Of a stretch of DNA of 43,004 nucleotides, positions 1 through 43,004 are shown in pieces. Made by a program: the position numbers and the translations under genes. Within the stretch, counting starts at the first letter, position 1; the number at the start of each line of letters is the position of its first letter. The stretch is from Acidimicrobiales bacterium. GTDB taxonomy: Bacteria > Actinomycetota > Acidimicrobiia > Acidimicrobiales > CADCSY01. The notes below the pieces were generated by a model. The model saw nothing but the letters and a program-made list of their open reading frames with translations. It ran no database searches and was not told the origin of the DNA. The stretch lies in the NCBI GenBank assembly GCA_036275955.1, contig DASUCO010000070.1, forward strand, positions 1 through 43,004, read 5' to 3'.

Positions 1-3000
1 CCGCCAGGTCGTCCTGGTCGACGTGGCCATCGGCGACGATGCTCTCGAACGAGGCGAGCCCGGAGTCGAGCAGCGCGAGCAGCGAGACGTTGCCGCCGAC
101 CACCACGCCGGCCGCCGCGAGGTCGGCGGCGTTCACCGTCCCCGCCGTGGTGAGGGCGGATGCGGAGATGGAAACGTTGTTGAAGTCCTGCATGCGGAGC
201 AGGCCGTCCTCGGCCAGCTCCACCAGGTCGCCGAGGTTGTTGACGATCAGGTCGTCGGCGGCGACCAGGCCGGCATTGATCAGCTCGACGAGGTTGACCT
301 TCTGCACCAGGTCGCGCAGGTGCACCTCGTGCACGCTGATGAAGTTCCTGAGATCGCGGTCGGCATAGAGCACCGAGTTCTCGAGGTCGCGGATGTCGAG
401 GCCGATCGCCGGATCGGCGAGGTCGGTGGCGCGGACGAAGCCTTCCTTGATCAGCGCCGCGAGATCGACGCCCTCGAGGCCGAGTCCGGCCAGGGCGCGC
501 AGCCGGATGAAGGCCACGGGCTCGCCGTCGACATCCTGCTCGAAGGTCTTCGCGTCCGGGATGCTGACCGCGAAGCGCGCCTCGACGGCGGTCGCGTCGA
601 TGGCGATGTCGTTGAAGTCGAAGACGTCGATGAACTCGGTCTCGGCGTAGCGCTCGAGCTTGATGTTGCGGAAGAGCGGCGAGCCGAGGAGCGACGCCGT
701 ATTGCTCGCCGGGCCGAGCGGCACCGTGCCCCAGCGCACGATGTCGTTGAACTGGCCGCGCGTGAAGAGCGGGTTCGCCTCGAGCGTCGCCTGCTCGAAC
801 ACCTTGTCGACGAAGTCGTCGGCGGTGATCACGCCGGAGGCCACCAGGCGCGCGAGCGTCAGGTGGCTGTCGGCGAGCAGGTTCGCGAGGGTGATGCGCT
901 CGCTCGGATCGGCGGCCAGGTTGCCGTTCGCATCGGTGAACGGCAGATGTCCCTGGGCGAGGTAATGGTTGCCGATCACGTCGGACGCCAGCACGGCATC
1001 GAGCGAAACGACGAGGCCCGCCTTGAGCGCGCTTTCCGGAACCAGGCCCGCGGCGGCGAGCGCACGCAGCGTGACGACGCTGCCGTCGTAGAACCGGTCC
1101 GGGGTGATGAGGCCCTTCTCCACCACCGCGCTGAGGGTCGTAAGCCCGCTCGCGACCAGTGCCTCGACGTCCACCGGCCCCGTGCCGCCGAGGCCGGCGC
1201 CGGCGAGCGCCTTTTCGGCGATGGCGTTGGACGCCTTGAGCGCCGCGACGTCGACCGATTGGGCCGAAAGCAGCTGCGCGCTGCCAACCAGTCCCGCGCG
1301 CACGAGCTCGTGCAGCGTGACGAGCTGCAGCGCGAGCAGGTCGCGGATCGGAACGGTGTAGTCGGGCGTGCCCGCGATCAGGAGGCCGTTGTCGTCCAGC
1401 TTCTGCGCAGAGACGAGGCCGGACTTCAGAATGTCGTTCTCGGTGAGGTTGCCCGAGAGGTTGAAGTTCGCTTCCGTCAGCACGCCTTTGCCGACGAGGT
1501 CGGCGAGGGTCGTATGGCCGCCGGCGAGCAACGCCGACACCGGCACCCGGCCGGTCGCGGAGTCCGTGAGCGACGTGATGACCTGGGCTTCGAGCAGATC
1601 CGAGGCGAGGAGCGCCTCGCGCTCGACCGTGCCGAGCACGAAGAGATCGTCGAAGCGCAGCGTGCCGAGGTCGTCGACGAGGTCGTCCAGGTCGAGCAAC
1701 CCGACTTCCACCAGGCGCTGGAACGTGACGCCGGTGTGCTCGAAGAGCTTGTCGAGGGCGACGCGGTCGCCCTGCTGCACCAGGCCCCGCGATACGAGCT
1801 CGGCCCTGGTGGCGGCATCGAACTCGAACGTGTCGATGTCCTGCCGCGCGATGTCCTTGAGGTTGTCGTGCTTGAGGATGCCGAGCTCGGCGAGGTCCTT
1901 CAGCGACAGGTAGCCCGCGGCGATGAGCGCGGTCAGCTCGTGGCGCTCCGTCAGGCTGCGGTCGATGATCTTCGCGTCGAGCAGCTCCTGCATCGGCTTC
2001 GTGCCGAGCGGCGGCAGGTGCTCGTGCTTGACGATGTCGAAGTAGACGAGGTGGCGCAGCTTGATCGGGCTGTTTGCCACCAGCTGGTCGAGGTCGATCA
2101 CGCTGCCCGGGCCGATCAGGCCGCCGTGCGCCTGGATCTGCGTGAGCAGGCTGCTCGCGTTCGCCAGCAGGTCGGAGGACTGGATCTTGTCGAGCGCGAG
2201 GCTCGCGGGGCCGAGCACCTCGCTCGAGAAGAGCTCGGCCAGGTCGGCGATGCCGCTGTCGATCACGTCGAAGATCGGCACGTCGCGCAGCGTCAGGTCG
2301 CCGTCGGCGAGCAGGCCGCCGGTGGCGAGCGCGGCGAGGTCCGTAAGGCCGGAGTCGAGCAGCTCCTGGAGGTCGATGCCGTCCGTGGCGAGGTCTTCCA
2401 CCGCGAGGAGCCCGTCCGCGACGAGGTCGGCGAGGCTCACCAGCTCCTCGCCGAGCAGGGTGGCCAGGCTGAGGTTCGATATCTGCAGCGCCGAATTCGG
2501 GATGAGCGAGTGCTCGATCAACTCGCCGAGGCTCATCAGCCCCGAGTTGACCAGCTCATGCAGGGAGACGTTGCCGGCTTCGTCGACCAGGTCGCGATGG
2601 CGCAGCGCGAACTCGGTGACCCGTTGCGTGCCCGTCAGCTGCGCGACGGTGAAGGCGAGATCCTCGAAATCGGCGAGCGCGGCGACGCCCTCTTCCACCA
2701 GCCGGTCGAGCGTGACCCTCGCGTTGCCGAGCAGCGTGTCGAGCGGAACCAGGGTCGAGGGGTCGAAGTCCGCGGCGCCCAGGAGGTGCTCATCGAGGAG
2801 CTGGCCCAGCGTGATGCCGGCGCCGTTGACCAGCTGCTCGATGAACACCAGCGTGTGCGCGGCGAAGTCGCTGGCGTCGACCAGGCCCGCGTCGATCAGC
2901 TGCTGCAGCGTGGCGACGCCGTTCTCCAGGAGATCGCCCAGCCCGATCGCGTCGACGGCGAGATCCGCGGCGTCGAGCACGTTCGTGCTGAACAGCTCGT

Positions 3001-3620
3001 CCAGCGTCGTCAGGCCCGAGTCGAGGAGCTGCTGGACCGGGACGAGGTCCACTTCCTGAATGAAGGTGGTGAGGTCGACGCCGAAGTCGGCGAAGCTCTC
3101 CGCGATGCGGTTGATCTCCTGCACGATCGGCAGGCCGCTGGCGATCGAGTTGAGCGTGACGTACTCGGCCTCGACGAGGTCGGCCAGCCGGGCGAGGCCG
3201 GCGCGCAGCAGGGCGTCGAGGTCGACCTCCTCCTCGTCGAGCTCCTCCTTCTCCAGCGCCTTGCGGCCGATGATGCCGGAGCTGACGAGCGGCGCGAGGT
3301 CGATCTTGTCCCAGTCGATCACCGAGTCCAGGGTGATGAGCCCCATGTCGATGAGCCGCGCGATGCTGAGGAAGCCCTCGTCGATCAGCCTGTCCGGGTC
3401 GACCACGTCGCCCACCACCACCAGGCCTTCGCGCACCATCGCCTCGAGGTCGATGCGGCCGAGCGCGTCGAGGTCGTCGAGGCTGAAGCGGTCGAGGTCC
3501 ACGGTGAAGGCGAGCGGGACCTTGATTTCCTGGGTGGCCGGGTTGTAGGTGACGCGCTGCCCGTCGGCCAGCAGGCCCTTGCGCGAGAGCTCCGCCACCA
3601 GGTCCTGCAGCGAGCGCAGG
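1..3620 (-). repeat. Array of at least 26 degenerate helical-hairpin motifs (h-h-x-x-G-h-x-[ST/D]-h-x-[DEQ]-h) that runs off the window
   Basis: Translated examples: LIDMGLITLDSVI, LLRAGLARLADLV, LLDSGLTTLDELF, LLENGVATLQQLI, LIDAGLVDASDFA, LVNSGLMSLGELI, LVADGLLAVEDLA, LIAAGYLSLKDLA, LLAGGHTTLADLV, LVASGVITADDFV, LIKEGFVRATDLA, LINAGLVAADDLI, LAEDGLLRMQDFN, LLDSGLASFESIV. Spacing is irregular (13-35 aa). I verified nt 2..420 and 3181..3300 codon by codon. Confidence 0.6.
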
Positions 3621-6600
3621 CGCTCGAAGTCGATCTTCGACAGCACCGCGGCGTCGAACGCCGGGCCGAAGTCCAGGGTGCGGGCGAGGTCGCTGTCGAC
3701 GAACGGGATGGCGAGGTTGAAGCCGCCGGTGGCGGTGTAGTTCTCGAGCCAGTCGTTGCGCAGCCGCAGCAGCTTCTGGTGGAAGTCCTCGACCGTAAGG
3801 CTGGTGAAGCCGGCGAGGTTGGACAGGTTCGTCGGGACGAAGCTCGGCGTCACCGTGCCGCGGCCGCGGCCGACGAAGAAGTCGCCCGTGATGCTGATGC
3901 TCGCCGCCGCACCCTGGTTCACGTCCTCGCCCGCGAGCCAGGCATAGAGCGGCAGCGTCATGTTGAGGTTGCTCACCGAGTTGGCGAGCGGGTCGTACAC
4001 CAGGCTGTACGCCGAGCCGAAGCCGACATCGACGTGCATGTCCATCGTGATCGAGCCCTTGAGCCCGCGCGGATGGCCCGCCGTCGCCTCGAGGTCGCCG
4101 ATCATCACCGGGATGACGAGGTTGCTGGCGCTCGCCACGACGTCGAACTCGAGCTGGTCGAGGTCCCACTCGGCTTTCTGGTGGCCGGCGGCCCAGTCGA
4201 CCTCGAAGGCGAAGTCGAACTCGGTGTCGAAATCGGCGTTGATCCTGACGAACGCCGGGCCGACGCCCTGCACCGGCTCGGACAGCCCGACCGGCACCTG
4301 CTTCACGTAGTCGGCGTCGCCCTCGAAGTCGAGGCCGAAGCCGGTGATCCTGCCGCCGCGCTTGATGAACGTGAGGTCGACGCGGTCGCCGACGCCCTCG
4401 CCGGCGAGCACGGTCGGGAACCAGTTCGCCTCCAGGTAGTCGAGGAAGCCGGCGATGCTCGCGCTGCCCTCGCCGTCGAGGTAGGCGGTGATGTGCGTGC
4501 CGAGGTCGAGGTACGCCGAGATGCCGAACAGCTCGTCGAGCGTGACGTCGGTCGCCGCGATCTTGTCGGCGGTGACCGCCGGGTTGGCGGCGAGGAAGTC
4601 CGCTTTGAGTCCGTCGATCTCGGCGGCGAGCGCGGCGAGCTGCTGCTCGAGCGGCTCGGCCTCGACGCCGGAGACCTGCTCGAGGTCGAGTACGCCGAGG
4701 CGCGTCATCACCTTGCGCACATCGGCGCGGCCGGCCGAGACGCTGCTGCCGCCCTGCGTCTTGAACTCGGCGCGCCCGGTGGCGCTCATGCTGCCGGTGA
4801 GGCTGGTGGTGACGCCCGAGAAGTCGAGGGTCGAGCCGCCGCCGGCGTCGGTGATGCGGTCCTGTCCCCAGGCGCTGCCGAAGGCGTAGAAGTCGCCGCC
4901 GGTGCCGCCGTCGAGCCGGTCGTTGCCGCCGCCGCCGGAGAGCACGTCGTTGCCCGCGCCGGCGATCAGCGAGTCGCCGCCCGCGCCGCCGCTGAGCTGG
5001 TCGTTGCCCGCGCCGGTGGTAAGGCGGTCGTTGCCGGCGCCGCCCACCGCGACGATGCGCTGGGTCGAGCGGCTGCCGTCCAGCGTATCGACGCCGTCGC
5101 CGCCGTCGAACTGGGTCTCGCCCGAAGAGCCGCCGGTGCCGGTGATGAGCGTGTCGTCGCCCGCCTCGCCGAGGAACTCTATGGTGATGCCGCTCGTCGC
5201 CGAGGCGTCGATCTTGTCGTTGCCGATGCCGCCGTGCGCGACCACCTTGGTCACGCCGGAATAGGTGTGGCTCCAGCCGCCCTTCGCCGGGTCGCCGAAG
5301 GTGACCGTGAGCGCGCCGCTACCGCCGGAAAGGACGAAGGTCTCGGGTCCGTCCTCCACGGTGAACGTCATGCCGGCGGTGACGCCGCCGCCGAAGAGCG
5401 GATTGCGCTGCTCGGCGCGGTCGCCCATGTTGAGGGTCAACGTGCCGCCGGCCTGCTCGCCGAGCTTCAGCAGGTCGGCCTGCGGCGCGTTGTACTCCCA
5501 GTCGAAGAGGTTGAACCTGAGCAGGTTCATGTACCAGGCGTGGCCGTGGTCGTCCTCGTCGAAGCCGACCGCGTCGGCGAATACGAAGATCTCGGCGTCT
5601 AGCGAGGCGTCGATGTTGACGAGATTGAGCAGGCCGCCGAGCGAGCCGAGGTCGAAGAACGGTTCGTCGTCGGGCAGCGTGGCCTCGTCATCCTGCTCGG
5701 GCGGCGGCGCGGTGACGTCCTCGGTCTCGTGCTGCGCCATCAGCAGCAGCTCCGAGACGCGGATCTTGCCGTCGTGGACCAGGTCCATGAGGTCGAAGTC
5801 CGCGTTGAAGACGAGCTGCCCGCCCACGCCCACTTCGGCGGCCAGGGCGTCGAACGACGCCTCGATGCCGAGCGACATCTCGACGCCGAACTCCGGCGCG
5901 TCGACGCCGGAGTTCTGCACGCCGTTGTCGCTCACGTAGAAGCCGTCGAGCGCGTCCCAGTAGTTGTCCGACGCCATGGCCTTGCGGATGCCGAAGGTGT
6001 CGTAGCCGAACGTGAGATCGGCGAAGGCCTTGAAATTGCCGACGGCCGTCACGTCGAAGCTGAGGAACGAGATGACCGGCACCGGAATGCTGAAGAGCAG
6101 CTGGCTCAGCCGGACATCCACCTCGAAGAGCGGCATCTCGTAGGTGAAGAGGTCCGCCTCGCCGCCCGAGAGCAGCTGCGCCCAGTTCTGCAAGTCGAAG
6201 AGGTGCAGCTCGAAGCCATCGCGCGGCGTGGCGCTGGCGCGCAGCTCGCGGCCGCTGCGCTCGCCGCGCCCTTTGTCGCGCAGCTCCTCGAGGTGCGAGG
6301 CGAGCTGCGTCGGCGCGCCGCCGCTCGCGCCGCTCGCCGTGGCGCGCCCCGTCTGGGCATTGAACGACAGGTTGCCGAGCGGAATGTACGTCTCGCCCGG
6401 CTCGTCGACGCTCGCCTGGATGGCGAGCACCGTGTCGACCAGCTCGAGCATGTTCTGCGCGGCGTAGACGAAGTTCCAGTTGTTGTCGCGCCCGCTGGCG
6501 AGGTCGATGATGTCCATCAGGTCGACCGTGCCGTTGTCGTTCACGTCGAACGCGTCGTGCACCAGCTGCATGACGTCGTCGTCGGGGCCCGGGACCGGGA

Positions 6601-9600
6601 TGATCTCGAAGGTGAGCGCATCGATCACCGGCTCGATCGGGCGCAGCGTGTCGCGGATCTGGGCGGCTATCGGCAGCAGGAAGTCCGCCACCGCGGAGCC
6701 GAGCTCGATGCGCAGGTTGTTGAGGCCGATCGACGGCGCGGTCACCGCTTCGCCGAGCTCCCAGTGCCAGTCGAGGTCGAGGTCGCCCTTGAGCTTCGGC
6801 AGCAGGCTCGCCTGCCTCTCGCCAGCCGCGGTGTCGATCTCGAGGCCCTTGTTGACCTCGAGCGTGAGGCCGAGGGTCACGTCGGCGTCCACTGTCAGGT
6901 CCAGGTCGAAGGCGCTGCCCGGCCGCGACAGCGCCTCGTCGAGCGTCAGGCGGCGGTCGGCGCCGCCATCGAGGTCGAGCGTAAGCGCGCCTTCCAGCGT
7001 GCTGGGTGTGCCGCCATCGTCGGCGGTGACGTCGAAGAAGAGGAAACTGCCGCTCGCGCTGAACGGGTCGGGCACGTCGGGCGTGGAGGTGTCACCGTCG
7101 AGGAAGGCGCTGATCTCGACGCCGATCTCCGCCTCGTCTTTGGTGGCGACGTAGAAGCCGTCGCTCAGGCTGATGCCGAAGCCGAGGTCGAAGTACCACT
7201 CCATGACCGCCGACAGGCCGCCGTCCACGTCCAGGCCGAAGCCGGGCAGGTCGAGGTCGAGCGGGATGTCGAAGCCTTCGCTGAAGATATTGCCGCCGAG
7301 CTTGAGATCGAACTGCAGCGAGTCGGCGTCGACCGGCACGGTCTGCCCCGGCTCCCAGGCCTGGATGACGGTGCCGTTTTCGCGCCGCCACTTGATGCCG
7401 ATGTCGCTGATGTCGACCGCGCCGTCGCCGTTCGAATCGCGCAGGATGCCCAGCCCGCCCGACCCGCTGCGCAGCACGCCCCACAGCACGTCGCGGATCG
7501 CCTCGATCGGCGTGGTCTCGTCGAAGTACTGCTGCAGGTCCTCGAGCAGGCCGGTGCGGATGCCGCTGACGAAGTCGCCCATCGCGGCGAGGTCGTCGCC
7601 CACGAGCGGCAGGTCGGCCGCCCAGCCGGAATCGAGCACGTCGCTCACCGTGCCGAGCAGGAAGTCGATGCCTTCCAGCATGAAGGACGGATCGTTCAGC
7701 ATGGCGAGCAGCGAGAACTCGCCGAACAAACGCTCGAAGGTGCCGACGACGTCCGGGAAGTCGATCACCACCGGATCGGCGCCGCTCGACGTCGCGCCGT
7801 TCACGAAGAAGTTGTAGAGCTCCTCGAGCCCGTTGGCGCCGAACGCCGGGTTGGTCGAGACGCTGAAGCTGCCGAGTGGCAGCGTGGCGTCGCCGTTGAC
7901 GATGGAGAGCGGCAGGTCGACGCTCATGCGACCCTGCAGGTCGAACTCGAGCGCGTCGCCGATCGGGTCGCCGACCTCGTAATCCTCGGTGAAGGCGACC
8001 GTGAAGGTCGCCATGTCGGAGGTGGTGGCGGCGTTGCCGTCGCCGTCGAAGGCGACGCGGCCGCCGGTCACGCCGGCCGAGATCGGGCCGATGTCGAAGG
8101 CGAGCGAGAGGTCGGTGCCGAGCACCTGCGCGCCGACCTGCAGGCGCGTGCCCTTGCCCGTGGTCTCGTCGTAGCGGCGCAGCTTCGCCACCGGCGCGCC
8201 GCCGGTGGCGAGCGGCAGGAGGCTCAGCTCGACCGCGGCGTCGAGGGTGACCTGGGCGCCGAGGTGCAGGTTGCCCTGCGTGTCGAGCGCGAGGCGGTCG
8301 CCGAGGATGTCGAGGTCGCCGAGCGCCGAGAGGTCCAGGCCGTCCATGCCGGCGAGCGAGGCGAGGTCGAAGCTGAACTGCACGTCCTCGGAGAACGAGC
8401 GAGTCCACTCGAAATCGACCACCAGCGCCATCGTCTCGAGGTCGAAGTCGATCTCGAGGGCCGAGGCCGGCAGGCCGAGCGCCTCCTCGATCGCGAGCTC
8501 GACCGCGCCGAGCGCATCGGGCGCCACCTGCCCCGCCCGCTCGACGCGCGCGGCGAAGTCGTCGATGAAGTCGACCGCGTCGGCGAGCGAGCGGTTGATG
8601 ACCGGGATCGGCTGGTTGAAGTACTCGTTGCCCTCGAGCGAGTCGGTGACGAACTCGACGATGCCCTGCAGGCCCGACACCACCAGGGAGTAGCCGACCA
8701 TCACCTCGTAGTCGACGGCAGCGCCGGCCTCGAACATCCGCACGGTGATGAGCGGGTCGGTCCCCTCCAGCGTGAAGTCGCCGGCGCTGAGGCTCATCAA
8801 CTCCAGGGTCGCCTCGGACTCTTCCAGCGTGGCGACGAAGCTGCCGTCGATGACGAACTCGTCGCCGATCTGCAGCCCGCCGGAGATCATGAGCTTCAGG
8901 TACTCGCCGGCCGCGATCACTTTCGCCGGATCGGCGTCGAGCGGCGTCACGGTCACCGCCTCGCCGGTGGAATTCAGCTCGAAGTCGACGGTGGCGCTCG
9001 TCAGGGAGAGCGGCAGGCTGCCGAAGTCGATGCCGTCCGGCACGGTGAGCGTGCCGAAGCCGGCGATGCCCTCGTCGGCGATGCGCAGCGTGCCGCCGCC
9101 CTGCAGCGTCATCAGCGTCGAGCCGCCGACCGCGATGGGCACGGAGATCGAGTCGGCGTCCAGCGTGATGACCGAGTGGCCGCTTTCGTCGACCACGCGC
9201 AGCCCGACATCCTGGCCGGTCACCGTCTGGCCGAGCACCTCGAGCCCAAGCTGGCCCGCGGTGACCTGGAAATACGGGTTCGGACCGGCGAGCGTGACCG
9301 ACTCCTGCGTGCCGTCGCCGTCGCTGTCGATGCTGAGCACGACGTCCGGCCCGGACATCGTGCGCACCTCGATGGCGAGGTCCGTTGCCGAGACGCTCAC
9401 CTGCGGCAGGCCGGTCAGCGCGACGCTGTCGAAGCTTGCCTTGCCGGCGACGCCGTCTTCGTTGATCACCAGCGTCCCGGCGCCGCCGCTCGCCGTCAGC
9501 CGCGTGCCGCCGGCGCTCAACGTCGTGGACAGCCCGGAACCGGTGAGGCGCAGCTCGGCCGCCGTCGCCTCGAGGGCGAGGTTGCCGCCGAGCGACTGGC

Positions 9601-12600
9601 CGAGCACATTGATCGCCACGTCCTCGCCCGAAAGGCGCAGGTACGGGCCCGCCTGGACGTCGACGCTGATCGTGCCGGTGCCGACCGTGGCCTCGAGATC
9701 GACCGCCGCGCTCGTGCTGTTCAGCTCGACGCCGAAGCGCCCTTCGAGGGAGAAATCGGCGCCCGCGGCGGCCGCGACCGTCGCGGAAAGGCTGCCGGCG
9801 ATGCCGTCGGTGGTGATGAGGAAGGCCCCGGAAGCATTCGTCACTTCGACCAGCGCCTCGCCGCCCGCCGAGAGGGTCATGCCGGCGTCGTACGCGCTGA
9901 CCACCACGACGGGGCTGCCGCCCGCCGTCGAAGCCTCGAGCGAGAAGTTGCCGGAGAGCGCCTGCGCCGAGCCGCCGGCAGGCGTATAGGTGAGGGTCGC
10001 CTCCTCCGCCGCAACGCGCACGTACGGCCCGGCCGCGAGATCCAGGGTCTGCGGCCCGCTGCCGAGGTCGATGGTCTCGTGCTGGTGCGTGCCGGTGGTG
10101 TTCACCGCCACGGTGAAGTCGCCGGTGAAGCTCACCGAGCTGTGCGTCACCGCGATGTCGGCGCTCGCCTGTCCGAAGAAGCCGCTGCTGGTAAAGACGA
10201 AGGTGCCATCGCCGTTTTCCACCGAAACGGTCGGCACGCCGAAGTCGATCGCGACGCCGTCGGCCTGCAGCGTGACGATCGGGTCTTCGTCCTCGCGCAC
10301 GTCGGCGCGCAACGCGAAGGCGCCGCGCAGAGTGCGGCCGCTCGCGAACGTGAGGCCGCTGCTTCCGGTGCTGACGTTCACCTGGGCGAAGCGCGTCCCG
10401 GCGCGCGTGTCGAAGGCGAGCGCGGCATTCGCCACAACGAGCGCCATGTCGGCGATCTCGGGCCCCTGGGCCAGCGTGACGTCGAACCCGCCCCACAGCC
10501 CTTCCGCGGCGATGTTGAGCTCGCCGGCGCCCGTGAACTCGGCCACCCGCGCGGCGCCGGCGCGCAGGGTGTAGACGAGATCGGCCACCGAGAGGTGCAC
10601 CGTCGTGGCGTCGCCGGAATTCACCTGCAGGGTAAAGACGCCGTCGAGCTCCTGCTCGAGGGCAGTGAGCTGGCCGTCGACGATCAGGCGGTAGAAGTCC
10701 TGCCCGCCGGTCCTGACCAGGTTCACCGGCGTGCCGTTGATCAACGTGACGTCCTCGTCCATGGTGTTGAACTCGACCGTCACCGTCGTGCCGTCGAGCT
10801 CGACCCCATCGAGGTCGGGGCCGTCCTCCAGCGTCATGGACATGCTGGCGGCGACGCCCGTGGACTTGATCTGCAGTGCCCCGCTGCCGGAAAGTCGCGC
10901 GAAGCGCCAGCCGTCGGAGGTGAGGTCGAGGCGCGTGATGCCGGCGTTGACCGAGATGACGGTGTCGTCGCCGTCGACCACCAGCAGGTCGAACGTGCCC
11001 TCGAGCTCCTGGTCGAACGCGGTCAGGCTGCCCGCGATCGTTACGCCGAACACGTTCGCCACGCCGGTGGTATCGACGTGCAGCGTGGCCGTGCCCTCGA
11101 TGTCGAGCCCCTCGATGTCCGGGCCGGCGAGGAGATCGATGCTGAACGAGCCGGCGATGCCGTCCGCCGTGTAGACGAAGTCGCCCGTGCCGTTGCCGAA
11201 ATGGGCCACCCGGGTGCCGCCGGCGGTGAGCTCGAGCGTGTCGACTTCGACGTGGATCAGCGTCTGCGCGCTCTGGGCCGAGCCGCTGCGCTGGAGCACG
11301 AACCCGCCCTCGAGCGTCTGCCCCATCGCCACGAGAGTGCCGTCCACCGCGACGGTGATGTCGGGCGCGTCGCCGCTGAACACGTCTTCCGTGCTGACGG
11401 CGACGTGTCCGTCGCCGTGGAGCTCGAAGTCGGCGAAGCCGGTGATGTCGGCGGCGAGATCCAGCGAAGCGCTGAATGTGCCTTCCGAGGTGGCGGTGAA
11501 GACGCCGCTCACCGGCGTGGTGCGATCGACGACCGCGGTCAGAACGCTTTCGGTGATCTGCCCGGTGGAGGACAGGCCGACCTTTGCATTCAGGGCCATG
11601 GTGCCGTTCTGCAGCGCGACGTTGGCGCCGATCTCGTCGAACGAGATATCGAAGCCGAGGCCCGACACGCCGACGTCGACCCCGGCGTCGAAATCGTGCA
11701 CCTGCAGGAAGAATTGCCCGCCGCCATCGAGGCCGAACGACAGGTCGAGCGCGACGGTGGCACGGAAGTCGACCTCCGCGCCGGTGAAGTTGATGCCGAG
11801 GAGGGGCGCGCTGCCCGGATCGAGCTCGACGCTGTCCTCGCGCGTGGCGGTGAGCGCGACGCGATAGTTGGGCGAGACCAGGTCGTACGTGCCGATCACG
11901 CTCAGGACGTCGATCGTGAAGCCGCCGACCTCCGTGCCGTCGAGGCCCTCGAGGAACTTGGTGATGCGCGTCTGCACTTCCAGCACCGCCGCGTTCGGAT
12001 CGGGAATCGTGGCGTCGATGGAGTCGGTCAGCGTCGACTGGATGGCGCCGTCGATGTCGGCCAGCTGACCGATGCTCGCCTGCTCGGTCGTCGTGGTGCT
12101 TGCGGTGGTGAGGAGCTCGGCGCTGCCGCCCTCGTCTGCGGCGAAGAAGGAATCGAGCTCGGCGGCAGCGAAGGCCATCAGGCCCATCGCTTCCGGATCC
12201 TCCTCGGGCAGCTCGTCGCCCGCCGGCGCCTTCACGAAGGGCAGCTTGATCGCGTATTGGACTGCCTCGCCGACGGCCTCGAACACGGCCTTCACCAGGC
12301 CGCCGCCGCCCTTCAGCTCCGTGGCGGTGCTGGTCGTGAGCTGGGAGGCCTGCACCACGTCGAGGTAGTAGCCATCCGCCGCCACGCGCGGGACGAAGGC
12401 CAGGTTGGTGCCGATCGCGGTGCCGAGGAAGTACTGGAAATTCCCGCTGATGGAAGTCGAGTCGATGATCTTGAAGCTGTCGCCGACGGTCGGCACGAAG
12501 CCGTTCCACGACACGATCTGCAGCCGCCCGCCGAGCTGGACCGGGCCGCTGACCACGAACTGGTCGTGCGATCCGCTGGTGTTGCCCGGGCTCGTGCCGC

Positions 12601-13852
12601 CGATCTCGATCACCACCGTCTGCTCGGGCGCGACGGTGAGCGAGGTCAGGTTCTCGATGTGCGGGCTGCGGCCGCCCGGGTTGAGGGCCAGCGCGTTGGT
12701 GATGTCGACCGGGCCGGCATAGGCGAGCGCCTCGATCTGCGTCTCGACCGCGTCGGGCAGCGCCTCGAAGAGGTCGAAGCCGGCGAAGCCGTTCGCCTGC
12801 AGCCGCGCTTCGAGCGTATCGGCGGAGATGATGAAGTCGTCCCACGAGCCGCCGCCGGTCGGCGTGTTCGGGAAGTCGACGACGATGAGGCTCGACTGCA
12901 GCCCGGCCGCGTCGAGCGCCGCCACGTCGGTCGGGCCGTCGCCAGGCTCCGGCAGGATGAGGATCGCCTTCCAGGTGTGCGCCGGCGCGGTGACGATGAT
13001 GCCGTCGCCGCGGTCGAAGGTGACCGCGGTGCCGCTGTCGTCGAGGAGCGTGCCGTAGCCGCCGGCGTAGATGTAGAGCTCGTTATTACGCTCCAGGACC
13101 AGTTCGCGCGAGAAGTCCTCCAGCACCTTCCACGCCCCGCGGTTCAGGTTCGAGTGCTGCGGGACGATGTTGGTCATGTACGAGACCGCGATCGAATCGT
13201 CCTCGGTGGCGCGCCGGTCGTCGGCCGGCGCCAGGTGGCCGCGGTCGTAGGTGCTGCCGTACGAATCGCCCGGGTTGGCGTCCAGCCCGGCGCCCGTGAG
13301 GATCGGGTCGGCGCGGAAGCTCTTGCGGGCGAAGTTGCCGCCGAGCCAGCTGCTGTTCAGCTGCCAGGCGGCCCAGTTCGGGTTCTTGGTCGAGTCGTTG
13401 TACGAGATGTCGTACTGGTCGCGCTCGATGAGGAAGTTGTTCGGGCTGAGGCCCGCGTCGGTCGGATTGCCGAACAGCAGGTGATCGGCGCCGGCGACGG
13501 CGGCGAGCGCGGTGAAGCCGAAGTCGAGGATTTCTTCGTCACCGGCGGGATCGCCGGCGAGCGGCGCGTAGGCGTCGAGCTCGACGAACCCCGTGTCCGA
13601 CGGCGTGGCGGCCGAGCTTTCTGCGTGGCTGCGCAGGACATCGGCGATGACTGCGGTACTGGCGCTCGGCTCGTCGACGAGCGCGGCGACCGGTGTCTCG
13701 GTGAGGTCGTCGGAGGCGGGCGCCAGGTCGGCCGACAGCAGCAGCCGCGGCTCGAGGCTTTCGAAGCGCATCTTGCGCTTGAAAACGTGGCGCGCGGCGC
13801 GCCCCGGGCGGGCGAAGAGCCGCCGGAAATAGCTTTCGGTTGGGGCGTTCAC
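1..13852 (-). CDS. Giant secreted repeat protein, 3'-partial (at least 4,590 codons in window). Contains a LEPR-XLL N-terminal motif, an Endonuclease_NS domain, beta-rich repeats, an internal RTX block and a C-terminal helical-hairpin repeat array. Not listed in the supplied ORF track.
   Basis: The minus frame (codon top positions = 1 mod 3) is open from TAG 14155..14153 down to the left edge. The track reports only start-to-stop ORFs, so this one is invisible. Hand translation gives GTG13852[29 protein letters not shown]13771[21 protein letters not shown]... By hand count, GC3 rises from about 68% upstream of 13852 to about 86% or more downstream. Recognisable protein motifs occur along the whole length. 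The start is ambiguous (GTG 13852 or ATG 13771). The plus-strand TAG at 5600..5602 reads CTA (Leu) on this strand. Confidence 0.85.
   Translation of the reverse strand, partial: [4617 protein letters not shown]
4880..5245 (-). repeat. RTX / hemolysin-type Ca2+-binding nonapeptide repeats (GGxGxDxUx), internal position
   Basis: Direct translation gives [11 protein letters not shown]...[14 protein letters not shown]...[12 protein letters not shown]...[67 protein letters not shown]. Confidence 0.85.
9000..11900 (-). repeat. Degenerate beta-rich repeat region of the left megaprotein (family unknown)
   Basis: Motifs recur in hand translation: G(Q)xLxGxFxLxxxxxG ([71 protein letters not shown]), DGIAG(S/K/F) and AGPY(V/L)R(V/L). 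Spot checks at 9541..9660 confirmed the translation. Confidence 0.4.
12722..13480 (-). other. DNA/RNA non-specific endonuclease domain (Endonuclease_NS, Serratia nuclease/NucA/EndoG family)
   Basis: Translated motifs appear in the family order: [26 protein letters not shown], then YDRGHLAP (His codon 13237..13235), then [23 protein letters not shown] (Asn codon 13171..13169), then HTWKAILIL, then VVDFPNTP...[28 protein letters not shown]. These parallel the Serratia nuclease blocks DRGHQAP / SNITPQ..LNQGAWARLE / YWKVIF / FDQNTP...VTVDEIEKRTG. Confidence 0.8.
13727..13756 (-). other. LEPR-XLL N-terminal signature ([10 protein letters not shown])
   Basis: Hand translation gives [19 protein letters not shown], preceded by a basic stretch. 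This matches the named LEPR-x-LL motif found at the N-termini of large repetitive proteobacterial exoproteins. Confidence 0.8.
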
Positions 13853-14186
13853 GGCCTCGGCGCCGCGCGCGCGAGCGCACGCGATCCGACGTGGACCGCC
13901 GACGTGTTCTGCAAGCAGCTGCGCAGGTGCACCTGCGTCATCCTCCCAATTTCGATCGAGGATGAAGAAGCGCTGCCGAAGGATGCCTAGGCCGAGGGCA
14001 AGCAGGCGCACGCGCGCCGCGCGTGGCCCGGTTTCCTCGGAGTTTGCGGTCCTCCCCGCTCCCCACCAAGATTCCGCGGAAAGGATAGTCCTCTGACATT
14101 TCTTTTGAAAGTCACGCGTTCGCCTAGCCGACCGGCGGCAACGCGATACGGGCTATCCAATCCACTCACCATCTAATCAAGCACTT

Positions 14187-14203
14187 GCCGCCGGGACGGC
14201 GGC
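14187..14203 (-). terminator. Candidate stem-loop terminator downstream of the DUF3467 gene
   Basis: GCCGCCG-GGA-CGGCGGC (7-bp GC stem, 3-nt loop) lies 42 nt after the TAG stop. On the transcribed strand it is followed by AAGUGCUUGAUUAG, which is only weakly U-rich. Confidence 0.3.
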
Positions 14204-14244
14204 GGGGCGATGCTTGACTTTTTCGAATCGCCGGAGTCCCGGCG

Positions 14245-14571
14245 CTACTTCTTCCCCGCGCCGCCGCTGGTCTGCAGCTCGACGTTGAGCGCGCCGAAGC
14301 GGTTCTCGTACTCCTTCACCACGCCGTTCAGCAGCAGGCTCAGCCGCTTCGCCGCGAACGGGCTGATGATGATGCGGTCGGTGAGCTGGATCGTCACTTC
14401 CTTCTGGCCGCGGTTCCACGCCTGGTTGACGCCGAACAGCAGGACCACCTCCTCACGCGTGCTGCTGACGTTGCACACGTTCGCGTAGGCGCTCTTCATG
14501 TTGGAGTCGTCCCACTTGATCTTGGTCCCCTCGATGGAGGTTTCTGCCGGCGCTTCAGCCTTGGTAGCCAT
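14245..14571 (-). CDS. DUF3467 family small protein (108 aa)
   Basis: This uses the internal ATG (14571) of track ORF 14245..14634. It is preceded by AACGGGAGAGAGC-ATG, a GGGAGAG Shine-Dalgarno sequence. The product is MATKAEAPAETSIEGTKIKWDDSNMKSAYANVCNVSSTREEVVLLFGVNQ...RIIISPFAAKRLSLLLNGVVKEYENRFGAL. It matches the DUF3467 pattern Y(A/S)N....S..EF.LDF......R(I/V).(M/L)SP..AKRL...L...(I/V)..YE..FG.(I/L). Confidence 0.8.
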   Translation of the reverse strand: MATKAEAPAETSIEGTKIKWDDSNMKSAYANVCNVSSTREEVVLLFGVNQAWNRGQKEVTIQLTDRIIISPFAAKRLSLLLNGVVKEYENRFGALNVELQTSGGAGKK

Positions 14572-14602
14572 GCTCTCTCCCGTTGATTGTCTGGTACTCG
14601 AG

Positions 14603-14627
14603 GCGCCGCGCTCCCTACGCGCGGCGC
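14603..14627 (-). terminator. Perfect 9-bp GC stem-loop between the giant gene stop and the DUF3467 start (terminator, attenuator or processing hairpin)
   Basis: GCGCCGCGC-TCCCTAC-GCGCGGCGC (plus-strand reading) lies 41 nt downstream of TGA 14670..14668 and 31 nt upstream of ATG 14571. There is no U-tract. Confidence 0.3.
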
Positions 14628-14667
14628 GCGGCACGCACTTTAACCCAAGGCGCCCGCCACAAGGTCG

Positions 14668-17600
14668 TCATTCGTCGGTTTCCAGGAAGTCGACGAGCGG
14701 CCCGGAGCTTTTCTGGCGGGCCGCCCCCTGGAGGGCTTGACCCAATGGACCAAAGTCCTTAAAGGACTGCATCCACTCGATCACCCGCGCCGGCCCGGCG
14801 GCCGCGGGCTTCGCGGCATCGCGCGGCTTTTCGGACAACCGGTCTTTGTAGGCGTCGTGCCAGTCGACCAGGCCGGAGAGCCGTTCGCGCAGCTCGAACA
14901 GCGCGCTCGGCACGCCGCAGTTCCATTCGAGCGTCGACGATTCGACCAGCACGTCGGCGCCGCCGCCGCCGCGCAGCTGGTCGCGACCGTCGCCGCCGAC
15001 GAGGAGGTCGTCCGCCGCCCCGCCGCGCAGGTCGTCGTTGCCGGCGCCGCCGAAGAGCTGGAGGTGCGCCACCACCACGCCCGAGCCGTCGATCTTGTCG
15101 TTGCCCGCGCCGGCGTCGACCAGCGTGGACATGGTGAGGCCGTCCAGCTCCACGTGATCGTTGCCGCCCAGCGCGGCGACGTCCAGCGACGTGATGCCGG
15201 AGTAGTAGCGGGTCTCGCCGTTCACCGTGACGCGCACGATGCCGCCCTCGTCCTCGACGATCTCGATCTTGTCGTTGCGCTCGGTGCCGCGCACTTCCAG
15301 CGTGCGCTCCGATTGCGCCACTTCAAGCTGCCAGGTCTGCTCGGCTGCCCCGCCGTTGCCGTCCGACACCCGCAGCGCAAAGCTGTAAATCCCCGGCGCC
15401 GAAGGCACCCAGTGCAGCTCGCCCGTGCCCGCGTCGATCACCGCGCCCGCCGGCCCTTGCAGCAGGCTATAGGTGAGCGTGTCGCCATCGACATCGACTG
15501 CGTCCGCGTCGTACCGGTAGGGCGCCGCGGCCGGCGCAGCGAGGCCGCCGATGCGCACGCGCAGCTCGTCGTGCTTGTGCTTGCCGTCGTCCCACGCAAG
15601 CATCAGCGCGCCGCTCGCGTCGAATTGCGCGCGCACGCGATCGGCGCCGTCGGCATTCGCCTCCGCGATGGAGAACGTAGCCGCGTCCTTCTTCTTGTCG
15701 CCCTTCGCATAGAACGCGTACAGCGCGCCCGCCTCCAGCGTGAGGGTGCGGCTGGTGCCGTCGCGGTCCGCCTTGCCGAACGCCACCTGCGAGCGCGCGA
15801 GCGCCGCCGCGGCGTACGCCGGGTCGCCGGCGTCGATGCCGCTCACCGTGCCCCAGGTGTCGTCTACGCGATAGACACCGAATTCCGCCGGCGCGTCCTT
15901 CTCGCGCCCGAGGAGCGCGAAGCTCACCGTGCCGCCCGCCGCGCGGAACACGCTGTCCAGGTTGGCGCTCGAGCGCGGCGGATCGATGACGAGCGACGTG
16001 AGCGGCAGGGAGGTGAACTGCGGCCCGTCGTTCACACCAGTGATGGTGACCGTCACCGTGGCGCTCGACGTGGCGCCCGCCGAGTCCCGCATCGTGTACG
16101 TGAACGTGTCGAACGCGGTCTCGCCCACGGCGAGATGCTGGAAGTCGTCGCCGACTTCGTAGCGCACGCCGCCGCCGTCCGCGTCGATCGTCACCGTTCC
16201 GACAGTTCCGGCGAGATCGAGCGCCACCACGCTACGCGTGTCGCCGTCGTCTGCGTCGGTGTCGTTCGCCAGCACGTCGATGTGCACGCCGTGGTCTTCG
16301 TCCGTGCCGGCGACGTCGGCCTGGGCCTCGGGTGCATCGTTCACCGCACTCACGTCAATCGCCACCACATCGGTGTCGCTCAGCGCCGTCCCCGAACCGA
16401 ATCCGCCCAGGTCGTCGGTCGTGATCGTCAGGCTTGCCGCGCCGTTGAAGTTCAGGCCCGGCATGTACGTAAGACCATTGAGCGCGGCGTTGATCCCGGC
16501 GAGCGTGCCGCTGAAGGTCATCGCCGCGTCACCGCTGCCGTCGCCGCTCGTGAACGTCAGGCCGGCTATGGATCCAAGCGTGAGCTGTCCGTTGCCCGCC
16601 GCCAGCGTCACCTGGACAACCTCATCGCCCAGGACAGCGTTGTCGGCGTCGTCCACGTCCGCCACCGCGATCGCGTTGCCGTTGGCCGCAGAGAACACAA
16701 GCGCCGAGTCTTCGTTGGTGAACTGGGCGCCCGGCACGGTGTTCACCGGCGCGTCGTTAACAGGACCCACGGTGACCATCACCACGTCGGTATCCGTGAG
16801 CGGCGTGCCGAGGCCGAAGTTGCCCAGGTCGTTGGTCGTGATCGTCAGGCCCGCCGCGCCGTTGAAGTTCAGGCCCGGCGTGTAGGTCAGGCCGTTCAAC
16901 GCGGCGTTCACCCCGGCTAGCGTGCCGGTGAAGGTCATCGCGGCGTCGTCGCTGCCGTCGCCGCTCGTGAACGTCAGGCCGGCTATGGATCCAAGCGTGA
17001 GCTGTCCATCGCCGGCCGCGAGCGCCACCTGCACGACCTCGTCGCCCAGGACAGCGTTGTCGGCGTCGTCCACGTCCGCCACCGCGATCGCGTTGCCGTT
17101 GGCCGCAGAGAACACAAGCGCCGAGTCTTCGTTGGTGAACTGGGCGCCCGGCATGGTGTTCACCGGCGCGTCGTTCACCGGGAGCACGGTGATGGACACG
17201 CTTGCGTTGGCGCTCAGCGTGCCATCGCTGACCCGGTACTCGAAGCTGTCGATGCCGTTGAAGTTTGCGTGCGGCGCGTAGACGAACGAGCCGTCCGCAT
17301 GGAGCGCGAGCGTGCCGTTCGCAGGCCCGCTGACGAGAATCGCGCTGAGCGTGTTGGCCGGCAGGTCCGGGTCGCTGTCGTTGCCGAGCACGCCGCTTAC
17401 CGGCACGCTCAGCGTGCCGTCCTCGTCGAGGCTGTAGCTGTCGTTCTCCGCCAGCGGCGCCAGGTTGACCTCGTTGACCGTGACGGTGAGGGTCTCCTCG
17501 TCCCAGAGGTTGGGCGCACCGTCGTCCGTCACACGCACGGTGAAGGCATAGGCGCCGGGCCCTTGCGCCTCGGTCGGCGTCCAGGCGAACGCACCGGCTG

Positions 17601-20600
17601 CGGTAATCGTGGCGCCCTCGGGGGCACCCACCAGGCTGAACGTGAGACCGTTGGCGGGGACGTCCGGGTCGGTCGCCGCCGCGGTGAACGTCAGGGTTTC
17701 GAGCTCGTTCACCGTCTGGTCGCCGATCGCCGCCAGCACCGGCGCGGCGTTCACCTCGTTCACCGTGACGGTGATCGTCTCCTCGTCGAACAGGCTCGGG
17801 CTGCCGTGGTCGGTGATGCGCACGCGGAAGCTGTATTCGCCGGCCCCCTGCACCTCGGTCGGCGTCCAGGTGAAGACCCCGCTCGCGGCATCGATCTGCG
17901 CGCCTTCCGGCGAGCCGAACAGGCTGAAGGTGCGGCCGGTGTCCGGCAGGTCGGCGTCGGTGGCGAGCGCGGTAAAGGTGAGGGTCTCGAGCTCGTCGAT
18001 CGTGAAATCGCCGATGGCGGCGAGCACGGGAGCCACGTTCACTTCGTTGACCGTTACGGTAATCGTCTCTTCGTCGAACAGGCTCGGCGTGGCGTCGTCG
18101 CTCACCCGGATCGTGAACGTGTAGTCGGCGGGACCCTGGGCTTCGGCCGGCGTCCAGGCGAACCAGCCGGTCTCCGGGTCGATGGATGCGCCCGCCGGCG
18201 CGTCGATCAGGCTGAAGATGAAACCATCGGCCGGCGCGTCGAGGTCACCAGCGCTCACCTCGATCTCGAGCGTGTCGAGCTCGTTGATGGTGCGGTTGCC
18301 GACGAAGCTCATCTGCGGCGCGTCGTTGGTCCCATGGACGGTGACGCTGACGGTGGCGCTGCTCGTCTCCCCGGACGGATCGGCGATCGTGTAGCTGAAC
18401 CAGTCGGTGAGGGTCGCGCCGGCGGCCAGGTCCTGGAAGAGGCCGCGCACGTCGTACTCGATCCTGCCGTCCACCACCCTTAAGAAGGCGCCGGCCGACG
18501 AGGATTCCCCGACGCTGACGACGAGCGCATCGTCGTCCGGGTCGCTGTCGTTGGCGAGCACGTCGATCAGCACCGCGCCGCCGTCCTCGAGCGCGCTCGC
18601 CGCGTCGTCGGCCGCCAGCGGCGCGCTGTTGATGGCGTCGTCGAAGCGCACGTTGTCGATGGAGACGAACGAGCCGTGCCCGCCGAAGCCGAGCAGGTCG
18701 AAGTACAGCGTCGCCGCGCGCCCGGCCAGGCCGTCGAGGTCGATCGAGACGCTGATCGGCTCGGCAAGCGTCGCCGGCAGGACGTCGCCAGCCAGGCCGT
18801 GCAGCTTGACGCCGGCGCCGCGGCGGATCGTGCCGTCGGCCTGCACGTTGAAATAGCTGTCGGTCTGCGAAAGCGCCACGGTGCCCGTGAGCGGCGCGAG
18901 CGTCGCCGTGTCGAGCAGCGCGACCTCGAAGGCATCGCCGGGTCCGGCTCCGGGCGCGTCGAAATTTGCGCCGACGATGTCGAAGAGCAGATAACGGTGC
19001 CCGGGCAGGGTGAAGTCCTGCGTGATGCCGGAGTTGAGGCGCTCGTCTTCCGCGAGCGTGGCTGCGCCGCCGGCGAAGGAGACGCTGCCGCGCGCGTTCC
19101 AGCCGCTGCCGCTGTCGAATCCGCCGTCGAGGATGTGCTCGGCGTGCAGGTACGCAGTGCCAGTCCCGCCCGTGCCGGCGACGAAGTCCGCGGCCGTGGG
19201 CAGACGGCGCACGCCGGTGGCGAGGCTCTCGTGCATGACGCTGCCAGTGTCGTTCGCGTGCCGGGCGCCAAGCACATGGCCGTACTCGTGCAGGAGCACG
19301 GTCAGCACGTCCATGCCATCGAAGGCTTCGCTCGTCGCCGGCGTGGCGTCGGCATACCAGCCGTGCCCGGCGCCATCGTCGTCGAGCGTGATGATGGCCG
19401 AGCCGCCCGCCATCGACGTGTAGGCGAGCAGATCCCCGCCGAGGTCCGCCACCCGGACCTCTGCCGTCGCCATGCGCGAAGCGTCACCACCCAGAGCGGT
19501 CCAGGCGTCACGGGCGTGGGCGGCAAGAGTCGCAAGAGCGCCGAGCGAGCCATCGCCCGTTGACGTCCCCGTACCCGCGGCGAGCGGCGTGATCGATGCG
19601 GTACCCGTGCCGCCATCGTCATCGGTGATCGTGACCGTCACGCCGGTGGCGCCCTCGTGTACCACCACGGAGCCGGCATCGCTCAGAACGATGCCGTCGC
19701 TGAATGTCCAATCATAGCGGTGCGTGTCGAGCACGCCGGGATCGACGACGCTCGCGCTGAAGGTGCTGCCCTGCACGGCCACGCTCGCCGACGGCGCCAC
19801 GTTGAGCACCGTGAAGGTCGCCTCCTGCGCCGGGCCGACCTGCGACGGCTGCGGCGCGAGCACATACAGCAGGCGAACCTTGGCGGTGTACACGTCCGGC
19901 TGCGGCGTCGGACGGTCGTCGCGATAGACATGGCTCAGGGTCGTGCCGGCGTTGATCGGCAGCAGCTCGATCGGGATGCCGCTCTCGACCGTGCCGTCGC
20001 CCCAGTCGACCTCGAGCGCGTAGGCGTCGACCAGCAGCCCGACGCCGCGCACCGTGACCTCGATGCTCGCCGTGTCGCCTTCGTTCAGCGCGGCGCCGGA
20101 GAAGGCGAGCTCGATCGGATCGATGATGATGGTTTCGCTCACCTCGATGCGCGCGCTGTCGCTTGCCGTGCCGCCGTCGTCGTCCGTCGCCTCGAACGTC
20201 GCCGTGTAGCTTCCCGCCGCCAGGCTGAAGCCGGCGGCCGCAGTCGAGCGGCTCGCCACGATCGCGCCGGCCTCGTTGGTGATGGTCCACTGCACGTCGT
20301 GGGTGTCGAACGCCCCGGGGTCGTCGAACTGGCCGGTAAGGGTGAACACCTGGCCCGCCCGCACCGCGCGGTCGGGGCCCGCGTCCACGTCGGGCGCGAC
20401 GTTGTTCACCGTGACCGTATCGCTCGCGTCGACGAAGTCCTCGTCGTCATCGGTGACGCGGACGCTGACCCCGTACGGATCGGCCGGCGTGCCGCTCGGA
20501 TCGTCGTCCGCGTAGACATGCGAGAGCGGCACGGTCTGCGCCGCGCCGCCGGTGAGGAATACCGTCTCGACCGTGCCGTCGCCCCAGTCGACCTCGAGCG

Positions 20601-23600
20601 TCAGCTCGTCGGACTCGCCGGCGTCGGACACCTCGGCGAACAGCTCGACGAGCTCGCCTTCGTCGACGCTCGTGCTGGCGAAGTCGAGGAAGAGCTCGGG
20701 CGCGGCGTTCGCCACGGCCACGGTGAGCGCTTCCTCGACTTCGCCGGTGTCGTCGTCGACCAGCGTGACGGTAACGTCGTAGACGTCGTCCTCGCCCGGC
20801 GCTTCGTCGTCGGCATAGACGTGCTCGAGGACGAAGCTCATGTCCTCATGCGTGAGGAACACGGTCTCGGGCCCGCTGCCGTCGCCCCAGTCGACCAGCA
20901 GCTCGAAGGTGTCGGTGCCCGGATCGGCGAAGAAGCCCGCCAGCACCACCGTGTCGCCCTCGATCGCATCCGGCGTGAGCACCAGGCCGGAGAATTCCGG
21001 GGCGACGTTGCGCACGGTCAGCGTGGCCTCGCCCTGGGCGGCCCCGGTGTCGTCGTCGGTGAGCTTCACTGCTATGGTGAAGCTGTCCTCCGGCGTGCCG
21101 GTGTCGGGGTCGTCGTCGGCGTACGTGTGCGAGACGGAGAAGCTGCCGTTGCCGTCGGCAAACGGCCCGAGGTCGATGAGCTCGGTTTCGCCGTTGCCCC
21201 AGTCGACCTCGAGCTCGAAGGTGTCCTCGAACCCCTTGTCGGTGAACGTGCCGCTCAGCGTCACCGTGCCGCCTTCGTCGATCTCCGTGGCGCTGAGCTG
21301 CAGCTCGCCGAGCTCGGGCGCCTCGTTGTGCACGACCGGGTGGAGGATGACCTCGTCGACGCCGAGATCGTCGTCCTGCACGGTGATGCGCAGGTCCATG
21401 ATGTCGGCCGGCGTGCCGGTCTGCGGATCGTCGTCGACGTACTTGTGGCGCAGCTCGAAGGTGCCTTCCTGCGAGCCGAGCGGACCCTGGTTCTCCAGCG
21501 TATCGAGGGTGCCGTCGCCCCAGTCGATCGTGATGGTGAAGGTGTCGTCGGGGCTGACGTCTCTGTATCGCCCGGTGAGCACCACCTCCTCGCCCTCGAT
21601 GAGGTCGCTCGGATCGACGAGCACCTCGAGGATCTCCGGCGCGACGTTGCGCACATCGAACCGGGCTTCGCCGGCGCCGGCGTTGGCGCCGCTCACCTTC
21701 ACCGTCTTGGTGTCGGACTCGGTGTTGCTCGGGCTGTCGTCGGTGAAGCGCCGCGTGAGCGAGGCGTGCGTGCCGCCGGCGGCGACGGTCACCTTCTGCA
21801 CCACGCCGTCGCCCCAGTCGACGTCGAGCACGGTCTCGACCGAGGAGTCGAAGGGCTTGAAGTCGATCAGCAGCGTGGCCAGCTCGCGCTCGTCGACGTC
21901 GTCGATGTCGAGCTGGATGCGCGGCGCGAAGCGGATGTCGTCGAGGAAGTAGACCTGGCTCAGCGTCGAGGCCGGATCGTCGAGCCCGGGCAGCAGGTCC
22001 TCGGGGCTGAACGAGACCGCGATGGTGTCCTCGAGGTGCACGTGCTTGAACTCGAGCATCGCCACCTGGCCGCGGTATTCCTCCGGCACCTCGACGAAGT
22101 AGCGGTTCTTCTCCCAGAAGCCGGGCGTGAGCTGGACGAGCACCGGGTCGGTGGCCGCGGCCGGCGCGCCTTCGCCGATCGTGGTGGGCAGGAAGCGCAC
22201 CTCGATCGCGGCGTCCTTCGTCAGCATCACCGGCGAGAAGATCTCGAACGAGAGCACCTCGGCGTCCGCCGGCACGTAGAGCCGGTTGTGGCGGATGGTG
22301 TCGAGGTCGACGACCTGGTCGAGCAGGTCCTCGAAGAACCCTTCCATGCCTTCGGGGATGCTGGCGCCCATCACGTCCTTCAGCACCTGGCCGGCGCCCA
22401 TGAGGAGCGCCATGTCGCCCGGCTCGCCGAAGACCTTCTCCAGCAGCTTCTCGATGCCGCTGCCGATGCTCTCCTTGACGCCCTCGATGCCTTCGTCGGT
22501 CTTCAGCGCCTCCTCGAGCGGCGTCCCCTGGATGCCCATCTCGACCAGCTTGCCGACGAGCTCCTCGAGCTTCTCGTACGCCTTGTTCGACTGCTCTACG
22601 CGCTCCTTGTTGGGCGAGTCCTCGCCCCAGTTCTCCTCGTACCAGCGCTTGTAGCCGTCGGAGCTCGAGTCGTCCGGCGGGCGCGGCAGGCCGAAGGCGT
22701 CGTGCTTCAGCTTGTTCGAGGCGAACTTGACCGCCTTCTCGCCGACGAAGTCCCAGATCTTCTCGGCGAACGGCTTGAGGAACAGGTTGCGCCAGTCGGT
22801 CTCGATGCTGAACAGCCCGGCGATGTCGAAGTGCTCGCCGAACGCGTTGATATGGAAGCCCTCGCCGCCGTGGAACGACCAGCCGGGCAGCTCGTACGAC
22901 GCCGGGAAGCGGCCCTTCTCCTCGTCGTCGCCGAAGAGGTGCGTGAGCAGCGACTGCCGTCCGCCGTGCTCGAAGCCGCCGTTGAACACGCTCGCCACCA
23001 CCTCGGCGCCCTTGGTGACCTCGGTGTTGTCCTCGGCCGCCGGGTCGACGCCCTCGAACGCCTCGTCCGGGCGGTCCTCGTCGCCGCCGCCGGTCGCGCT
23101 GTAGTACCAGCCGGCGGTGATGCCCTCCCAGATGGCGCCTTCGAGCTTCCAGGCGTCTTCCATGTCCGCCAGCTCGGGAGACAGCGGCAGGCTCGTATAC
23201 CAGGGCTCGGCGTTGAAGCGGTAGGTCGGCAGCCCGACCGCCCGCGCCATGAGCCCTTCGTCGGTGATGCGGCGGAAGATCGGGTTGTCGTCGAACTCGA
23301 GGATGTCGAGGTCTACGGTGCCGGCGTACCACTGCCAGACGCGGCTGTGCGGGCCGCCGAGGCCGAAGTCCTTCACGGTCTCGAGGCCGAGCGCGTCGGC
23401 GAGGAAGTCGAGCCCCGAGGGCAGGGTGAAGCCCAGCCGGTAGTCGTCGCGCTCGAAGCCGGCCGAGCCGTCGAGCTTGAGGTTGATGTCCGCGCCCTCG
23501 ATCGCCACGCCGTTGGGCGTCAGGGTGGTCGAATCCATCGGCGCGAGCGTCTGGTAGTAGTTGTCGGCGAAGCCGATGTTCGACCAGACCTTGACGTCGG

Positions 23601-26600
23601 GATCCTTGAAGTCCGCGTACGGGATCGGGTCGATGGCGAGGCCCATGCGCTCGGCGTACTCGAGTCCCTTGTTGACCACGCGCATGACGGGCGCGAGCCC
23701 GGGCACGAGCGACAGCCCCGCGCTGATCACCTGCACGATCGTCTTCAGCGGGACGTTCAGGCTCTCCTGCTCGAAGTCGTGCGGATCGAGCGTGGTCATG
23801 TGGATGTCCTGCACGTCCGGGAAGTGCACGCCCATGCGCTGCAGGATCTCGCTGTTCACCACCGTGCCGCGGCTGTGGCCGATGAAGTGCAGCGGCGAGC
23901 CGAAGATCTGCCCGCCGCTCTCGGCGTCGAGCGCCACCAGCGAGGCGAAGAGCGAGTCGGCCGCCGCTTCCGAGAACCCGCTGTCGCTGACGTCGGACTC
24001 CTTGTTCCAGTCCGACACCAGCACCACGGCCTTGCCCGCCTCCAGCGCGTCCTTGCCGGTCTTGTTGTTCAGCCGGTCGACCCATTCGCCGGTGAGCTTG
24101 TTGTAGGACAGCACCACCCCGCCGCCGCTCGCGTCCGCGATCAGCTCGCCGAGCGCCATGAACGCCGCCGGCTGCTCGTACGCCTGCTCGCCGAACGACA
24201 TGCCGAACTGGAAGCCGTGCGTGAGCACGGTGACGCCGTTGTACGGCGCCCCGGTGTCGATCGGCTGCGCGACGAAGCTCGCCGACTCGCGGTACACGTC
24301 CTCGCCGACGATCAGCTCGATGCCCCAGTAGTAGCGGTTGCCGGCGGTGAGCGCATGGCGCACCGCCTCCGGCAGCAGCATGCTCTCGGTGCCCGCCTCG
24401 ATGTCCTCCGAGGTCCAGATGCGGTGCGGGTTGCGGTCGGCGCCCTTCCAGCCCGGCGCGGCGTCCCAGAACTCGTCGCGCGAGCGCGGCTCGTCCCACG
24501 GGAACAGGCCGTCGCCCGACGGCTGCGAGCTCACGTACACGCGCACCGTGTAGTCCTCGGTGCCGAGCAGGCTCGTGTCGATATGCCACTGGAACTCGAG
24601 GTCGCCGTTCTCCTGGTGCACGCGCTTCATGCCGGTGGGCGCGATCAGGTCGATCGGGTCGGTGACCTGCATGCCGATGCCCTTGGTCAGCTCGCCGATC
24701 GGGATGGCGTCGAAGTGGATGTCGGCGTGCCGGTCGATCGGCTGGTGCTTGAGCACGTCGTCGCCGAGCGATTTCGACGCGCGGATGAACTCCTCGACAT
24801 CGAACACCACGACTTCGCCGGGGCCGCGGTAGTTGGCGTAGAGCTTGAGCCCGTCGGAAGAAAGCTCGAGCTCGTTGACGAACGTCAGGCTGATCGGCGA
24901 GGTCGCGGCGATGAACTCGGCGTCGCCGAAGGGATCGCGCACCAGGCCCACCTTGCCGCCGGTCTCGTGCGTGTCGTCGTATTCGATGAAGGCGTTGGGG
25001 TTGCCGGTGCCGAGGAACCACGGGAAGCCGTAGTCGGCGACGAAGGCGTAGCTCAGATCCGGCAGCACGGCGACCTCCGCCGCGTTGCGGATGCCGAGCT
25101 GGAACCGCTCCTCGATGCGCTGCTTCATCGACAGGTCGATGAACTTGACGTCCGCGGCGAAGGCGAGCGGGCTCGCGTTCGTGACCTCGATGGTGCCCAG
25201 GCCGCGCTCGATCTTCAGCCGCGACGTGAACATCATCTTGTCGGGGTCCGCGGTCGCGCGGATCGAGAACGGCTCGAGATCGCCGTCGAGGCGCCCGATC
25301 ACCTCGTGCCAGCGCTGCGTGTTGGGCTCCTCCGGCCCTGGCGCGTCGGCGATGTCGATGTTGACGACCAGGATCTCGCCCTTGTCGCGGCCGCCGGTCA
25401 CCCAGGAATTGGCGCCGCCGACGAGCACGCTGTCCGGGGCCGCGACGTAGAGCTTGGTGTCGTCGGCGTTGACGGCAAGGGCGCTGATGTAGCCGCGCGC
25501 CGTCTGCAGCCCGGCGATGACGTCCACCACCTGGTGCAGGGTGTCCGCGCCGGCGCGGATGTCGATGACGAAGATCTCGTCGCGGCCGGCGACGTAGAGG
25601 TAGCGGTCGAACGGATCGATGGCGATCGCCGTCGGCACGACGTCGTTCGGCAGGGCGATCCGGTCGATCTCCGGCGTCTCGCCGTCGGCGTCGACCCGCT
25701 GCAGCGCCACCGTGTCGATGATGGCGATGCCCTCGCGCGTCGCCACGTAGGCGCGCGTGCGGTCCTTGGTCGCCACGGTGTCGACCTGCATGCGCGCGCC
25801 GAGGTCGATTTCCTTGACCACGACGTCCTCGGCGTCCTCGTCGTCGGCGCGCGCCACGTCGATGACGCGCAGCTTGTTGTCGAGGTGGCTGCCGATGAAG
25901 CCGTAGCCGCCCGGGTCGTCGAGGATCGCCGCCGGGCTCGCGATCCAGCGCGTCTCTTCCTCGCCGCCCAGGCCGAGCTGGCTGAAGGGCCGCTCGACGA
26001 TGATCTTCGACAGGCCGAGCAGCACCTGCTGCGGCACCTGGACGACCAGCCGCTCGGGGCTCGCCTCGATGAAGTCCTCGCCCTCGACGATGACGTCGGT
26101 CGCGCCCATGCTGAACACCACGCGCAGGTCGCGCGGGTCGCTGCCCGGGCTCTCGCCGCCCACCTCGGGCGCGTCCGGGTTGATGAACCGCTGCCCCGTG
26201 ATCTCGAGCCGGCCGTTGCCCTGCGCGTCGACCGAGTAGGCGACGTCGTCGATGATCGGCGGCCGGCCCGGCGTGTCGGGCGACACCTGCGGCAGCGTGA
26301 CCCGCACGCGGTCGGTGTGCTGCGTGATGTCGACGACCGTGACCTCGCGCGTGACCGACTTGTTCGACCAGGTGCTGTACGCCTGGATCTCGGCCACGCC
26401 CTCGGCGAAGGGCAGGATGACCTGGTCGAGATAGATGATGAGCCCGATGATCCCGGTCGAGGCGACCAGCAGGTAACCGGGATTGAGGATGTTGCCGAGG
26501 TGGACGCTGACGTCGCGCAGCGGCTGGTTGGCGCGCGCCATCAGGATGTTGCCGCGCTCGGAGAGCCCGGGCCACGGCGGCGAGCTGGTGCGCGCGTAGC

Positions 26601-29600
26601 CGTCGTCTCCCACCACGCCGGTCTCCATCGCCGCCCAGCGCGTGTGCATCACGCCGTGCTCGTCCGGCACGTCGACTTCCTGGAAGAAGTAGACCTTGTC
26701 GCCGGCGGCGAACGACGCGTCCACCGGCACGGCCACCTGCACCGGCTGCTCGAGCCGCCCGGCGCCGATGTCCAGGCGGAAAGCGCCGGCGAAATCGAAG
26801 ATGTCGGGCACCGGGATGGCGAGATCGGCCTGGTCGATCTTTTCGATCGTCACGGGGGTGTCGGCGGACAGCTGGCCGGGGCCGATGGAGACGCGGTGGC
26901 CGTCCGCGCCCTGCACCACGCCGCCCTCGGCGCCGACGATGGCCGGCCCGCTGACCGGCGCCGCCACGCGCACCGGCACGACCTGCTCGCCGGACTTGTG
27001 GATCACGGTGACGGTGGTCTCGCCCGCGCCGACGGCATGGATCAGCCCGTCGGCCGATACGCTGATCACCGAGCTGTCGCCCGTGAAGTAGCGCGTGCCC
27101 TGCGCCGCGCCGGTGACGAAGGTGGAGGTGCCCCACATGACGCTCATCTGCTTGTCCGCATCGGGCGCAAGCGTCAGCGTGTCGGGATACGCGTCGATGC
27201 CGAAGAAGTACACCGACACGTCGCTCGGGCGCACCGGCGCGCCCACGGCTACCGCGGTGGCCGCGGCGAGCGAGCCGCGCTCGGCGAGGAGGACGGTGGT
27301 GCCGTCGGCGAGGCCGGTCAGCATGCCGTCGGCCGACAGCCCGGCGACGCCCGCGTCGAGGGTGCGTGCGTTCACGTACCAGAGCGGCAGCGCGACGTCC
27401 GCCTGGTCGGCGAAGTCGCCGAGCAGCCGGATGGCGGCGCTCGCCCCGGCGCCGAGACGGACACTGCGCTGGGCGAAGTCCAGGCCGATGAGCTCGGCGT
27501 TGCTGACCTCGATCTCGAGCTCGGCGAGCGCCGAGACGTTGAAGCCGTCGTCGGCGATGATCTCCAGCTGCGCCGCGCCGGAGAAGCCGGCTTCGGGCGT
27601 GAAGACCACCGACTGTCCGTCCGCCGTCAGCGCGGCGCTGCCATGCGTCACGCCGGCGACGCGGTAGTACACGGCGTCGCCGTCCGGGTCGCTCGCCACG
27701 CTGCCGAGGTCGATGGTGACCGGCAGGCCTTCGTGCGTGAGGACGTCGGGCAGCACGGCGTTCACGGCCGGCGCCTGGTTGGCGAAGAAACCGTAGTTCG
27801 CGAACAGCACCTGGCGCGCACCGGTATCTCCCGGCGGCAGCAGCGCCGAGTCCTGTCCGTCGACCGCGCCATCGAGGTTGAGGTCGCCGCCGGCGGCGAG
27901 GGCGAGGGTATAGGCGCCGCTGCCCTCGACGCGCAGCTCGTACAGGCCCTCCTCGCTGATCGCGAATATCGTGGCGGAGAGCTGAGTCAGGCCCGGCGCG
28001 ACCAGGGTGGCATCGCCTTCCACGGCGGCGCGCAGCAGGAGCACCTGGCCGGCGGCCGCGGCGATCTCGCTCGCGCGCGCGCTGAACGCGTAGCTGTCGC
28101 TGCCGCCGGCGCCGAGGTCGCCGCTGAACGTGCGCCCGGTGAACTGGGCGAAGCCGCCGAGGTCGGCGTCGTCGCCGATGTCGAGCGCGAGCGACAGCTT
28201 GCCGTCGGTGTAGGCGTAGCGCTGGCCGGCGCCGTCCGCAAGATCGCGCGCCGCCACGAGGCGGCCGTCGGCGTCGTAGCGATAGACCAGCGCCCCGCCG
28301 TCGGGCGCGGTGACGCGGACGATGCGGCCGTCCTCGTCCAGCACGAAGCGCAGCGCCGCGCCGTCGGCGCCGGTGATGCCGCTGTCGCTCACGAACACTC
28401 GCGCACCGGAAGCGGCGCGGATCTCGGTGACGCCGCGCTCGGCGTCGACGGTGTAGCGCGTGCTGTCGGGCGCGGTGAGCGTGTAGACCCGCGGCTCGTA
28501 CGCCTGGCCGGTGGACGCGTCGTAGTACTTGCCGCCGGCGCGCGTGAGGAGGCCGCCCTCGGATTGCAGCGTCCAGCCGTGCGCGCCATCGGCACGCCAT
28601 GCGGCCCGGTAGAACGTCGCCGGCCCGACCCGCTCCGCGACCGGCTGGAAGCGGAAGCCTTCGCGCGCGCCGTCGGGCAGCGTCACCACCGCGCGCGTCG
28701 CGTCCGTGAATCGCTCCATGTTCAGGTCGACGGCCACGTCGCGCAGCGCCAGGCGCCAGCCGTCGCCGAACGATCCCTGCGTGTCCGAGGCCAGGCTGTC
28801 ATAGCGGCGTTCAAGCGTGAGCTGGAACCCGTCCAGATCCACCGCGAGGTCGGTCTCGGTACGCAGCACCTGTTCCGTCTTCTGCGCGCTGCGGATCTCG
28901 ATCTGCGCTTCGGTGGTGGAGAGGCGCCCGCCGATGTCGCGAGCGGTGAGCTCGAGCGAATAGAAGCCGTTGACGAGCGTGCGCGGGTCGATGGTGGCGA
29001 GCGCGCCGCTCGCGGCCGCCTCGCCCGAGGCGAGGACTTTCACCGTGCCATCCGCCGCGCGCAGCTCGAGGCGCCAGAAGTCCAGGTTCGCGTCCTGCAC
29101 CGAGGCCGAGACGGCGGTCGGCGCGGCGACGATGGCGCCGTCGATCGCGGCGAGGGAGACGACCGGCGCCAGCTTGTCGGCGGCGTCGCGCACCTTGAGC
29201 TCGGCCTCGGCGCGGCCCTCGATGCCGTCCGCGTCGACGGCGATGGCGGTAAGGTCGAGCTTGCCCGGCGCGCCGGCGACGAGCGTGCCGCGGCCGTTCG
29301 CGTCGAGCGCGATCTCCTCGCCGCCCGCGAAGAGGCGCAGCGACGCGATGTCGGCCAGGCTGTCGGCGATCGCGTGCACCAGCACGCGCTGGCCGGGCAG
29401 CGCGGGGAAGCGCGGCGTGAGCTCGATGCGCACGGCCGGCGCCACCGGCTCGAGGCTCGCGCGCATGACGATGGTCTGCCGCGCCGCCGCGACGCCGTCG
29501 CTCGCGACGAAGGTGACGACGTGGTCGCCGGCCTGGCCCGGTCCCGGCGTCCAGGTAACGAGGCCGGTATCCGCGTCAAGCGTCGCGCCTTCGGGCAGGT

Positions 29601-32600
29601 CCAGCGCAGTGAACGTGAGGACGTCGTCGGCGTCCGGATCGCTCGCCGTCAGGGTAAAGCTGCGCTCCTCGCCGAGGAGGAAAGCATGGCTCGACTCGTC
29701 GAGCGACGGATCGCGGTTCACGTCGGCGACGCGCAGCGTCACCGCCATCGTGCCGGTGCCGCCCGAGGTGTCCTGCGCGGCGAAGGTGACGACGTGCACG
29801 CCGGCCTGCTCGAAGGACGGCGTCCACACCAACTCGCCACGCGTCGGCACGAAGAGCGCGCCTTCGGGCAGCCCGAATGCCGAGAGCACGAGCGGCTCGG
29901 CGTCGGCGTCGGCGGCGACGACCGTGAAGCGGATCTCGGCGTTCTCGCGCGCGAGCTGCGTGAACATCGGCACGAACGCCGGCGCCTGGTTGGCGTTGGT
30001 CACGGTGATCGCAACCGTGTCCGAGCTCGCGCCGGCGCCGTCGCTCGCGACGAAGGTGATGGCGTAGGTGCCGGCGCGGTTCAGCGCCGGGCGCCAGCTG
30101 AACACGCCGGTCTCGGCATCGAGCGTGGCGCCGGCCGGCAGGCTCTCGGCGCTGAACGTCGGCGCGTCGCCGTCGGCGTCGATCGCCTGCAGCTGGAAGG
30201 TGAGGAGCTCGCCCTCCGCGACCGTGCGCTCGCCGACCGGCAGCAGCAGCGGTGCGCTGTTGGCCGCGCGCACGACGAGGTCGAATGTCGCGCTGGTGGC
30301 TTCGGTGCCGTCGCTGGCCGTAACGGTGACCGTGTGGCTGCCGGGCGCGGTCGGCACCCAATGGACGACCGCCCGGCCATAGACCCCGGTGGAGATCACC
30401 GTCGCGCCCGGCAGGCCGGCGACCGAATAGGCGAGCGGGTCCTGGTCCGCGTCGCTGACGCGCACGGGAAGAAGGAACGGCTGGCCGAGCACGGCGACCG
30501 CGTCGCCCAGGTGCTCGAGCACCGGCGGCTCGTTCTCGCTCTCGACCGAGACGACGAAGACGAAGCTCGACTCGAGGGCGGGACCGGTGCCGTCGCCGTT
30601 ATCGCGCGCGACCAGCTTCACGGCGTGGTCGCCCCGGTCACCGGCATGGGGCGCCAGCGTGAAGACGCCCGTGCCGTCGCCGTAGTCGGTGAACTGCATG
30701 AAGGCGGGCAGCGGGAAGCCCGGCTGCTCGCTCGTCGCAGAGAGGACGACCGGGTTGCCTTCCGGATCGGTGGCGCGCACCGTGAACTGCATGGTGGCGT
30801 CGCGCTGGACGGTCGCGTTCTGCACCGCCTCGATCACCGGCCGGCGGTTGAGGTTCAGCACCTCGACCGGCACGACGATCTCGTCGCTCAGGCCGCCGTC
30901 GTCGGTCGCGATGAAGCGCAGCTCGTAGGTGCCGGCCTGCGCGTGCGTCGGCGTCCAGGTGAAATCCCAGGTCTCGGTGTCGAAGCTCGCGCCCGCGGGC
31001 AGGAGGTCCGCGGCGACGCTCACCGTGGCAGCCGTGTCCGAGAACCGGATGAGGCTGCCGTCGGCGGCGCGGAACGGCCGGCCGTAGAACGGGTTGTCCG
31101 GGTCGAAAGCGAAGAGGTTGATGACGAGCGGCTGGCCCTCGTACGTCTCCCAGCCGTCCTGCGGATCGAACACCGGCGCGCCGTTGGCGGCGCCGACCGT
31201 GAGCCGCATGACCGCGCTCGCGCTCTGCGCGCCGTCGCTGACGCGCAGCGGAATGTCGTAGACGCCCGCCTGCGTGAAGTCGGGCGTCCAGTCGAAGACG
31301 CCGGTCTCGGGATGCAGCGTGGCGCCGAACGGCAGGCGCGTCGACGAGAAGCGCAGCTCCGCCGCGCCGTCGCCGCGCGCGTCGAGCCGCAGGCGGATGG
31401 GGTCGCCTTCCTGCGCAAAGCGATCGGCGGGCTTGACCAGCACCGGCGGCTGGCGGCCCTCGGCGACGAGCAGCGTGACGCTGGCCACCGTCTGCGACAG
31501 GTCGTCCGCCGCGAAGAGCCGCAGCTGGTAGGTGCCGGCGGCGTCGAAGCCCGGCGTCCAGGAGAAGAGGCGCGTGGCCGGATCGAAGCTCGCCCCGGCC
31601 GGAAGGCCGTCGGCCCAGAAGGTGAGCGCGTCGAGGTCGGCGTCCGCGGCGACGACGGCGAAGTCCATCGCCTCGCCCTCGCGCCCGAGCGCCTCGTCGG
31701 GGAGTCCGTGGAAGCGCGGCGCCTCGTTGCCGCCCTCGATGTCGAGCACGAAGCGCTGCAGCGTCACCGCGCCGCGGCTGTCGAAGGCCTGCAGCACCAC
31801 CGTGGCCTGCGCCGGCACCAGGGCCGGCACCTCCCAGGTCACGACGCCGGTCTCTGCGTGCACCGTCATGCCGTCCGGCGCGCTCAGCAGGTGGTACACC
31901 ACCGCCTGGCCGTCCGGGTCGGCCGCATTCGCGTCATATGCGAACGGATTGCCGGCGACGGCTTCCAGAGGGGGCGTGCTGTCGAAGAGCGGCGCGCGGT
32001 TCGGCGCCGCGCCGGCCGAAACGCCGGCGGAGAATTCGACCCGGCGGCGGTCCGGGCTCTCGACCGACACCGTGCGCGCGGCGCTCGACTGGCCGGGCAG
32101 CAGGCGCCCGTCGGGCGGCAGCGAGCCGGAGAGGTCGATCAGCCAGCGGCCGTCATGGCTCTGGCCGGCCGCGTCGAGCGGCACGCCGGGATAGCCGTCG
32201 AGCGGATCGAGCGTCAGCAGCACCGGCAGCACGAGCGCGCCGTCGCTCGTGTTGGTGATGCTGACGTCGAAGGAGACGGTGCCGAGCGAGCGGTCGGAGC
32301 GGGTGCTGCCGAAGCTCACGTCGATCAGCCCGGTGAGGTCGCCGAGCGCGGTGAAGCCGGTGGTGTAGTCGGCGGCGAGGCGCAGGCCGAAGCCGCTCGA
32401 CACGGTGTCCTCCACCGTCAGCGTGTAGTCGTCGGCGAGCAGGCTGTGGAAGGTCACCAGCGACGTGCGCGTCGCCGCGTCGTAGATCACGCCCTGCGCC
32501 GCCTGCAGGCCGGTCGTCTCGCCGACCAGCCGGTAGCTCGCGGCATCGAGCACGCTCGCCGACATGTCCTGGTCGAAGCGCACCGAGATGAACGGCAGCG

Positions 32601-35600
32601 GCAGCAGCACCGTCGAGTCCGCCGGCACGCTGGTCGACAGCACCTTCGGCGCGACCGCCGGGCTCACCACGTCGACCTGGCCGGACTGGCTCACCAGCAC
32701 GCGGCCGTCGCGCGTGGTGGCGACCACGTCGCCGCGCGAGCCGCCGCGCGCGAGCGCCACTTCGCGCAGCGTCGCCGTGTCGACCATCGTCAGCTCGCCG
32801 GAGTTGTGCGAGACGAAGAGCAGCGAGTCGAGCGGCGAGCCCTCCCGGCCGAAGGCGAGCGAGTCGACGCCTTCCTCGAACTCGAGCATCACCTCGGCGC
32901 GCGCGCGGTCGGTGAAGCGCACGACGTGCGTGCGATCGGGCCAGGTGGTGGCCCAGAGATCGCCCTGCGCGTCGAAGGCGAGGCTGCCGACGCGCAGGTT
33001 GCCGTCGCGGCTGTACTGCGTGAACAGGCCGCTCGCCGGATCGAAGGTCTGCACGCCGCTGTTCGTGGAAACGAACAACAGCCCGGTCTCCGGCTGCACG
33101 GCAAGCGCCATCGTCACGCCGTCGCCGAAGCGGTTGACGATCGTGCCGCTCGCCGGATCGAGCTGCACGAGCGCGCCGCCGCCGGTGGTGGCCCACAGGC
33201 GGCCCTCGGCGTCGAACGCCATGTTGAACACCGGCACGTCGAGGCTCGCCCACGGCGCGCCCGCCGTCCCGCCGTCGCGCCCGAAGCGCCAGATTTCGCT
33301 GCGGCTCGCGCCGCCCGACACCAGCACGTCACCGCTCGGCGTCTCGACGATCGCCATCGGGCCGATGCCGGACTGGCTCGCGTCGATACCGGTGGCGAAT
33401 GCCTGGGCGACGAACGGCCGCAGCACGCTGTCGAATTCGGAAAGCCGCGTCGCGGGCGCGGCCGCCGGGATGCCGGCTTCTGCCGCGGCGAACAGAGGAT
33501 TCTGCGAAGGTTGGGGCAACGGCGCCGGCGCCTGCCCGAAGTCCGGCGGCGTCGTCCGTTCGACGCTCGGCAGCGCGCCGAGGTTGATGCCCGAATCGTC
33601 GGCGGTGGCGTTGACGCCCGGCGCCGGTGCTTCGCGGTTGCCGGCGGAATCGGTGGCGAGCGCGAGGAATTCGTAGGTGTGGCCGGCCTCGCCCTGGAAC
33701 ACCGCGCTGCCGGACGCATCGGGCACCTGGCGCTGCCAGATCTTGAAGTCGCCGCCGTCGGTGGCGACGTAGAGCGTGACGTGCTTGAAGCCCGAGCCGC
33801 CGGCATCGTCGGTCGACTGCCAGCTCACCTGGAAATCGCTCGTGGCGCCGATGCGCTGCACCGCGACGTGGCTGGTCGGCGCCGCGCCGTCGACCATCTG
33901 GGTGAGCACCAGCGTGTCTTCAGCCGCCTGCCCCTCGAACAGCACGCGCGCCGATGCGCTGATCTCCGCGCCGGTGGCGATCTCGGCCTTCGGCTTGACG
34001 CTGTACGAGACGAAGCCGGCGCCGGCGCCGAGGCCGTCGTTCGGCGCGAGCAGGCCGCGCGTCGCGTCCTGGAGCACCTCGCCGGTCAGCGGGTCGATCG
34101 CCTGGATGAGCCATGTCGCCTGGTTCGGCGTCTGGAAGCGGTCGATGCCGGCGCTGACGCGCAGCACGAAGCCGCGCGTCTGCACGAAGTCGATCTCCGT
34201 CTGGAACAGCGCCCTGCCGTCGGGCACATCGATCGAGATGTCGCCGAGCTTGATGTCGCCGAGCTCGAAGCTGTGGCCGTCCAGATCCGTGTCGAGCTGC
34301 GTCACGACGCGGATCTCGTTCACGTAACGCGAGGCGCCTTCGGCGTTCTGGAAGCCGATGCTGTAGGGCAGCGCGGCGTCGGCCGGCAGCCAGCCCTGCG
34401 TGTCGAACGTCTGCGGCCCCGTGATGCTGGCGGCGCGCCCGGCCGCGCCTTCCTCGGTGAAATAGCGGCTGAAGTCGAGCTCGGCGAACTCGTCGCCGTC
34501 GACCGGCGCCGGCCCGCCGACCTGGAAGTCGGTCGGCAGCCCCGCGCCGCGGTTGGGGAAGCCCATCCACGGCACGTACACGCGGAACGCCTCGAAGTGC
34601 GTCGGGTTCGACAGTCCGAGGTCGTAGTCCTCGAACTCGGGCAGCAGCGGCACGGGCACCCAGCCCTCGAAGCACTCGCTCTCGCGGAAGTCCATGTACT
34701 CGATCGGCGCCGGTCGCGCCTGGTCGTGCCCGTAGAGCTCGCGCAGGCGCTCGAAGAAGCCGAGGAGGTCGGCGTCGCTGCGGATCTCGCTCCCGGCCGG
34801 GCCGAACAGGATCCCCGAGGCGAGCGTCGCCATGAGGCTCACGATGTGCTGCTTCTCGCGGATCGGCGGCGCGTCGCCGTCGTCGCGCAGCAGCCCCGCG
34901 TCCTCCAGCGCCGCGAGGTACAGGTCGACCCAGGCAGCCTCGTCGCCGGCGAGCGCGACCAGCGGCGCGGGCGCCTCGGCGTCGTCCAGGATCGCGTCGC
35001 GCAGCGCGCGCGCCTCGGCGCTCTGGTGCGCCACGTACTCCTCGCGCGTCATCGTCGTCGCGGTGGCGAAGACGTGGAAGCGGAACGGGATGAAGGGGAT
35101 GCGGCACTCGTCGGGCACCGCCTCGTTCTGGTTGTAGAGGCCGACGAAATCGATCTCGGAAAGCGCGTTGCCGACGCCCGCGTCGATCTCCTTCACCGTG
35201 TCGATCACCGCGTCCCACCAGTCCTCCAGGCCCTCGGCGCCGTCCTCGAGCAGGTGGTCGTGCTCGGGAAACGCGGCCGCCATGCGCGCGCGGAACGCGT
35301 CGAACGCGCGCTCGTGCAGCGCGCGCAGCCCGGGATAGGTGATGACGTTGAACGAGAAGCCCGAGAAGCCGTCGGCCGGCTGGTCGAGGAGGTAGCCCGA
35401 GGTGGTGAGGTGGCCGTCGGTATTGACGATCGACTCGAGCTCGAGCCACGGCACTGCCTCGTTGGCGCCGCCTTCGGCGCCCTCCGGCGTGCCGCGCACG
35501 TTGGTGAAGAACTCGAGGTACGGCAGGCCGTACAGGATCGGGTTGAAGTTCAGCTGCGGCACGCCGACCTGGAAGAAGGTGTACGGCGCGTCCAGGTTGC

Positions 35601-38600
35601 CGAGGTTCTGCAGCGCCACCGAGTAGGTCGCCTGGTCGCCGGCCAGGATGACGCGCGGGCCGCCGATGCCGATCGTGACGTCGGGCTCGATGGCTCGCTC
35701 GACGAGGAAGCGGTAGGGCACCGCCGCCGTATCGCCCGAGGGGTTGATCACCTCGAGGTCGTACAGCCCGTGCGGCGCGCCGCTGAAGTCGAAGGCGGCG
35801 ATGATCTTGCTCGAGTCCACCACCCTCCAGCTGACCGGCTCGTACTCGGCGATGCCCGGGCGCGAGAGCTTGACGATCGCGTCCTCGTGGAACTGCGCGC
35901 CGCGGATCGTGAGCGTCACATAGCTCGAGTCGCCGCCGCGGTCGGTCTGCACGTCCGTAATGGCGAGCGGCAGCAGCTCGGCGAAGAGCCGGATGCCGCT
36001 GCCCTCCTGCGGCCCGCTGAAGCCGCGCACCAGCACGTAATAGGTACCGGGCTTGGTGGAAGGAACGAGCGCCGTCAGGTCGCTCGACAGCGGACCCGTG
36101 TACGTCGCGTCGAATGCCGACGCCGTCGGCACCCCGTCGTGGCGTACGTAGATCTCGTTGGCCACCTGGTCGGAGTCCGAGCGCAGCGTCACGCGCATCG
36201 TGCGATCGGCCGGCACGGTGATGCGGTAGAGCCGCTCCTCACCCGGATCGAGGTGCGTGTTCAGCGGCACGCCGAGCCGGAGCTCGTCGACCGTGGCCTC
36301 CAGCGTATCGGCGGAGGCGGTGCGGTTGTTCGCCTCGTTGACGTCCTCGTGCACCTGGTTGAAGACGTCCGTGCGCGCGATCACGCGGTAGTGGCCGGGG
36401 GTGGCCGGCGGCAGGCCCGCGTCCAGGCTCAACGTATAGGAGGCGCCCGGCGCGAGCGTGCCGGTGAACGTCGCACGGCCGAGCGCACGGTCGCCGATGT
36501 CCCAGGCCGCGTCCTGCGAGAGATACAGCGCGTCGGTCCAGCTCCCGCTCGCCGCAACCGTCTCGCTCTGGTTGGTGACGGTCCACTCGAGGTGCACCGT
36601 CTCGCCCGAGCGCGCGCTGGCCGGCACGGCTACCGCGGTGACCACGAGGTCGGTCGGCGGCGGCAGCTCGACGATCAGCGGCGCCGCGCTGGCGCGGTCG
36701 TTGTTGCGCTCGTCGGCCCCCTCGAACACCTCGCCGCTCGCGTTCGTGCGCGCCGGGTCGGTGACCACGAAGACGTAATAGGCCTCCGTGGCAAGGTCGG
36801 TCGGCACGACATAGCTGCGCTCGACGGAATAGCTCGCGTTGGCGCCGAGCCCGCCGGTATGGCGGATGGAGCCGAGGAAGCGGTCGGCGCGCGTGTCGAG
36901 GAACTCGTCGCGCGAGAGGTACACGAGATCGTCCCACGCCGCCTGCGCGGTCGGCGTCGCCGCGCCGAAATTGGTGACCGTGTAGGACAGGTCGAACTTC
37001 TGCCCGCGCACCGCGCGCTCGTCGATCTCGAGCGTGCTCACCCGAAGGTCGGGCGCCGGCGCGGCGGTGATCTCGAATTCGGCGCTCGTCGCGTTGTTGC
37101 CTTCGCCCTGGAACTCGCGCACGCGGCCGTTGGCGTCACCGCGCACGCCCGGCAGGCGCGGCGACAGGTCGCTCGTGGCCCAGCCGGACTGGCCGATGCC
37201 CGAATCGGCCATCGCGATCAGGTGGAACTCGCCGCTCGGCAGGTCGAACGGCAGCGTGGCATGCACGGTAGCGACGTACGAGCCGCCCACGTCGAGGGCC
37301 GAGCGGCGCACGAAATCGCCGAGCAGATAGTCGGCGTCGTCGAGCGAGCCGTCGCGCGAGAGGTAGACGCGATCGGTCCAGCTCGTCTCGCGCGTGGCGC
37401 GATTGCCGACGTTCGTCACGGTGAAGCTGATGGCGACGCTTTCCGTCGCCGCGGCGCTCTCGGGCGCATTCAGCGCGGTGACGCGCAGGTCGGGCTCGCG
37501 GTACTCGACCGGCAGCGGCGCCTGCGCCATGTTGTTGAGCGGGTACTCGTAGGCGTGCACGCCGTAGTAGCCGGGACCGCCGCCCGACAGGATCGGCCAG
37601 CCATGCGCGCGCGGGTCCTTCACGTTCTCGACGTTGGTGAAGACGTAGACGTAGTAGTCGCCGCCGACGCCCGGCGGCAGCGAGATCTCGACCTCGCGCG
37701 TGTAGCTCGCGCCGGCGGCGAGCGGCCCCGGCTGCTGGATCGATGCGGCTTTCGTCGCCCGCTCGAGGATGAAGCTCGGGTCGCGCGAGTACCAGACCTC
37801 GTCGGTCCAGTAGCTGGTGTGCGACCAGATCGGGTGCGCCGAGGCGTTGGTGACCGTGTAGCTGACGGTGGTCTTCTCGCCGGAGAAGGCCGGCGTGGTG
37901 TCGATGTCGGTCACCTGCAGGTCGGGCACGCGGTCGGTGACCGAGGTCGCCACGGAGGCGGTGTCGTTCGCCGGGTCCAGGTCGCTCAGGCCGGAGCGCA
38001 CGATGACGTACGCGCCCTTCGCCGCGGGGCTCAGCAGGATGGTCTGCGTATTCGTGTACGACTGCCCCGGCGAGAGCGACTTCGGCGCCGAGAAGGAGCC
38101 GATCTCGAAGACATGGTTGCCCGGCGCGTTGAGCGTCGGCTGCTCGGAGAGGTATACGGTGTCGCGCCAGCCGCTCGGCGCGTTCCCCGGCCCGTTGTTC
38201 TCGACAGTCCACGACACAGTGAACGCCTGGCCGCCGACGCCCTCGGTATCCGCGCTGACGGCGGTAACGGCGACATCGGGTTGCTGGGCGATCACCAGCT
38301 CGGGCGGCGGCGCCGGCGTGCCGATGAGATCGATGGCGCGCGCCTTGTAGTTGTTGTTGTTGATCTCGTTCGGGTCGTCGGGATTGACGTTGACCGCGAG
38401 CGTGTCTTCCAGCACCTGCGCGAAGGGATCGACCCACGGCATCAGGTAGTAGGTGCCGGAGACGACGTGCTCGGGCAGCGTCACCGTCACCGTGCGGTCA
38501 TAGCCCGCGTTCTTCGCCAGCGCGCCGCCGGCGTAGGCGACGCTCGAGAGCAGGACATCGCCCGCCGCCGGGTGCGGGCGGTTCTTGTCGCGGGTGAGCC

Positions 38601-41600
38601 AGAGCTGCTCGGTCCAGTCGCCGCGGTCCGTGGGGCCGCTGCCGAGGTTGGTCACCGTGTAGCGCACCTCGACCTCGTTGCCCTCGAACGCCTGTACCGG
38701 CGCCACCACCCCGCCCATGACGAGGTCGGCGAACGGCCACGGGTTCACGTAAAGGACGTGGCGGCCGATGTTGTTGCCCTCGTTCGGCCACTCGTCGACC
38801 TGCCCGTTGTGGTCCGGCGAGACGAGGACGTAGACGTCGCCGCGGAAGCGCTTCGGAATCTGGAACACCGTCGAGCTCGACGAGTACTGGTCGCCGGCGT
38901 CGAGCGCCGAGCCGTTGACCAGCGAGCTCACCAGGATGTCGTCGGCGGTGATCTTGTCGTCGAGCGAGAGGTACACGCGGTCGGTCCAGATCGGCGCGCT
39001 GGTCGCCGCGCCGCCCTGGTTGATGACCACGAAGTCGATCGACGCGGTGCCGCCGGCGTCGACCGTGTCCGGCCCGGTGATCGAGAACACCTGCAGGTCC
39101 GGCCGCGGCAGCACGCTGAGCGCGATCTGCGCGTCGTCGACCGACTGGTTGTTGCCCTCGTCGTCGTGCTCGTAGACCTCGTCGGCGACGTCGGTGAAGA
39201 CCAGGATCTCGAAGCGGTCGCTGACCTTCTCCGGCAGCCGGATCTGCTCGCGCCGCGTGTAGCTCATGCCGGCGTCGAGCGGGCCCTGGTAGGTATAGCT
39301 GCCCACCGGCGTGCCGGCGCCGGTCTCGCCGAAGCGGCGCAGGAACACGCGGTCGGTCCACGAGCCCTCGGCGCGGCCAAGGCCGTCGTTCGTGACCGTC
39401 CAGGTCACGTCGATCGCCGCGCCTTCGGTCGCGTTCTGCGGCGCGACGATGTCGCTGACGACGAGGTCGGGCGCCGGCGCGAGGTCGATGCGGAACGGCC
39501 CGGAGACGCGCGTGTTGTCAGTGGTGTGGATGAACTCGTAGGGGCTGCCGCCGGGGTTCGACGTGCCCGGCACCTGCACCATCAGGTAGAAGGTGCCCGT
39601 CAGCCCGTCGGCAAGCTGCACGCTGCCGGTCCGCGTGTAGCTCGCATCGGGCGAGAGGAAGCCGAGGTGGCTGAAGCTGCCGAGGAAAGTCGCGCCGCTG
39701 CCGTCGGCATTCGGCGAGAGATACACGCGATCGAGCCATGACGAGGTGTTGGTGATGCCGATGCCCTCGTTCGTCACCTGCCAGCTGAATTCCAGCGTCT
39801 CGCCGGACAGCGCCACGGGCTGCGGCGTGACGAAGTCGACCACCAGGTCGGCGTACGGGATCGGGGTCACGTCGAGCACGCCCGCGAGCTGGGCGCGGTT
39901 GTTCGCCTCCTGGCCGCCCTCGAACACCGCGCCGTCGGCGTCGGGCGTGACGAACAGGTTGAAGCGCCCGTTCAACGCGGGCGGCAGCAGGAATGTCTCG
40001 CTGCGCGTGTACGACCCGTCGACCTCGAGGAAGCCGGTGTGGGTGTAGCGCGCCAGCAGCCGGTCGTCGCTGTTGCCGAAGATCGCGTCAGCCGACGCGA
40101 CGATCGAGTCGGTCCACGTCTCGGTGCGCCCTTCGCCCGTCCCCTGGTTCGTCACCGTCCAGCTCACCGTGACGCTGGCGGGATCGCCGACCACCAGCGA
40201 GGGCGCGCTGACCGCGCTCGCCACCAGGTCGGCGTACGGCGCAAGCGCCACCTCGACGAGCGTGCTCCTCAGGTTGTTTGCTTCGCCGGCGGCGAGCTCG
40301 CGCACCGCGTTGCCACCATCGAGCAGGACGATGATGCGGTATTCGCCCGAGGCGGTCAGGGGGATGTCGACCGTCGCCTCGCCGCTGTAGGTGGCGCCCG
40401 CCTCGAGCGGGCCCGCGGCGGCGAAACTGCCGAGCAGCACGTCGTCGGCGCTCACGGCGGCATCGCGCGAGAGATAGAGCCGATCGCTCCAGTTGCCGAG
40501 CGCCGGGCCGCTGCCGTCGTTGCGCACGGTCCACTGGACGAGCGCCGGCCCGCCCGATTCAATGTTCTCGTCGCCGAGAACCGCAATCGGAACGAGGTCT
40601 GGATGCCGCAGGGATAGCCGCGTGGCCGAGACACGCGTGTTGTTCGCCTCGGAGCCGTTCTCGAATACCTTCGCCTCGCTGTCGCTGCGCACGAGCACGT
40701 AGTAATCGCCATCCGCCGCATCGGGCAGCGGCGCACGCACGAGCGCGCTGTAGCTCTCTCCCGCCGCAAGCGGCGCGCCGCGAGCGAGCGAGCCGACCTG
40801 GATCGCGCCGTTCAGCGTGCCGTCGAGCGAGAGGTAGACGCGGTCGGTCCACCCGACGCTCGCCGACGCGTCGCCGGCATTGCGCACGGTGAACGTGAAG
40901 TCGCGCGTCTCACCCGGCACGCCGCCGGCGGGCACGACGATGTCGGTCACCTCGAGGTCCGGCGCCGGCGCCGGCGTGATCGTGATCTGGGCGACCGAGA
41001 CGCCGGCGTTGTTCTGCGTCAGGCCCTTCTCGTAGACCGCGCCGTTCACGTCCGACTTCACGAGGATGTGGAAGGTGCCGGTCGCCGCCGGCAGCACGAG
41101 GCTGCGCAGCACGCTGTAGCTGTCGCCGGCGGCGAGCGCCGCGCCGCGCGCGACGTCGCCCAGGAAGATGTCGTTGGCGCTGAACGTCGTGTCGGCGGAA
41201 AGCACGATGCGGTCGATCCATGCCGCGTCGGTCGGGCTGTCGCCGGCGTTGCGCACGCGCCAGGTGACGTCGATCGACTCGCCGGCGCGCGCCGCGGCGG
41301 GTCCCGCCACCGCCTCGACGGCGAGATCGGCGTAGGGCGCCGTCAGGCTGAACGCGTCGAAGCTGGCGTTGTTGCCGCGCGTGCCCGCCTCGGCCACCGC
41401 GCCGAGCGCATCGCTCAGCACGCCGATGAAGAAGCTGCCGTCCTGGCGCAGGGGCAGCAGCACGTCGAGCGTTTCGCTGTACCCCTCTCCCGGCGCGAGC
41501 CCGCCGCTGCGGGCGAAGCTGGCGAGGACGATGTCGTCCGCGTCGCCGAAGATCGTGTCGGTCGAGAGGATGATGCGGTCGGTCCACGACGACGCGGCGC

Positions 41601-43004
41601 TCGCCACGGAGCCATGGTTCTCGACCGTCCACGCCACCTCGATGGTCTCGCCGCCGCGCCCGCCCGCCGGCGCGCTGAACGCGGCCGCGGCGAGGTCGGC
41701 CGCCGGCACGACGAAATTGACGACGAAGTTGCCGCCGGCGGCGCCGTCGCCCGAAGGCAGCGGGAAGCCCGGCGCGCCATCGAGCGTGAGGCCGTCGAGG
41801 TCGCGGAAGGCCGCCGCCGAGCTGAACAACGTCAGGCTGTACGGCCCCGGCAGCAGCGCGGCGAAGTCGATCGCCACGCTGCGGGTGGCGTCGTCGTAGG
41901 CGAAGGCGGAGACGGCGACGTTGGTGTTGGTGAGCGTGTTGCGCAGCTGCACGTCCGCGCCGCTGAGGCCGGACGCGGCGAGCGACTCGCTGAAGGTCGC
42001 GGTGTAGTGCAGCGGCGCCGCCGGCACGCTGGCGCCGTCCGCAATCGAGCTCGCCACCACCCGCGGCGCGATGGTCGGGAACACGGTGATCGCGACCGTC
42101 GCTTCGCTCGACTCGAGCAGCGCATCCCGCAGCCGGAACGAGAACTGGTCGAACGGCGCGCCGGTACCGGCCTGCGGCGTGTAGCGCACGCGGCGCTGCG
42201 CGTCGGTGACGATGCCGGGCGAATCGAACGCCGTGCCGTCGAACTGGCGCAGCGTGCCGCGGGCCGGCAGAGCCGAGATGAAGGCGCTGAGCGCGTCGCC
42301 GTCGATGTCCGTGCCGGCCAGCGTGAGGGTGACCTCGGCGAGCTCGCCCGTGCTCACGGCGACGTTCGTCCCCACCGGCGCATCGTTCACCGGCGCCACG
42401 GTCACGCTGACCGCCGCGGTGTCGCGCCCGCCCCGGCCGTCGTCGACGACGTAGATCCAGGAATCGCTGCCGTGGAAGTCCGCGGCCGGCGTGTAGATGA
42501 AGCGATCGCCGGTCAGCTCGACCGTGCCGTGCAGCGGCGCGGTGAACGAATGCACGCGCAGCGGCTGCAGGTCCGGATCGGTGTCGTTCGCCAGCACCTC
42601 GACCATGACCGCGCCGTCTTCGAGCGTGGTCGCGGTGTCGTTGGCCGCGTCGGGCGCCTGGTTGCTGGTCACCACGTCGACGGTGACCTGCACCTCGCCG
42701 GAATCGGCCTGGCCGTCGTTCGCGACGTAGGCGAGGGTCGCGAACGGGATGCCCGCCTCGCCCGCCGGCGGCGAATAGACCACCCGGCGCTGCGCATCGG
42801 TGACCACGGTGCCCGCCGCGACGATCGGCGTGCCGTCGAACTGCGTGAGCGAGCCGGCGGCCGGCAGCGCCGTGATGCGCACGGCGAGCGCGTCGCCGTC
42901 GACGTCGGTGGCGCCGAGCGTCAGCACCACGCTCTGGTCGATGTCGGTGCTGGCGTGGTTGACGATGCGCGAGGCGGCGAGCGCCCATGCCGGCATGCGC
43001 GCCG
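14668..43004 (-). CDS. Megaprotein (more than 9,442 aa, probably 5'-partial): modular RTX-type surface/exoprotein with embedded lipase-like and metzincin-like modules
   Basis: Track ORF 14668..42996. The frame stays open for the remaining codons to the window edge, and the first residues (..RIVNHASTDIDQSVVLTLGATDVDGDAL) are mid-repeat. The stop is TGA 14670..14668. Real domain motifs occur throughout (see sub-features). GGxGxD repeats sit next to the C-terminus, as in T1SS substrates. Confidence 0.92.
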   Translation of the reverse strand, partial: ARMPAWALAASRIVNHASTDIDQSVVLTLGATDVDGDALAVRITALPAAGSLTQFDGTPIVAAGTVVTDAQRRVVYSPPAGEAGIPFATLAYVANDGQADSGEVQVTVDVVTSNQAPDAANDTATTLEDGAVMVEVLANDTDPDLQPLRVHSFTAPLHGTVELTGDRFIYTPAADFHGSDSWIYVVDDGRGGRDTAAVSVTVAPVNDAPVGTNVAVSTGELAEVTLTLAGTDIDGDALSAFISALPARGTLRQFDGTAFDSPGIVTDAQRRVRYTPQAGTGAPFDQFSFRLRDALLESSEATVAITVFPTIAPRVVASSIADGASVPAAPLHYTATFSESLAASGLSGADVQLRNTLTNTNVAVSAFAYDDATRSVAIDFAALLPGPYSLTLFSSAAAFRDLDGLTLDGAPGFPLPSGDGAAGGNFVVNFVVPAADLAAAAFSAPAGGRGGETIEVAWTVENHGSVASAASSWTDRIILSTDTIFGDADDIVLASFARSGGLAPGEGYSETLDVLLPLRQDGSFFIGVLSDALGAVAEAGTRGNNASFDAFSLTAPYADLAVEAVAGPAAARAGESIDVTWRVRNAGDSPTDAAWIDRIVLSADTTFSANDIFLGDVARGAALAAGDSYSVLRSLVLPAATGTFHILVKSDVNGAVYEKGLTQNNAGVSVAQITITPAPAPDLEVTDIVVPAGGVPGETRDFTFTVRNAGDASASVGWTDRVYLSLDGTLNGAIQVGSLARGAPLAAGESYSALVRAPLPDAADGDYYVLVRSDSEAKVFENGSEANNTRVSATRLSLRHPDLVPIAVLGDENIESGGPALVQWTVRNDGSGPALGNWSDRLYLSRDAAVSADDVLLGSFAAAGPLEAGATYSGEATVDIPLTASGEYRIIVLLDGGNAVRELAAGEANNLRSTLVEVALAPYADLVASAVSAPSLVVGDPASVTVSWTVTNQGTGEGRTETWTDSIVASADAIFGNSDDRLLARYTHTGFLEVDGSYTRSETFLLPPALNGRFNLFVTPDADGAVFEGGQEANNRAQLAGVLDVTPIPYADLVVDFVTPQPVALSGETLEFSWQVTNEGIGITNTSSWLDRVYLSPNADGSGATFLGSFSHLGFLSPDASYTRTGSVQLADGLTGTFYLMVQVPGTSNPGGSPYEFIHTTDNTRVSGPFRIDLAPAPDLVVSDIVAPQNATEGAAIDVTWTVTNDGLGRAEGSWTDRVFLRRFGETGAGTPVGSYTYQGPLDAGMSYTRREQIRLPEKVSDRFEILVFTDVADEVYEHDDEGNNQSVDDAQIALSVLPRPDLQVFSITGPDTVDAGGTASIDFVVINQGGAATSAPIWTDRVYLSLDDKITADDILVSSLVNGSALDAGDQYSSSSTVFQIPKRFRGDVYVLVSPDHNGQVDEWPNEGNNIGRHVLYVNPWPFADLVMGGVVAPVQAFEGNEVEVRYTVTNLGSGPTDRGDWTEQLWLTRDKNRPHPAAGDVLLSSVAYAGGALAKNAGYDRTVTVTLPEHVVSGTYYLMPWVDPFAQVLEDTLAVNVNPDDPNEINNNNYKARAIDLIGTPAPPPELVIAQQPDVAVTAVSADTEGVGGQAFTVSWTVENNGPGNAPSGWRDTVYLSEQPTLNAPGNHVFEIGSFSAPKSLSPGQSYTNTQTILLSPAAKGAYVIVRSGLSDLDPANDTASVATSVTDRVPDLQVTDIDTTPAFSGEKTTVSYTVTNASAHPIWSHTSYWTDEVWYSRDPSFILERATKAASIQQPGPLAAGASYTREVEISLPPGVGGDYYVYVFTNVENVKDPRAHGWPILSGGGPGYYGVHAYEYPLNNMAQAPLPVEYREPDLRVTALNAPESAAATESVAISFTVTNVGNRATRETSWTDRVYLSRDGSLDDADYLLGDFVRRSALDVGGSYVATVHATLPFDLPSGEFHLIAMADSGIGQSGWATSDLSPRLPGVRGDANGRVREFQGEGNNATSAEFEITAAPAPDLRVSTLEIDERAVRGQKFDLSYTVTNFGAATPTAQAAWDDLVYLSRDEFLDTRADRFLGSIRHTGGLGANASYSVERSYVVPTDLATEAYYVFVVTDPARTNASGEVFEGADERNNDRASAAPLIVELPPPTDLVVTAVAVPASARSGETVHLEWTVTNQSETVAASGSWTDALYLSQDAAWDIGDRALGRATFTGTLAPGASYTLSLDAGLPPATPGHYRVIARTDVFNQVHEDVNEANNRTASADTLEATVDELRLGVPLNTHLDPGEERLYRITVPADRTMRVTLRSDSDQVANEIYVRHDGVPTASAFDATYTGPLSSDLTALVPSTKPGTYYVLVRGFSGPQEGSGIRLFAELLPLAITDVQTDRGGDSSYVTLTIRGAQFHEDAIVKLSRPGIAEYEPVSWRVVDSSKIIAAFDFSGAPHGLYDLEVINPSGDTAAVPYRFLVERAIEPDVTIGIGGPRVILAGDQATYSVALQNLGNLDAPYTFFQVGVPQLNFNPILYGLPYLEFFTNVRGTPEGAEGGANEAVPWLELESIVNTDGHLTTSGYLLDQPADGFSGFSFNVITYPGLRALHERAFDAFRARMAAAFPEHDHLLEDGAEGLEDWWDAVIDTVKEIDAGVGNALSEIDFVGLYNQNEAVPDECRIPFIPFRFHVFATATTMTREEYVAHQSAEARALRDAILDDAEAPAPLVALAGDEAAWVDLYLAALEDAGLLRDDGDAPPIREKQHIVSLMATLASGILFGPAGSEIRSDADLLGFFERLRELYGHDQARPAPIEYMDFRESECFEGWVPVPLLPEFEDYDLGLSNPTHFEAFRVYVPWMGFPNRGAGLPTDFQVGGPAPVDGDEFAELDFSRYFTEEGAAGRAASITGPQTFDTQGWLPADAALPYSIGFQNAEGASRYVNEIRVVTQLDTDLDGHSFELGDIKLGDISIDVPDGRALFQTEIDFVQTRGFVLRVSAGIDRFQTPNQATWLIQAIDPLTGEVLQDATRGLLAPNDGLGAGAGFVSYSVKPKAEIATGAEISASARVLFEGQAAEDTLVLTQMVDGAAPTSHVAVQRIGATSDFQVSWQSTDDAGGSGFKHVTLYVATDGGDFKIWQRQVPDASGSAVFQGEAGHTYEFLALATDSAGNREAPAPGVNATADDSGINLGALPSVERTTPPDFGQAPAPLPQPSQNPLFAAAEAGIPAAAPATRLSEFDSVLRPFVAQAFATGIDASQSGIGPMAIVETPSGDVLVSGGASRSEIWRFGRDGGTAGAPWASLDVPVFNMAFDAEGRLWATTGGGALVQLDPASGTIVNRFGDGVTMALAVQPETGLLFVSTNSGVQTFDPASGLFTQYSRDGNLRVGSLAFDAQGDLWATTWPDRTHVVRFTDRARAEVMLEFEEGVDSLAFGREGSPLDSLLFVSHNSGELTMVDTATLREVALARGGSRGDVVATTRDGRVLVSQSGQVDVVSPAVAPKVLSTSVPADSTVLLPLPFISVRFDQDMSASVLDAASYRLVGETTGLQAAQGVIYDAATRTSLVTFHSLLADDYTLTVEDTVSSGFGLRLAADYTTGFTALGDLTGLIDVSFGSTRSDRSLGTVSFDVSITNTSDGALVLPVLLTLDPLDGYPGVPLDAAGQSHDGRWLIDLSGSLPPDGRLLPGQSSAARTVSVESPDRRRVEFSAGVSAGAAPNRAPLFDSTPPLEAVAGNPFAYDANAADPDGQAVVYHLLSAPDGMTVHAETGVVTWEVPALVPAQATVVLQAFDSRGAVTLQRFVLDIEGGNEAPRFHGLPDEALGREGEAMDFAVVAADADLDALTFWADGLPAGASFDPATRLFSWTPGFDAAGTYQLRLFAADDLSQTVASVTLLVAEGRQPPVLVKPADRFAQEGDPIRLRLDARGDGAAELRFSSTRLPFGATLHPETGVFDWTPDFTQAGVYDIPLRVSDGAQSASAVMRLTVGAANGAPVFDPQDGWETYEGQPLVINLFAFDPDNPFYGRPFRAADGSLIRFSDTAATVSVAADLLPAGASFDTETWDFTWTPTHAQAGTYELRFIATDDGGLSDEIVVPVEVLNLNRRPVIEAVQNATVQRDATMQFTVRATDPEGNPVVLSATSEQPGFPLPAFMQFTDYGDGTGVFTLAPHAGDRGDHAVKLVARDNGDGTGPALESSFVFVVSVESENEPPVLEHLGDAVAVLGQPFLLPVRVSDADQDPLAYSVAGLPGATVISTGVYGRAVVHWVPTAPGSHTVTVTASDGTEATSATFDLVVRAANSAPLLLPVGERTVAEGELLTFQLQAIDADGDAPTFSAESLPAGATLDAETGVFSWRPALNRAGTYAITFVASDGAGASSDTVAITVTNANQAPAFVPMFTQLARENAEIRFTVVAADADAEPLVLSAFGLPEGALFVPTRGELVWTPSFEQAGVHVVTFAAQDTSGGTGTMAVTLRVADVNRDPSLDESSHAFLLGEERSFTLTASDPDADDVLTFTALDLPEGATLDADTGLVTWTPGPGQAGDHVVTFVASDGVAAARQTIVMRASLEPVAPAVRIELTPRFPALPGQRVLVHAIADSLADIASLRLFAGGEEIALDANGRGTLVAGAPGKLDLTAIAVDADGIEGRAEAELKVRDAADKLAPVVSLAAIDGAIVAAPTAVSASVQDANLDFWRLELRAADGTVKVLASGEAAASGALATIDPRTLVNGFYSLELTARDIGGRLSTTEAQIEIRSAQKTEQVLRTETDLAVDLDGFQLTLERRYDSLASDTQGSFGDGWRLALRDVAVDLNMERFTDATRAVVTLPDGAREGFRFQPVAERVGPATFYRAAWRADGAHGWTLQSEGGLLTRAGGKYYDASTGQAYEPRVYTLTAPDSTRYTVDAERGVTEIRAASGARVFVSDSGITGADGAALRFVLDEDGRIVRVTAPDGGALVYRYDADGRLVAARDLADGAGQRYAYTDGKLSLALDIGDDADLGGFAQFTGRTFSGDLGAGGSDSYAFSARASEIAAAAGQVLLLRAAVEGDATLVAPGLTQLSATIFAISEEGLYELRVEGSGAYTLALAAGGDLNLDGAVDGQDSALLPPGDTGARQVLFANYGFFANQAPAVNAVLPDVLTHEGLPVTIDLGSVASDPDGDAVYYRVAGVTHGSAALTADGQSVVFTPEAGFSGAAQLEIIADDGFNVSALAELEIEVSNAELIGLDFAQRSVRLGAGASAAIRLLGDFADQADVALPLWYVNARTLDAGVAGLSADGMLTGLADGTTVLLAERGSLAAATAVAVGAPVRPSDVSVYFFGIDAYPDTLTLAPDADKQMSVMWGTSTFVTGAAQGTRYFTGDSSVISVSADGLIHAVGAGETTVTVIHKSGEQVVPVRVAAPVSGPAIVGAEGGVVQGADGHRVSIGPGQLSADTPVTIEKIDQADLAIPVPDIFDFAGAFRLDIGAGRLEQPVQVAVPVDASFAAGDKVYFFQEVDVPDEHGVMHTRWAAMETGVVGDDGYARTSSPPWPGLSERGNILMARANQPLRDVSVHLGNILNPGYLLVASTGIIGLIIYLDQVILPFAEGVAEIQAYSTWSNKSVTREVTVVDITQHTDRVRVTLPQVSPDTPGRPPIIDDVAYSVDAQGNGRLEITGQRFINPDAPEVGGESPGSDPRDLRVVFSMGATDVIVEGEDFIEASPERLVVQVPQQVLLGLSKIIVERPFSQLGLGGEEETRWIASPAAILDDPGGYGFIGSHLDNKLRVIDVARADDEDAEDVVVKEIDLGARMQVDTVATKDRTRAYVATREGIAIIDTVALQRVDADGETPEIDRIALPNDVVPTAIAIDPFDRYLYVAGRDEIFVIDIRAGADTLHQVVDVIAGLQTARGYISALAVNADDTKLYVAAPDSVLVGGANSWVTGGRDKGEILVVNIDIADAPGPEEPNTQRWHEVIGRLDGDLEPFSIRATADPDKMMFTSRLKIERGLGTIEVTNASPLAFAADVKFIDLSMKQRIEERFQLGIRNAAEVAVLPDLSYAFVADYGFPWFLGTGNPNAFIEYDDTHETGGKVGLVRDPFGDAEFIAATSPISLTFVNELELSSDGLKLYANYRGPGEVVVFDVEEFIRASKSLGDDVLKHQPIDRHADIHFDAIPIGELTKGIGMQVTDPIDLIAPTGMKRVHQENGDLEFQWHIDTSLLGTEDYTVRVYVSSQPSGDGLFPWDEPRSRDEFWDAAPGWKGADRNPHRIWTSEDIEAGTESMLLPEAVRHALTAGNRYYWGIELIVGEDVYRESASFVAQPIDTGAPYNGVTVLTHGFQFGMSFGEQAYEQPAAFMALGELIADASGGGVVLSYNKLTGEWVDRLNNKTGKDALEAGKAVVLVSDWNKESDVSDSGFSEAAADSLFASLVALDAESGGQIFGSPLHFIGHSRGTVVNSEILQRMGVHFPDVQDIHMTTLDPHDFEQESLNVPLKTIVQVISAGLSLVPGLAPVMRVVNKGLEYAERMGLAIDPIPYADFKDPDVKVWSNIGFADNYYQTLAPMDSTTLTPNGVAIEGADINLKLDGSAGFERDDYRLGFTLPSGLDFLADALGLETVKDFGLGGPHSRVWQWYAGTVDLDILEFDDNPIFRRITDEGLMARAVGLPTYRFNAEPWYTSLPLSPELADMEDAWKLEGAIWEGITAGWYYSATGGGDEDRPDEAFEGVDPAAEDNTEVTKGAEVVASVFNGGFEHGGRQSLLTHLFGDDEEKGRFPASYELPGWSFHGGEGFHINAFGEHFDIAGLFSIETDWRNLFLKPFAEKIWDFVGEKAVKFASNKLKHDAFGLPRPPDDSSSDGYKRWYEENWGEDSPNKERVEQSNKAYEKLEELVGKLVEMGIQGTPLEEALKTDEGIEGVKESIGSGIEKLLEKVFGEPGDMALLMGAGQVLKDVMGASIPEGMEGFFEDLLDQVVDLDTIRHNRLYVPADAEVLSFEIFSPVMLTKDAAIEVRFLPTTIGEGAPAAATDPVLVQLTPGFWEKNRYFVEVPEEYRGQVAMLEFKHVHLEDTIAVSFSPEDLLPGLDDPASTLSQVYFLDDIRFAPRIQLDIDDVDERELATLLIDFKPFDSSVETVLDVDWGDGVVQKVTVAAGGTHASLTRRFTDDSPSNTESDTKTVKVSGANAGAGEARFDVRNVAPEILEVLVDPSDLIEGEEVVLTGRYRDVSPDDTFTITIDWGDGTLDTLENQGPLGSQEGTFELRHKYVDDDPQTGTPADIMDLRITVQDDDLGVDEVILHPVVHNEAPELGELQLSATEIDEGGTVTLSGTFTDKGFEDTFELEVDWGNGETELIDLGPFADGNGSFSVSHTYADDDPDTGTPEDSFTIAVKLTDDDTGAAQGEATLTVRNVAPEFSGLVLTPDAIEGDTVVLAGFFADPGTDTFELLVDWGDGSGPETVFLTHEDMSFVLEHVYADDEAPGEDDVYDVTVTLVDDDTGEVEEALTVAVANAAPELFLDFASTSVDEGELVELFAEVSDAGESDELTLEVDWGDGTVETVFLTGGAAQTVPLSHVYADDDPSGTPADPYGVSVRVTDDDEDFVDASDTVTVNNVAPDVDAGPDRAVRAGQVFTLTGQFDDPGAFDTHDVQWTITNEAGAIVASRSTAAAGFSLAAGSYTATFEATDDDGGTASDSARIEVSETIIIDPIELAFSGAALNEGDTASIEVTVRGVGLLVDAYALEVDWGDGTVESGIPIELLPINAGTTLSHVYRDDRPTPQPDVYTAKVRLLYVLAPQPSQVGPAQEATFTVLNVAPSASVAVQGSTFSASVVDPGVLDTHRYDWTFSDGIVLSDAGSVVVHEGATGVTVTITDDDGGTGTASITPLAAGTGTSTGDGSLGALATLAAHARDAWTALGGDASRMATAEVRVADLGGDLLAYTSMAGGSAIITLDDDGAGHGWYADATPATSEAFDGMDVLTVLLHEYGHVLGARHANDTGSVMHESLATGVRRLPTAADFVAGTGGTGTAYLHAEHILDGGFDSGSGWNARGSVSFAGGAATLAEDERLNSGITQDFTLPGHRYLLFDIVGANFDAPGAGPGDAFEVALLDTATLAPLTGTVALSQTDSYFNVQADGTIRRGAGVKLHGLAGDVLPATLAEPISVSIDLDGLAGRAATLYFDLLGFGGHGSFVSIDNVRFDDAINSAPLAADDAASALEDGGAVLIDVLANDSDPDDDALVVSVGESSSAGAFLRVVDGRIEYDVRGLFQDLAAGATLTDWFSYTIADPSGETSSATVSVTVHGTNDAPQMSFVGNRTINELDTLEIEVSAGDLDAPADGFIFSLIDAPAGASIDPETGWFAWTPAEAQGPADYTFTIRVSDDATPSLFDEETITVTVNEVNVAPVLAAIGDFTIDELETLTFTALATDADLPDTGRTFSLFGSPEGAQIDAASGVFTWTPTEVQGAGEYSFRVRITDHGSPSLFDEETITVTVNEVNAAPVLAAIGDQTVNELETLTFTAAATDPDVPANGLTFSLVGAPEGATITAAGAFAWTPTEAQGPGAYAFTVRVTDDGAPNLWDEETLTVTVNEVNLAPLAENDSYSLDEDGTLSVPVSGVLGNDSDPDLPANTLSAILVSGPANGTLALHADGSFVYAPHANFNGIDSFEYRVSDGTLSANASVSITVLPVNDAPVNTMPGAQFTNEDSALVFSAANGNAIAVADVDDADNAVLGDEVVQVALAAGDGQLTLGSIAGLTFTSGDGSDDAAMTFTGTLAGVNAALNGLTYTPGLNFNGAAGLTITTNDLGNFGLGTPLTDTDVVMVTVGPVNDAPVNTVPGAQFTNEDSALVFSAANGNAIAVADVDDADNAVLGDEVVQVTLAAGNGQLTLGSIAGLTFTSGDGSGDAAMTFSGTLAGINAALNGLTYMPGLNFNGAASLTITTDDLGGFGSGTALSDTDVVAIDVSAVNDAPEAQADVAGTDEDHGVHIDVLANDTDADDGDTRSVVALDLAGTVGTVTIDADGGGVRYEVGDDFQHLAVGETAFDTFTYTMRDSAGATSSATVTVTITGVNDGPQFTSLPLTSLVIDPPRSSANLDSVFRAAGGTVSFALLGREKDAPAEFGVYRVDDTWGTVSGIDAGDPAYAAAALARSQVAFGKADRDGTSRTLTLEAGALYAFYAKGDKKKDAATFSIAEANADGADRVRAQFDASGALMLAWDDGKHKHDELRVRIGGLAAPAAAPYRYDADAVDVDGDTLTYSLLQGPAGAVIDAGTGELHWVPSAPGIYSFALRVSDGNGGAAEQTWQLEVAQSERTLEVRGTERNDKIEIVEDEGGIVRVTVNGETRYYSGITSLDVAALGGNDHVELDGLTMSTLVDAGAGNDKIDGSGVVVAHLQLFGGAGNDDLRGGAADDLLVGGDGRDQLRGGGGADVLVESSTLEWNCGVPSALFELRERLSGLVDWHDAYKDRLSEKPRDAAKPAAAGPARVIEWMQSFKDFGPLGQALQGAARQKSSGPLVDFLETDE
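14945..15200 (-). repeat. C-terminal RTX Ca2+-binding repeats followed by a tail of about 90 aa (candidate T1SS secretion signal)
   Basis: LGGNDHVELDG...AGAGNDKIDGSG...FGGAGNDDLRGGAADDLLVGGDGRDQLRGGGGADVLVES, followed by a non-repetitive tail ending ..PLVDFLETDE*. Confidence 0.8.
15541..15895 (-). other. DUF4114-like domain (degenerate)
   Basis: EFGVYRVDDTWGTVSGIDAGDPAYAAAAL......LEAGALYAFYA......FSIAEANADGADRVRAQ....LMLAWDDGKHKHDELRVRIGG. It resembles the DUF4114 pattern (..ANPDG.DH.......FED..GGD.D.ND.V..V) but lacks the GGD-D-ND core. Confidence 0.4.
16345..17178 (-). repeat. Near-identical tandem duplication, 2 x 417 bp (2 x 139 aa)
   Basis: Units 16762..17178 and 16345..16761 both begin VNDAPVNT(M/V)PGAQFTNEDSALVFSAANGNAIAVADVDDADNAVLGDEVVQV. 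Long DNA stretches are identical, for example ggccgcagagaacacaagcgccgagtcttcgttggtgaactgggcgcccggca at 16684 and 17101. Confidence 0.85.
17465..18333 (-). repeat. Three tandem 285-bp (95-aa) Ig/cadherin-like repeats
   Basis: The block gtt(g/c)accgt(t/g)acggt(a/g)at..tc(t/c)tcgtc... recurs at about 18041, 17756 and 17471. The protein units end ...SLFDEETITVTVNEVN(V/A/L)AP. Confidence 0.7.
18640..19155 (-). other. Jelly-roll / lectin-like domain (family uncertain)
   Basis: AYLHAEHILDGGFDSGSGWNARGSVSF..ATLAEDERLNSGITQDFTLPGHRYLLFDIVGANF....DAFEVALLD....ATLYFDLLGFGGHGSFVSIDNVRFDD. This pattern is common next to metzincin motifs in giant exoproteins. Confidence 0.35.
19200..19480 (-). other. Metzincin-type zinc-metalloprotease motif region (HEYGHVLGARH + SVMH)
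   Basis: Translation gives EVRVADLGGDLLAYTS..GSAIITLDDDGAGHGWYADATP..SEAFDGMDVLTVLLHEYGHVLGARHANDTGSVMHESL. The HExxHxxGxxH motif lies at 19290..19258 (first His is residue 7903 of the track ORF). A Met-containing turn follows 8 residues downstream. Confidence 0.65.
19600..21925 (-). repeat. PKD-like repeat array (six 'DWG[DN]G' units plus two PKD-like units without it)
   Basis: The plus-strand string gccgtcgccccagtcga(c/t), which encodes (V/I)DWGDG, or its variant gccgttgccccagtcgac (VDWGNG), occurs at about 21806, 21511, 21189, 20878, 20575 and 19992. Units run NVAPE...L....I.EG..V.L.G.F.D.....F...VDWGDG.......H.Y.DD. PKD-like units carry DTHDVQWTI and DTHRYDWTFSDG. Confidence 0.6.
21925..22995 (-). 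other. Jelly-roll-like domain split by a K/E-rich helical insertion of about 150-200 aa
   Basis: The N-terminal half is VFNGGFEHGG....YELPGWSFHGG. The C-terminal half is NRYFVEVPEEYRGQVAMLEFKHV...SQVYFLDDIRFAP. These mirror the intact copy at 18640..19155 (ILDGGFDSGSGWNARG...ATLYFDLLGFGG.GSFVSIDNVRFDD). The insert is ...NKERVEQSNKAYEKLEELVGKLVEMG...IEKLLEKVFG. Confidence 0.35.
23300..24260 (-). other. Alpha/beta-hydrolase domain, pancreatic-lipase / phospholipase-A1-like, with a complete Ser-Asp-His triad
   Basis: Oxyanion region VTVLTHGFQFG (about 24207..24240). Nucleophile elbow HFIGHSRGTVV (Ser codon 23874..23872, residue 6375 of the track ORF). TTLDPHD (Asp codon 23787..23785, residue 6404). 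GGPHSRVWQWY (His codon 23349..23347, residue 6550). All four were verified from the DNA. Confidence 0.7.
24790..25910 (-). other. YVTN-type (lactonase-like) 7-bladed beta-propeller
   Basis: About 373 aa with repeated units of the type ...TRAYVATREGIAIIDTVA / PTAIAIDPFDRYLYVAGRDEIFVIDIRAG / ISALAVNADDTKLYVAAPD / SSDGLKLYANYRGPGEVVVFDV. Confidence 0.55.
26950..27780 (-). other. Cadherin-like unit plus two Big_2-like Ig domains
   Basis: Cadherin-like: NQAPAVNAVLPDVLTHEGLPVTIDLGSVASDPDGDAVYY. Big_2 signatures: ..ARTLDAGVAGLSADGMLTGLADGTTVLLAERG and ..GDSSVISVSADGLIHAVGAGETTVTVIHKSGEQVVPVRV. Confidence 0.5.
28200..28800 (-). repeat. Short run of YD/RHS-type repeats
   Basis: FGDGWRLAL..., TLPDGAREGFRF, YTLTAPDSTRYTVD, RVTAPDGGALVYRYDADGRLVAARD..GQRYAYTDGKL. 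I verified 28261..28320 and 28741..28800 by reverse-complement translation. Confidence 0.55.
29450..32000 (-). repeat. About 9 He_PIG / dystroglycan-type cadherin-like Ig repeats (about 95 aa)
   Basis: A recurring pattern is present: N.AP.F.........G......V.A.D.D.D.L.F.A..LP.GA.(F/L)D..TG.F.WTP...QAG.Y.......DG. Examples: LPAGASFDPATRLFSWTPGFDAAGTY, LPAGATLDAETGVFSWRPALNRAGTY, LPEGATLDADTGLVTWTPGPGQAGDH. Confidence 0.65.
32660..33400 (-). other. Beta-propeller (NHL/SGL/Vgb-lyase-like blades)
   Basis: Blade-like units repeat: PSGDVLVSGG..EIWRF, FDAEGRLWATTGGGALVQLDPASG, QPETGLLFVSTNSGVQTFDPASG, FDAQGDLWATTWPD..VVRF, SLLFVSHNSGELTMVD, TRDGRVLVSQSGQVDVV. Confidence 0.5.
35690..36290 (-). other. 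PPC (pre-peptidase C-terminal)-like domain followed by an IPT/TIG-like Ig domain
   Basis: PPC-like: LGVPLNTHLDPGEERLYRITVPADRTMRVTLRSDSD..NEIYVRHDGVP...GTYYVLVRGFSG. TIG-like: ITDVQTDRGGDSSYVTLTIRGAQFHEDAIVKLSRPG...DLEVINPSGDTAAVPYRFLV. Confidence 0.5.
36300..41700 (-). repeat. 14 tandem CARDB domains (about 128 aa each)
   Basis: There are fourteen units of PDL.V......P..A..GE...V.WTV.N.G...A...W.D.VYLS.D......D..LG.......L..G.SY.......LP....G.YY..V..D....V.E..E.NN. The W-x-D cores are SSWTDRIILSTD, AAWIDRIVLSAD, VGWTDRVYLSLD, ... GSWTDALYLSQD. I checked the boundaries against the DNA at 41695..41709 and 36301..36360. Confidence 0.75.
41701..42996 (-). repeat. Cadherin-like / VCBS-type repeats followed by an SbsA-type Ig-like domain
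   Basis: Two paralogous units are present (VNHASTD..LTLGATDVDGDALAVRITALPAAGSLTQFDGT..VTDAQRRVVYSP and VNDAPVGT..LTLAGTDIDGDALSAFISALPARGTLRQFDGT..VTDAQRRVRYTP). They flank NQAPDAANDTATTLEDGAV.VEVLANDTDPD...FIYTPAADFHGSDSW.YVVDDG. Confidence 0.6.

What the first reader, a model, noticed from the sequence alone, without database searches (positions are those of the whole stretch)
1..3620. Array of more than 1,200 aa of degenerate helical-hairpin motifs resembling pseudo-HhH (RadA/Rad51-N, NusA-AR type) modules on the same protein as the nuclease
At least 26 copies of h-h-x-x-G-h-x-[ST/D]-h-x-[DEQ]-h occur at irregular 13-35 aa spacing (LIAAGYLSLKDLA, LLAGGHTTLADLV, LIKEGFVRATDLA, LINAGLVAADDLI, LLDSGLTTLDELF and others). 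The array is still running at the window edge. The motif closely matches the second hairpin of (HhH)2 domains, such as RAD51 'LEEAGFHTVEAVA' and NusA 'LAARGVCTLEDLA'. Those domains bind nucleic-acid backbones non-specifically. Long HhH arrays have a precedent in Methanopyrus topoisomerase V. A nuclease head combined with a poly-HhH-like tail would be a DNA-grasping fibre. I know of no described family with this architecture, and the HhH assignment is only pattern-level.
Basis: inference. Interest (0 to 1): 0.7.

Follow-up and report, generated by a model that had tools for sequence, protein, structure and literature searches.

The report
New 32-residue solenoid repeat, not HhH
The repeated motifs are real, but they are pieces of a regular 32-residue coil that builds a long, strongly acidic rod in a rare family of giant secreted bacterial proteins; the coil matches no catalogued family or solved fold and is unlikely to hold DNA.

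Summary
Window 2..3484 encodes about 1,160 aa of motif array at the visible C-terminal end of a protein of at least 4,590 aa, and the array is still running at the window edge. That protein carries an N-terminal LEPR-XLL leader, a NucA-type nuclease and RTX repeats.

The motif is 30 to 100 times over chance. Its "irregular" spacing has a simple cause: the motif occurs at two sites within one 32-residue unit (consensus xGxVxLDDLLDSGLVTLAELVEEGLLGAADLA, 22 units found by profile, about 36 coils by length).

AlphaFold2 with 26 homologues gives pLDDT 88.7. Each coil is a short strand, two helices of 6-7 residues and one helical turn. Foldseek finds nothing in the PDB (best E 3.4) or BFVD. Pfam, NCBIfam and PDB sequence searches find no family. 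HhH-type models give only sub-threshold, motif-level hits.

The array has net charge -119 (pI 4.1), and relatives' arrays are just as acidic. Only 46 related protein clusters exist among 1.84 billion. None of them, nor three further loci, has a nuclease. Every complete N-terminus has the LEPR leader, and short versions sit between FG-GAP repeats.

My reading: a previously uncatalogued extracellular solenoid rod or spacer, not a poly-HhH DNA-grasping tail.

The parts
2..3484 (-). The motif array: open-frame aa 3557-4717, about 36 coils of a 32-residue repeat, running off the window's left edge
   Evidence: The unit profile finds 22 units with gaps of about one or a few divergent units. Consensus. 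Periodicity at 5.41, 11 and 32 aa. Motif enrichment. Net charge -119, pI 4.1, no Cys.
2183..3055 (-). The slice that was modelled (aa 3700-3990), about nine coils; unit starts at aa 3734, 3766, 3799, 3831, 3859, 3891, 3923 and 3955
   Evidence: AF2 with the 26-sequence alignment A2: pLDDT 88.7, pTM 0.71. Each coil is strand(3), helix(6-7), loop, helix(6), loop, 3-residue helix, bridge. No Foldseek match in PDB or BFVD.
3485..4660 (-). Conserved pre-array domain (aa 3165-3556) that precedes the array in relatives too
   Evidence: Colinear BLASTP match of P0001 183-1732 to aa 3165-4717 at 38% identity. Present in P0008, P0014 and P0016 upstream of their arrays.
4868..5185 (-). RTX calcium-binding nonapeptide block (GGxGxDxL repeats)
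   Evidence: Pfam HemolysinCabind E 3.2e-8. NCBIfam RTX models. 27-nt tandem periodicity at 4891-5044.
5183..12355 (-). Long acidic middle region, rich in beta-strand pattern, with no family match
   Evidence: No Pfam hits. Hydrophobic period about 2.1 aa. pI 4.05. The part at aa 1849-2395 is homologous to P0001 and P0005 regions that lie after their arrays.
12752..13441 (-). NucA-type DNA/RNA non-specific endonuclease domain (DRGH motif at 13235-13246)
   Evidence: Pfam Endonuclease_NS E 3.3e-35. Anabaena NucA (1ZM8, 2O3B) E 4e-41, with the RGH core and the PQ..N.NR..W block aligned.
13703..13771 (-). Probable start codon (13769-13771) and LEPR-XLL N-terminal leader (MRFESLEPRLLLSADL)
   Evidence: NCBIfam NF012209 LEPR-XLL, 31.3 bits against a cut-off of 17. 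The same motif heads P0001, P0005, P0034, L004 and L005.
14245..14571 (-). Small DUF3467 gene directly upstream of the giant gene
   Evidence: Sequence read. PF11950 annotation. The same adjacency is seen in the distant relative L004, 65% identity.

Best explanation
Window 2..3484, minus strand, encodes a previously uncatalogued solenoid repeat.

The unit. It is about 32 residues long and made of three sub-segments of about 11 residues. Each sub-segment follows the same pattern: a Thr/Ser/Asp followed by a short amphipathic helix and a Gly. I read the Thr/Ser/Asp as helix N-caps and the Gly as C-caps; that is inference. In the model each unit folds into one short beta-strand, two helices of 6-7 residues and a single helical turn. 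Successive units stack into one continuous coil.

What it builds. About 36 coils are visible here, and relatives have 38-52. Together they form a long, cysteine-free, strongly polyanionic rod.

The protein. The rod is one module of a giant extracellular protein. That protein has a LEPR-XLL leader, a NucA-type nuclease next to the leader, a middle region of about 2,400 aa with a beta-type hydrophobic period, RTX Ca2+-binding repeats, and then the rod.

Likely role. Most likely the rod is a structural stalk or spacer that gives the protein length and rigidity. This would parallel the Ig-like extender arrays of RTX adhesins. The nuclease is a lineage-specific addition at the other end of the protein.

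Shown: the repeat, its period, its rarity, its acidity, the confident predicted coil, the lack of any family or fold match, and the domain partners.
Inferred: the rod shape, the extracellular location, the spacer role and the lack of DNA binding.
For: - Motif enrichment: 8 observed against 0.08 expected, and 14 against 0.25.
- Periodicity at 5.41, 11 and 32 aa.
- 22 units found by the unit profile, with a consensus.
- AF2 with the alignment: pLDDT 88.7, pTM 0.71, three of five models above 85, and the same strand-helix-helix-turn pattern in every coil.
- No family or fold match: Pfam and NCBIfam, PDB by sequence and by profile, Foldseek against PDB with best E 3.4 and TM at most 0.13, and against BFVD with best E 0.5.
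- Rarity: 46 clusters at E below 1e-3 among 1.84 billion representatives.
- Conservation: orthologous, colinear arrays at 37-57% identity.
- Long arrays of 1,200-1,650 aa in P0001, P0005, L004 and L005. All are acidic (-209 to -323) and have 0-1 Cys.
- Extracellular context: LEPR-XLL or Planc_extracel leaders on every complete N-terminus; RTX repeats; modules of about 6.5 coils inserted between FG-GAP repeats; a neighbouring gene of at least 9,444 aa made of adhesin-type Ig, cadherin and PKD domains.
Against: - The structure is a prediction from a shallow alignment of 26 sequences. Two of the five models scored lower (75.8 and 66.9). The single-sequence run failed with pLDDT 39.6.
- I could not inspect coordinates, so the rod shape, curvature and rise per coil are not measured.
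- About a third of the array does not match the unit profile. Gaps of 109-142 aa may be insertions or other domains.
- No secretion genes, C-terminal signal or anchor lie within the window, so location and topology are inferred from domain content.
- 'Spacer' is a default role. A binding function of the acidic surface is not excluded.
- Sub-threshold hits to HhH-type profiles recur.
Confidence: 0.55

Rival explanations
1. The array is a chain of pseudo-HhH modules of the Rad51-N, NusA-AR or topoisomerase V type. It binds nucleic-acid backbones non-specifically and feeds or tethers DNA for the nuclease head.
For: - The motif is a helix / Gly-turn / helix element.
- Weak sub-threshold profile hits to HhH-type families: AF1548-like_C in 5 of 26 members (best 4.8e-4), DNA_pol_lambd_f in 4 of 26 (1.6e-4), HHH_5 in 2 of 26 (0.059), SAM_1 in 1 of 26.
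- An idealised concatemer scores 34.9 bits on AF1548-like_C.
- An intact-looking nuclease is on the same polypeptide.
Against: - No natural slice reaches any HhH family threshold. The concatemer score has no single significant stretch.
- The AF2 model is a continuous 32-residue coil, and no HhH, SAM or topoisomerase V structure appears among the Foldseek hits.
- Net charge is about -3 per coil, and K or R does not exceed 16% at any unit position.
- The nuclease is absent from all 46 relatives and from L003, L004 and L005.
- Relatives of the nuclease are ordinary 400-1,100 aa enzymes without the array.
- The array also occurs inside FG-GAP proteins.
Confidence: 0.06
2. The solenoid is a binding scaffold rather than a passive spacer. 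Like LRR or other solenoids, its long repetitive surface would bind a partner such as a protein, a cationic polymer, a mineral surface or a cell-wall component, making the giant protein an adhesin.
For: - Solenoid repeats commonly serve as binding surfaces (established knowledge).
- The neighbouring gene and the FG-GAP hosts are adhesin-like.
- A discrete cassette of about 6.5 coils inserted in FG-GAP proteins looks like a functional module.
- Surface positions vary while the hydrophobic core positions are the best conserved.
Against: - No ligand is indicated by any data.
- Arrays of 40-50 coils are far longer than typical binding solenoids.
- Outside the core, cap-like positions and general acidity, no variable-position pattern stands out in the unit profile.
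Confidence: 0.22
3. The array is a polyanionic cation-binding module. Ca2+ or another divalent cation would bind its many Asp/Glu residues and drive folding outside the cell, as in RTX beta-rolls. This would act as a secretion ratchet or an ion store.
For: - About 16% Asp plus Glu, and no Cys.
- RTX Ca2+-binding repeats lie on the same protein, just upstream.
- The acidity is conserved in all relatives.
Against: - The conserved Asp/Thr/Ser positions (16 and 30) sit where helix N-caps are expected, not in a recognisable Ca2+ loop.
- There is no GGxGxD, EF-hand or Dx[DN]xDG pattern in the unit.
- Foldseek hits to EF-hand proteins are insignificant, E above 3.
Confidence: 0.12
4. The continuous coil is an AlphaFold artefact of repetitive sequence. 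In reality the region would be a string of small independent helical bundles or be partly disordered.
For: - The alignment is shallow (26 rows, Neff about 3).
- Two of the five models are weaker.
- The single-sequence prediction failed.
- About a third of the array matches the unit profile poorly.
Against: - The 32-residue register found by AF2 coincides with sequence periodicity measured independently and with unit boundaries conserved in orthologues.
- 189 of 291 residues have pLDDT of 90 or more.
Confidence: 0.08

Closest known systems
(HhH)2 domains and HhH arrays (Rad51 N-terminal domain, NusA AR1/AR2, RuvA domain II, Methanopyrus topoisomerase V)
   Same: Short helix, Gly-containing turn, short helix, with a Ser/Thr/Asp starting the second helix. 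Tandem arrays exist in topoisomerase V. Sub-threshold profile hits to AF1548-like_C, DNA_pol_lambd_f and HHH_5.
   Different: Unit of 32 residues forming a translational coil, rather than a roughly 50-60 residue five-helix domain. A beta-strand in every unit. No G-h-G hairpin. No Pfam, hhalign or Foldseek match. Strongly acidic rather than neutral or basic. Extracellular context.
Extender (stalk) regions of giant RTX adhesins (LapA, SiiE, MpIBP type)
   Same: Giant, acidic, Cys-free extracellular protein with RTX nonapeptides. A very long tandem array of one small unit makes up much of its length. This is the closest functional analogy for the proposed spacer role.
   Different: Those extenders are Ig-like beta-sandwich domains of about 100 aa. 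Here the unit is a 32-residue alpha/beta coil. The N-terminus is a LEPR-XLL leader and not a retention module. The C-terminal T1SS signal cannot be checked because it lies off the window.
Leucine-rich repeats and other alpha/beta solenoids (ribonuclease-inhibitor type LRR)
   Same: Leu-rich unit of about 30 residues with one short strand plus helical segments, stacked in register.
   Different: No LxxLxLxxN signature or Asn ladder. Three helical segments per coil. No LRR Pfam hit and no LRR structure among the Foldseek matches.
mTERF repeats (about 30 residues, two helices plus a 3-10 helix)
   Same: Similar unit length, three short helical elements per unit, and a 'L..lG' motif at the end of the first helix (from memory).
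   Different: No mTERF Pfam hit. The only mitoribosome-complex chain in the Foldseek list is insignificant (E 4.5, TM 0.11). mTERF has no strand and is basic.
LEPR-XLL (NF012209) / Planc_extracel (PF07595) giant proteins
   Same: The window protein passes the NCBIfam cut-off for the leader. All complete relatives carry it.
   Different: That family is defined only by the 24-residue leader. It says nothing about the array, which is present in only a tiny subset.

Membership tests
HhH / (HhH)2 superfamily (Pfam HHH, HHH_5 and related) | Significant profile match to an HhH-type family model | tested here: not met
   No HhH family at E of 10 or less for the window slices. Across 26 family members the hits are only sub-threshold (HHH_5 0.059). 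The idealised concatemer reaches 34.9 bits on AF1548-like_C by summing partial hits, with no single significant stretch.
HhH / (HhH)2 superfamily | Hairpin signature h-x-G-h-G (or G-h-G) between two helices of about 7-8 residues | tested here: not met
   The unit consensus junctions are D-S-G-L-V-T and E-E-G-L-L-G. Gly13 is only 39% conserved. After Gly24 there is a single helical turn.
HhH / (HhH)2 superfamily | Five-helix domain with two hairpins related by pseudo-twofold symmetry | tested here: not met
   The AF2 model is a continuous 32-residue coil with a strand in each unit. There are no HhH, SAM-like or RuvA-like hits in Foldseek against the PDB. I could not inspect coordinates directly.
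HhH / (HhH)2 superfamily | Non-specific binding of the nucleic-acid backbone | not testable with these tools
   Only indirect evidence: net charge -119 over 1,158 aa, pI 4.1. Relatives range from -10 to -323.
Topoisomerase V-like HhH array | Tandem (HhH)2 domains of about 50 aa attached to a DNA-processing enzyme and recognisable by profile or fold | tested here: not met
   The period is 32 aa, not about 50. No topoisomerase V chain appears in PDB sequence, profile or fold searches. The enzyme is about 3,090 residues away and absent from relatives.
Leucine-rich repeat | LxxLxLxxN/CxL core with an Asn/Cys ladder; LRR profile match | tested here: not met
   The consensus lacks the motif. No LRR Pfam hits. 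No LRR fold hits.
LEPR-XLL domain proteins (NCBIfam NF012209) | N-terminal motif of about 24 residues scoring above the curated cut-off | tested here: met
   31.3 bits against a cut-off of 17, at residues 2-23 of the protein that starts at window 13771.
DNA/RNA non-specific endonuclease (PF01223; NucA / Serratia nuclease) | Profile match above threshold, with the DRGH catalytic His and the downstream metal-binding Asn | tested here: met
   122 bits against a cut-off of 23. Alignment to NucA (1ZM8, 2O3B) at E 4e-41, with the RGH core (DRGH here) and 'PQ..N.NR..W' conserved. Activity was not tested.
T1SS-secreted RTX adhesin or exoprotein | RTX nonapeptide repeats; acidic, Cys-free polypeptide | tested here: met
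   HemolysinCabind E 3.2e-8. pI about 4.1 and 0% Cys in every region.
T1SS-secreted RTX adhesin or exoprotein | C-terminal secretion signal and a linked ABC transporter / MFP / TolC | not testable with these tools
   The C-terminus lies beyond the window edge. The window holds only the two giant genes and DUF3467.

The most novel reading that the evidence does not exclude
The array is the founding example of an undescribed protein-repeat class. Its unit is a 32-residue coil of three ~11-residue sub-segments: one short strand, two helices of 6-7 residues and one helical turn. These coils stack into polyanionic rods of 40-50 coils. Such rods define a very rare clade of LEPR-XLL giant exoproteins and also occur as a cassette of about 6.5 coils inside FG-GAP proteins. 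The class has no counterpart in Pfam, NCBIfam or the PDB. In this lineage the rod has been joined to a NucA nuclease, giving a 'nuclease on a stalk'.
Probability: 0.5. Interest if true: 0.65.

Novelty: new variant of a known kind. Interest (0 to 1): 0.55.

Why it matters
Solenoid repeats are a small, well-charted set of architectures. They are valued both for understanding giant surface proteins and as scaffolds for protein design. A confidently predicted repeat of 32 residues with no match in Pfam, NCBIfam or the PDB would add a new class.

It would also give a first structural handle on the almost unstudied LEPR-XLL giant proteins. In addition, it shows how a secreted nuclease can be grafted onto such a scaffold.

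For the scan itself, the result corrects an attractive but wrong functional reading (poly-HhH DNA binder). It also shows that the 'irregular' motif spacing hid a regular unit.

Tried and rejected
- The + strand ORF 23..5602 was rejected as an antisense shadow. Its translation is rich in R, E, V and D, and homologues support only the minus frame.
- The word-indexed homologue search with the 1,200-aa slice found nothing. With alignment A2 it found only 4 proteins, because the 8,000-candidate prefilter was saturated. The exhaustive HMMER search was needed.
- Single-sequence AF2 failed, pLDDT 39.6.
It worked with the narrower A3 but gave only 2 loci.
- PDB sequence and profile searches returned nothing. 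The idealised concatemer hit only a de novo designed protein, which I take to be a compositional match.
- The Ribosomal_L27A hits (25.5 bits on one slice; 6 of 26 members) have no significant stretch on the window slice and are probably motif resemblance; I did not inspect the alignments.
- mTERF and LRR were considered because of the unit length. No profile or fold support was found.
- Literature searches for LEPRLLLSA, LEPR-XLL, PF07595 and AF1548 gave nothing on this repeat. One paper treats Planc_extracel as a signal-type N-terminal motif (PMC10952558).
- An intramolecular DNA-mimic inhibitor of the nuclease was considered. I set it aside because relatives have the array without any nuclease.
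Full report
**1. What is at the coordinates**

The window is 68-73% GC and full of long antisense 'shadow' ORFs. That frame is open for 4,717 codons from 14152 to 2 and runs off the left edge.

The likely start is the ATG at 13769-13771 (MRFESLEPRLLLSADL). This gives a protein of at least 4,590 aa whose C-terminus lies outside the window. A 3,140-bp farmland-soil contig (L002) is 97% identical over window 12549-15513 and carries the same gene start.

**2. The protein**

Domains, from the N-terminus:
- A LEPR-XLL leader: NCBIfam NF012209, 31.3 bits against a cut-off of 17.
- A NucA-type DNA/RNA non-specific endonuclease: Pfam PF01223, E 3.3e-35; Anabaena NucA structures 1ZM8 and 2O3B, E 4e-41, with DRGH and the downstream Asn block conserved.
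- About 2,400 aa with a beta-type hydrophobic period of about 2.1 aa and no family match.
- An RTX nonapeptide block.
- A conserved pre-array domain.
- The array.

Every region is acidic (pI 4.05-4.3) and free of cysteine.

Upstream lies a 108-aa DUF3467 gene. Beyond it is a second giant gene of at least 9,444 aa. It is built from CARDB, Big_9, He_PIG, cadherin-like and PKD domains plus RHS, matrixin and RTX hits.

Yes.
- The strict motif occurs 8 times in the last 1,207 aa against 0.08 expected from shuffling. It occurs 0 times in the other 3,383 aa.
- A mildly relaxed form occurs 14 times against 0.25.
- A 22-residue profile finds 21 copies below E 0.03 and 27 at E of 1 or less.
- The array begins at aa 3557 (window 3484) and is still running at the edge.

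**4. The motif is part of a regular 32-residue unit**

- Hydrophobic autocorrelation peaks at lag 11 (0.34), then at 22 and 32. The Fourier spectrum peaks at 5.41 aa, which is 32.5/6.
- The AF2 model segments the sequence into units that start at aa 3734, 3766, 3799, 3831, 3859, 3891, 3923 and 3955. Their lengths are 32, 33, 32, 28, 32, 32 and 32.
- A unit profile finds 22 units between aa 3557 and 4717. The gaps are about 30-42 aa (one divergent unit) or 109-142 aa.
- The consensus is xGxVxLDDLLDSGLVTLAELVEEGLLGAADLA.
One is around Gly13 (LLDSGLTTLDEL type). The other is around Gly24 (LIDAGLVDASDF type). This produces the apparently irregular spacings.

**5. Predicted structure**

- Single-sequence AF2 failed, pLDDT 39.6.
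- With a 26-row alignment of homologous segments (A2), AF2 gave pLDDT 88.7 and pTM 0.71. 189 of 291 residues were at 90 or above, and three of five models were above 85.
- Every coil shows the same pattern: strand(3), helix(6-7), loop, helix(6), loop, 3-residue helix, beta-bridge.
- Foldseek found no significant match in the PDB (best E 3.4, TM at most 0.13) or in BFVD (best E 0.5).
- PDB sequence and profile searches were empty.
- I had no access to coordinates, so I could not measure overall shape or local hairpin geometry.

**6. Relatives**

- The exhaustive HMMER search of 1.84 billion cluster representatives found 46 proteins at E below 1e-3 and 16 below 1e-30.
- The best, P0001 (3,469 aa), is colinear with aa 3165-4717 at 38% identity. 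Its array keeps matching the unit profile for about 430 aa beyond the point that aligns with the window edge.
- A Burkholderiales MAG fragment (L001) is 57% identical and colinear.
- Two metagenome loci hold giant ORFs of at least 4,044 and at least 4,431 aa, with arrays of 1,221 and 1,653 aa.
- All complete N-termini (P0001, P0005, P0034, L004, L005) carry the LEPR/LEDR leader.
- None of the 46 proteins, nor the giant ORFs in L003, L004 and L005, contains a nuclease.
- Conversely, relatives of the nuclease are ordinary 400-1,100 aa secreted enzymes with PKD, LTD or Big_2 domains.
- A cassette of about 6.5 coils lies between FG-GAP repeats in P0023, P0024, P0027, P0028 and P0040.
- The long arrays carry net charges of -84 to -323 and have 0-1 cysteines. 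The short FG-GAP cassettes carry -10 to -32.

**7. The HhH hypothesis**

For:
- The element is a helix / Gly-turn / helix.
- Weak hits recur to HhH-type models: AF1548-like_C in 5 of 26 members, DNA_pol_lambd_f in 4 of 26, HHH_5 in 2 of 26.
- An idealised six-unit concatemer reaches 34.9 bits on AF1548-like_C, with no single significant stretch. That AF1548's C-terminal domain is of the HhH/Rad51-N type is my recollection, not a tool result.

Against:
- No natural slice passes any threshold.
- There is no G-h-G signature.
- The fold is a continuous coil with a strand in each unit.
- The array carries about three negative charges per coil.
- The partners are extracellular modules, not DNA enzymes.

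I read the resemblance as shared helix-capping grammar (C-cap Gly, N-cap Ser/Thr/Asp) rather than homology. That is inference.

**8. Most likely function**

The most likely role is a long, rigid, polyanionic solenoid rod that serves as a stalk or spacer in a giant exoprotein. This would be functionally analogous to the Ig-like extenders of RTX adhesins.

In this lineage a NucA nuclease has been added next to the leader. It would then sit at one end of a very long fibre. This is inferred from architecture and context.

A binding-scaffold role (0.22), a cation-driven folding module (0.12), an AF2 artefact (0.08) and DNA binding (0.06) remain as rivals.

**9. Novelty**

- Solenoid repeats in giant surface proteins are a known kind.
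- This particular 32-residue unit has no entry in Pfam (2025), NCBIfam (2026) or the PDB (2026), and no paper was found.
- AlphaFold DB could not be searched.
- I rate it a new variant of a known kind. There is about an even chance that it is a new repeat class.

Noticed in passing
window 14671-43002 (-): A second giant gene of at least 9,444 aa, open to the right edge. It holds CARDB, Big_9, He_PIG, cadherin-like and PKD arrays plus RHS-repeat, Peptidase_M10 (matrixin, E 5e-6) and RTX hits. Two giant exoprotein genes lie in tandem.
   Followed up: partly
window 14245-14571 (-); L004 2298-2693: A 108-aa DUF3467 gene sits directly upstream of the array-bearing giant gene. The same adjacency, at 65% identity, occurs in the distant relative L004, whose DNA is 56% GC. 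It is not seen in the available flanks of L003 or L005. It may be a dedicated partner.
   Followed up: partly
window 23-5602, 5729-13990, 19657-39741 (+): Very long + strand ORFs of 1,859, 2,753 and 6,694 aa. I read them as antisense shadows of the minus-strand genes in high-GC DNA; this was checked by translation only for the first. They could mislead gene callers.
   Followed up: yes
window about 6967-8608 (-) (open-frame aa 1849-2395); P0001 2494-2829; P0005 2474-3064: A conserved module lies before the array in the window protein but after it in P0001 and P0005. Either the module order is shuffled or the super-modules recur. L004 and L005 start a second array about 1,500 aa after the first.
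   Followed up: partly
P0023, P0024, P0027, P0028, P0040: A cassette of about 206-215 aa (about 6.5 coils) of the same repeat is inserted between FG-GAP repeats of other large extracellular proteins.
   Followed up: partly
window about 12344-12673 (-) (open-frame aa 494-603); P0005 201-310: A short conserved segment follows the leader or nuclease ('...GTLQV.L.N.F.P..GD.F....' type). It is shared at 39% identity with P0005 and is visible in P0001 and L005. It has no Pfam match.
   Followed up: no
L002 (ERZ1761208, JX_farmland contig): A farmland-soil metagenome contig is 97% identical to window 12549-15513, so a close strain exists in soil. The nearest named relative of the array is a Lake Mendota Burkholderiales MAG.
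   Followed up: partly
L003 8234-21563: The P0007 homologue lies in a run of same-strand, back-to-back gene calls on a 198-kb contig. It looks like one giant gene broken by frameshifts or assembly errors.
   Followed up: no

Follow-up and report, generated by a model that had tools for sequence, protein, structure and literature searches.

What does a small gene of the DUF3467 family do between two genes for giant exoproteins, and how might proteins of that size leave the cell? To our knowledge, the export of 5,000-13,000-residue proteins by bacteria is poorly understood. The DNA analysed here (the window) is an entire 43,004-bp contig from an Acidimicrobiales bacterium. In about a hundred related genomes, DUF3467 recurs between giants and an export module with a SecA paralog. 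We put at about 0.5 the probability that the contig is part of a locus that exports giant LEPR-XLL proteins, with genes for two cargoes and for a small cytoplasmic factor, DUF3467, the translocon being encoded beyond the contig ends.

Results

Two giant genes and one small gene share the minus strand

The three genes of the window, gene B, the DUF3467 gene and gene A, all lie on the minus strand, so that two co-directional giants are separated by one small gene, as the first-pass annotation had described; both giants are cut short by the contig ends (Table 1). Its statement that no transporter, regulator or mobile-element gene is present also holds across the 43 kb, in which we found no ABC transporter, HlyD adaptor or TolC, no GAF-HlyD, Peptidase_M50-HlyD or SecA_DEAD gene, and no tRNA or Rfam RNA. 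Promoter and terminator scans of the window gave nothing informative. Giant ORFs on the plus strand, such as 19657..39741 (6,694 aa), have a composition rich in R, A and V and were rejected as antisense artefacts, because the DNA is 70% GC.

Table 1. Genes and domains located in the window.
Feature	Position	Strand	Basis
Gene B, giant exoprotein	14668..43004	-	ORF, at least 9,442 aa, 5' end missing
CARDB repeat array, gene B about aa 450-2230	36307..41649	-	Pfam CARDB E 2e-93, many stretches
Predicted alpha/beta-hydrolase module, gene B aa 6250-6560	23317..24249	-	AF2/Foldseek, conserved triad
Putative mini-metzincin module, gene B aa 7800-7950	19147..19599	-	HEYGHVLGARH at 7903 and Met-turn (SVM)
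RTX nonapeptide repeats, gene B aa 9315-9350	14947..15054	-	HemolysinCabind 32.8 bits (cutoff 23), three GGxGxD
C-terminal tail of gene B, VIEW-MQSFKDFG...GPLVDFLETDE	14671..14790	-	'IDW' box and 'DFL' box
DUF3467 gene	14245..14571	-	108 aa; PF11950 E 4.6e-23
Gene A, giant LEPR-XLL exoprotein	1..13852	-	At least 4,617 aa, 3' end missing at contig start
Basic N-terminal stretch and LEPR-XLL motif, gene A (…RRLFARPGRAARHVFKRK-MRFESLEPRLLLSADL)	13703..13852	-	NF012209
DNA/RNA non-specific endonuclease domain, gene A aa 111-340, NucA/Serratia type	12752..13441	-	PF01223 E 3.3e-35
RTX repeat block, gene A aa 2842-2990	4802..5248	-	HemolysinCabind, RTX_toxin, GGxGxD

Gene A joins a LEPR-XLL leader to a predicted NucA-type nuclease

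For gene A, the likely start is the GTG at 13852, with an ATG at 13771 as the alternative (at least 4,590 aa). The 27 codons upstream of this ATG evolve as coding sequence when gene A is compared with its homologue in L002, a protein of at least 9,360 aa from one of the two nearest relatives (L001 and L002). The LEPR-XLL domain named in the first-pass annotation was recovered by model NF012209 at 31.3 bits (cutoff 17), in residues 2-23 as numbered from ATG 13771. Islands in the 5'-UTR upstream of gene A are conserved in L001 and L002 only, and as a general element they were rejected.

Just behind the leader lies the predicted nuclease, whose Endonuclease_NS match covers profile positions 15-222 of 223 (Pfam). 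The nearest structure is Anabaena NucA (1zm8, E 2e-43); the domain aligns across the whole NucA fold, and both the active-site His of RGH and the Mg2+-binding Asn of NLNRG are conserved, which agrees with the nuclease proposed earlier. In contrast to NucA, this domain is N-terminal in a protein of more than 4,600 aa. RTX repeats had been expected in both giants and were found in both, with six GGxGxD motifs in gene A (HemolysinCabind 33.8 bits, cutoff 23; RTX_toxin E 2e-13), where the block sits in mid-protein, and three in gene B.

Gene B carries predicted alpha/beta-hydrolase and metzincin modules

Gene B is made up of CARDB, cadherin and Ig-like arrays, with an alpha/beta-hydrolase, a mini-metzincin and C-terminal RTX repeats. 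The contig end truncates it on the 5' side: the ORF is open at 43002 and its first residues lie inside an Ig-like repeat. In a homology search, these first 450 aa matched nothing but generic tandem-95/cadherin repeat proteins of less than 800 aa.

The region first described as a lipase matched no Pfam or NCBIfam model at a limit as loose as E<=1, nor any PDB sequence, and the name 'lipase' was rejected on sequence in favour of alpha/beta-hydrolase. The AF2 model of the module (pLDDT 82.3, pTM 0.80) had only alpha/beta-hydrolases among its top Foldseek matches (lipases, thioesterases, PETases, cutinases), with modest scores (E 8e-5, TM only 0.26-0.45). The key residues are HG 6260-61, Ser6375 in GHSRG, Asp6404 and His6550, and homologues keep the Ser in 48/50 aligned sequences, the Asp in 50/50, the His in 43/46 and HG in 38-39 of 40. 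On these fold-model matches and the conservation of HG, Ser, Asp and His in the family, we assign the module as a predicted alpha/beta-hydrolase with a conserved Ser-Asp-His triad and assign no substrate. Thus, fold and triad bear out part of the earlier claim, and a curated lipase family does not.

The metzincin was recognizable at the level of motifs. HEYGHVLGARH and the SVM Met-turn align with the zinc site and Met-turn of karilysin (karilysin/MMP match, E 3e-4, about 57 karilysin residues aligned), and Peptidase_M10 matches at 29.2 bits (cutoff 24), partially, over profile positions 96-137 of 159. At no fewer than 14 genome loci and on 3 plasmids, the giant that precedes DUF3467 has a similar mini-metzincin close to its C-terminus. 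The catalytic motif sets of nuclease, alpha/beta-hydrolase and metzincin all read as intact, and the two giants have the look of multi-domain proteins that bind Ca2+, are exported and carry intact hydrolase modules.

The gene B tail has an 'IDW'/'DFL' signature that is common to giants upstream of DUF3467 and the export cassette (24 aligned tails), and it is a candidate secretion or recognition signal. A regular expression for this signature matched 24/74 upstream ORFs and 10/401 other ORFs (Fisher 5e-14, a value that is inflated because the expression was designed after the tails were seen); it was too strict for some true cases, and some upstream giants were counted as controls. The signature is weak in Alphaproteobacteria.

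The hydrolase block of gene B is conserved in distant giants

Over its C-terminal third, gene B runs collinear with LEPR-XLL giants encoded ahead of DUF3467 in cultured Alphaproteobacteria. Residues 5401-6711 align with a 12,737-aa giant of Pseudosulfitobacter (E 2e-169), as do residues 7847-8558, and together the two segments span the alpha/beta-hydrolase and the metzincin; identity across the hydrolase region is 33% over 561 aa. This giant carries the LEPR-XLL motif and stands exactly at the position preceding DUF3467 and the export module. A block of propeller, alpha/beta-hydrolase and mini-metzincin is collinear in gene B and in the Pseudosulfitobacter, Mesorhizobium and Rhizobium giants, and is kept inside such giants across proteobacterial classes. 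Because the block is conserved in giants this distant, the hydrolase modules of gene B probably matter.

DUF3467 is a small, conserved, stand-alone protein

The DUF3467 protein has no signal peptide and no TM segment, and matches PF11950 as a stand-alone protein at 81.5 bits (cutoff 25). Its identity is 77-100% across many soil contigs; an exact-match search returned one 3.1-kb contig only. A homology search gave 3,839 relatives. At 50% clustering, 992 representatives matched (E<=1e-3); among the 150 best listed, almost every one was 60-170 aa long. In a neighbour-joining tree, the window copy is sister to cassette-linked copies (L003-L008, L009 and L071).

An AF2 model of DUF3467, from an alignment of 34 sequences that are all at least 77% identical, was unusable (pLDDT 49), and single-sequence and profile searches against the PDB returned nothing relevant. 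A likeness to SecB was rejected, as hhalign put the probability of a match between the DUF3467 profile and E. coli SecB at 0.2%. Our literature search found no functional study on DUF3467, LEPR-XLL or PqqD+SecA+HlyD.

DUF3467 recurs between giants and a putative SecA-paralog export cassette

DUF3467 had been taken for an accessory of the hydrolases; it recurs instead between LEPR-XLL/RTX giants and a SecA-paralog export module. What is widely conserved is a gene order that starts with a LEPR-XLL giant and continues through DUF3467, a GAF-HlyD adaptor and a PqqD/M50-HlyD membrane protease to a truncated SecA paralog; some loci also have a small adaptor and TolC. The PqqD/M50-HlyD protein (~715 aa) combines a PqqD-like peptide-binding domain, an M50 domain of the intramembrane metalloprotease type with intact HExxH and NxxPxxxxDG, and a HlyD-like domain predicted to be periplasmic. 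The SecA-like gene (~630-660 aa) is C-terminally truncated, with the SecA DEAD and preprotein-binding domains and without scaffold and wing.

We sampled synteny in both directions. Of the GTDB loci with a close relative of DUF3467, 66 extended at least 3 kb downstream. GAF-HlyD, PqqD/M50-HlyD and the SecA-like gene lay directly downstream of DUF3467 in 41 of these and elsewhere in the locus in 5 more; 20/66 had no cassette within 10 kb of DUF3467. A giant or RTX ORF ended within 3 kb upstream of DUF3467 at 27/59 loci. The reverse sample comprised 80 metagenome loci anchored on the M50-HlyD gene (39-70% GC), and nearly all of those with enough flank carried GAF-HlyD and the SecA-like gene. Upstream sequence of 2.8 kb or more was available for 34 of the 80; 19 of these carry DUF3467 and 15 do not, so it is not obligatory for the cassette. 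Several loci without it still have giant RTX ORFs immediately upstream. One clade of cassette-less DUF3467 copies has a PAS sensor and an alpha-2-macroglobulin-like neighbour instead.

On plasmids of cultured Alphaproteobacteria, a giant of 4,033-12,737 aa is followed by DUF3467, the adaptor, the PqqD-family protein and the SecA-like gene, in some cases with the small adaptor and TolC. Cassette genes stood beside DUF3467 in 7/9 plasmid loci examined, the exceptions being Thalassospira, which has no adjacent SecA-like gene, and Terrarubrum, with an adaptor remnant only. All five translated N-termini of giants upstream of DUF3467 have the basic stretch and LEPR-XLL, and a sixth giant is annotated LEPR-XLL. 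In Pontibrevibacter, stop codons overlap the start codons that follow, from the giant through DUF3467 to the adaptor. LEPR-XLL ORFs also occur after the SecA-like gene (6/31 loci) and directly after DUF3467 (the window, L001, L002, L025 and L077).

Discussion

A proposed route for the giants

Our direct evidence is gene content, intact catalytic motifs and synteny; from it we infer secretion, the roles of the parts, and a cassette in this organism, which is assumed because the window itself has none. The giants are probably cargo of the second-SecA export module, as their sequences and gene neighbourhoods suggest. They would share one design, with a basic N-terminal stretch and LEPR-XLL leader, Ig-like/CARDB/cadherin stalks with embedded hydrolases, and RTX repeats, to which gene B would add the 'IDW…DFL' C-terminal tail. 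We propose that they cross both membranes through a type-I-like tripartite machine without an ABC transporter. The C-terminally truncated SecA paralog would be the source of ATP-driven pushing, the ~715-aa PqqD/M50-HlyD protein would provide recognition, inner-membrane passage and possibly leader cleavage, and the GAF-HlyD adaptor, small adaptor and TolC would complete the conduit. DUF3467, encoded right after the cargo gene, would probably be a cargo-holding or targeting factor, or otherwise a regulator of the export machine. Outside the cell, Ca2+ would fold the RTX blocks, and the nuclease, alpha/beta-hydrolase and metzincin would then work at or near the surface.

A more specific form of this proposal is tentative, and we would sooner bet against it than for it. 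LEPR-XLL giants may be the missing cargo of an ABC-less, SecA-paralog-powered export across two membranes, in which the PqqD-like domain binds the basic/LEPR-XLL leader in the manner of RiPP recognition elements, the leader is cut off by the intramembrane M50 protease, polypeptides of 4,000-13,000 aa are fed N-terminus first into the adaptor/TolC duct by the SecA paralog, and DUF3467 is a dedicated cytoplasmic holdase or targeting factor. If true, this would make a separate route of secretion for the largest proteins of bacteria.

Relation to known systems

The first-pass annotation knew of no described system with this composition, which holds only in part. A conserved locus with a secondary SecA_DEAD protein and type-I-like components was described computationally and proposed to be secretion-related (Kamneva, Poudel & Ward, 2015, PLoS One; PMC4452313), with no cargo named and without mention of DUF3467, RTX or LEPR-XLL. 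The relatives of the window have the same GAF-HlyD, Peptidase_M50-HlyD, truncated SecA paralog and extra HlyD/biotin-lipoyl protein, sometimes TolC/OEP, and likewise, apart from L014, no ABC transporter that we noticed next to them. In contrast to the 2015 locus, the module here goes together with giant LEPR-XLL/RTX genes and DUF3467; of such a locus, the window holds the cargo and DUF3467 part only. We found no paper linking the secondary-SecA module to DUF3467 or LEPR-XLL giants. The present loci thus offer LEPR-XLL/RTX giants as a concrete, testable cargo class for the second SecA and HlyD/M50 module, and add DUF3467, a family without known function, as a new conserved component.

LEPR-XLL proteins (NF012209, 'LEPR-8K') are known as a domain model only, and neither a function nor a route of export turned up for them in our search; gene A is a giant and scores above the model cutoff, and the giants of the cultured strains are annotated so or carry the motif. 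SecA-like domains lacking scaffold and wing are also found fused into Omnitrophota and actinobacterial giants (West-Roberts et al., 2023; 10.1101/2023.11.21.568195). There too, SecA DEAD and preprotein-binding domains are tied to proteins of more than 10,000 aa, which they are proposed to export; theirs, however, lie inside a giant polypeptide with many TM helices, whereas here the SecA-like protein is encoded by a separate gene in an operon with adaptors and TolC.

Alternative explanations

The giants might instead be ordinary type I substrates, RTX adhesins or exoenzymes with a C-terminal signal whose ABC/HlyD/TolC machinery is encoded elsewhere, DUF3467 being a mere conserved neighbour with an unrelated or general role. 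Like classical giant RTX adhesins of the LapA, MpIBP, SiiE or BapA type, they are huge, repetitive and Ig-like/cadherin-like, with HlyD-type adaptors and TolC in related loci; in gene B the RTX repeats lie ~90 aa from the C-terminus, NCBIfam RTX-toxin and serralysin-like models match below threshold, and some DUF3467 copies have non-secretion genes as neighbours. In L014, a PrtD-type classical ABC transporter and HlyD lie directly upstream of DUF3467. This was the only ABC exporter that we noticed, in passing, beside a giant/DUF3467 pair, and in most loci the SecA-paralog module adjoins instead, with a SecA-like ATPase and M50 protease in place of the ABC component. Classical type I substrates lack the conserved LEPR-XLL leader and basic stretch that these giants have at the N-terminus; the giants also have embedded nuclease, alpha/beta-hydrolase and metzincin modules, and the gene A RTX block is not C-terminal. 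We regard type I export as unlikely. A different role for DUF3467 within the export module is also unlikely, and a shade more so: it may be a regulator rather than a chaperone, as a ligand or partner of the GAF domain in the cytoplasm or through translational coupling, or a small substrate of the PqqD-like domain. Its high identity while the neighbouring cargo varies freely suggests binding to conserved machinery rather than to cargo; a GAF sensor domain is encoded next door, the M50 protein has a PqqD-type peptide-binding domain, and the overlapping codons of Pontibrevibacter would suit coupling. However, DUF3467 has variable termini and no leader-like or Gly-Gly motif, and it is missing from the 15 cassette loci noted above.

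The first-pass reading of the three genes as a dedicated multi-hydrolase apparatus, with DUF3467 as its specific accessory and prey or competitor lysis, matrix remodelling or polymer scavenging as its role, now seems to us improbable. It accords with the three intact motif sets, with the same gene order in L001 and L002, and with the pairing of alpha/beta-hydrolase and metzincin in distant giants. In comparative genomics, however, the triad was not a conserved unit: the nuclease giant directly adjoins DUF3467 only in these two nearest relatives, and L002 has a different upstream giant, only 33% identical at its C-terminus. One other locus (L041) has a nuclease megaprotein near the cassette, not adjoining DUF3467. 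DUF3467 also accompanies transporter genes and giants without any of these hydrolases, and in many unrelated giants the mini-metzincin is found at the same place, close to the C-terminus of the cargo, as would be expected of self-processing no less than of an attack on prey. Of the functional link once drawn among the three genes, what stands is a link of DUF3467 to at least the upstream giant. That DUF3467 is a NuiA-like immunity protein against the gene A nuclease is very improbable, and this candidate was rejected on synteny. It does lie immediately upstream of the nuclease gene, and the nuclease NucA of Anabaena is paired with a small inhibitor of its own, NuiA (PDB 2o3b, among the structure matches); yet it is conserved in well over 100 loci without a nuclease gene and resembles no PDB chain, NuiA included, and, unlike in the NucA system, no NuiA-type inhibitor gene is present.

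The preferred reading, export of LEPR-XLL giants by the SecA-paralog module, can be pursued in cultured, sequenced strains: Pontibrevibacter nitratireducens ALG8, Pseudosulfitobacter DSM 107133, Mesorhizobium ciceri R30, Rhizobium johnstonii TP5, Thalassospira marina and Ramlibacter paludis XY19. Such giants are also abundant in soil Burkholderiales metagenomes.

Layout of the window and gene boundaries

The window is an entire metagenome contig with a GC content of 70%, and six-frame analysis placed all of its real coding on the minus strand (see the table). Giant plus-strand ORFs, such as 19657..39741 (6,694 aa), were rejected as artefacts; they are R/A/V-rich, like antisense frames in high-GC DNA. 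The first-pass annotation was largely correct in describing two co-directional giant genes with one small gene between them, and its statement that the 43,004-bp window holds no transporter, regulator or mobile-element gene was borne out by our scans of the window, which likewise found no tRNA, Rfam RNA or promoter-like site.

Features of the window and of gene products encoded in it
Feature	Position	Strand	Remarks
Gene B frame	open from 43002, stop at 14668	−	9,442 aa counted from ATG 42996
DUF3467 ORF	14571 to 14245	−	six-frame analysis
Gene A frame	open from 14152 to position 2, then off the window	−	six-frame analysis
Gene A RTX block	aa 2842-2990	−	six GGxGxD motifs
DUF6531 and RHS/YD-repeat segment, gene B	28222-28821 (aa ~4726-4925)		far from any toxin-like tip
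Tandem repeat, gene B	16405-17175 (aa ~8608-8864)	−	417-bp unit, 1.8 copies, 92% identity
Degenerate repeats, gene A	1-3270 (aa ~3500-4590)		~1,100 aa of ~20-aa repeats
Hairpin after DUF3467 stop codon	14229-14244		CGCCGG-GACT-CCGGCG
Spacer islands 5' of gene A	14042-14072; 13948-13962; ~13915-13937	−	

Gene B enters the window within an Ig-like repeat and thus lacks its 5' end, and the 3' end of gene A is absent from the window. In L002, which together with L001 is the nearest related locus, the gene A homologue (3240-12812) was called as two ORFs (2,411 and 6,949 aa) and is likewise truncated; a full gene A-type protein should therefore have at least 9,360 aa. Since the window is unbroken at the same point, the split reflects a frameshift, a stop codon or an assembly error in L002. 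The 27 codons before ATG 13771 differ between the window and L002 by 7 synonymous and 4 non-synonymous changes, and the alignment collapses upstream of GTG 13852, which is thus the probable start of gene A.

The DUF3467 stop codon is directly followed by a GC-rich 6-bp hairpin, which is not a canonical terminator because the coding strand has no T-run. In the 390-bp spacer between DUF3467 and gene A, three islands (the 31-nt one reads TCTTGGTGGGGAGCGGGGAGGACCGCAAAC) are identical or nearly so in L001 and L002, surrounded by spacer that has diverged with indels. These islands, which may be a leader or regulatory element, were not found in loci other than L001 and L002.

Domains of the two giants

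Gene B has tandem-95/cadherin-like repeats, about 19 CARDB domains and one PPC domain; propeller-like regions come next, then arrays of He_PIG/PKD domains and a short segment of DUF6531/RHS type. Past an unannotated module that bears GHSRG, PKD repeats lead to the metzincin motif HEYGHVLGARH (a partial match to Peptidase_M10 at 29.2 bits; karilysin at E 3e-4), and the protein ends in further cadherin-like repeats and three RTX motifs (aa 9315-9350). Its 417-bp repeat reflects a module of 139 aa that was recently duplicated in tandem.

The GHSRG module had been called a lipase. It has no sequence match in Pfam, NCBIfam or PDB, lipase families included, and its 81 homologues are all unnamed proteins. 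An AF2 model built on 50 of these 81 (pLDDT 82, pTM 0.80) matched alpha/beta-hydrolases of many specificities with modest scores, and HG, Ser, Asp and His are kept across the homologues. On the predicted fold and these residues, we assign the module to the alpha/beta-hydrolases, and to that fold only.

Gene A opens with a basic stretch and a LEPR-XLL motif (NF012209, 31.3 bits vs. a cutoff of 17). Its Endonuclease_NS domain (E 3e-35) has Anabaena NucA (1zm8, E 2e-43) as its closest solved structure and keeps the RGH histidine and the Mg-binding Asn. The ~2,400 aa after the nuclease gave no family matches, and beyond the RTX block runs a long tail without annotation. The degenerate repeats at window 1-3270 (e.g. 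'LLDSGLTTLDELF', 'LVNSGLMSLGELIE', 'LINAGLVAADDLIV') gave no Pfam matches and nothing significant in self-BLAST; they may be a new helical repeat.

DUF3467 recurs beside a SecA-paralog module

In the first neighbourhoods retrieved, DUF3467 came after a gene of >5,000 aa and before a GAF+HlyD adaptor (623 aa), a PqqD/M50/HlyD protein (712 aa) with invariant HExxH and NxxPxxxxDG, and a SecA paralog (628 aa), a cassette whose proteins are not covered by dedicated NCBIfam models. A scan of GTDB species genomes yielded 77 DUF3467 loci, mostly from Burkholderiales MAGs and Ramlibacter paludis XY19, and also from Terriglobia, Rokubacteria, Desulfobacteraceae and Inquilinaceae. Where at least 3 kb of downstream sequence was available, the cassette lay directly downstream of DUF3467 in 41/66 loci and elsewhere in the locus in 5/66; a giant or RTX ORF ended within 3 kb upstream in 27 of the 59 loci with at least 3 kb on that side. 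In the reverse test, on 80 metagenome loci (GC 39-70%) anchored on the M50-HlyD gene, GAF-HlyD and a SecA-like gene were present in nearly all loci with enough flank, and DUF3467 in 19 of the 34 with enough upstream sequence. Several loci lacking DUF3467 have giant RTX ORFs immediately upstream.

LEPR-XLL ORFs lie downstream of the SecA-like gene in 6/31 GTDB loci and directly after DUF3467 in the window, L001, L002, L025 and L077. The nuclease giant directly adjoins DUF3467 in L001 and L002 alone; in L041 it lies close to the cassette. The proposed triad is thus not a conserved unit in this comparison, and the idea of a three-hydrolase apparatus with DUF3467 as accessory is supported only in part, as DUF3467 recurs with the SecA-paralog module. 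What is conserved between proteobacterial classes is the pairing of a B-type giant with DUF3467. In L002, the giant upstream of DUF3467 is no orthologue of gene B (C-terminal identity 33%), which suggests that cargo has been swapped between close relatives.

Annotated genomes of cultured bacteria confirm the layout. PLSDB plasmids show the order giant, DUF3467, adaptor, 'PqqD family' protein and SecA-like gene, sometimes with a small adaptor and TolC next. The giant before DUF3467 has 10,603 aa in Pontibrevibacter nitratireducens (annotated LEPR-XLL, with 4-nt gene overlaps), 8,847 aa in Methylosinus sp. C49, 10,518 aa in Mesorhizobium ciceri R30, 12,737 aa in Pseudosulfitobacter DSM 107133, 10,051 aa in Rhizobium johnstonii TP5 and 4,033 aa in Thalassospira marina (annotated LEPR-XLL); in Pseudohalocynthiibacter aestuariivivens, an unannotated ORF of >2,547 aa extends to where the circular record begins. 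All five plasmid giants that we translated carry a basic stretch and LEPR-XLL motif at the N-terminus. In T. marina pCSC3H3 (L167, 19989-26795), giant, DUF3467, adaptor, M50-HlyD, small adaptor and TolC follow one another with no SecA-like gene adjoining, and the ATPase may be encoded elsewhere or dispensable. SecA-like genes in these plasmids are labelled 'DEAD/DEAH helicase', 'translocase' or, wrongly, 'prepilin peptidase'; the 'prepilin peptidase' of Methylosinus sp. C49 (L168, 19428-21344) shares 50% identity with the SecA paralog along its whole length (E 2e-171) and appears to be mis-annotated in RefSeq.

Gene B as a probable giant cargo and a proposed export model

Residues 5401-6711 of gene B (propeller and alpha/beta-hydrolase) are collinear (30%, 1,622 columns, E 2e-169) with the giant of Pseudosulfitobacter, aa 7847-8558 (metzincin and cadherin-like repeats) also align with it, and segments align with the Mesorhizobium and Rhizobium giants. 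Its final 40 residues (VIEWMQSFKDFG…GPLVDFLETDE) match a C-terminal signature seen on aligning the tails of 24 giants that precede DUF3467 or the cassette, with an invariant Trp, an SPFG box and an N(F/L)x(D/E)F box. A regex for this signature hit 24/74 upstream ORFs vs. 10/401 other ORFs, an enrichment biased by design as the regex was post hoc; the signature is weak in Alphaproteobacteria. By its sequence, gene B would belong to this giant cargo class.

We give roughly even odds (about 0.5) to the reading that the giants are exported by a TolC-dependent machine that is driven by the SecA paralog in place of an ABC transporter, with DUF3467 as its cytoplasmic accessory. By analogy with the same domain families elsewhere, the PqqD-like domain would bind a leader, M50 would cleave the leader or provide the passage, and DUF3467 would act as holdase or adaptor. 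Kamneva et al., 2015 (PMC4452313) described the same GAF-HlyD, M50-HlyD and secondary SecA_DEAD genes, with or without HlyD and OEP, in several phyla, and proposed that SecA takes the place of the ABC ATPase and that the M50 protein is the membrane component. They called the biological role of the locus 'completely unknown' and mention no RTX, cargo, DUF3467 or LEPR-XLL; DUF3467 and the LEPR-XLL giants are the additions here, and their link to the orphan secondary-SecA module is the more interesting content of the locus. SecA-like domains without scaffold and wing are fused to giant proteins for which self-export was suggested (West-Roberts et al., 2023; 10.1101/2023.11.21.568195). Our literature search found no functional work on DUF3467, LEPR-XLL or the PqqD+SecA+HlyD combination.

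How the window relates to such a module can be read in two ways. In a neighbour-joining tree its DUF3467 is sister to cassette-linked copies (L003-L008, L009 and L071), which suggests either an insertion that placed gene A between DUF3467 and the adaptor gene or a separate, second locus for cargo; DUF3467 occurs at two loci in several genomes. As for the metzincin, at least 14 genome loci encode a mini-metzincin close to the C-terminal end of such a giant, which fits processing of the cargo protein itself as well as it fits an offensive role.

The DUF3467 family beyond the module

DUF3467 is not present in every SecA-paralog module, nor is it confined to that module. A separate clade without the cassette exists (L024, L034, L042, L046, L049 and L051), and L014 has another kind of exporter beside DUF3467. 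Downstream of DUF3467 in most loci of that clade lie a ~580-aa PAS-domain protein, a ~200-aa flavin-reductase-like protein and a ~1,960-aa alpha-2-macroglobulin-like protein. In L014, the stretch directly upstream (7069-9809) encodes a type I ABC transporter of the classical PrtD type and a HlyD of 475 aa; among the loci compared, this is the sole one where an adjoining ABC exporter was noticed.

The 108-aa protein of the window matches PF11950 and has 3,839 homologues, the best 120 of which, all on environmental metagenome contigs, show 77-100% identity. Nearly all of the best 150 of 992 family representatives consist of DUF3467 alone, with a length of 60-170 aa, and tandem fusions are few. 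Two family representatives, P0459 and P0467 (252 and 217 aa), have two DUF3467 stretches each; such fused copies hint that DUF3467 may work as a dimer. In L097, the N-terminal domain of a 340-aa ORF resembles DUF3467 but is divergent, and it is fused to ~250 aa of an unrelated domain.

Follow-up and report, generated by a model that had tools for sequence, protein, structure and literature searches.

The window analysed here, a stretch of 43,004 nucleotides from an Acidimicrobiales bacterium, carries two giant genes with one small gene between them, and the contig terminates within both giants:

2..13852, minus strand: giant1, a giant protein gene delineated by frame openness, GC3, dN/dS and orthologues, its 3′ end cut by the contig end
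14245..14571, minus strand: gene for a 108-aa DUF3467 protein, directly upstream of giant1 (PF11950, E 4.6e-23)
14668..43004, minus strand: giant2, the neighbouring giant gene, described from its domain and motif content (enzyme-like motifs embedded in it included), at least 9,442 aa, N-terminus off the contig

The giant1 frame opens at 13999 and continues without a stop down to position 2, where it leaves the contig, giving a product of at least 4,590 aa counted from an ATG at 13771 or at least 4,617 aa counted from a GTG at 13852. GC3 is 94.9% in this frame, and such a value occurs in this frame only; long open reading frames in other frames, such as 5729..13990 on the plus strand, were rejected as high-GC artefacts. 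By composition count the product is acidic (D+E 15.3%, K+R 4.8%), and it contains no cysteine. Because the C-terminus and the genes flanking it lie off the contig, the anchoring and export machinery that the window organism uses for giant1 is unseen.

Inspection of the translation, profile searches and comparison with orthologues on an ENA contig (L001), on a JGI contig (L002) and in two more distant lineages (L003/L005 and L009) delineate the following parts of giant1:

13772..13852, minus strand: possible 27-codon stretch extending the N-terminus ahead of the LEPR motif, with many basic residues and a coding-type pattern against L002
13703..13768, minus strand: LEPR-XLL N-terminal motif, aa 2–23 (NF012209)
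13490..13702, minus strand: acidic low-complexity linker of 71 aa (aa 24–94) from the LEPR motif to the nuclease, seen in the translation
12731..13489, minus strand: NucA-type DNA/RNA non-specific endonuclease domain, aa 95–347 (PF01223, NucA match, AlphaFold2 and Foldseek)
12341..12658, minus strand: beta-rich module after the nuclease, aa 372–477, VVIEIGG...HDQFVVSG...LGGRLQIV...GFVP..GDSFKII, conserved in L002, L005 and L009
4802..5251, minus strand: sole RTX (GGxGxD nonapeptide) block of the in-window part, aa 2841–2990 (PF00353)
2..3574, minus strand: degenerate repeats, aa ~3400–4590, (V/T)L.(E/D)L(V/I)..GL(L/V/I)...D(L/F), found by sequence inspection

The LEPR-XLL model NF012209 matches aa 2–23 with 32.5 bits (cutoff 17), and adding the upstream extension raises the score to 36.3 bits. 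In L001 and L002 the gene callers choose the upstream GTG as the start, the 27 codons from this GTG onward align to L002 with no indels (dN/dS 0.13, dS 0.59), and a basic stretch of 40–50 aa also precedes the LEPR motif in cultured LEPR-XLL giants. The motif is likewise N-terminal in those cultured giants and in the L005 and L009 orthologues. No Sec or Tat signal peptide was recognisable in giant1, whose N-terminus is without a hydrophobic core. The original prediction set the nuclease directly after the LEPR-XLL motif; its place near the N-terminus holds, but the acidic linker, which had no match in a family (profile) search and diverges from L002 more than any other segment (71.8% identity, dN/dS 0.39), lies between the two. 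The accompanying description of a giant RTX repeat protein was too strong. A single block of about 150 aa (33.8–42.5 bits; six strict nonapeptides at aa 2847–2955 by motif count) lies in at least 4,590 aa that otherwise, outside the nuclease, returned no Pfam match, and neither the beta-rich module nor the degenerate-repeat region, whose motif was counted 14 times, was matched in the Pfam/family search.

The nuclease domain itself is readily assigned. PF01223 matches giant1 aa 111–340 over profile positions 15–222 of 223 (E 6.6e-37, 127.7 bits, cutoff 23), and among solved structures the closest in sequence is Anabaena NucA (1zm8/2o3b; E 2.4e-43, aa 95–347), followed by Serratia nuclease, EndoG and EXOG at E 1e-14 to 1e-11; at the sequence level these similarities are far beyond chance. 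An AlphaFold2 model of the domain (pLDDT 88.2, pTM 0.89; 83–97 in the blocks of the active-site region) retrieved NucA in Foldseek (2o3b_A, E 6e-26; 1zm8, E 3e-25), with TM-scores of 0.82 (query-normalised) and 0.89–0.90 (target-normalised) to NucA and 0.73–0.82 to Serratia nuclease. Profile, alignment and superposition thus bear out the proposal, made for 12722..13480 (giant1 aa 98–350), of a complete beta-beta-alpha-Me nuclease collinear with Serratia nuclease, NucA and EndoG, and the stand-alone homologues do measure about 250–300 aa, as had been assumed. The alignment with NucA runs ungapped across DRGH...N...E and places the key residues as follows:

13235..13246, minus strand: DRGH motif, D176 R177 G178 H179, from residue-by-residue alignments
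13169..13171, minus strand: Asn201 of T-N-I-V-P-Q, aligned with Serratia N110 and NucA N146, not a metal ligand
13142..13144, minus strand: Asn210, equivalent of the Mg2+-ligand Asn, aligned with Serratia N119 and NucA N155
13118..13120, minus strand: Glu218, aligned with Serratia E127 and NucA E163

His179 aligns with the general base (Serratia H89, NucA H124), N208-L-N210-R-G-A-W214 and LE218D are both found, and neither of two alignments (A1 and A5, with 45 and 7 homologues) shows any variation at R, G, H, N210, W214 and E218. A His-to-Asn spacing of 22 residues had been flagged as short; the count is literally right for Asn201 but marks no anomaly, since it ran to the equivalent of Serratia N110 rather than to the metal-ligand Asn210, which lies 31 residues from His179, exactly as in NucA. 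From sequence and model together, the domain is a complete and apparently intact member of the NucA/Serratia/EndoG beta-beta-alpha-Me family.

Two departures from the reference enzymes could instead indicate an adhesion module that binds nucleic acid, namely eDNA in the matrix of biofilms or soil, and catalyses little or nothing. In giant1 the Arg corresponding to Serratia R57 and NucA R93 is shifted by one position (A148-R149-K150), and in the L003/L005 lineage Asp is replaced by Ala to give ARGH rather than DRGH; the resemblance of giant1 to an adhesin-type fibre would fit as well. The D, R, G, H, N, W and E residues are, however, all kept in the window, L002 and L009, even L005 keeps His, Asn and Glu, and there is no sequence sign of inactivation, and we regard this reading as very unlikely. 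In the alignment, NucA chain 1zm8 carries the same Asp-to-Ala change, and that D121A variant was reportedly chosen for its reduced activity; members of the family may therefore not depend on being highly active.

We next considered whether the fusion is genuine. The same junction between nuclease and giant is present in the NCBI contig, in L001 (one synonymous difference from the window in 407 codons) and in L002, and the combination of LEPR-XLL motif, nuclease and the same body is kept in L003/L005 (44% identity) and L009 (44% over the body). The length of the orthologue is at least 9,360 aa in L002 and about 11,970 aa in L003/L005. Against L002, dN/dS of giant1 is 0.02–0.39 in every segment; the nuclease (89.5% identity, dN/dS 0.26) lies somewhat above the central body (0.02–0.18), and between close relatives identity is 72–93% over the N-terminal 1,650 aa, nuclease included, and 97–99.5% over the central body. 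An assembly chimera, or a long high-GC non-coding frame mistaken for a gene, might be suspected from the many long spurious open reading frames here and from the single interruptions of orthologous frames (an in-frame stop in L002, a frameshift in L003/L005). Yet the junction repeats across independent assemblies and three diverged lineages, the high GC3 is confined to one frame, and dN/dS remains below 0.4 over the whole length, also past the L002 stop; an artefact is thereby effectively refuted and barely credible. The fusion is real and under purifying selection. Its geometry is variable: in L003/L005 and L009 the nuclease is internal (~aa 360–620 and 940–1200), with 340–900 additional residues ahead of it in L005 and L009 that include a further copy of the beta-rich module, and the N-terminal "head" position originally described is not fixed.

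The neighbouring genes bear on where the nuclease might act. The DUF3467 protein is 77–96% identical to at least 119 other clusters among the matches listed, all metagenomic, and synteny in related loci makes DUF3467 a member of a gene module tied to LEPR-XLL giants. Consistently found beside such giants are DUF3467, membrane-fusion proteins, a PqqD/M50/HlyD fusion, a truncated SecA-like ATPase and a TolC-like protein. This module looks like a dedicated export route. Giant1 is most likely exported, because it has no Cys, is strongly acidic and carries an RTX block, because giant2 has adhesin-type domains and an RTX block at its C-terminus, and because TolC-like and membrane-fusion genes adjoin the L005 orthologue and the same module adjoins LEPR-XLL giants of cultured Alphaproteobacteria. 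Alternatively, much as RTX adhesins are held by their N-terminal retention modules, the nuclease, once folded, might remain on the periplasmic side of the outer-membrane channel as a retained or plug domain, anchoring the fibre and perhaps degrading nucleic acid that enters the periplasm. The TolC-like and membrane-fusion genes of orthologous loci, and a nuclease at the N-terminal end beside a probable sorting motif in the window lineage, would suit such a plug, which nevertheless appears quite unlikely: the L005 and L009 nucleases are not terminal, family searches of giant1 gave no similarity to known retention modules, and the ATPase found with such giants resembles SecA and not an ABC exporter.

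The nuclease could also be an antagonistic payload resembling the Tox-NucA domain of polymorphic toxin systems, delivered by the giant into competitor or prey cells to degrade their nucleic acids. Nucleases of the NucA clade are established as toxin domains and are exported by many routes (PMC3482391), in the PVC group predation has been tied to giant proteins (bioRxiv 10.1101/2023.11.21.568195), giant2 carries RHS-repeat, peptidase-like and hydrolase-like motifs, and the divergence of the N-terminal 1,650 aa relative to the central body is reminiscent of variable toxin ends. In polymorphic toxins, though, the toxin domain is C-terminal and an immunity gene comes next, whereas here the nuclease is N-terminal or internal and no Imm36, SUKH, NTF2 or NuiA-like inhibitor gene is present on the contig, which ends inside both giants. 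DUF3467, the sole small gene, had no sequence or profile match to solved structures including NuiA chains, and also occurs in loci whose adjacent giants have no nuclease. Selection on the nuclease is purifying rather than diversifying, and we consider a toxin role unlikely.

We favour, as the probable explanation, a catalytically competent Mg2+-dependent sugar-non-specific nuclease, carried as a module near the N-terminus of an exported LEPR-XLL giant and serving extracellular nucleic-acid turnover. His179 would activate the attacking water, and the metal site would be organised, as in NucA, by Asn210 (via hydrated Mg2+) and Glu218. Outside the cytoplasm, the domain would cut both DNA and RNA and still be covalently joined to a fibre-like body of ~9,000–12,000 aa, an attachment that would hold activity on the cell surface or within the matrix. 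Export is probably neither classical Sec nor classical T1SS and may run through the LEPR-XLL-linked module. A SecA-like ATPase suggests N-to-C threading, in contrast to the C-terminus-first export of T1SS; if the N-terminus does go first, the nuclease would be among the earliest parts to exit the cytoplasm, in keeping with the lack of an inhibitor gene. Extracellular display with eDNA, phosphate or antagonistic roles, as originally suggested, is a matter of inference, and our preference for nutrient (P/N) scavenging or eDNA-matrix remodelling is a choice among plausible options rather than one derived from the data.

The nuclease is ordinary; the giant carrier protein is unusual and uncharacterised. 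Large fusions are less rare than first implied: multidomain PF01223 proteins of 1,000–2,300 aa make up about 20 of the nearest 150 representatives. Such proteins are common in metagenomes, and giant1 therefore takes a familiar design to an extreme. Their partner domains are cadherin-like, Ig-like, LTD, RTX and T9SS sorting domains, and by analogy they offer a precedent for displayed nucleases.

The contig, a 43,004-bp part of a metagenome-assembled genome, carries long open frames on both strands because of its high GC content (69%), and only three of its genes look real, all on the reverse strand. They are given here together with the nuclease domain carried by giant1.

14668 to 43004, reverse strand: giant2, the neighbouring giant gene, at least 9,442 aa
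14245 to 14571, reverse strand: DUF3467 gene, 108 aa (PF11950, E 4.6e-23)
2 to 13771, reverse strand: giant1, starting at ATG 13771 or GTG 13852 and open to position 2, at least 4,590 aa
12731 to 13489, reverse strand: nuclease domain, giant1 aa 95–347 counted from ATG 13771

The N-terminus of giant2 must lie off the contig, as no stop precedes its first ATG within the window. Giant1 is strongly acidic, has no cysteine and runs to the contig end, in agreement with the original prediction of a carrier of more than 4,500 aa behind a LEPR-XLL motif; NF012209, the LEPR-XLL model, matches aa 2–23 with 32.5–36.3 bits against a cutoff of 17. The description of the carrier as a giant RTX repeat protein did not hold. 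Across the 4,590 residues Pfam yields no match apart from the nuclease and a single block of RTX GGxGxD nonapeptides (aa 2841–2990, PF00353, 33.8–42.5 bits), and since at least 1,600 aa follow that block in the window and more than 6,000 aa in the orthologue on the JGI contig L002, it does not lie near the protein end. From its sequence, the label LEPR-XLL giant protein suits giant1 better. Residues ~800–1700 have a beta-rich appearance and residues ~3400–4590 are made up of degenerate repeats that follow the pattern L..L(V/I)..GL(L/V)...D(L/F), and a BLAST self-comparison of giant1 found no internal repeats at E 1e-5. Behind the nuclease, a beta-rich module of ~100 aa (12341 to 12658, reverse strand, aa 372–477) with the pattern …LVIEIGG…(Y/H)DQ..V.G…L.G.L.(I/L)…(F/Y)VP..G(D/E).F.I(I/L)… occurs in all lineages that carry this protein, and also ahead of the nuclease in two diverged ones (L005 and L009); this module has no match in Pfam.

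The nuclease domain is real, complete and located where it had been predicted (12722–13480, corresponding to aa 98–350), as profile, sequence and structure comparisons agree. Residues 111–340 match PF01223 with E 6.6e-37 and 127.7 bits (gathering cutoff 23 bits), covering profile positions 15–222 of 223. The best match among all PDB sequences is Anabaena NucA (1zm8, 2o3b; E 2.4e-43, aa 95–347), followed by Serratia nuclease, EXOG and EndoG (E 1e-14 to 1e-11). An AlphaFold2 model built with 45 homologues as input has a mean pLDDT of 88.2 and a pTM of 0.89, and predicts a beta-beta-alpha-Me finger within a mixed alpha/beta fold, composed of strand 85–89 carrying DRGH, strand 112–116 and helix 123–138 in fragment numbering (pLDDT 83–97). 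A Foldseek search with this model again ranks NucA first (E 6e-26; TM 0.82 by query, 0.89–0.90 by target), ahead of Serratia nuclease (TM 0.73–0.82), EndoG and EXOG, so that the finger and the superposition on Serratia nuclease envisaged in the original prediction are both recovered in the modelled structure.

All catalytic residues are intact. In HMMER alignments D176-R177-G178-H179 matches DRGH residue for residue, with R, G and H invariant in the 45 homologues, and H179 aligns with the general-base histidine (Serratia H89, NucA H124). N210, in the motif N-L-N-R-G-A-W, aligns with Serratia N119 and NucA N155, and E218 aligns with Serratia E127 and NucA E163; both are invariant in the alignment of 45 homologues and in a second one of seven. 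The arginine equivalent to Serratia R57 and NucA R93 is shifted by one position (A148-R149-K150). A reportedly short His-to-Asn spacing of 22 residues resulted from setting H179–N201 against the distance from His to N119 in the reference enzymes (30–31). N201, in T-N-I-V-P-Q, aligns with Serratia N110, while the Mg2+ ligand of the family, N119 in Serratia nuclease and N155 in NucA, corresponds to N210 at 31 residues from H179, the same distance as in NucA. The spacing can therefore be dismissed as a structural novelty, and as judged from the alignments nothing about the active-site geometry is unusual.

NucA of Anabaena/Nostoc sp. PCC 7120 (1ZM8, 2O3B) is thus the closest relative by both sequence and structure. 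The two domains align collinearly between LLxGNP at the N-terminal end and the block at the C-terminal end, a plasmid-borne NucA gene is 41% identical to the giant1 nuclease in tblastn, and DRGH, the Mg-ligand Asn, the Trp and the Glu stand in identical register. NucA itself is secreted as a free-standing enzyme of ~274 aa and has its own dedicated inhibitor, NuiA. The giant1 nuclease, in contrast, forms one part of a chain of at least 4,590 aa (more than 9,000 aa in orthologues), with no NuiA-like gene nearby, no cysteine and three small insertions. Serratia marcescens nuclease and mitochondrial EndoG/EXOG belong to the same PF01223 family and share the predicted beta-beta-alpha-Me fold, but are more remote (21–26% identity in structural alignments), and Serratia nuclease depends on disulfide bonds, unlike the cysteine-free giant1 domain. 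By these measures nothing sets the domain apart within its known family, and as a textbook member it adds little biochemically. We consider it most likely, arguing from sequence, that the domain is an active NucA-type endonuclease that is exported with the giant and cuts extracellular DNA and RNA while tethered; the original observation of the domain is confirmed, and its interpretation is supported in part.

One orthologue departs from the catalytic consensus. In the 44%-identical protein of the L005 lineage (L005 12737–13555; P0069 aa ~1005), DRGH is replaced by ARGH through an Asp-to-Ala change, and one residue is inserted before G-x-W behind the metal-ligand Asn, with His, Asn and Glu retained; this nuclease may have reduced activity. 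The ARGH form would also fit a module that binds DNA without cutting it, a reading that we regard as very improbable for the giant1 domain.

The joining of this nuclease to a giant protein is conserved. L001, an ENA farmland contig, shows 97% DNA identity and the same DUF3467–giant1 junction, with one synonymous difference over the first 407 codons of giant1. The L002 orthologue is 89.5% identical at the amino-acid level in the nuclease and 97–99.5% in the central body, and dN/dS stays below 0.4 in each segment (0.26 in the nuclease), indicating purifying selection. An exhaustive HMMER scan of 1.84 billion representative proteins, combined with contig look-ups, added two further diverged lineages, L003/L005 (44% identity, 60% GC) and L009 (44% identity over the body, 57% GC), in both of which a LEPR-XLL motif at the N-terminus is combined with the NucA-like domain and with the body that follows it in giant1. 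The shared junction in L001, the L002 orthologue under selection and the two diverged lineages establish the fusion as real, and an assembly chimera or a non-coding frame is ruled out by the junction in L001 and L002, the dN/dS below 0.4 and a GC3 of 94.9% in the giant1 frame. The original placement of the nuclease at the N-terminus is correct for the window; in L005 and L009, however, the domain is internal, behind an acidic stretch and the extra copy of the beta-rich module, so the head position is lineage-specific. Giant1 has no relatives in the GTDB species genomes scanned, and its sole named relative is a partial protein of a Verrucomicrobiota MAG (49% identical).

Two of the orthologues have frames that are each broken once: L002 has an in-frame stop at 10476–10478, where the window has a Glu codon, and L003 has a frameshift at ~11250–11370 (L005 ~20540–20660) that appears in independent ENA and JGI assemblies. 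Sequencing error, recoding or a recent pseudogenisation could account for the breaks. Homology and purifying selection extend past both sites, and the read-through sizes of at least 9,360 aa for L002 and about 11,970 aa for L003/L005 bring the family to the ~8,000 aa or more that is expected of LEPR-XLL giants. Divergence between giant1 (2 to 13771, reverse strand) and L002 (3240–20475) is mosaic: the first ~1,650 aa, comprising the LEPR motif, linker, nuclease and beta-rich region, are 72–93% identical with a dS of 0.26–0.60, against 97–99.5% and 0.10–0.24 for aa 1651–3000. This pattern points to recombination, or to a more rapid turnover of the N-terminal part.

Enzymes of the PF01223 family are normally about 250–300 aa, as originally stated: homologues from a word-index search span 226–585 aa and are mostly 250–300 aa, and all 25 of the matches listed from tblastn of the domain against plasmids are stand-alone NucA genes. 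The exhaustive search adds a class of large proteins, with ~20 of the best 150 representatives reaching 1,000–2,300 aa. In seven of the eight that we inspected, the nuclease shares its chain with domains of the cadherin-like, Ig-like, LTD, T9SS sorting or RTX type, which makes a nuclease within a surface or secreted scaffold a recurrent design. Metagenomic proteins such as P0217 (2,288 aa, T9SS sorting domain), P0124 and P0216 (LTD, cadherin, Big) and P0072 (RTX) share this displayed-nuclease design with giant1, but are smaller by a factor of 4 to 5, rely on different sorting signals (a T9SS C-terminal domain or C-terminal RTX), and have neither LEPR-XLL nor homology to the giant body. A nuclease inside a LEPR-XLL protein of more than 9,000 aa is the extreme in size of this design, with a different N-terminal motif. 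Three smaller metagenomic proteins may be nucleases secreted by type I systems (T1SS), judging from their domains: P0070 (959 aa) carries two copies of the nuclease, the first of them without the metal-ligand-Asn region, P0072 (818 aa) has a NucA-like domain with C-terminal RTX repeats, and P0073 (745 aa) joins a NucA-like domain to a lipase-like GHSLGG module.

In its remaining architecture giant1 resembles the LEPR-XLL giants (NF012209, 'LEPR-8K'), which have the N-terminal motif behind a basic stretch, ~8,000–13,000 aa, a linkage to DUF3467 and, in some members, RTX-type repeats; examples are Pseudosulfitobacter WP_114295156.1 (12,918 aa) and Pontibrevibacter WP_205793450.1 (10,603 aa). The two cultured giants that we checked, from Methylosinus and Mesorhizobium, have no nuclease and no DRGH, and on present sequences the nuclease head is specific to the metagenomic giant1 family. 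One unusual feature is scale and context: a non-specific nuclease, probably active, inside a protein of ~9,000–12,000 aa whose family is known from metagenomes only. Should the domain be active and displayed, few examples could be more extreme of a diffusible 'public-good' enzyme kept attached to its producer, with a bearing on eDNA turnover and phosphorus scavenging in soil.

Nucleases of the same clade also occur as modules of large exported proteins in Tox-NucA polymorphic toxins, where the toxin domain is C-terminal and variable and is accompanied by an immunity gene (Zhang et al. 2012, PMC3482391). This precedent would favour an antagonistic role for giant1, the main alternative, which we nevertheless judge rather unlikely: its nuclease occupies aa 95–347 in a protein of at least 4,590 aa, has an internal position in L005 and L009, is conserved with no sign of diversifying selection, and has no accompanying immunity gene. 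No gene of the Imm36, SUKH or NTF2 type is present on the contig, which ends within giant1 before its downstream flank. Nor does the contig, which ends inside both giants, hold a NuiA-like inhibitor gene, DUF3467 being its only non-giant gene. DUF3467 is a poor inhibitor candidate. It has no match among PDB chains, NuiA included, by sequence or profile search, so a NuiA-like role is not supported; it is extremely conserved (77–96% identity to 119 other clusters among the matches listed, all metagenomic, from a search with 3,839 matches at E<=1e-5); it also occurs at loci whose adjacent giants, when checked, had no nuclease; and it is absent beside the nuclease giant of L005. A SecB-like chaperone is likewise unsupported (hhalign probability 0.1% against E. 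coli SecB). The AlphaFold2 model of DUF3467 has a pLDDT of 49, too poor for a fold search.

How a cell tolerates a nuclease head that would be made many minutes before the rest of the giant is complete is the second unusual point, and it points to the genes linked to LEPR-XLL giants. Giant1 and its neighbours have the character of exported proteins, and close DUF3467 homologues recur in the order giant, DUF3467, GAF-containing membrane-fusion protein (about 623 aa), a protein of ~712 aa with PqqD-like, M50-like and HlyD-like parts, and a truncated SecA-like ATPase, as seen in L006–L008, L010, L012, L013 and one further contig. The fuller order continues behind the ATPase with a second membrane-fusion protein and then a TolC-like protein. 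The ATPase (628–664 aa) is below all SecA cutoffs, covers only about the first 475–606 positions of the ~790-position SecA models, and is named 'prepilin peptidase' or 'DEAD/DEAH box helicase' by PGAP. Ahead of the nuclease giant in L005 lie TolC-like, membrane-fusion, GAF membrane-fusion, M50-like and SecA-like proteins, and L009 has a SecA-like gene upstream of its nuclease giant. The giant behind the module in L010 begins with a motif almost identical to the LEPR motif of the window and has no nuclease in its first 918 aa. The module is seen in at least eight metagenomic loci and on plasmids of cultured bacteria, and DUF3467 is its only gene inside the window. Positions noted for the module are as follows.

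Window, 14245 to 14571, reverse strand: DUF3467 gene of the module
L005, 711 to 9535: module locus
L006, 8001 to 14247: module locus
L010, 238 to 6578: module locus
L014, 15283 to 23959: module locus
L015, 14320 to 21674: module locus
L018, 9707 to 17504: module locus
L019, 10398 to 17488: module locus

The cultured carriers are Methylosinus, Mesorhizobium, Pseudosulfitobacter and Pontibrevibacter, where the module flanks plasmid-borne giants of 8,847–12,918 aa. Three of these four loci have DUF3467 annotated, Pseudosulfitobacter being the exception, and PGAP names two of the four giants 'LEPR-XLL domain-containing protein', the other two carrying the motif at aa 40–51. The presence of the module in cultured Alphaproteobacteria makes the export question experimentally tractable. 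No genes for an ABC exporter, membrane-fusion or TolC-like proteins were found on the window contig; at orthologous and related loci, genes for membrane-fusion and TolC-like proteins accompany the SecA-like ATPase, and no ABC exporter was seen there. From its gene content the module is a candidate dedicated export system for LEPR-XLL giants, and it is a more novel lead than the nuclease itself. The searchable literature contains no account of it that we could find, and LEPR-XLL, DUF3467 and the combination of SecA with M50/HlyD/PqqD have incidental mentions only; the sole mention of LEPR-XLL in context concerns an ~8,000-aa protein of Vibrio sp. VB16 (PMC10868602). The nearest precedent is the giants of Omnitrophota and Actinobacteria, which embed truncated SecA-like domains consisting of SecA DEAD and preprotein-binding parts without the C-terminal scaffold and wing, for which export of the giant itself has been proposed (bioRxiv 10.1101/2023.11.21.568195). 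LEPR-XLL loci likewise tie a truncated SecA-like protein (628–664 aa) to a giant, but as a separate gene within the module, and the preprint reports no nuclease.

These features lead us to a tentative proposal, possible though doubtful as it stands, that LEPR-XLL serves as the leader, at the N-terminus, for an export pathway not yet described that moves giant proteins N-terminus first, with the nuclease giant as one cargo. The truncated SecA-like ATPase would act as the motor and the PqqD(RRE)-M50-HlyD fusion would recognise or cleave the leader; the other parts of the pathway would be two membrane-fusion proteins, one of them GAF-containing, a TolC-like channel and DUF3467, a small protein. 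With giants threaded N-terminus first, a nuclease head would leave the cytoplasm before folding and need no inhibitor, which would explain why none accompanies it. The window, with a giant, DUF3467 and a LEPR-nuclease giant, would then be a fragment of such a locus. The nuclease might instead stay in the periplasm as a plug, an arrangement that we hold to be quite improbable.

Giant2 is a second giant with embedded enzyme-like modules at this locus. It contains CARDB, cadherin-like, Big_9, He_PIG, PKD, RHS-repeat and PPC domains and a C-terminal RTX block, as well as a matrixin-like HEYGH motif at nt ~19290 and an alpha/beta-hydrolase-like GHSRG motif at nt ~23880, the latter as a motif only, with no Pfam match. 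Giants ending just ahead of DUF3467 (giant2 and those of L002 and L006–L008) share a C-terminal tail motif behind their RTX repeats, of the pattern ...(I/V).W(K/M).SF(K/R).(F/L)G...(S/G)G(S/P)(F/L)(D/V)FLT/E.D*, and their bodies are not orthologous; the Methylosinus and Mesorhizobium giants lack this tail.

Window, 14668 to 14800, reverse strand: C-terminal tail motif of giant2
L002, ~2250 to 2395: C-terminal tail motif
L006, ~7790 to 7943: C-terminal tail motif

The intergenic DNA (13650–14750) yields no Rfam match and no promoter-like match, and its one terminator-like hairpin (14229 to 14244, forward strand) is not above shuffled controls. A 30-nt element, TCTTGGTGGGGAGCGGGGAGGACCGCAAAC (14042 to 14071, reverse strand), lies ~190 nt upstream of the giant1 start; it matches no Rfam family and contains no sigma-70-like promoter. 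The window, L001 and L002 share it without a single difference, amid intergenic DNA that is poorly conserved and rich in indels, and it may be a regulatory site.

Follow-up and report, generated by a model that had tools for sequence, protein, structure and literature searches.

Judged by its sequence, the giant open reading frame that dominates the 43,004-nt stretch of DNA analysed here (hereafter, the window) encodes a member of the LEPR-XLL family of giant exoproteins, which is widespread and uncharacterised. The family is captured by the NCBIfam model NF012209 ('LEPR-8K') and by the Pfam motif PF07595 ('Planctomycete extracellular'). What is new here is one more member: the kind is already known, and unstudied. 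To our knowledge, proteins of this size are rare in bacteria and have almost never been studied. On balance, we lean towards reading the gene, which we call giant1, as intact and as encoding an extracellular, calcium-binding LEPR-XLL fibre protein that would use a SecA-like, type-I-like export route and have a degradative role. The window contains three genes:

14668..43004, minus strand: giant1, a single open reading frame
14245..14571, minus strand: DUF3467 gene, coding for 108 aa and lying 96 nt past the giant1 stop (E = 4.6e-23)
1..13771, minus strand: giant2, >4,590 aa, leaving the window at its left edge

The giant1 frame ends at a TGA stop (14668-14670) and is still open at base 43004, where it reads cg gcg cgc atg, with zero in-frame stops upstream within the window. 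It comprises 9,444 codons (9,442 counted from the first ATG), or 65.9% of the window, as in the preliminary description, which had reported one uninterrupted frame covering 66% of the window and open at the right edge. That description also gave the protein more than 9,442 residues and placed its N-terminus outside the window. This placement is almost certainly right. The remark that the first residues lie mid-repeat was close: the visible part of the protein begins near the first strand of an Ig-like repeat (residues ~10-108), and no leader is found there. GC3 is 0.90-0.97 in each 3-kb bin of the whole ORF. The protein is acidic (D+E 14.6% vs K+R 5.8%) and has only three cysteines in 9,444 residues (2633, 2777, 9362). 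A 6,694-aa ORF on the plus strand (19657..39741; GC1 0.95) was rejected as the antisense shadow of giant1.

Giant1 is a real and intact gene, neither a chimera nor a pseudogene, because nearly its whole frame is collinear with independent relatives. It is very improbable that the ORF is an artefact, be it a chimera formed when repeats collapsed during assembly or a pseudogene in decay that is still open by chance. Such a reading could draw on the one 417-nt tandem duplication (16405-17175; 92% nucleotide identity), where the copy number could be wrong, and on a homologous metagenomic locus, L004, that is interrupted by frame changes. However, all other repeats share only 65-87% identity as DNA, the coding signal is even over 28 kb, the 9,444 codons contain no stop, and several independent assemblies, as well as a closed plasmid from a strain in culture, show the module order again.

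The closest complete member of the family is WP_275890958.1 (12,737 aa), encoded on plasmid pDSM107133_a of Pseudosulfitobacter sp. DSM 107133. It aligns with residues 449-6713 of giant1 in one HSP of ~6,700 aligned columns, with 45% identity. Mesorhizobium ciceri WP_255337275.1 (10,518 aa) covers residues 448-6073 (42%), Anabaena cylindrica WP_042466302.1 (11,150 aa) covers residues 451-5484 (43%), and Gloeothece verrucosa WP_013334799.1, named 'YD repeat protein', is another member. Two further relatives (P0143 and P0144) are 53% identical to giant1 across ~3,000-3,500 residues, and the frameshifted L004 covers residues 779-8892. Giant1 shows traits of the family in its extreme length, heterogeneous extracellular repeats, and collinearity with recognised members. 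The shared order runs from CARDB, PPC, a 900-aa module, a propeller, He_PIG, and YD repeats to a second propeller and a lipase-like hydrolase, at 42-45% identity over 5,000-6,700 columns. In contrast, collinearity with the Pseudosulfitobacter protein does not extend to the C-terminal third of giant1 (PKD-like repeats, matrixin, jelly-roll, cadherin-like repeats, and a DUF4114-like and RTX cassette), and the last 1,000 residues of the Pseudosulfitobacter and M. ciceri homologues contain no RTX motif.

The LEPR-XLL leader comprises a basic N-terminal stretch and the LEPRxLL(SA) motif, and the Pseudosulfitobacter and M. ciceri giants match it with 34.1 bits each. Of the 10 collinear relatives whose start codons are plausible, 7 pass the cut-off, and some relatives have no match. 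Because the N-terminus of giant1 lies outside the window, its own leader is one that we infer. The collinear relatives have ~380 to ~3,900 residues before the CARDB array, vs 434 in giant1. Relatives occur in soil, marine, and cyanobacterial organisms and not in pathogens, and we found no experimental study of any LEPR-XLL giant in the literature. The modules of giant1, in protein order, are the following:

42088..42975, minus strand: three Ig-like repeats (Big_9/Cadherin/He_PIG-type, residues 10-305), then a Big_5-like domain (residues 310-390)
36325..41700, minus strand: 14 CARDB repeats, residues 435-2226, period ~123 aa
36022..36234, minus strand: PPC domain, residues 2257-2327 (26.5 bits vs cut-off 25.9)
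33283..36015, minus strand: conserved ~900-aa module, residues 2330-3240 (sub-threshold DUF7619 matches only, none firm in Pfam)
32623..33330, minus strand: beta-propeller 1, residues ~3225-3460 (Reg_prop over cut-off), then Big_5, residues 3450-3551
29461..31965, minus strand: nine He_PIG/Big_9 Ig-like repeats, residues 3680-4514, one PKD match included
within 27778..28860, minus strand: DUF6531-like segment and ~5-6 YD/RHS repeats, residues 4715-4940
within 27778..28860, minus strand: PPC-like segment and dockerin-like calcium-binding loop, residues 4940-5075, after the YD repeats
24673..25935, minus strand: putative YVTN/lactonase-like beta-propeller, residues ~5690-6110 (Lactonase 19.1 bits vs cut-off 21.7)
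23203..24255, minus strand: lipase-like alpha/beta-hydrolase, residues ~6250-6600, with GHSRG (Ser6377), Asp6406 in TTLDPHD, and His6552
21898..23085, minus strand: putative jelly-roll-like domain with a K/E-rich helical insert, residues ~6640-7035, by sequence appearance
19786..21891, minus strand: six PKD-like 'DWGDG' repeats, residues 7038-7739
19183..19485, minus strand: mini-matrixin (metzincin), residues ~7840-7940, with HEYGHVLGARH (7905-7915) and the Met-turn SVM (7921-7923)
16033..18624, minus strand: ~9 cadherin-like/tandem-95 Ig repeats, residues 8127-8990, holding the 417-nt duplication
14671..16035, minus strand: C-terminal cassette of a DUF4114-like domain (residues 8990-9150), He_PIG (9155-9228), and RTX nonapeptides (~9270-9352)

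After the RTX repeats, the protein ends in an acidic tail of 92 aa whose last residues are DFLETDE. Profile searches recovered most of the domains of the preliminary description, in essentially the same order. The count of CARDB repeats was exact, and the PPC domain, the first propeller, the ~9 He_PIG repeats, the PKD-like repeats, and the cadherin-like repeats were all recovered as listed. The cadherin and Ig domains proposed for the N-terminal end correspond to Pfam matches to Big_9, Cadherin_4/5, and Ig_SibA. The YD repeats match RHS_repeat (E = 2.6e-7) and, above its cut-off, YD_repeat_2x; Big_9 and the expected Big_2 domains were also matched by Pfam. The RTX repeats are confirmed by HemolysinCabind (E = 7e-9 for the final 216 residues). 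For three other domains the evidence is indirect: the score of the YVTN propeller lies below the Lactonase cut-off; the TIG domain placed after PPC has no Pfam match, with a beta-sandwich there in the AF2 model; and the DUF4114-like domain has no Pfam match in giant1 itself, its aligned homologues carrying PF13448. Both jelly-rolls of the preliminary description, the split one and the one after the metzincin motif, are putative and judged by sequence appearance; the split region has no Pfam match.

The ~900-aa module is the conserved signature core of the LEPR-XLL giant family. Its relatives number 9,171 at E<=1e-3, of which 2,359 reach E<=1e-30. An Ig/TIG-like and a CARDB-like sandwich, a helical insert, more beta-sandwiches, and an FN3-like domain make up the module. 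Its AF2 model (pLDDT 80.9) gives only generic multi-Ig fold matches.

Giant1 carries two hydrolase modules within its adhesin-type scaffolding, as the preliminary description had proposed, and both catalytic motifs are intact. The lipase-like module is predicted to have an alpha/beta-hydrolase fold with a GxSxG elbow and Ser-Asp-His residues (S6377, D6406, H6552) that are nearly invariant among 50 aligned homologues. Its AF2 model (pLDDT 79.8, pTM 0.83) has lipases and thioesterases as best Foldseek matches, with a probability of 0.99 and TM scores of only 0.25-0.47, i.e. geometrically loose; this agrees with the lipase-like domain first suggested. The module has no sequence match in Pfam or PDB and thus constitutes an unclassified family. 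The second candidate, already noticed as a metzincin motif, has a complete HExxHxxGxxH zinc site followed by a Met-turn, matches Peptidase_M10 above the cut-off (29.2 bits vs 24), and aligns with karilysin and MMPs (E = 7e-4). The Peptidase_M10 match spans profile positions 96-137 only, and only the C-terminal half of the catalytic domain is recognisable, so protease activity is putative. The HExxHxxGxxH motif is conserved in other giants (M. ciceri, Anabaena, and the metagenomic ortholog L004).

The neighbourhood of giant1 bears on its export. Giant2 has an N-terminal LEPR-XLL motif (34.2 bits vs cut-off 17), a NucA-type nuclease (residues 111-340), and an RTX block in mid-protein. The three genes share a strand, and DUF3467 lies between the two giants, a link absent from the preliminary description. 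A farmland-soil contig (L001) that covers residues 9110-9444 of giant1 repeats the DUF3467/giant2 synteny. Within the window there is no ABC, MFP, or OMP gene and no SecA-like, PqqD-M50, HlyD, or TolC gene.

We read the stretches near the giant gene in seven plasmid loci, all DUF3467-bearing and alphaproteobacterial. DUF3467 directly follows the giant gene in six of them, the same place as in the window; the seventh, in Octadecabacter, is rearranged and has HlyD, a site-2-protease-family gene, and TolC. DUF3467 in this place is thus an empirical companion of the giants at proteobacterial loci and no formal mark of the family. The seven loci show, in varying combinations, HlyD-type adaptors, a PqqD/M50-like membrane protein, a SecA-like ATPase, and TolC. 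Only in Pseudosulfitobacter and M. ciceri do HMM scores underlie the SecA-like and PqqD/M50-like assignments; there, genes downstream of the giant match SecA_DEAD (E = 7.5e-99) and, for the PqqD/M50-like protein, PqqD (26.8 bits; cut-off 23.4) and daptide_HExxH (E = 1.5e-42). Pontibrevibacter and Methylosinus have genes matching in size and position, identified by RefSeq product names only. No SecA-like gene was found in the stretches read in Thalassospira, Terrarubrum, and Octadecabacter, and the parts read of the homologous loci have no gene annotated as an ABC exporter. Where these loci have export genes after DUF3467, the window has a second LEPR-XLL giant. In Anabaena, the homologue lacks a LEPR-type N-terminus and also export-module neighbours, so that the two features are missing together.

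A 2004 study reportedly proposed the LEPR-type N-terminal motif as a novel export signal. The gene set that our HMMs detect downstream of the closest complete homologues of giant1, in Pseudosulfitobacter and M. ciceri, is that of the 'secondary SecA_DEAD' module of Kamneva, Poudel & Ward 2015, which comprises a SecA-like ATPase, HlyD, GAF-HlyD, a Peptidase_M50-like membrane protein, and sometimes OEP/TolC (PMC4452313). [quoted passage not shown] Its range overlaps the groups with reported LEPR-type motifs (Planctomycetes, Proteobacteria, and Chlorobi). The window differs in that DUF3467 is the only companion there. Gene adjacency in the seven alphaproteobacterial plasmids suggests that the giants may be the cargo of this module.

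In proteobacterial relatives, giant genes adjoin an orphan, SecA-driven and type-I-like export machine, which makes the cargo of that machine testable. Culturable strains are available for this: Pseudosulfitobacter sp. DSM 107133, Mesorhizobium ciceri R30, and Methylosinus sp. C49. If the link is true, a cargo is named for an uncharacterised secretion route. The locus also joins three orphan features, namely the LEPR-type motif, DUF3467, and the secondary-SecA/HlyD/M50 module, and an architecture of 10,000-13,000 residues with at least two intact-looking catalytic modules is conserved between Proteobacteria and Cyanobacteria.

In the mechanism that we favour, the missing N-terminus of giant1 would carry a basic stretch and a LEPRxLLSA leader. 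A tripartite, type-I-like conduit of HlyD-type adaptors and TolC would take the protein across the envelope; in it, the secondary SecA-like ATPase and the PqqD(RRE)-fused M50-like membrane protein would stand in for the ABC transporter of a classical T1SS, and the small DUF3467 protein would be a dedicated accessory factor. Outside the cell, the RTX and Ig modules would fold, driven by calcium, and this folding would drive and stabilise the fibre, which would then present or release lipolytic and proteolytic activities. In combination with the giant2 nuclease, these could serve the contact-dependent degradation of the envelopes of other cells or of extracellular polymers, a degradative role that the domain content of giant1 suggests. 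More tentatively, the LEPR-XLL giants as a whole may be the missing cargo of a distinct pathway, in which the SecA-like protein and the PqqD-M50 protein, the latter as an intramembrane metalloprotease, replace the ABC transporter and recognise, and perhaps cleave, the LEPRxLLSA leader before passage through HlyD/TolC, with DUF3467 as an accessory and the window as a two-cargo locus. From such a locus, fibres of 5,000-13,000 residues would deliver the activities of a lipase, a protease, and a nuclease. Several observations count against the favoured reading: the C-terminal RTX block and tail of giant1 are of the kind recognised by classical ABC-type T1SS, the same cassette occurs on metagenomic giants not followed by DUF3467, the giants adjoining the export module have no common C-terminus, some relatives have no LEPR match, and in the window DUF3467 is followed by giant2 and not by adaptors.

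The strongest alternative is that giant1 is a classical RTX adhesin (LapA/MpIBP/SiiE-type) secreted C-terminus first through an ABC/HlyD/TolC T1SS, with an N-terminal plug, LapG-type release, and enzymes as accessories. We consider it rather unlikely, but a serious competitor. Like LapA of Pseudomonas fluorescens, MpIBP of Marinomonas primoryensis, and SiiE of Salmonella, giant1 is giant, acidic, and almost free of cysteine, with long tandem arrays of putative calcium-binding Ig-like extenders, ligand-binding or functional modules towards one end, and RTX repeats at the C-terminus; in giant1, the acidic tail follows them. Its C-terminal cassette is conserved in ~22 metagenomic proteins, named RTX-like at their source, and relatives bearing it have no DUF3467 after them. 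However, giant1 has just three canonical GGxGxD units, matches no NCBIfam model of a T1SS C-terminal target domain, and has no ABC, MFP, or OMP gene beside it in the window. Its scaffold is far more heterogeneous than those of the RTX adhesins and has embedded hydrolases. Where LapA-type adhesins have an N-terminal retention module, the proteobacterial members of the family begin with the LEPR-XLL leader, and the RTX-less homologues of Pseudosulfitobacter and M. ciceri adjoin HlyD, SecA-like, and M50-like genes. The classical T1SS and LapG-type protease expected in the preliminary description are not the best lead; the homologous loci have MFP/TolC and SecA-like genes with no annotated ABC exporter in the stretches read.

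Toxin readings fare much worse. Giant1 resembles the MARTX toxins (Vibrio RtxA) in its very large size, its C-terminal RTX repeats, and its two hydrolase modules between repeat arrays, and the preliminary description had invoked their effector-carrying logic: the scaffold would translocate the internal lipase-like and metzincin effectors, to be released by autoprocessing. The mini-matrixin, which recurs in other giants, could in principle process the protein. Yet there is no match to the cysteine protease domain activated by inositol hexakisphosphate (Peptidase_C80/CPD), and none of the three cysteines lies in a protease-like context, which bears out the earlier statement that no cysteine-protease processing domain is present. 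No MARTX-specific domain was matched in Pfam or NCBIfam, the Ig-like domains that build the scaffold are those typical of adhesins, and the relatives, as noted above, are not from pathogens. No MARTX-type glycine-rich A/B repeats were noted in the visible Ig-like sequence, the N-terminus being outside the window, and the C-terminal repeats are ordinary nonapeptides, where MARTX toxins have 18-residue C repeats. As a family assignment the MARTX reading fails, and we give it hardly any credence. Least probable of all is a Rhs/YD polymorphic toxin, with a YD shell enclosing a C-terminal toxin: beyond the RHS_repeat and YD_repeat_2x matches and a weak one to DUF6531, the ~5-6 YD repeats span ~230 aa, far below the size of a shell, RHS_core scores 20.4 bits vs a cut-off of 2000, and the >4,000 residues that still follow the YD segment match no RHS-core or toxin-domain model.

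Other bacterial giants offer a looser parallel. Those of Omnitrophota are extracellular and enzyme-bearing, with associated SecA-related domains (bioRxiv 10.1101/2023.11.21.568195), and Cag_663 and Cag_665 of Chlorobium chlorochromatii have an N-terminal LEPRxLL motif (bioRxiv 10.64898/2026.03.19.712371). Like giant1, they are extracellular giants that mix repeats with hydrolase modules, but their domain make-up is unrelated and they are much larger; in Omnitrophota, the SecA-like domains lie inside the giant protein itself.

We found that giant1, the right-hand one of the window's two giant genes, is a single unbroken minus-strand ORF, with its TGA stop at 14668-14670 and still open at base 43004, where the right edge reads cg gcg cgc atg. 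It has 9,444 codons (9,442 counted from the first ATG) and takes up 65.9% of the window. GC3 is 0.90-0.97 across all 3-kb bins, which indicates minus-strand coding throughout; the plus-strand ORF at 19657..39741 (6,694 aa, GC1 0.95) is its antisense shadow. The gene is intact and encodes an acidic (D+E 14.6% vs K+R 5.8%), cysteine-poor (three residues only), RTX-bearing multi-Ig exoprotein that carries two hydrolase modules, each with conserved catalytic motifs.

The preliminary description had named a chimera of collapsed repeats, or a pseudogene, as the finding that would undo its reading. Both are very unlikely because independent sequences show the same module order. A 12,737-aa protein encoded on a closed plasmid of the cultured Pseudosulfitobacter sp. 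DSM 107133 matches residues 449-6713 in a single HSP (45%), and the giants of Mesorhizobium ciceri (10,518 aa) and Anabaena cylindrica (11,150 aa) span residues 448-6073 at 42% and 451-5484 at 43%, respectively. Two metagenomic representatives (P0143 and P0144) have 53% identity to giant1 over 3,000-3,500 residues. On a 1.29-Mb JGI contig, a locus broken by frameshifts (L004) keeps collinearity with residues 779-8892, and a farmland-soil contig (L001) spans residues 9110-9444 with the same downstream gene order. The internal repeats are also diverged, at 65-87% DNA identity. The sole exception is a 417-nt tandem duplication inside the cadherin-like region (window 16405-17175, residues ~8609-8866, 1.8 copies, 92% nucleotide identity), which looks like a recent event and is the only site of giant1 where mis-assembly might alter the copy number.

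The modules of giant1 are given below in protein order; residue i begins at window base 43002-3(i-1).

Modules of giant1 (residues, strand, feature)
10-305, minus: three Ig-like repeats, then a Big_5-like domain
435-2226, minus: CARDB repeats, exactly 14
2257-2327, minus: PPC
2330-3240, minus: conserved ~900-aa module
~3225-3460, minus: propeller
3680-4514, minus: nine He_PIG/Big_9 repeats
4715-4940, minus: DUF6531-like segment and about 5-6 YD repeats
4940-5075, minus: PPC-like and dockerin-like segment
5077-5344, minus: Big_9 and Big_2
~5690-6110, minus: YVTN-like propeller (sub-threshold)
~6250-6600, minus: lipase-like module
~6640-7035, minus: jelly-roll-like region, interrupted by a helical insert rich in K and E
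7038-7739, minus: six PKD-like 'DWGDG' repeats
~7840-7940, minus: minimal matrixin
7955-8125, minus: second jelly-roll-like region
8127-8990, minus: about nine cadherin-like/tandem-95 repeats
8990-9150, minus: DUF4114-like region
9155-9228, minus: one further He_PIG copy
~9270-9352, minus: RTX nonapeptides
9353-9444, minus: acidic tail, 92 aa

Most of the modules listed in the preliminary description are recovered here. Those that lack Pfam support in giant1 are the TIG domain after PPC, DUF4114 and the jelly-rolls; the AlphaFold2 model has a beta-sandwich at the TIG position, and aligned homologues of the DUF4114-like region carry PF13448. The helical insert of the first jelly-roll-like region (window ~22300-22750, residues ~6750-6900) is rich in lysine and glutamate, lysine otherwise making up 1.2% of giant1.

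The most distinctive part of giant1 is the ~900-aa module, previously described as an unknown region. In a full HMMER scan covering 1.84 billion representative proteins, 9,171 relatives pass E<=1e-3 and 2,359 pass E<=1e-30, and many sit within proteins of 4,000-7,700 aa. Its AlphaFold2 model (pLDDT 80.9) consists of beta-sandwiches with a helical insert, and the fold search gave only generic multi-Ig matches (integrin alpha, A2M/C3; TM about 0.1). An A2M-like thioester was dropped, as the module has zero conserved cysteines. The PDB sequence search returned nothing meaningful for this module or for the lipase-like one, and the profile run reached propeller proteins on the flank outside the module only.

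The lipase-like module (window 23023-24300), which has no Pfam match, forms a family of its own: it has 78 homologues (P0012-P0089), of which many stand alone as proteins of ~500 aa and almost all lack Pfam annotation; in some relatives the module is fused to T9SS sorting domains, dockerin or Endonuclease_NS. In an alignment of 50 sequences, S6377 (GHSRG), D6406 (TTLDPHD) and H6552 are nearly invariant. The AlphaFold2 model (pLDDT 79.8, pTM 0.83) finds its best solved-structure matches among bacterial and fungal lipases and thioesterases, with a probability of 0.99 and a TM of only 0.25-0.47. We class the module as a predicted, probably active alpha/beta hydrolase from an unclassified family. 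Its consensus runs into the start of the next jelly-roll, so the two may be one unit.

The metzincin module has a complete HEYGHVLGARH site and the Met-turn SVM. It scores above the Peptidase_M10 cut-off, over profile positions 96-137 only, and aligns with karilysin and MMPs exactly over the Peptidase_M10-matched stretch. The same module ('DLLTV..HE.GHVLG..H....SVM....G.RRL') recurs elsewhere in the L004 ortholog and in the M. ciceri and Anabaena giants. Its sites (window 19183-19485, ~24130 in L004, ~34020 in L009 and ~7401 in L011, all loci of other giants of the family) are placed very differently within the giants, and in A. cylindrica it lies ~230 aa from the N-terminus. Because the motif recurs at other positions in giants of the family, this mini-matrixin is a conserved, mobile module; the recurrence hints at a shared role in giants, possibly self-processing.

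The frame of giant1 crosses the window edge near the first strand of an Ig-like repeat and has no leader there. Searches with the N-terminal 400 residues of giant1 against genome and metagenome contig collections gave distant relatives only and did not recover the true N-terminus. The window holds 434 residues before the CARDB array; relatives overall have ~380 to ~3,900, and the closest ones (53%) have ~2,900-3,300 before the equivalent position. These upstream parts are not collinear with residues 1-327 of giant1, so the missing length cannot be fixed. The giants of Pseudosulfitobacter and M. ciceri start with the LEPR-XLL motif (NF012209; 34.1 bits each vs a cut-off of 17), as do seven of a further ten collinear relatives whose starts are plausible. 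The N-terminus thus very probably does lie outside the window, as described earlier, and by analogy with these starts we infer a LEPR-type leader on the missing end.

We assign giant1 with good confidence to the LEPR-XLL giant exoproteins. It is a new addition to an uncharacterised family whose members already stand in RefSeq with unspecific labels such as 'putative Ig domain-containing protein', 'CARDB domain-containing protein' and 'YD repeat protein'. The LEPR-type motif was proposed by Studholme et al. in 2004 as a novel export signal. In Tuwongella, LEPR-motif proteins were recovered from an outer-membrane-type fraction (PMC8567305), and the giants of Chlorobium chlorochromatii bear a LEPR-type motif and are said to have no known transport signals (2026 preprint, bioRxiv 10.64898/2026.03.19.712371).

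Two further minus-strand genes follow giant1 in the window.

Neighbours of giant1 (coordinates, strand, feature)
14571..14245, minus: DUF3467 gene (E 4.6e-23), 96 nt past the giant1 stop
13771 (ATG) to beyond the left edge, minus: giant2, >4,590 aa

A look-up by exact sequence matched the DUF3467 protein only to a 3.1-kb farmland-soil contig. A SecB-like chaperone role for this protein was rejected (hhalign probability 0.2% against E. coli SecB; no PDB sequence match). The N-terminus of giant2, MRFESLEPRLLLSADL, matches LEPR-XLL (E 1.2e-8) and precedes a NucA-type non-specific nuclease (Endonuclease_NS, residues 111-340, E 3.8e-36) with a DRGH motif. An RTX block lies mid-protein (residues ~2847-2960). 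The protein has zero cysteines, 12.8% leucine, no internal repeats and ~4,000 aa without Pfam match. The plus-strand ORFs 23..5602 and 5729..13990 are shadows of giant2, having no Pfam matches and an antisense GC pattern. Between the stop of DUF3467 and the ATG of giant2 lie 473 nt (13772-14244), or about 390 nt if the start is GTG 13852; this spacer has neither a sigma-70-like promoter nor an Rfam match, and its sole terminator-like hairpin is weak and sits on the other strand. Overall, the Rfam, promoter and terminator scans were uninformative.

The loci of relatives place DUF3467 in a larger gene set. On the Pseudosulfitobacter plasmid, the giant is followed by DUF3467, a GAF-bearing HlyD-type adaptor, a protein of 716 aa that combines a PqqD domain with a Peptidase_M50-like/daptide-HExxH-like membrane domain, and a 660-aa SecA-like ATPase (SecA_DEAD E 7.5e-99); one more adaptor gene lies upstream and is divergent.

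Other loci of relatives
M. ciceri: giant of 10,518 aa; gene order as in Pseudosulfitobacter (HMM scored)
Pontibrevibacter: giant of 10,603 aa; gene order as in Pseudosulfitobacter (RefSeq annotation)
Methylosinus sp. C49: giant of 8,847 aa; order as in Pseudosulfitobacter, plus TolC (RefSeq annotation)
Thalassospira marina: giant of 4,033 aa; DUF3467, HlyD proteins, TolC; the stretch read lacks a SecA-like gene
Terrarubrum: giant of 5,482 aa and an overlapping 828-aa Ig-like ORF abutting DUF3467; DUF3467 is joined only by a hypothetical protein and a single HlyD adaptor
Octadecabacter: fragmented; HlyD, site-2-protease-family and TolC fragments

DUF3467 lies directly 3' of the giant LEPR-XLL/CARDB gene in six of the seven DUF3467-bearing plasmid loci examined. 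HlyD-type adaptors follow it in these six, with PqqD-M50-like, SecA-like and TolC genes beyond in most. The Anabaena homologue has neither the LEPR motif nor module-type neighbours. This downstream gene set is the module of Kamneva, Poudel and Ward (2015), who centred it on 'secondary SecA_DEAD' proteins, related it to type I secretion and gave no known substrate; neither DUF3467 nor giant proteins are mentioned in that paper (PMC4452313). Our literature searches covered LEPR-XLL, DUF3467 and work following up the 2015 paper; they gave no functional study and no paper joining the LEPR motif, DUF3467, the secondary SecA module and the giants.

PqqD-type domains are peptide-leader recognition elements of RiPP pathways. 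We tentatively propose, as a possibility close to an even chance, that giant1 is exported by such a module: the PqqD/M50-like protein would engage a LEPR-type leader on the missing N-terminus, the SecA-like ATPase would power passage through HlyD adaptors and TolC as a type-I-like conduit, and DUF3467 would be an accessory factor. Outside the cell, the giant1 fibre would show or shed lipolytic and proteolytic activities beside the giant2 nuclease. The main rival, a classical ABC-type T1SS that acts on the RTX cassette at the C-terminus of giant1, is somewhat less likely in our view. It is favoured by the retention of this cassette in about 22 metagenomic proteins and by two RTX-cassette loci without downstream DUF3467. 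No ABC exporter is annotated in the stretches read of the seven plasmid loci, and the giants adjacent to the module have the N-terminal motif in common and not the C-terminus, two of them having no RTX motif in the last 1,000 residues. A common C-terminal signal on module-linked giants was rejected because the C-termini are not conserved.

Membership of giant1 among the RTX adhesins is unproven. The protein is not an Rhs toxin, since the YD segment is only about 230 aa long and the RHS core scores 20 bits vs a cut-off of 2000. It is very probably not a MARTX toxin either, to which it had been likened: the sequence in the window has no match to MARTX-specific domains, and the cysteine-protease domain, already reported as missing, is indeed absent from it.

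The literature already recognises, as a class, proteins of >5,000 aa made of Big_9, Cadherin, HemolysinCabind and DUF11 domains (PMC11573180), so the size and modularity of giant1 are not new by themselves. What giant1 adds is its context, a two-giant, DUF3467-linked locus with a cargo-machine relationship that is apparently undescribed and can be tested in cultured strains. The C-terminal third of giant1 differs from that of its closest complete homologue, in Pseudosulfitobacter. In a 44.8-kb contig (L005, ENA ERZ869936 NODE_368), a giant of different internal architecture, called as 11,834 aa plus a 737-aa continuation and followed by dCache-GGDEF and inositol monophosphatase genes instead of DUF3467, has the same C-terminal DUF4114/He_PIG/RTX cassette as giant1.

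Follow-up and report, generated by a model that had tools for sequence, protein, structure and literature searches.

A candidate lipid-directed serine hydrolase domain related to the pancreatic lipase family in a giant RTX-repeat protein of an Acidimicrobiales bacterium

The window analysed here, the 43,004-nucleotide stretch of contig DASUCO010000070.1 from an Acidimicrobiales bacterium, carries two giant genes on the minus strand. The first, an open reading frame of 9442 residues inside the window (nt 14668–42996, minus strand; GC3 = 0.94), contains the hydrolase domain described below. No stop precedes its frame within the window, and its first residues fall partway through a repeat unit. 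The protein thus probably continues past the window edge, which would truncate its N-terminus here and put its full length above 9442 residues; residue numbers are relative to the window. Pfam matches in this megaprotein comprise CARDB, Big_9, He_PIG, cadherin-like, PKD and RHS domains, together with RTX repeats at the C-terminus (nonapeptide repeats at residues 9315–9350; nt 14947–15054, minus strand; HemolysinCabind match). Because these RTX repeats lie at the C-terminus of a giant repeat-rich exoprotein, export by type I secretion is likely; no secretion genes lie within the window. The same protein has a metzincin-type zinc motif, HEYGHVLGARH (residues 7903–7913; nt 19258–19290, minus strand), with weak matches to Peptidase_M10 in Pfam and to metalloproteases in NCBIfam. 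Directly downstream, frame analysis delineates a second giant gene (nt 2–14011, minus strand) of at least 4670 residues, which runs off the window, also has RTX repeats, and encodes an Endonuclease_NS domain (nt 12752–13441, minus strand; PF01223, E 3.4e-35) with a DRGH motif.

The hydrolase domain spans residues 6249–6640 (~390 residues; nt 23077–24252, minus strand), as delineated by homologues, AlphaFold, Foldseek, and profile matches to the pancreatic lipase/phospholipase A1 family PF00151. The four motifs from which an earlier note had proposed a lipase-like triad were all confirmed at their positions in this reading frame. TVLTHGF (residues 6256–6262; nt 24211–24231, minus strand; VLTHGF from residue 6257, nt 24228–24211) forms the first core strand (E7-11 in the AlphaFold model) and aligns to the IIHGF of pancreatic lipases, which suggests that it is the oxyanion-hole region and the counterpart of the PF00151 HGF. 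The nucleophile elbow LHFIGHSRG (residues 6369–6377; nt 23866–23892, minus strand), in which GHSRG starts at residue 6373 and the Ser6375 codon occupies nt 23872–23874, aligns to VHVIGHSLG by hhalign and is modelled as strand-Ser-helix. TTLDPHD (residues 6401–6407; nt 23776–23796, minus strand), with TLDPHD starting at residue 6402 and the Asp6404 codon at nt 23785–23787, aligns by hhalign to the ITGLDPA of PF00151. It is followed by strand β7, FADNYYQT, with the conserved Asp6478 (residues 6476–6483; nt 23548–23571, minus strand; E226-233 in the model), and by HSRVWQWYAGT (residues 6550–6560; nt 23317–23349, minus strand), where GGPHSRVWQWY starts at residue 6547 and the His6550 codon lies at nt 23347–23349. 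The codon coordinates give Ser-Asp and Asp-His spacings of 29 and 146, as noted earlier, and the reference spacings of 24 and 87 came out again when authentic pancreatic lipases were aligned (residues S171, D195 and H282 in precursor numbering). As judged from sequence, the motifs alone are weak evidence, GxSxG occurring six times in the megaprotein against six expected from composition, with GHSxG (0.09 expected) and HGF each unique; it is homology that lifts the observation above chance.

Homologues of the domain numbered 90, with E values down to 1e-89, and 3023 representative clusters were recovered at E ≤ 1e-3, 1185 of them at E ≤ 1e-30. The triad is conserved in the first alignment (Ser 82/86, Asp 87/88, His 71/76), and in a second alignment of 39 full-length domains W6330, H6370, G6377, T6401, D6404, G6496, H6550 and G6629 are invariant, while conservation is 90% or higher at H6260, G6261, S6375, R6387 and D6478. 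Across 70 related genome loci plus the window, Asp6404 is kept in 71/71 and His6550 in 70/71, as are the T, H and G of TVLTHGF (71/71), D6478 (69/71) and Y6480 (70/71). The domain is thus a real, conserved serine-hydrolase domain of a large family that is unannotated in current domain libraries.

Giant proteins of Proteobacteria, Planctomycetota and Cyanobacteria carry the domain as a constant component at a collinear position. A non-specific nuclease, encoded in the window by the neighbouring giant gene, is fused into the same reading frame in 14 of 79 loci, and a metzincin motif lies at a similar offset in 13 of the 79, mostly about 1520–1650 residues downstream. Directly after the hydrolase is an unannotated module conserved across loci (residues about 6655–7035; nt 21892–23034, minus strand), with the motifs VFNGGFE, GRFPxSYELPGWSFHGG, THNRLYVP and YFLDDIRF and a helical insert; it has no match in Pfam or NCBIfam. 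The flanking YVTN propeller and lectin-like jelly-roll described earlier found no HMM support in Pfam or NCBIfam. Stand-alone relatives, whose gene neighbourhoods are uninformative, bear T9SS tails, dockerins and planctomycete extracellular motifs, and a galactose-binding-like domain also occurs on them. An esterase acting on a polymer would be just as compatible with these T9SS and dockerin tails and with the conserved module downstream.

AlphaFold models the window domain as an α/β-hydrolase (pLDDT 83, pTM 0.85), in which Ser127 (Ser6375) lies between strand E121-126 and helix H129-143, Asp156 (Asp6404) directly after the next strand, E150-155, as in pancreatic lipase, and His302 (His6550) at the start of helix H301-313. 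The model points to Asp6404, directly after strand β6, as the catalytic acid. Foldseek matched this model to solved lipases and thioesterases with E values of about 1e-4, but TM-scores were low (0.25–0.46) and PF00151 structures were absent from the top 50. With the model of a compact relative (pLDDT 87), PF00151 structures made up 16 of the top 21 matches (TM 0.46–0.57).

The earlier note had named the lack of any α/β-hydrolase HMM match as evidence against its reading. The window domain alone indeed gave no match at E ≤ 10 when searched against Pfam, NCBIfam and the sequences of the PDB, and it is only family profiles that reveal its distant relationship to the pancreatic lipases of animals and the venom phospholipases A1 of PF00151. 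Nine of the ten matches of the family profile among all PDB sequences are PF00151 chains, the best being rat PLRP2 (E 2.1e-4), and an hhalign comparison with a set of 20 authentic pancreatic lipases and proteins related to them aligned 105 columns, from HGF to LDP, with 95.2% probability (E 2.9e-8). Ten family members have sub-threshold PF00151 matches (best E 2.6e-5). Its profile scores make the domain family a sister of PF00151 without formal membership: among the members read for their scores, none exceeds 18.2 bits, the gathering cut-off being 27. Beyond the Asp the profile alignment has zero confidence, and there is no confident alignment of the His motif, which lines up with CNHHRSIEYY of 1gpl at the register expected, though not significantly. 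The equivalence of His6550 to His263 of pancreatic lipase is suggested by conservation and topology. Together, the PDB profile search, hhalign, the AlphaFold model and the compact relative's Foldseek matches support the PF00151-type Ser-Asp-His arrangement that had been proposed.

Like the α/β-hydrolases of PF00151 (pancreatic lipase, PLRP1/2, the lipoprotein, hepatic and endothelial lipases, and the vespid venom and PS-specific phospholipases A1), the domain has the same series of collinear motifs: HGF at the end of a strand; DW in the core strand that comes next; h-H-h-I-G-H-S-x-G, followed by Glu and Arg at positions +8 and +12 counted from the Ser; the catalytic Asp of T-x-L-D-P, 24–29 residues beyond the Ser and immediately behind β6, not β7; an F-x-D strand; and His at a helix start, with Y at +7 and S/T at +10. 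It differs in that the Ser is followed by Arg, not Leu, and DPA is replaced by a conserved DPHD. Helix A is succeeded by an additional β-hairpin and the Asp by a hydrophobic helical insertion, and there is a long extension at the C-terminus; the domain lacks PLAT and colipase-binding domains and contains no cysteines, and hence no disulfide-bridged lid. In contrast to PF00151 proteins, it is bacterial and embedded in giant multidomain proteins. The longer Asp-His spacing is explained by two insertions, in keeping with the insertion or lid proposed previously. The first, between β6 and β7 (residues 6413–6460; nt 23617–23760, minus strand), is helical (helices 169-180 and 187-202, pLDDT about 75) and the most hydrophobic segment of the domain (Kyte-Doolittle 19-residue maximum 1.77 at about residue 6429); it is present in only 16–31 of about 87 aligned homologues, and its hydrophobicity is conserved in proteobacterial and planctomycete loci but absent in cyanobacterial loci. 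The second is a 41-residue low-confidence loop (residues 6509–6549; nt 23350–23472, minus strand; pLDDT 49–60) from the last core strand to the catalytic His, topologically at the position of the pancreatic lipase lid; very few homologues have residues here, and the compact relative has only about five.

Other known hydrolases offer further comparisons. The best Foldseek matches of the compact member are 3lp5 (Lactobacillus plantarum) and 3fle (Staphylococcus epidermidis SE_1780), with E values of 2e-6 and 8.5e-6 and TM 0.47–0.57; among the matches of the window model, too, these two have the lowest rmsd (4.4–4.8 Å over 155–168 columns). Both are small, stand-alone extracellular bacterial α/β-hydrolases, annotated 'putative cell-surface hydrolase' and of unknown substrate; no sequence-profile relationship to them was detected, and they are absent from the PDB matches of the family profile. 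For the window model, Foldseek ranks family I.1/I.2 true lipases (Proteus mirabilis lipase 4gw3, Burkholderia lipase 2lip) highest, with E about 1e-4. They are secreted bacterial α/β-hydrolases with a lid; TM is 0.27–0.37, identity 11–15%, and there is no sequence-profile match. In these lipases the catalytic acid follows strand β7, whereas the conserved acid of the domain follows β6. In concept the arrangement resembles Vibrio MARTX toxins, whose ABH effector domain is a PI3P-specific phospholipase A1 (PMC4640098), in that an esterase/lipase-type α/β-hydrolase lies mid-way in a very large secreted RTX-repeat protein. However, no sequence or fold match to the MARTX ABH domain was found, the megaprotein lacks a cysteine-protease autoprocessing domain and the MARTX A/B/C repeat regions (Pfam), its scaffold consists of adhesin-type Ig-like repeats, and there is no evidence of translocation into eukaryotic cells.

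We read the domain as an active esterase. The explanation that we favour, with reasonable but not strong confidence, is that residues 6249–6640 form a catalytically competent Ser-Asp-His carboxylic-ester hydrolase of the α/β-hydrolase fold, belonging to a bacterial sister family of the pancreatic lipases, lipoprotein lipases and phospholipases A1, and most likely directed at lipids. Ser6375, at the elbow between strand β5 and the following helix, would attack the ester carbonyl, with His6550 acting as general base and Asp6404 orienting the His from directly after strand β6, an unusual position for the acid that is used by pancreatic lipases. The oxyanion hole would be formed by the backbone NH groups of Phe6262 (HGF motif) and Arg6376; in human pancreatic lipase it is formed by Phe77 and Leu153. 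The 6413–6460 insertion and the 6509–6549 loop probably cover the active site or anchor the domain at a lipid interface. The hydrophobic segment that immediately follows the catalytic Asp may hint at such an interface; it is a conserved feature within the subfamily of giant proteins.

The triad and fold evidence would apply equally to an active serine esterase acting on a non-lipid polymer or surface molecule (acetylated polysaccharide, peptidoglycan O-acetyl groups, polyester or cutin-like material), with the downstream module as a binding domain, a possible but less likely alternative. Both functions put forward earlier, a membrane-attacking phospholipase/lipase effector and an esterase of a surface polymer, are thus plausible. 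Sorting tails, dockerins and the galactose-binding-like domain, as on the stand-alone relatives, are found in many polymer-degrading enzymes; a module beginning NGxFE...GW follows the hydrolase in many family members, with a faint CBM_4_9 match in one; and the conserved residues near the catalytic residues include the polar Arg6376, His6406, Asp6407 and Glu6383. However, unbiased profile and fold searches recover only PF00151 lipases and phospholipases, other lipases and thioesterases, the conserved insertion adjoining the catalytic Asp is strongly hydrophobic, and no resemblance to any carbohydrate-binding family was detected in the downstream module.

It is improbable that the domain is a non-catalytic relic, a pseudoenzyme with a binding or structural role within a giant protein of adhesin type. 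PF00151 does have inactive members, among them pancreatic lipase-related protein 1 and the yolk proteins, and Gly replaces the Ser in two cyanobacterial relatives (GFGRG and GMGRG), yet the window retains the whole triad and the related genome loci retain Ser and Asp in 70/70 and His in 69/70, along with the HG of the oxyanion region and the glycines of the elbow. Since the search pattern contained the Ser, its count is biased; the Asp and His counts are free of this bias. Conservation of the triad across phyla implies selection on catalysis. Slighter still is the case for an acyl-transferring or self-processing enzyme, a module resembling thioesterases or transacylases whose task would be to modify the giant protein, release part of it or lipidate a partner, and not to degrade external substrates: fifteen family members have weak Thioesterase-domain matches (best E 9.8e-4) and thioesterases appear among the Foldseek matches, but the former span only the nucleophile-elbow region (e.g. 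profile positions 61–101), matches to PF00151 are better and longer, and no carrier-protein or acyl-carrier context was found in the megaprotein with Pfam. Chance co-occurrence of motifs in a very long protein without a hydrolase domain, with which the GxSxG count and the lack of a library HMM match for the window sequence would agree, is refuted by the thousands of homologues that conserve exactly these residues, the confident α/β-hydrolase model and the significant profile and fold matches to lipases, and has next to no probability.

For the favoured lipid-directed hydrolase, the RTX repeats, the T9SS and dockerin tails of relatives, and the nuclease and metzincin associations support, at the level of predicted features, an extracellular degradative setting. 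Carried on a giant repeat-rich exoprotein with a metzincin-like motif, beside a giant nuclease-bearing protein, the domain would be one of a tethered set of degradative enzymes, and its most likely job would be to hydrolyse lipids or membrane phospholipids that come from other cells or from debris.

The hydrolase domain (residues 6249–6640, nt 23077..24252) lies within the product of a single giant minus-strand ORF (14668..42996; 9442 amino acids within the window), here termed the megaprotein, and the GC content of this ORF at codon positions 1, 2 and 3 (0.69/0.48/0.94) identifies it as a real coding sequence. Its first Met is not preceded by a stop codon inside the window (nt 42996–43004), and the protein opens in the middle of a repeat unit, with its first ~100 residues resembling a truncated copy of the repeat at residues ~205–300; the gene therefore probably runs past the window edge and encodes more than 9442 residues, such that residue numbers are window-relative. 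No signal peptide or N-terminal motif was found at the megaprotein start within the window. Translation of the minus-strand ORF places VLTHGF (from residue 6257), GHSRG (from residue 6373; Ser6375 codon, nt 23872–23874), TLDPHD (from residue 6402; Asp6404 codon, nt 23785–23787), and GGPHSRVWQWY (from residue 6547; His6550 codon, nt 23347–23349) exactly where the earlier note had located them. The Ser-Asp and Asp-His spacings of 29 and 146 residues are likewise correct, and the reference spacings of 24 and 87 residues were reproduced using an alignment of real pancreatic lipases.

An AlphaFold2 model of the domain, built with the family alignment (pLDDT 83, pTM 0.85), has alternating strands and helices and bears out the proposed triad order of nucleophile, acid, and His. 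Ser6375 (domain residue 127) sits between strand 121–126 and helix 129–143 in a nucleophile elbow (G-H-S6375-R-G), of which both glycines and the serine are conserved; Asp6404 (domain residue 156) directly follows strand 150–155, and His6550 (domain residue 302) is at the start of helix 301–313, with pLDDT values of 92–98 at all three residues. Foldseek comparison of the model with the PDB returned α/β-hydrolases, i.e. Proteus and metagenomic lipases, thioesterases, esterases, CALB, and a Burkholderia lipase (E ~1e-4, probability 0.87–1.00, with 1.00 for the best), at TM-scores of just 0.25–0.46, and no PF00151 (Pfam Lipase family) structures were present in the top 50 matches. The low TM-scores probably reflect the large insertions in the window domain, and were addressed by modelling a compact relative. 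The modelled fold and elbow are both those expected of the α/β-hydrolase fold superfamily.

Residues 6200–6640 alone gave zero matches to Pfam at E ≤ 10, and noise only against NCBIfam and all PDB sequences. The earlier note had named the lack of an α/β-hydrolase HMM match as grounds against its own reading and, taken literally, that is what was found: the window domain matches neither PF00151 nor any α/β-hydrolase model. This absence turned out to be a gap in the libraries, not a missing domain. A homology search with residues 6249–6640 identified 90 proteins, with E-values as low as 1e-89; in nearly all of them the hydrolase region is free of Pfam domains, and those with names are all "hypothetical" or named just for a T9SS tail. 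A profile was built from 39 full-length domains and searched against a set of 1.84 billion representative proteins; 3023 clusters matched at E ≤ 1e-3, of which 1185 reached E ≤ 1e-30. The proteins range from 287 to 7720 residues, and some have two or three copies of the domain (in tandem in the homologues P0091–P0093). In the full-length alignment (n = 39), Trp6330, His6370, Gly6377, Thr6401, Asp6404, Gly6496, His6550, and Gly6629 are invariant, and His6260, Gly6261, Ser6334, Gly6340, Phe6371, Ile6372, Gly6373, Ser6375, Val6380, Ser6382, Arg6387, Asp6478, and Tyr6557 are at least 90% conserved. Across 70 genome loci and the window, Asp6404 is present in 71/71 and His6550 in 70/71 sequences; Ser6375 is present in 71/71, a count biased by the inclusion of the serine in the search pattern. 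Some cyanobacterial relatives have GFSRG in place of GHSRG. Literature searches on the GHSRG motif, bacterial PF00151 proteins, and giant genes with lipase domains yielded no description of this hydrolase family, and no characterised member was found in the homologue and literature searches.

A relationship to the pancreatic lipase family emerged from three tests, independent of each other and unbiased. First, the domain-family profile was compared with all 177,635 distinct PDB sequences, giving ten matches at E ≤ 10, nine of which are PF00151 members (best 1bu8, E 2.1e-4): PLRP2 (rat, guinea-pig chimera, horse, and human), PLRP1 (human and dog), horse pancreatic lipase, and hornet PLA1. HGF, DW, HxIGHSxG...E...R, and TxLDP are all included in the alignments, which extend, though at insignificant scores, to FxD and to the His helix, with the register as expected. 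Second, pancreatic lipases, PLRP1, and PLRP2 were retrieved using a pancreatic-lipase query sequence; the retrieved lipases are up to 95% identical to the query and carry PF00151, and 20 of them were aligned. When the family was compared with these 20 real lipases by hhalign, an alignment of 105 columns, starting at the HGF strand and ending at the LDP Asp, had a probability of 95.2% (E 2.9e-8), against 85% for the query sequence alone. Third, a compact relative without the insertions (229 residues, from a Bacteroidota T9SS protein) was modelled (pLDDT 87, pTM 0.89). Its first Foldseek matches are the "cell-surface hydrolases" 3lp5 and 3fle, and 16 of its top 21 are PF00151 structures, comprising PLRP2, LPL, hornet PLA1, pancreatic lipase, and PLRP1 (TM 0.46–0.57, E 5e-5 to 9e-4). 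Pfam searches with the family members gave PF00151 as a sub-threshold match in 10/91 (best E 2.6e-5), ahead of Thioesterase and DUF900. Common ancestry with PF00151 is detectable by profile and structure comparison, but formal membership does not follow, with no family member reaching the PF00151 gathering threshold of 27 bits (e.g. 18.2 bits for the homologue P0072).

In most α/β-hydrolases the catalytic acid follows strand β7, whereas in pancreatic lipases the catalytic Asp is directly after strand β6, ~24 residues past the Ser, in a G/T-L-D-P motif. The window domain shares this hallmark: Asp6404 follows β6, is 29 residues past the Ser, and aligns with the LDP Asp of the pancreatic lipases, while the family alignment has no conserved acid at the end of β7. 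The catalytic His of PF00151 is in a C-x-H-x-R-S-x-x-Y-Y motif, preceded by a disulfide-bridged lid. His6550, with Arg at +2, Tyr at +7, and Thr at +10, fits the same register, which HMMER finds unaided, but at −0.1 bits. The confident hhalign alignment stops at the Asp, and its forced extension (mact 0.01), which is partly mis-registered and has zero confidence beyond this point, was rejected as proof that the histidines correspond. His6550 is therefore assigned as catalytic by conservation and topology, not by alignment.

The domain differs from PF00151 in having Arg, not Leu, after the nucleophilic Ser, in the conservation of DPHD in the family, in an extra β-hairpin after the first helix of the model, and in having no cysteines, and therefore no disulfide-bridged lid. 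The C-terminal PLAT β-sandwich occurs only in the pancreatic and LPL branches of PF00151. PLAT (PF01477) is carried by all the real pancreatic lipases retrieved for comparison, and Pfam detects none in the whole megaprotein or in the module downstream of the hydrolase.

Relative to compact relatives, the domain also has three insertions, in agreement with the insertion or lid that the earlier note had deduced from the long Asp-His spacing, and this spacing is explained by them. The first is a helical pair right after the Asp (residues 6413–6460), present in a minority of homologues only, in which 19-residue Kyte-Doolittle hydropathy reaches its maximum for the domain (1.77); it is one of just four places in the megaprotein where this value is at least 1.6. 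The insert stays hydrophobic across the proteobacterial and planctomycete subfamily of giant proteins, where it is 65–114 residues long, but not in the cyanobacterial subfamily (28–36 residues). The second, a low-confidence loop of 41 residues (6509–6549), links the last core strand to the His and occupies, in the topology of the model, the place of the pancreatic lipase lid; the third extends the domain C-terminally beyond the His helix. Another of the four hydrophobic places is a transmembrane-like segment, GYLLVASTGIIGLIIYLDQVILPF (nt 26383–26502, residues ~5500–5539), in the middle of the presumably secreted megaprotein.

An elbow-pattern scan of 185,579 species genomes gave 186 loci, and genomic context was taken from the best 79 of these, which are from Burkholderiales, Sphingomonadales, Rhodobacteraceae, Planctomycetota, Verrucomicrobiota, Cyanobacteria, and others (≤55% identity). 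In nearly all 79 the ORF encoding the domain is still open at the far end of the 10-kb upstream flank (at least 3450 residues) and extends 2000–3000 residues downstream. Within the 10-kb flanks, megaprotein residues ~3100 to 8500 are collinear with giant ORFs of Burkholderiales, Sphingomonadales, Rhodobacteraceae, Planctomycetota, and Verrucomicrobiota (loci L001–L060, e.g. L004, L009, L018, L033, L048, and L049), implying that the hydrolase has a set position in a conserved giant-protein architecture rather than being a shuffled cassette. Sequence comparison thus indicates a conserved giant-protein family spanning phyla. C-terminal RTX repeats in the megaprotein suggest type I secretion.

Directly past the hydrolase is a module conserved across phyla (minus strand, nt 21892–23034, residues ~6655–7035), with the motifs DNTEVTK, VFNGxFE, GRFPxSYELPGWSFHGG, ALLMGAGxxL, THNRLYVP, and YFLDDIRF, and a long helical insert, which Novipirellula lacks. 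Neither this module nor the region upstream of the hydrolase matches a Pfam or NCBIfam family, with only a faint lactonase-type match (E 0.12), and no family in these libraries stands behind the "YVTN propeller" and "lectin jelly-roll" labels previously given to the flanks. Further downstream, the megaprotein has a metzincin-type zinc motif, HEYGHVLGARH (minus strand, nt 19258–19290, residues 7903–7913), followed by SVMH, a possible Met-turn, with weak Peptidase_M10 and myxosortase-dependent-metalloprotease matches. The metzincin motif recurs in 13/79 loci, mostly of Burkholderiales, at an offset of mostly ~1520–1650 residues downstream of the hydrolase.

Immediately downstream of the megaprotein gene is a second giant minus-strand gene (2–14011; at least 4670 residues), which runs off the left window edge and is mostly without Pfam matches. 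A MRFESLEPRLLLSADL motif at its start is followed, still in the N-terminal region, by a non-specific endonuclease domain with a DRGH motif (PF01223, E 3.4e-35; minus strand, nt 12752–13441) and, further on, by RTX repeats. Plus-strand ORFs 23–5602 and 5729–13990 were rejected as neighbouring genes (GC1 0.94–0.96, GC3 0.68–0.70, zero Pfam matches) and are shadow frames of the minus-strand gene; the long plus-strand ORF opposite the megaprotein gene (19657–39741) has the same shadow-frame GC signature. A nuclease is present in the same ORF as the hydrolase in 14/79 loci, ~460–540 residues past the Ser motif. These fusions with an Endonuclease_NS-like domain (loci L061, L063, L064, L065, L067, L068, L070–L073, L075, L076, L078, and L079) are mostly cyanobacterial, with one Bacteroidota locus and three MAGs (phylum not assigned), mostly have GFSRG instead of GHSRG, and are without the hydrophobic insertion; the fusion accounts for the name "endonuclease G" given to one family member in one source. 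The recurrent pairing with nuclease and metzincin modules suggests multi-enzyme exoproteins.

Stand-alone relatives have T9SS tails, dockerins, or planctomycete extracellular motifs. Such secretion-type features, together with the nuclease and metzincin context, place the family outside the cell, alongside degradative enzymes. Around stand-alone relatives in Adhaeretor mobilis and in a soil metagenome, the gene neighbourhoods offered no hint of function apart from nearby peptidases. In planctomycete stand-alone proteins (P0060, P0064, P0065, etc.) the hydrolase domain comes right after an N-terminal LE(D/P/A)RxLL motif, which also stands at the start of the second giant gene of the window and may be a secretion or sorting signal.

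Among published concepts, the ABH phospholipase A1 effector found within MARTX toxins (PMC4640098) comes closest. MARTX membership was rejected on Pfam analysis of the whole megaprotein: the defining cysteine-protease autoprocessing domain and MARTX-specific flanking repeats are absent, and the repeats identified are generic C-terminal RTX nonapeptide and adhesin-type Ig-like repeats. RTX-type family I.3 lipases, which are type I secreted, share C-terminal RTX repeats with the megaprotein but not the catalytic domain, and were rejected, none being found among the PDB sequence/profile matches or the top 50 fold matches.

The hydrolase domain is very likely an active serine hydrolase. Ser6375, His6550, and Asp6404 would form its esterase triad. 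In human pancreatic lipase the oxyanion hole involves Phe77 and Leu153 and, by analogy, the backbones of Phe6262 and Arg6376 may provide that of the window domain. The hydrophobic insertion and the loop at the lid position could gate the active site or anchor the domain at an interface. A lipid- or membrane-directed lipase/phospholipase is the best single reading and a reasonably probable, if putative, one; it is preferred because only lipase/PLA1 families were recovered and because a conserved hydrophobic element is adjacent to the active site. Its main rival, an esterase acting on a non-lipid polymer, is favoured by the accessory domains of the stand-alone relatives, which resemble those of polymer degraders, and by the conserved module downstream of the hydrolase, but is considerably less probable. 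Two cyanobacterial relatives in which the nucleophilic Ser is replaced by Gly (P0032 and P0034; GFGRG and GMGRG) are likely pseudoenzymes; that the window domain, which retains the Ser, is one is unlikely, as is an acyl-transfer or self-processing role. Short motifs alone prove little as to the presence of a hydrolase domain (GxSxG occurs six times in the megaprotein, against six expected from composition, and GHSxG and HGF once each), yet chance co-occurrence of the conserved motifs is also unlikely.

Enzymes of this kind are already known; the novelty lies in a large sister family of PF00151 in bacteria, missed by the libraries, with distinctive insertions and a fixed place in giant exoproteins beside nuclease and metzincin modules. 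A broader and more doubtful possibility is that the hydrolase is a fixed element of a conserved exoprotein family that spans several phyla (Burkholderiales, Sphingomonadales, Rhodobacteraceae, Planctomycetota, Cyanobacteria, and Verrucomicrobiota) and whose members apparently reach many thousands of residues. In these proteins an esterase of pancreatic-lipase type, a protease resembling metzincins, and a non-specific nuclease, all carried on an adhesin-like stalk, would make up a tethered, contact-dependent device for digestion or attack, and in the bacterial hydrolases the animal pancreatic lipase/PLA1 family would have its long-missing sister, or its source, among prokaryotes.

With at least 3000 clusters at 50% identity, the family is unrecognised by Pfam and NCBIfam, and many secreted bacterial proteins now labelled "hypothetical" or just "T9SS sorting domain-containing" could be annotated as lipase-like hydrolases. 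For lipase evolution, it represents a bacterial lineage with the same unusual post-β6 catalytic Asp as the pancreatic lipase family. Giant bacterial proteins are mostly annotated as repeats without an assigned role, and a conserved, probably active enzyme domain provides an experimental handle, via activity assays, active-site probes, and point mutants, including in cultured organisms with this architecture (Sphingobium, Pseudacidovorax, Ramlibacter, Novipirellula, Tundrisphaera, several Rhodobacteraceae, Tolypothrix, and Calothrix). Multi-enzyme exoproteins, if that is what these are, would matter for ideas on how bacteria with giant genes prey, compete, and scavenge nutrients.
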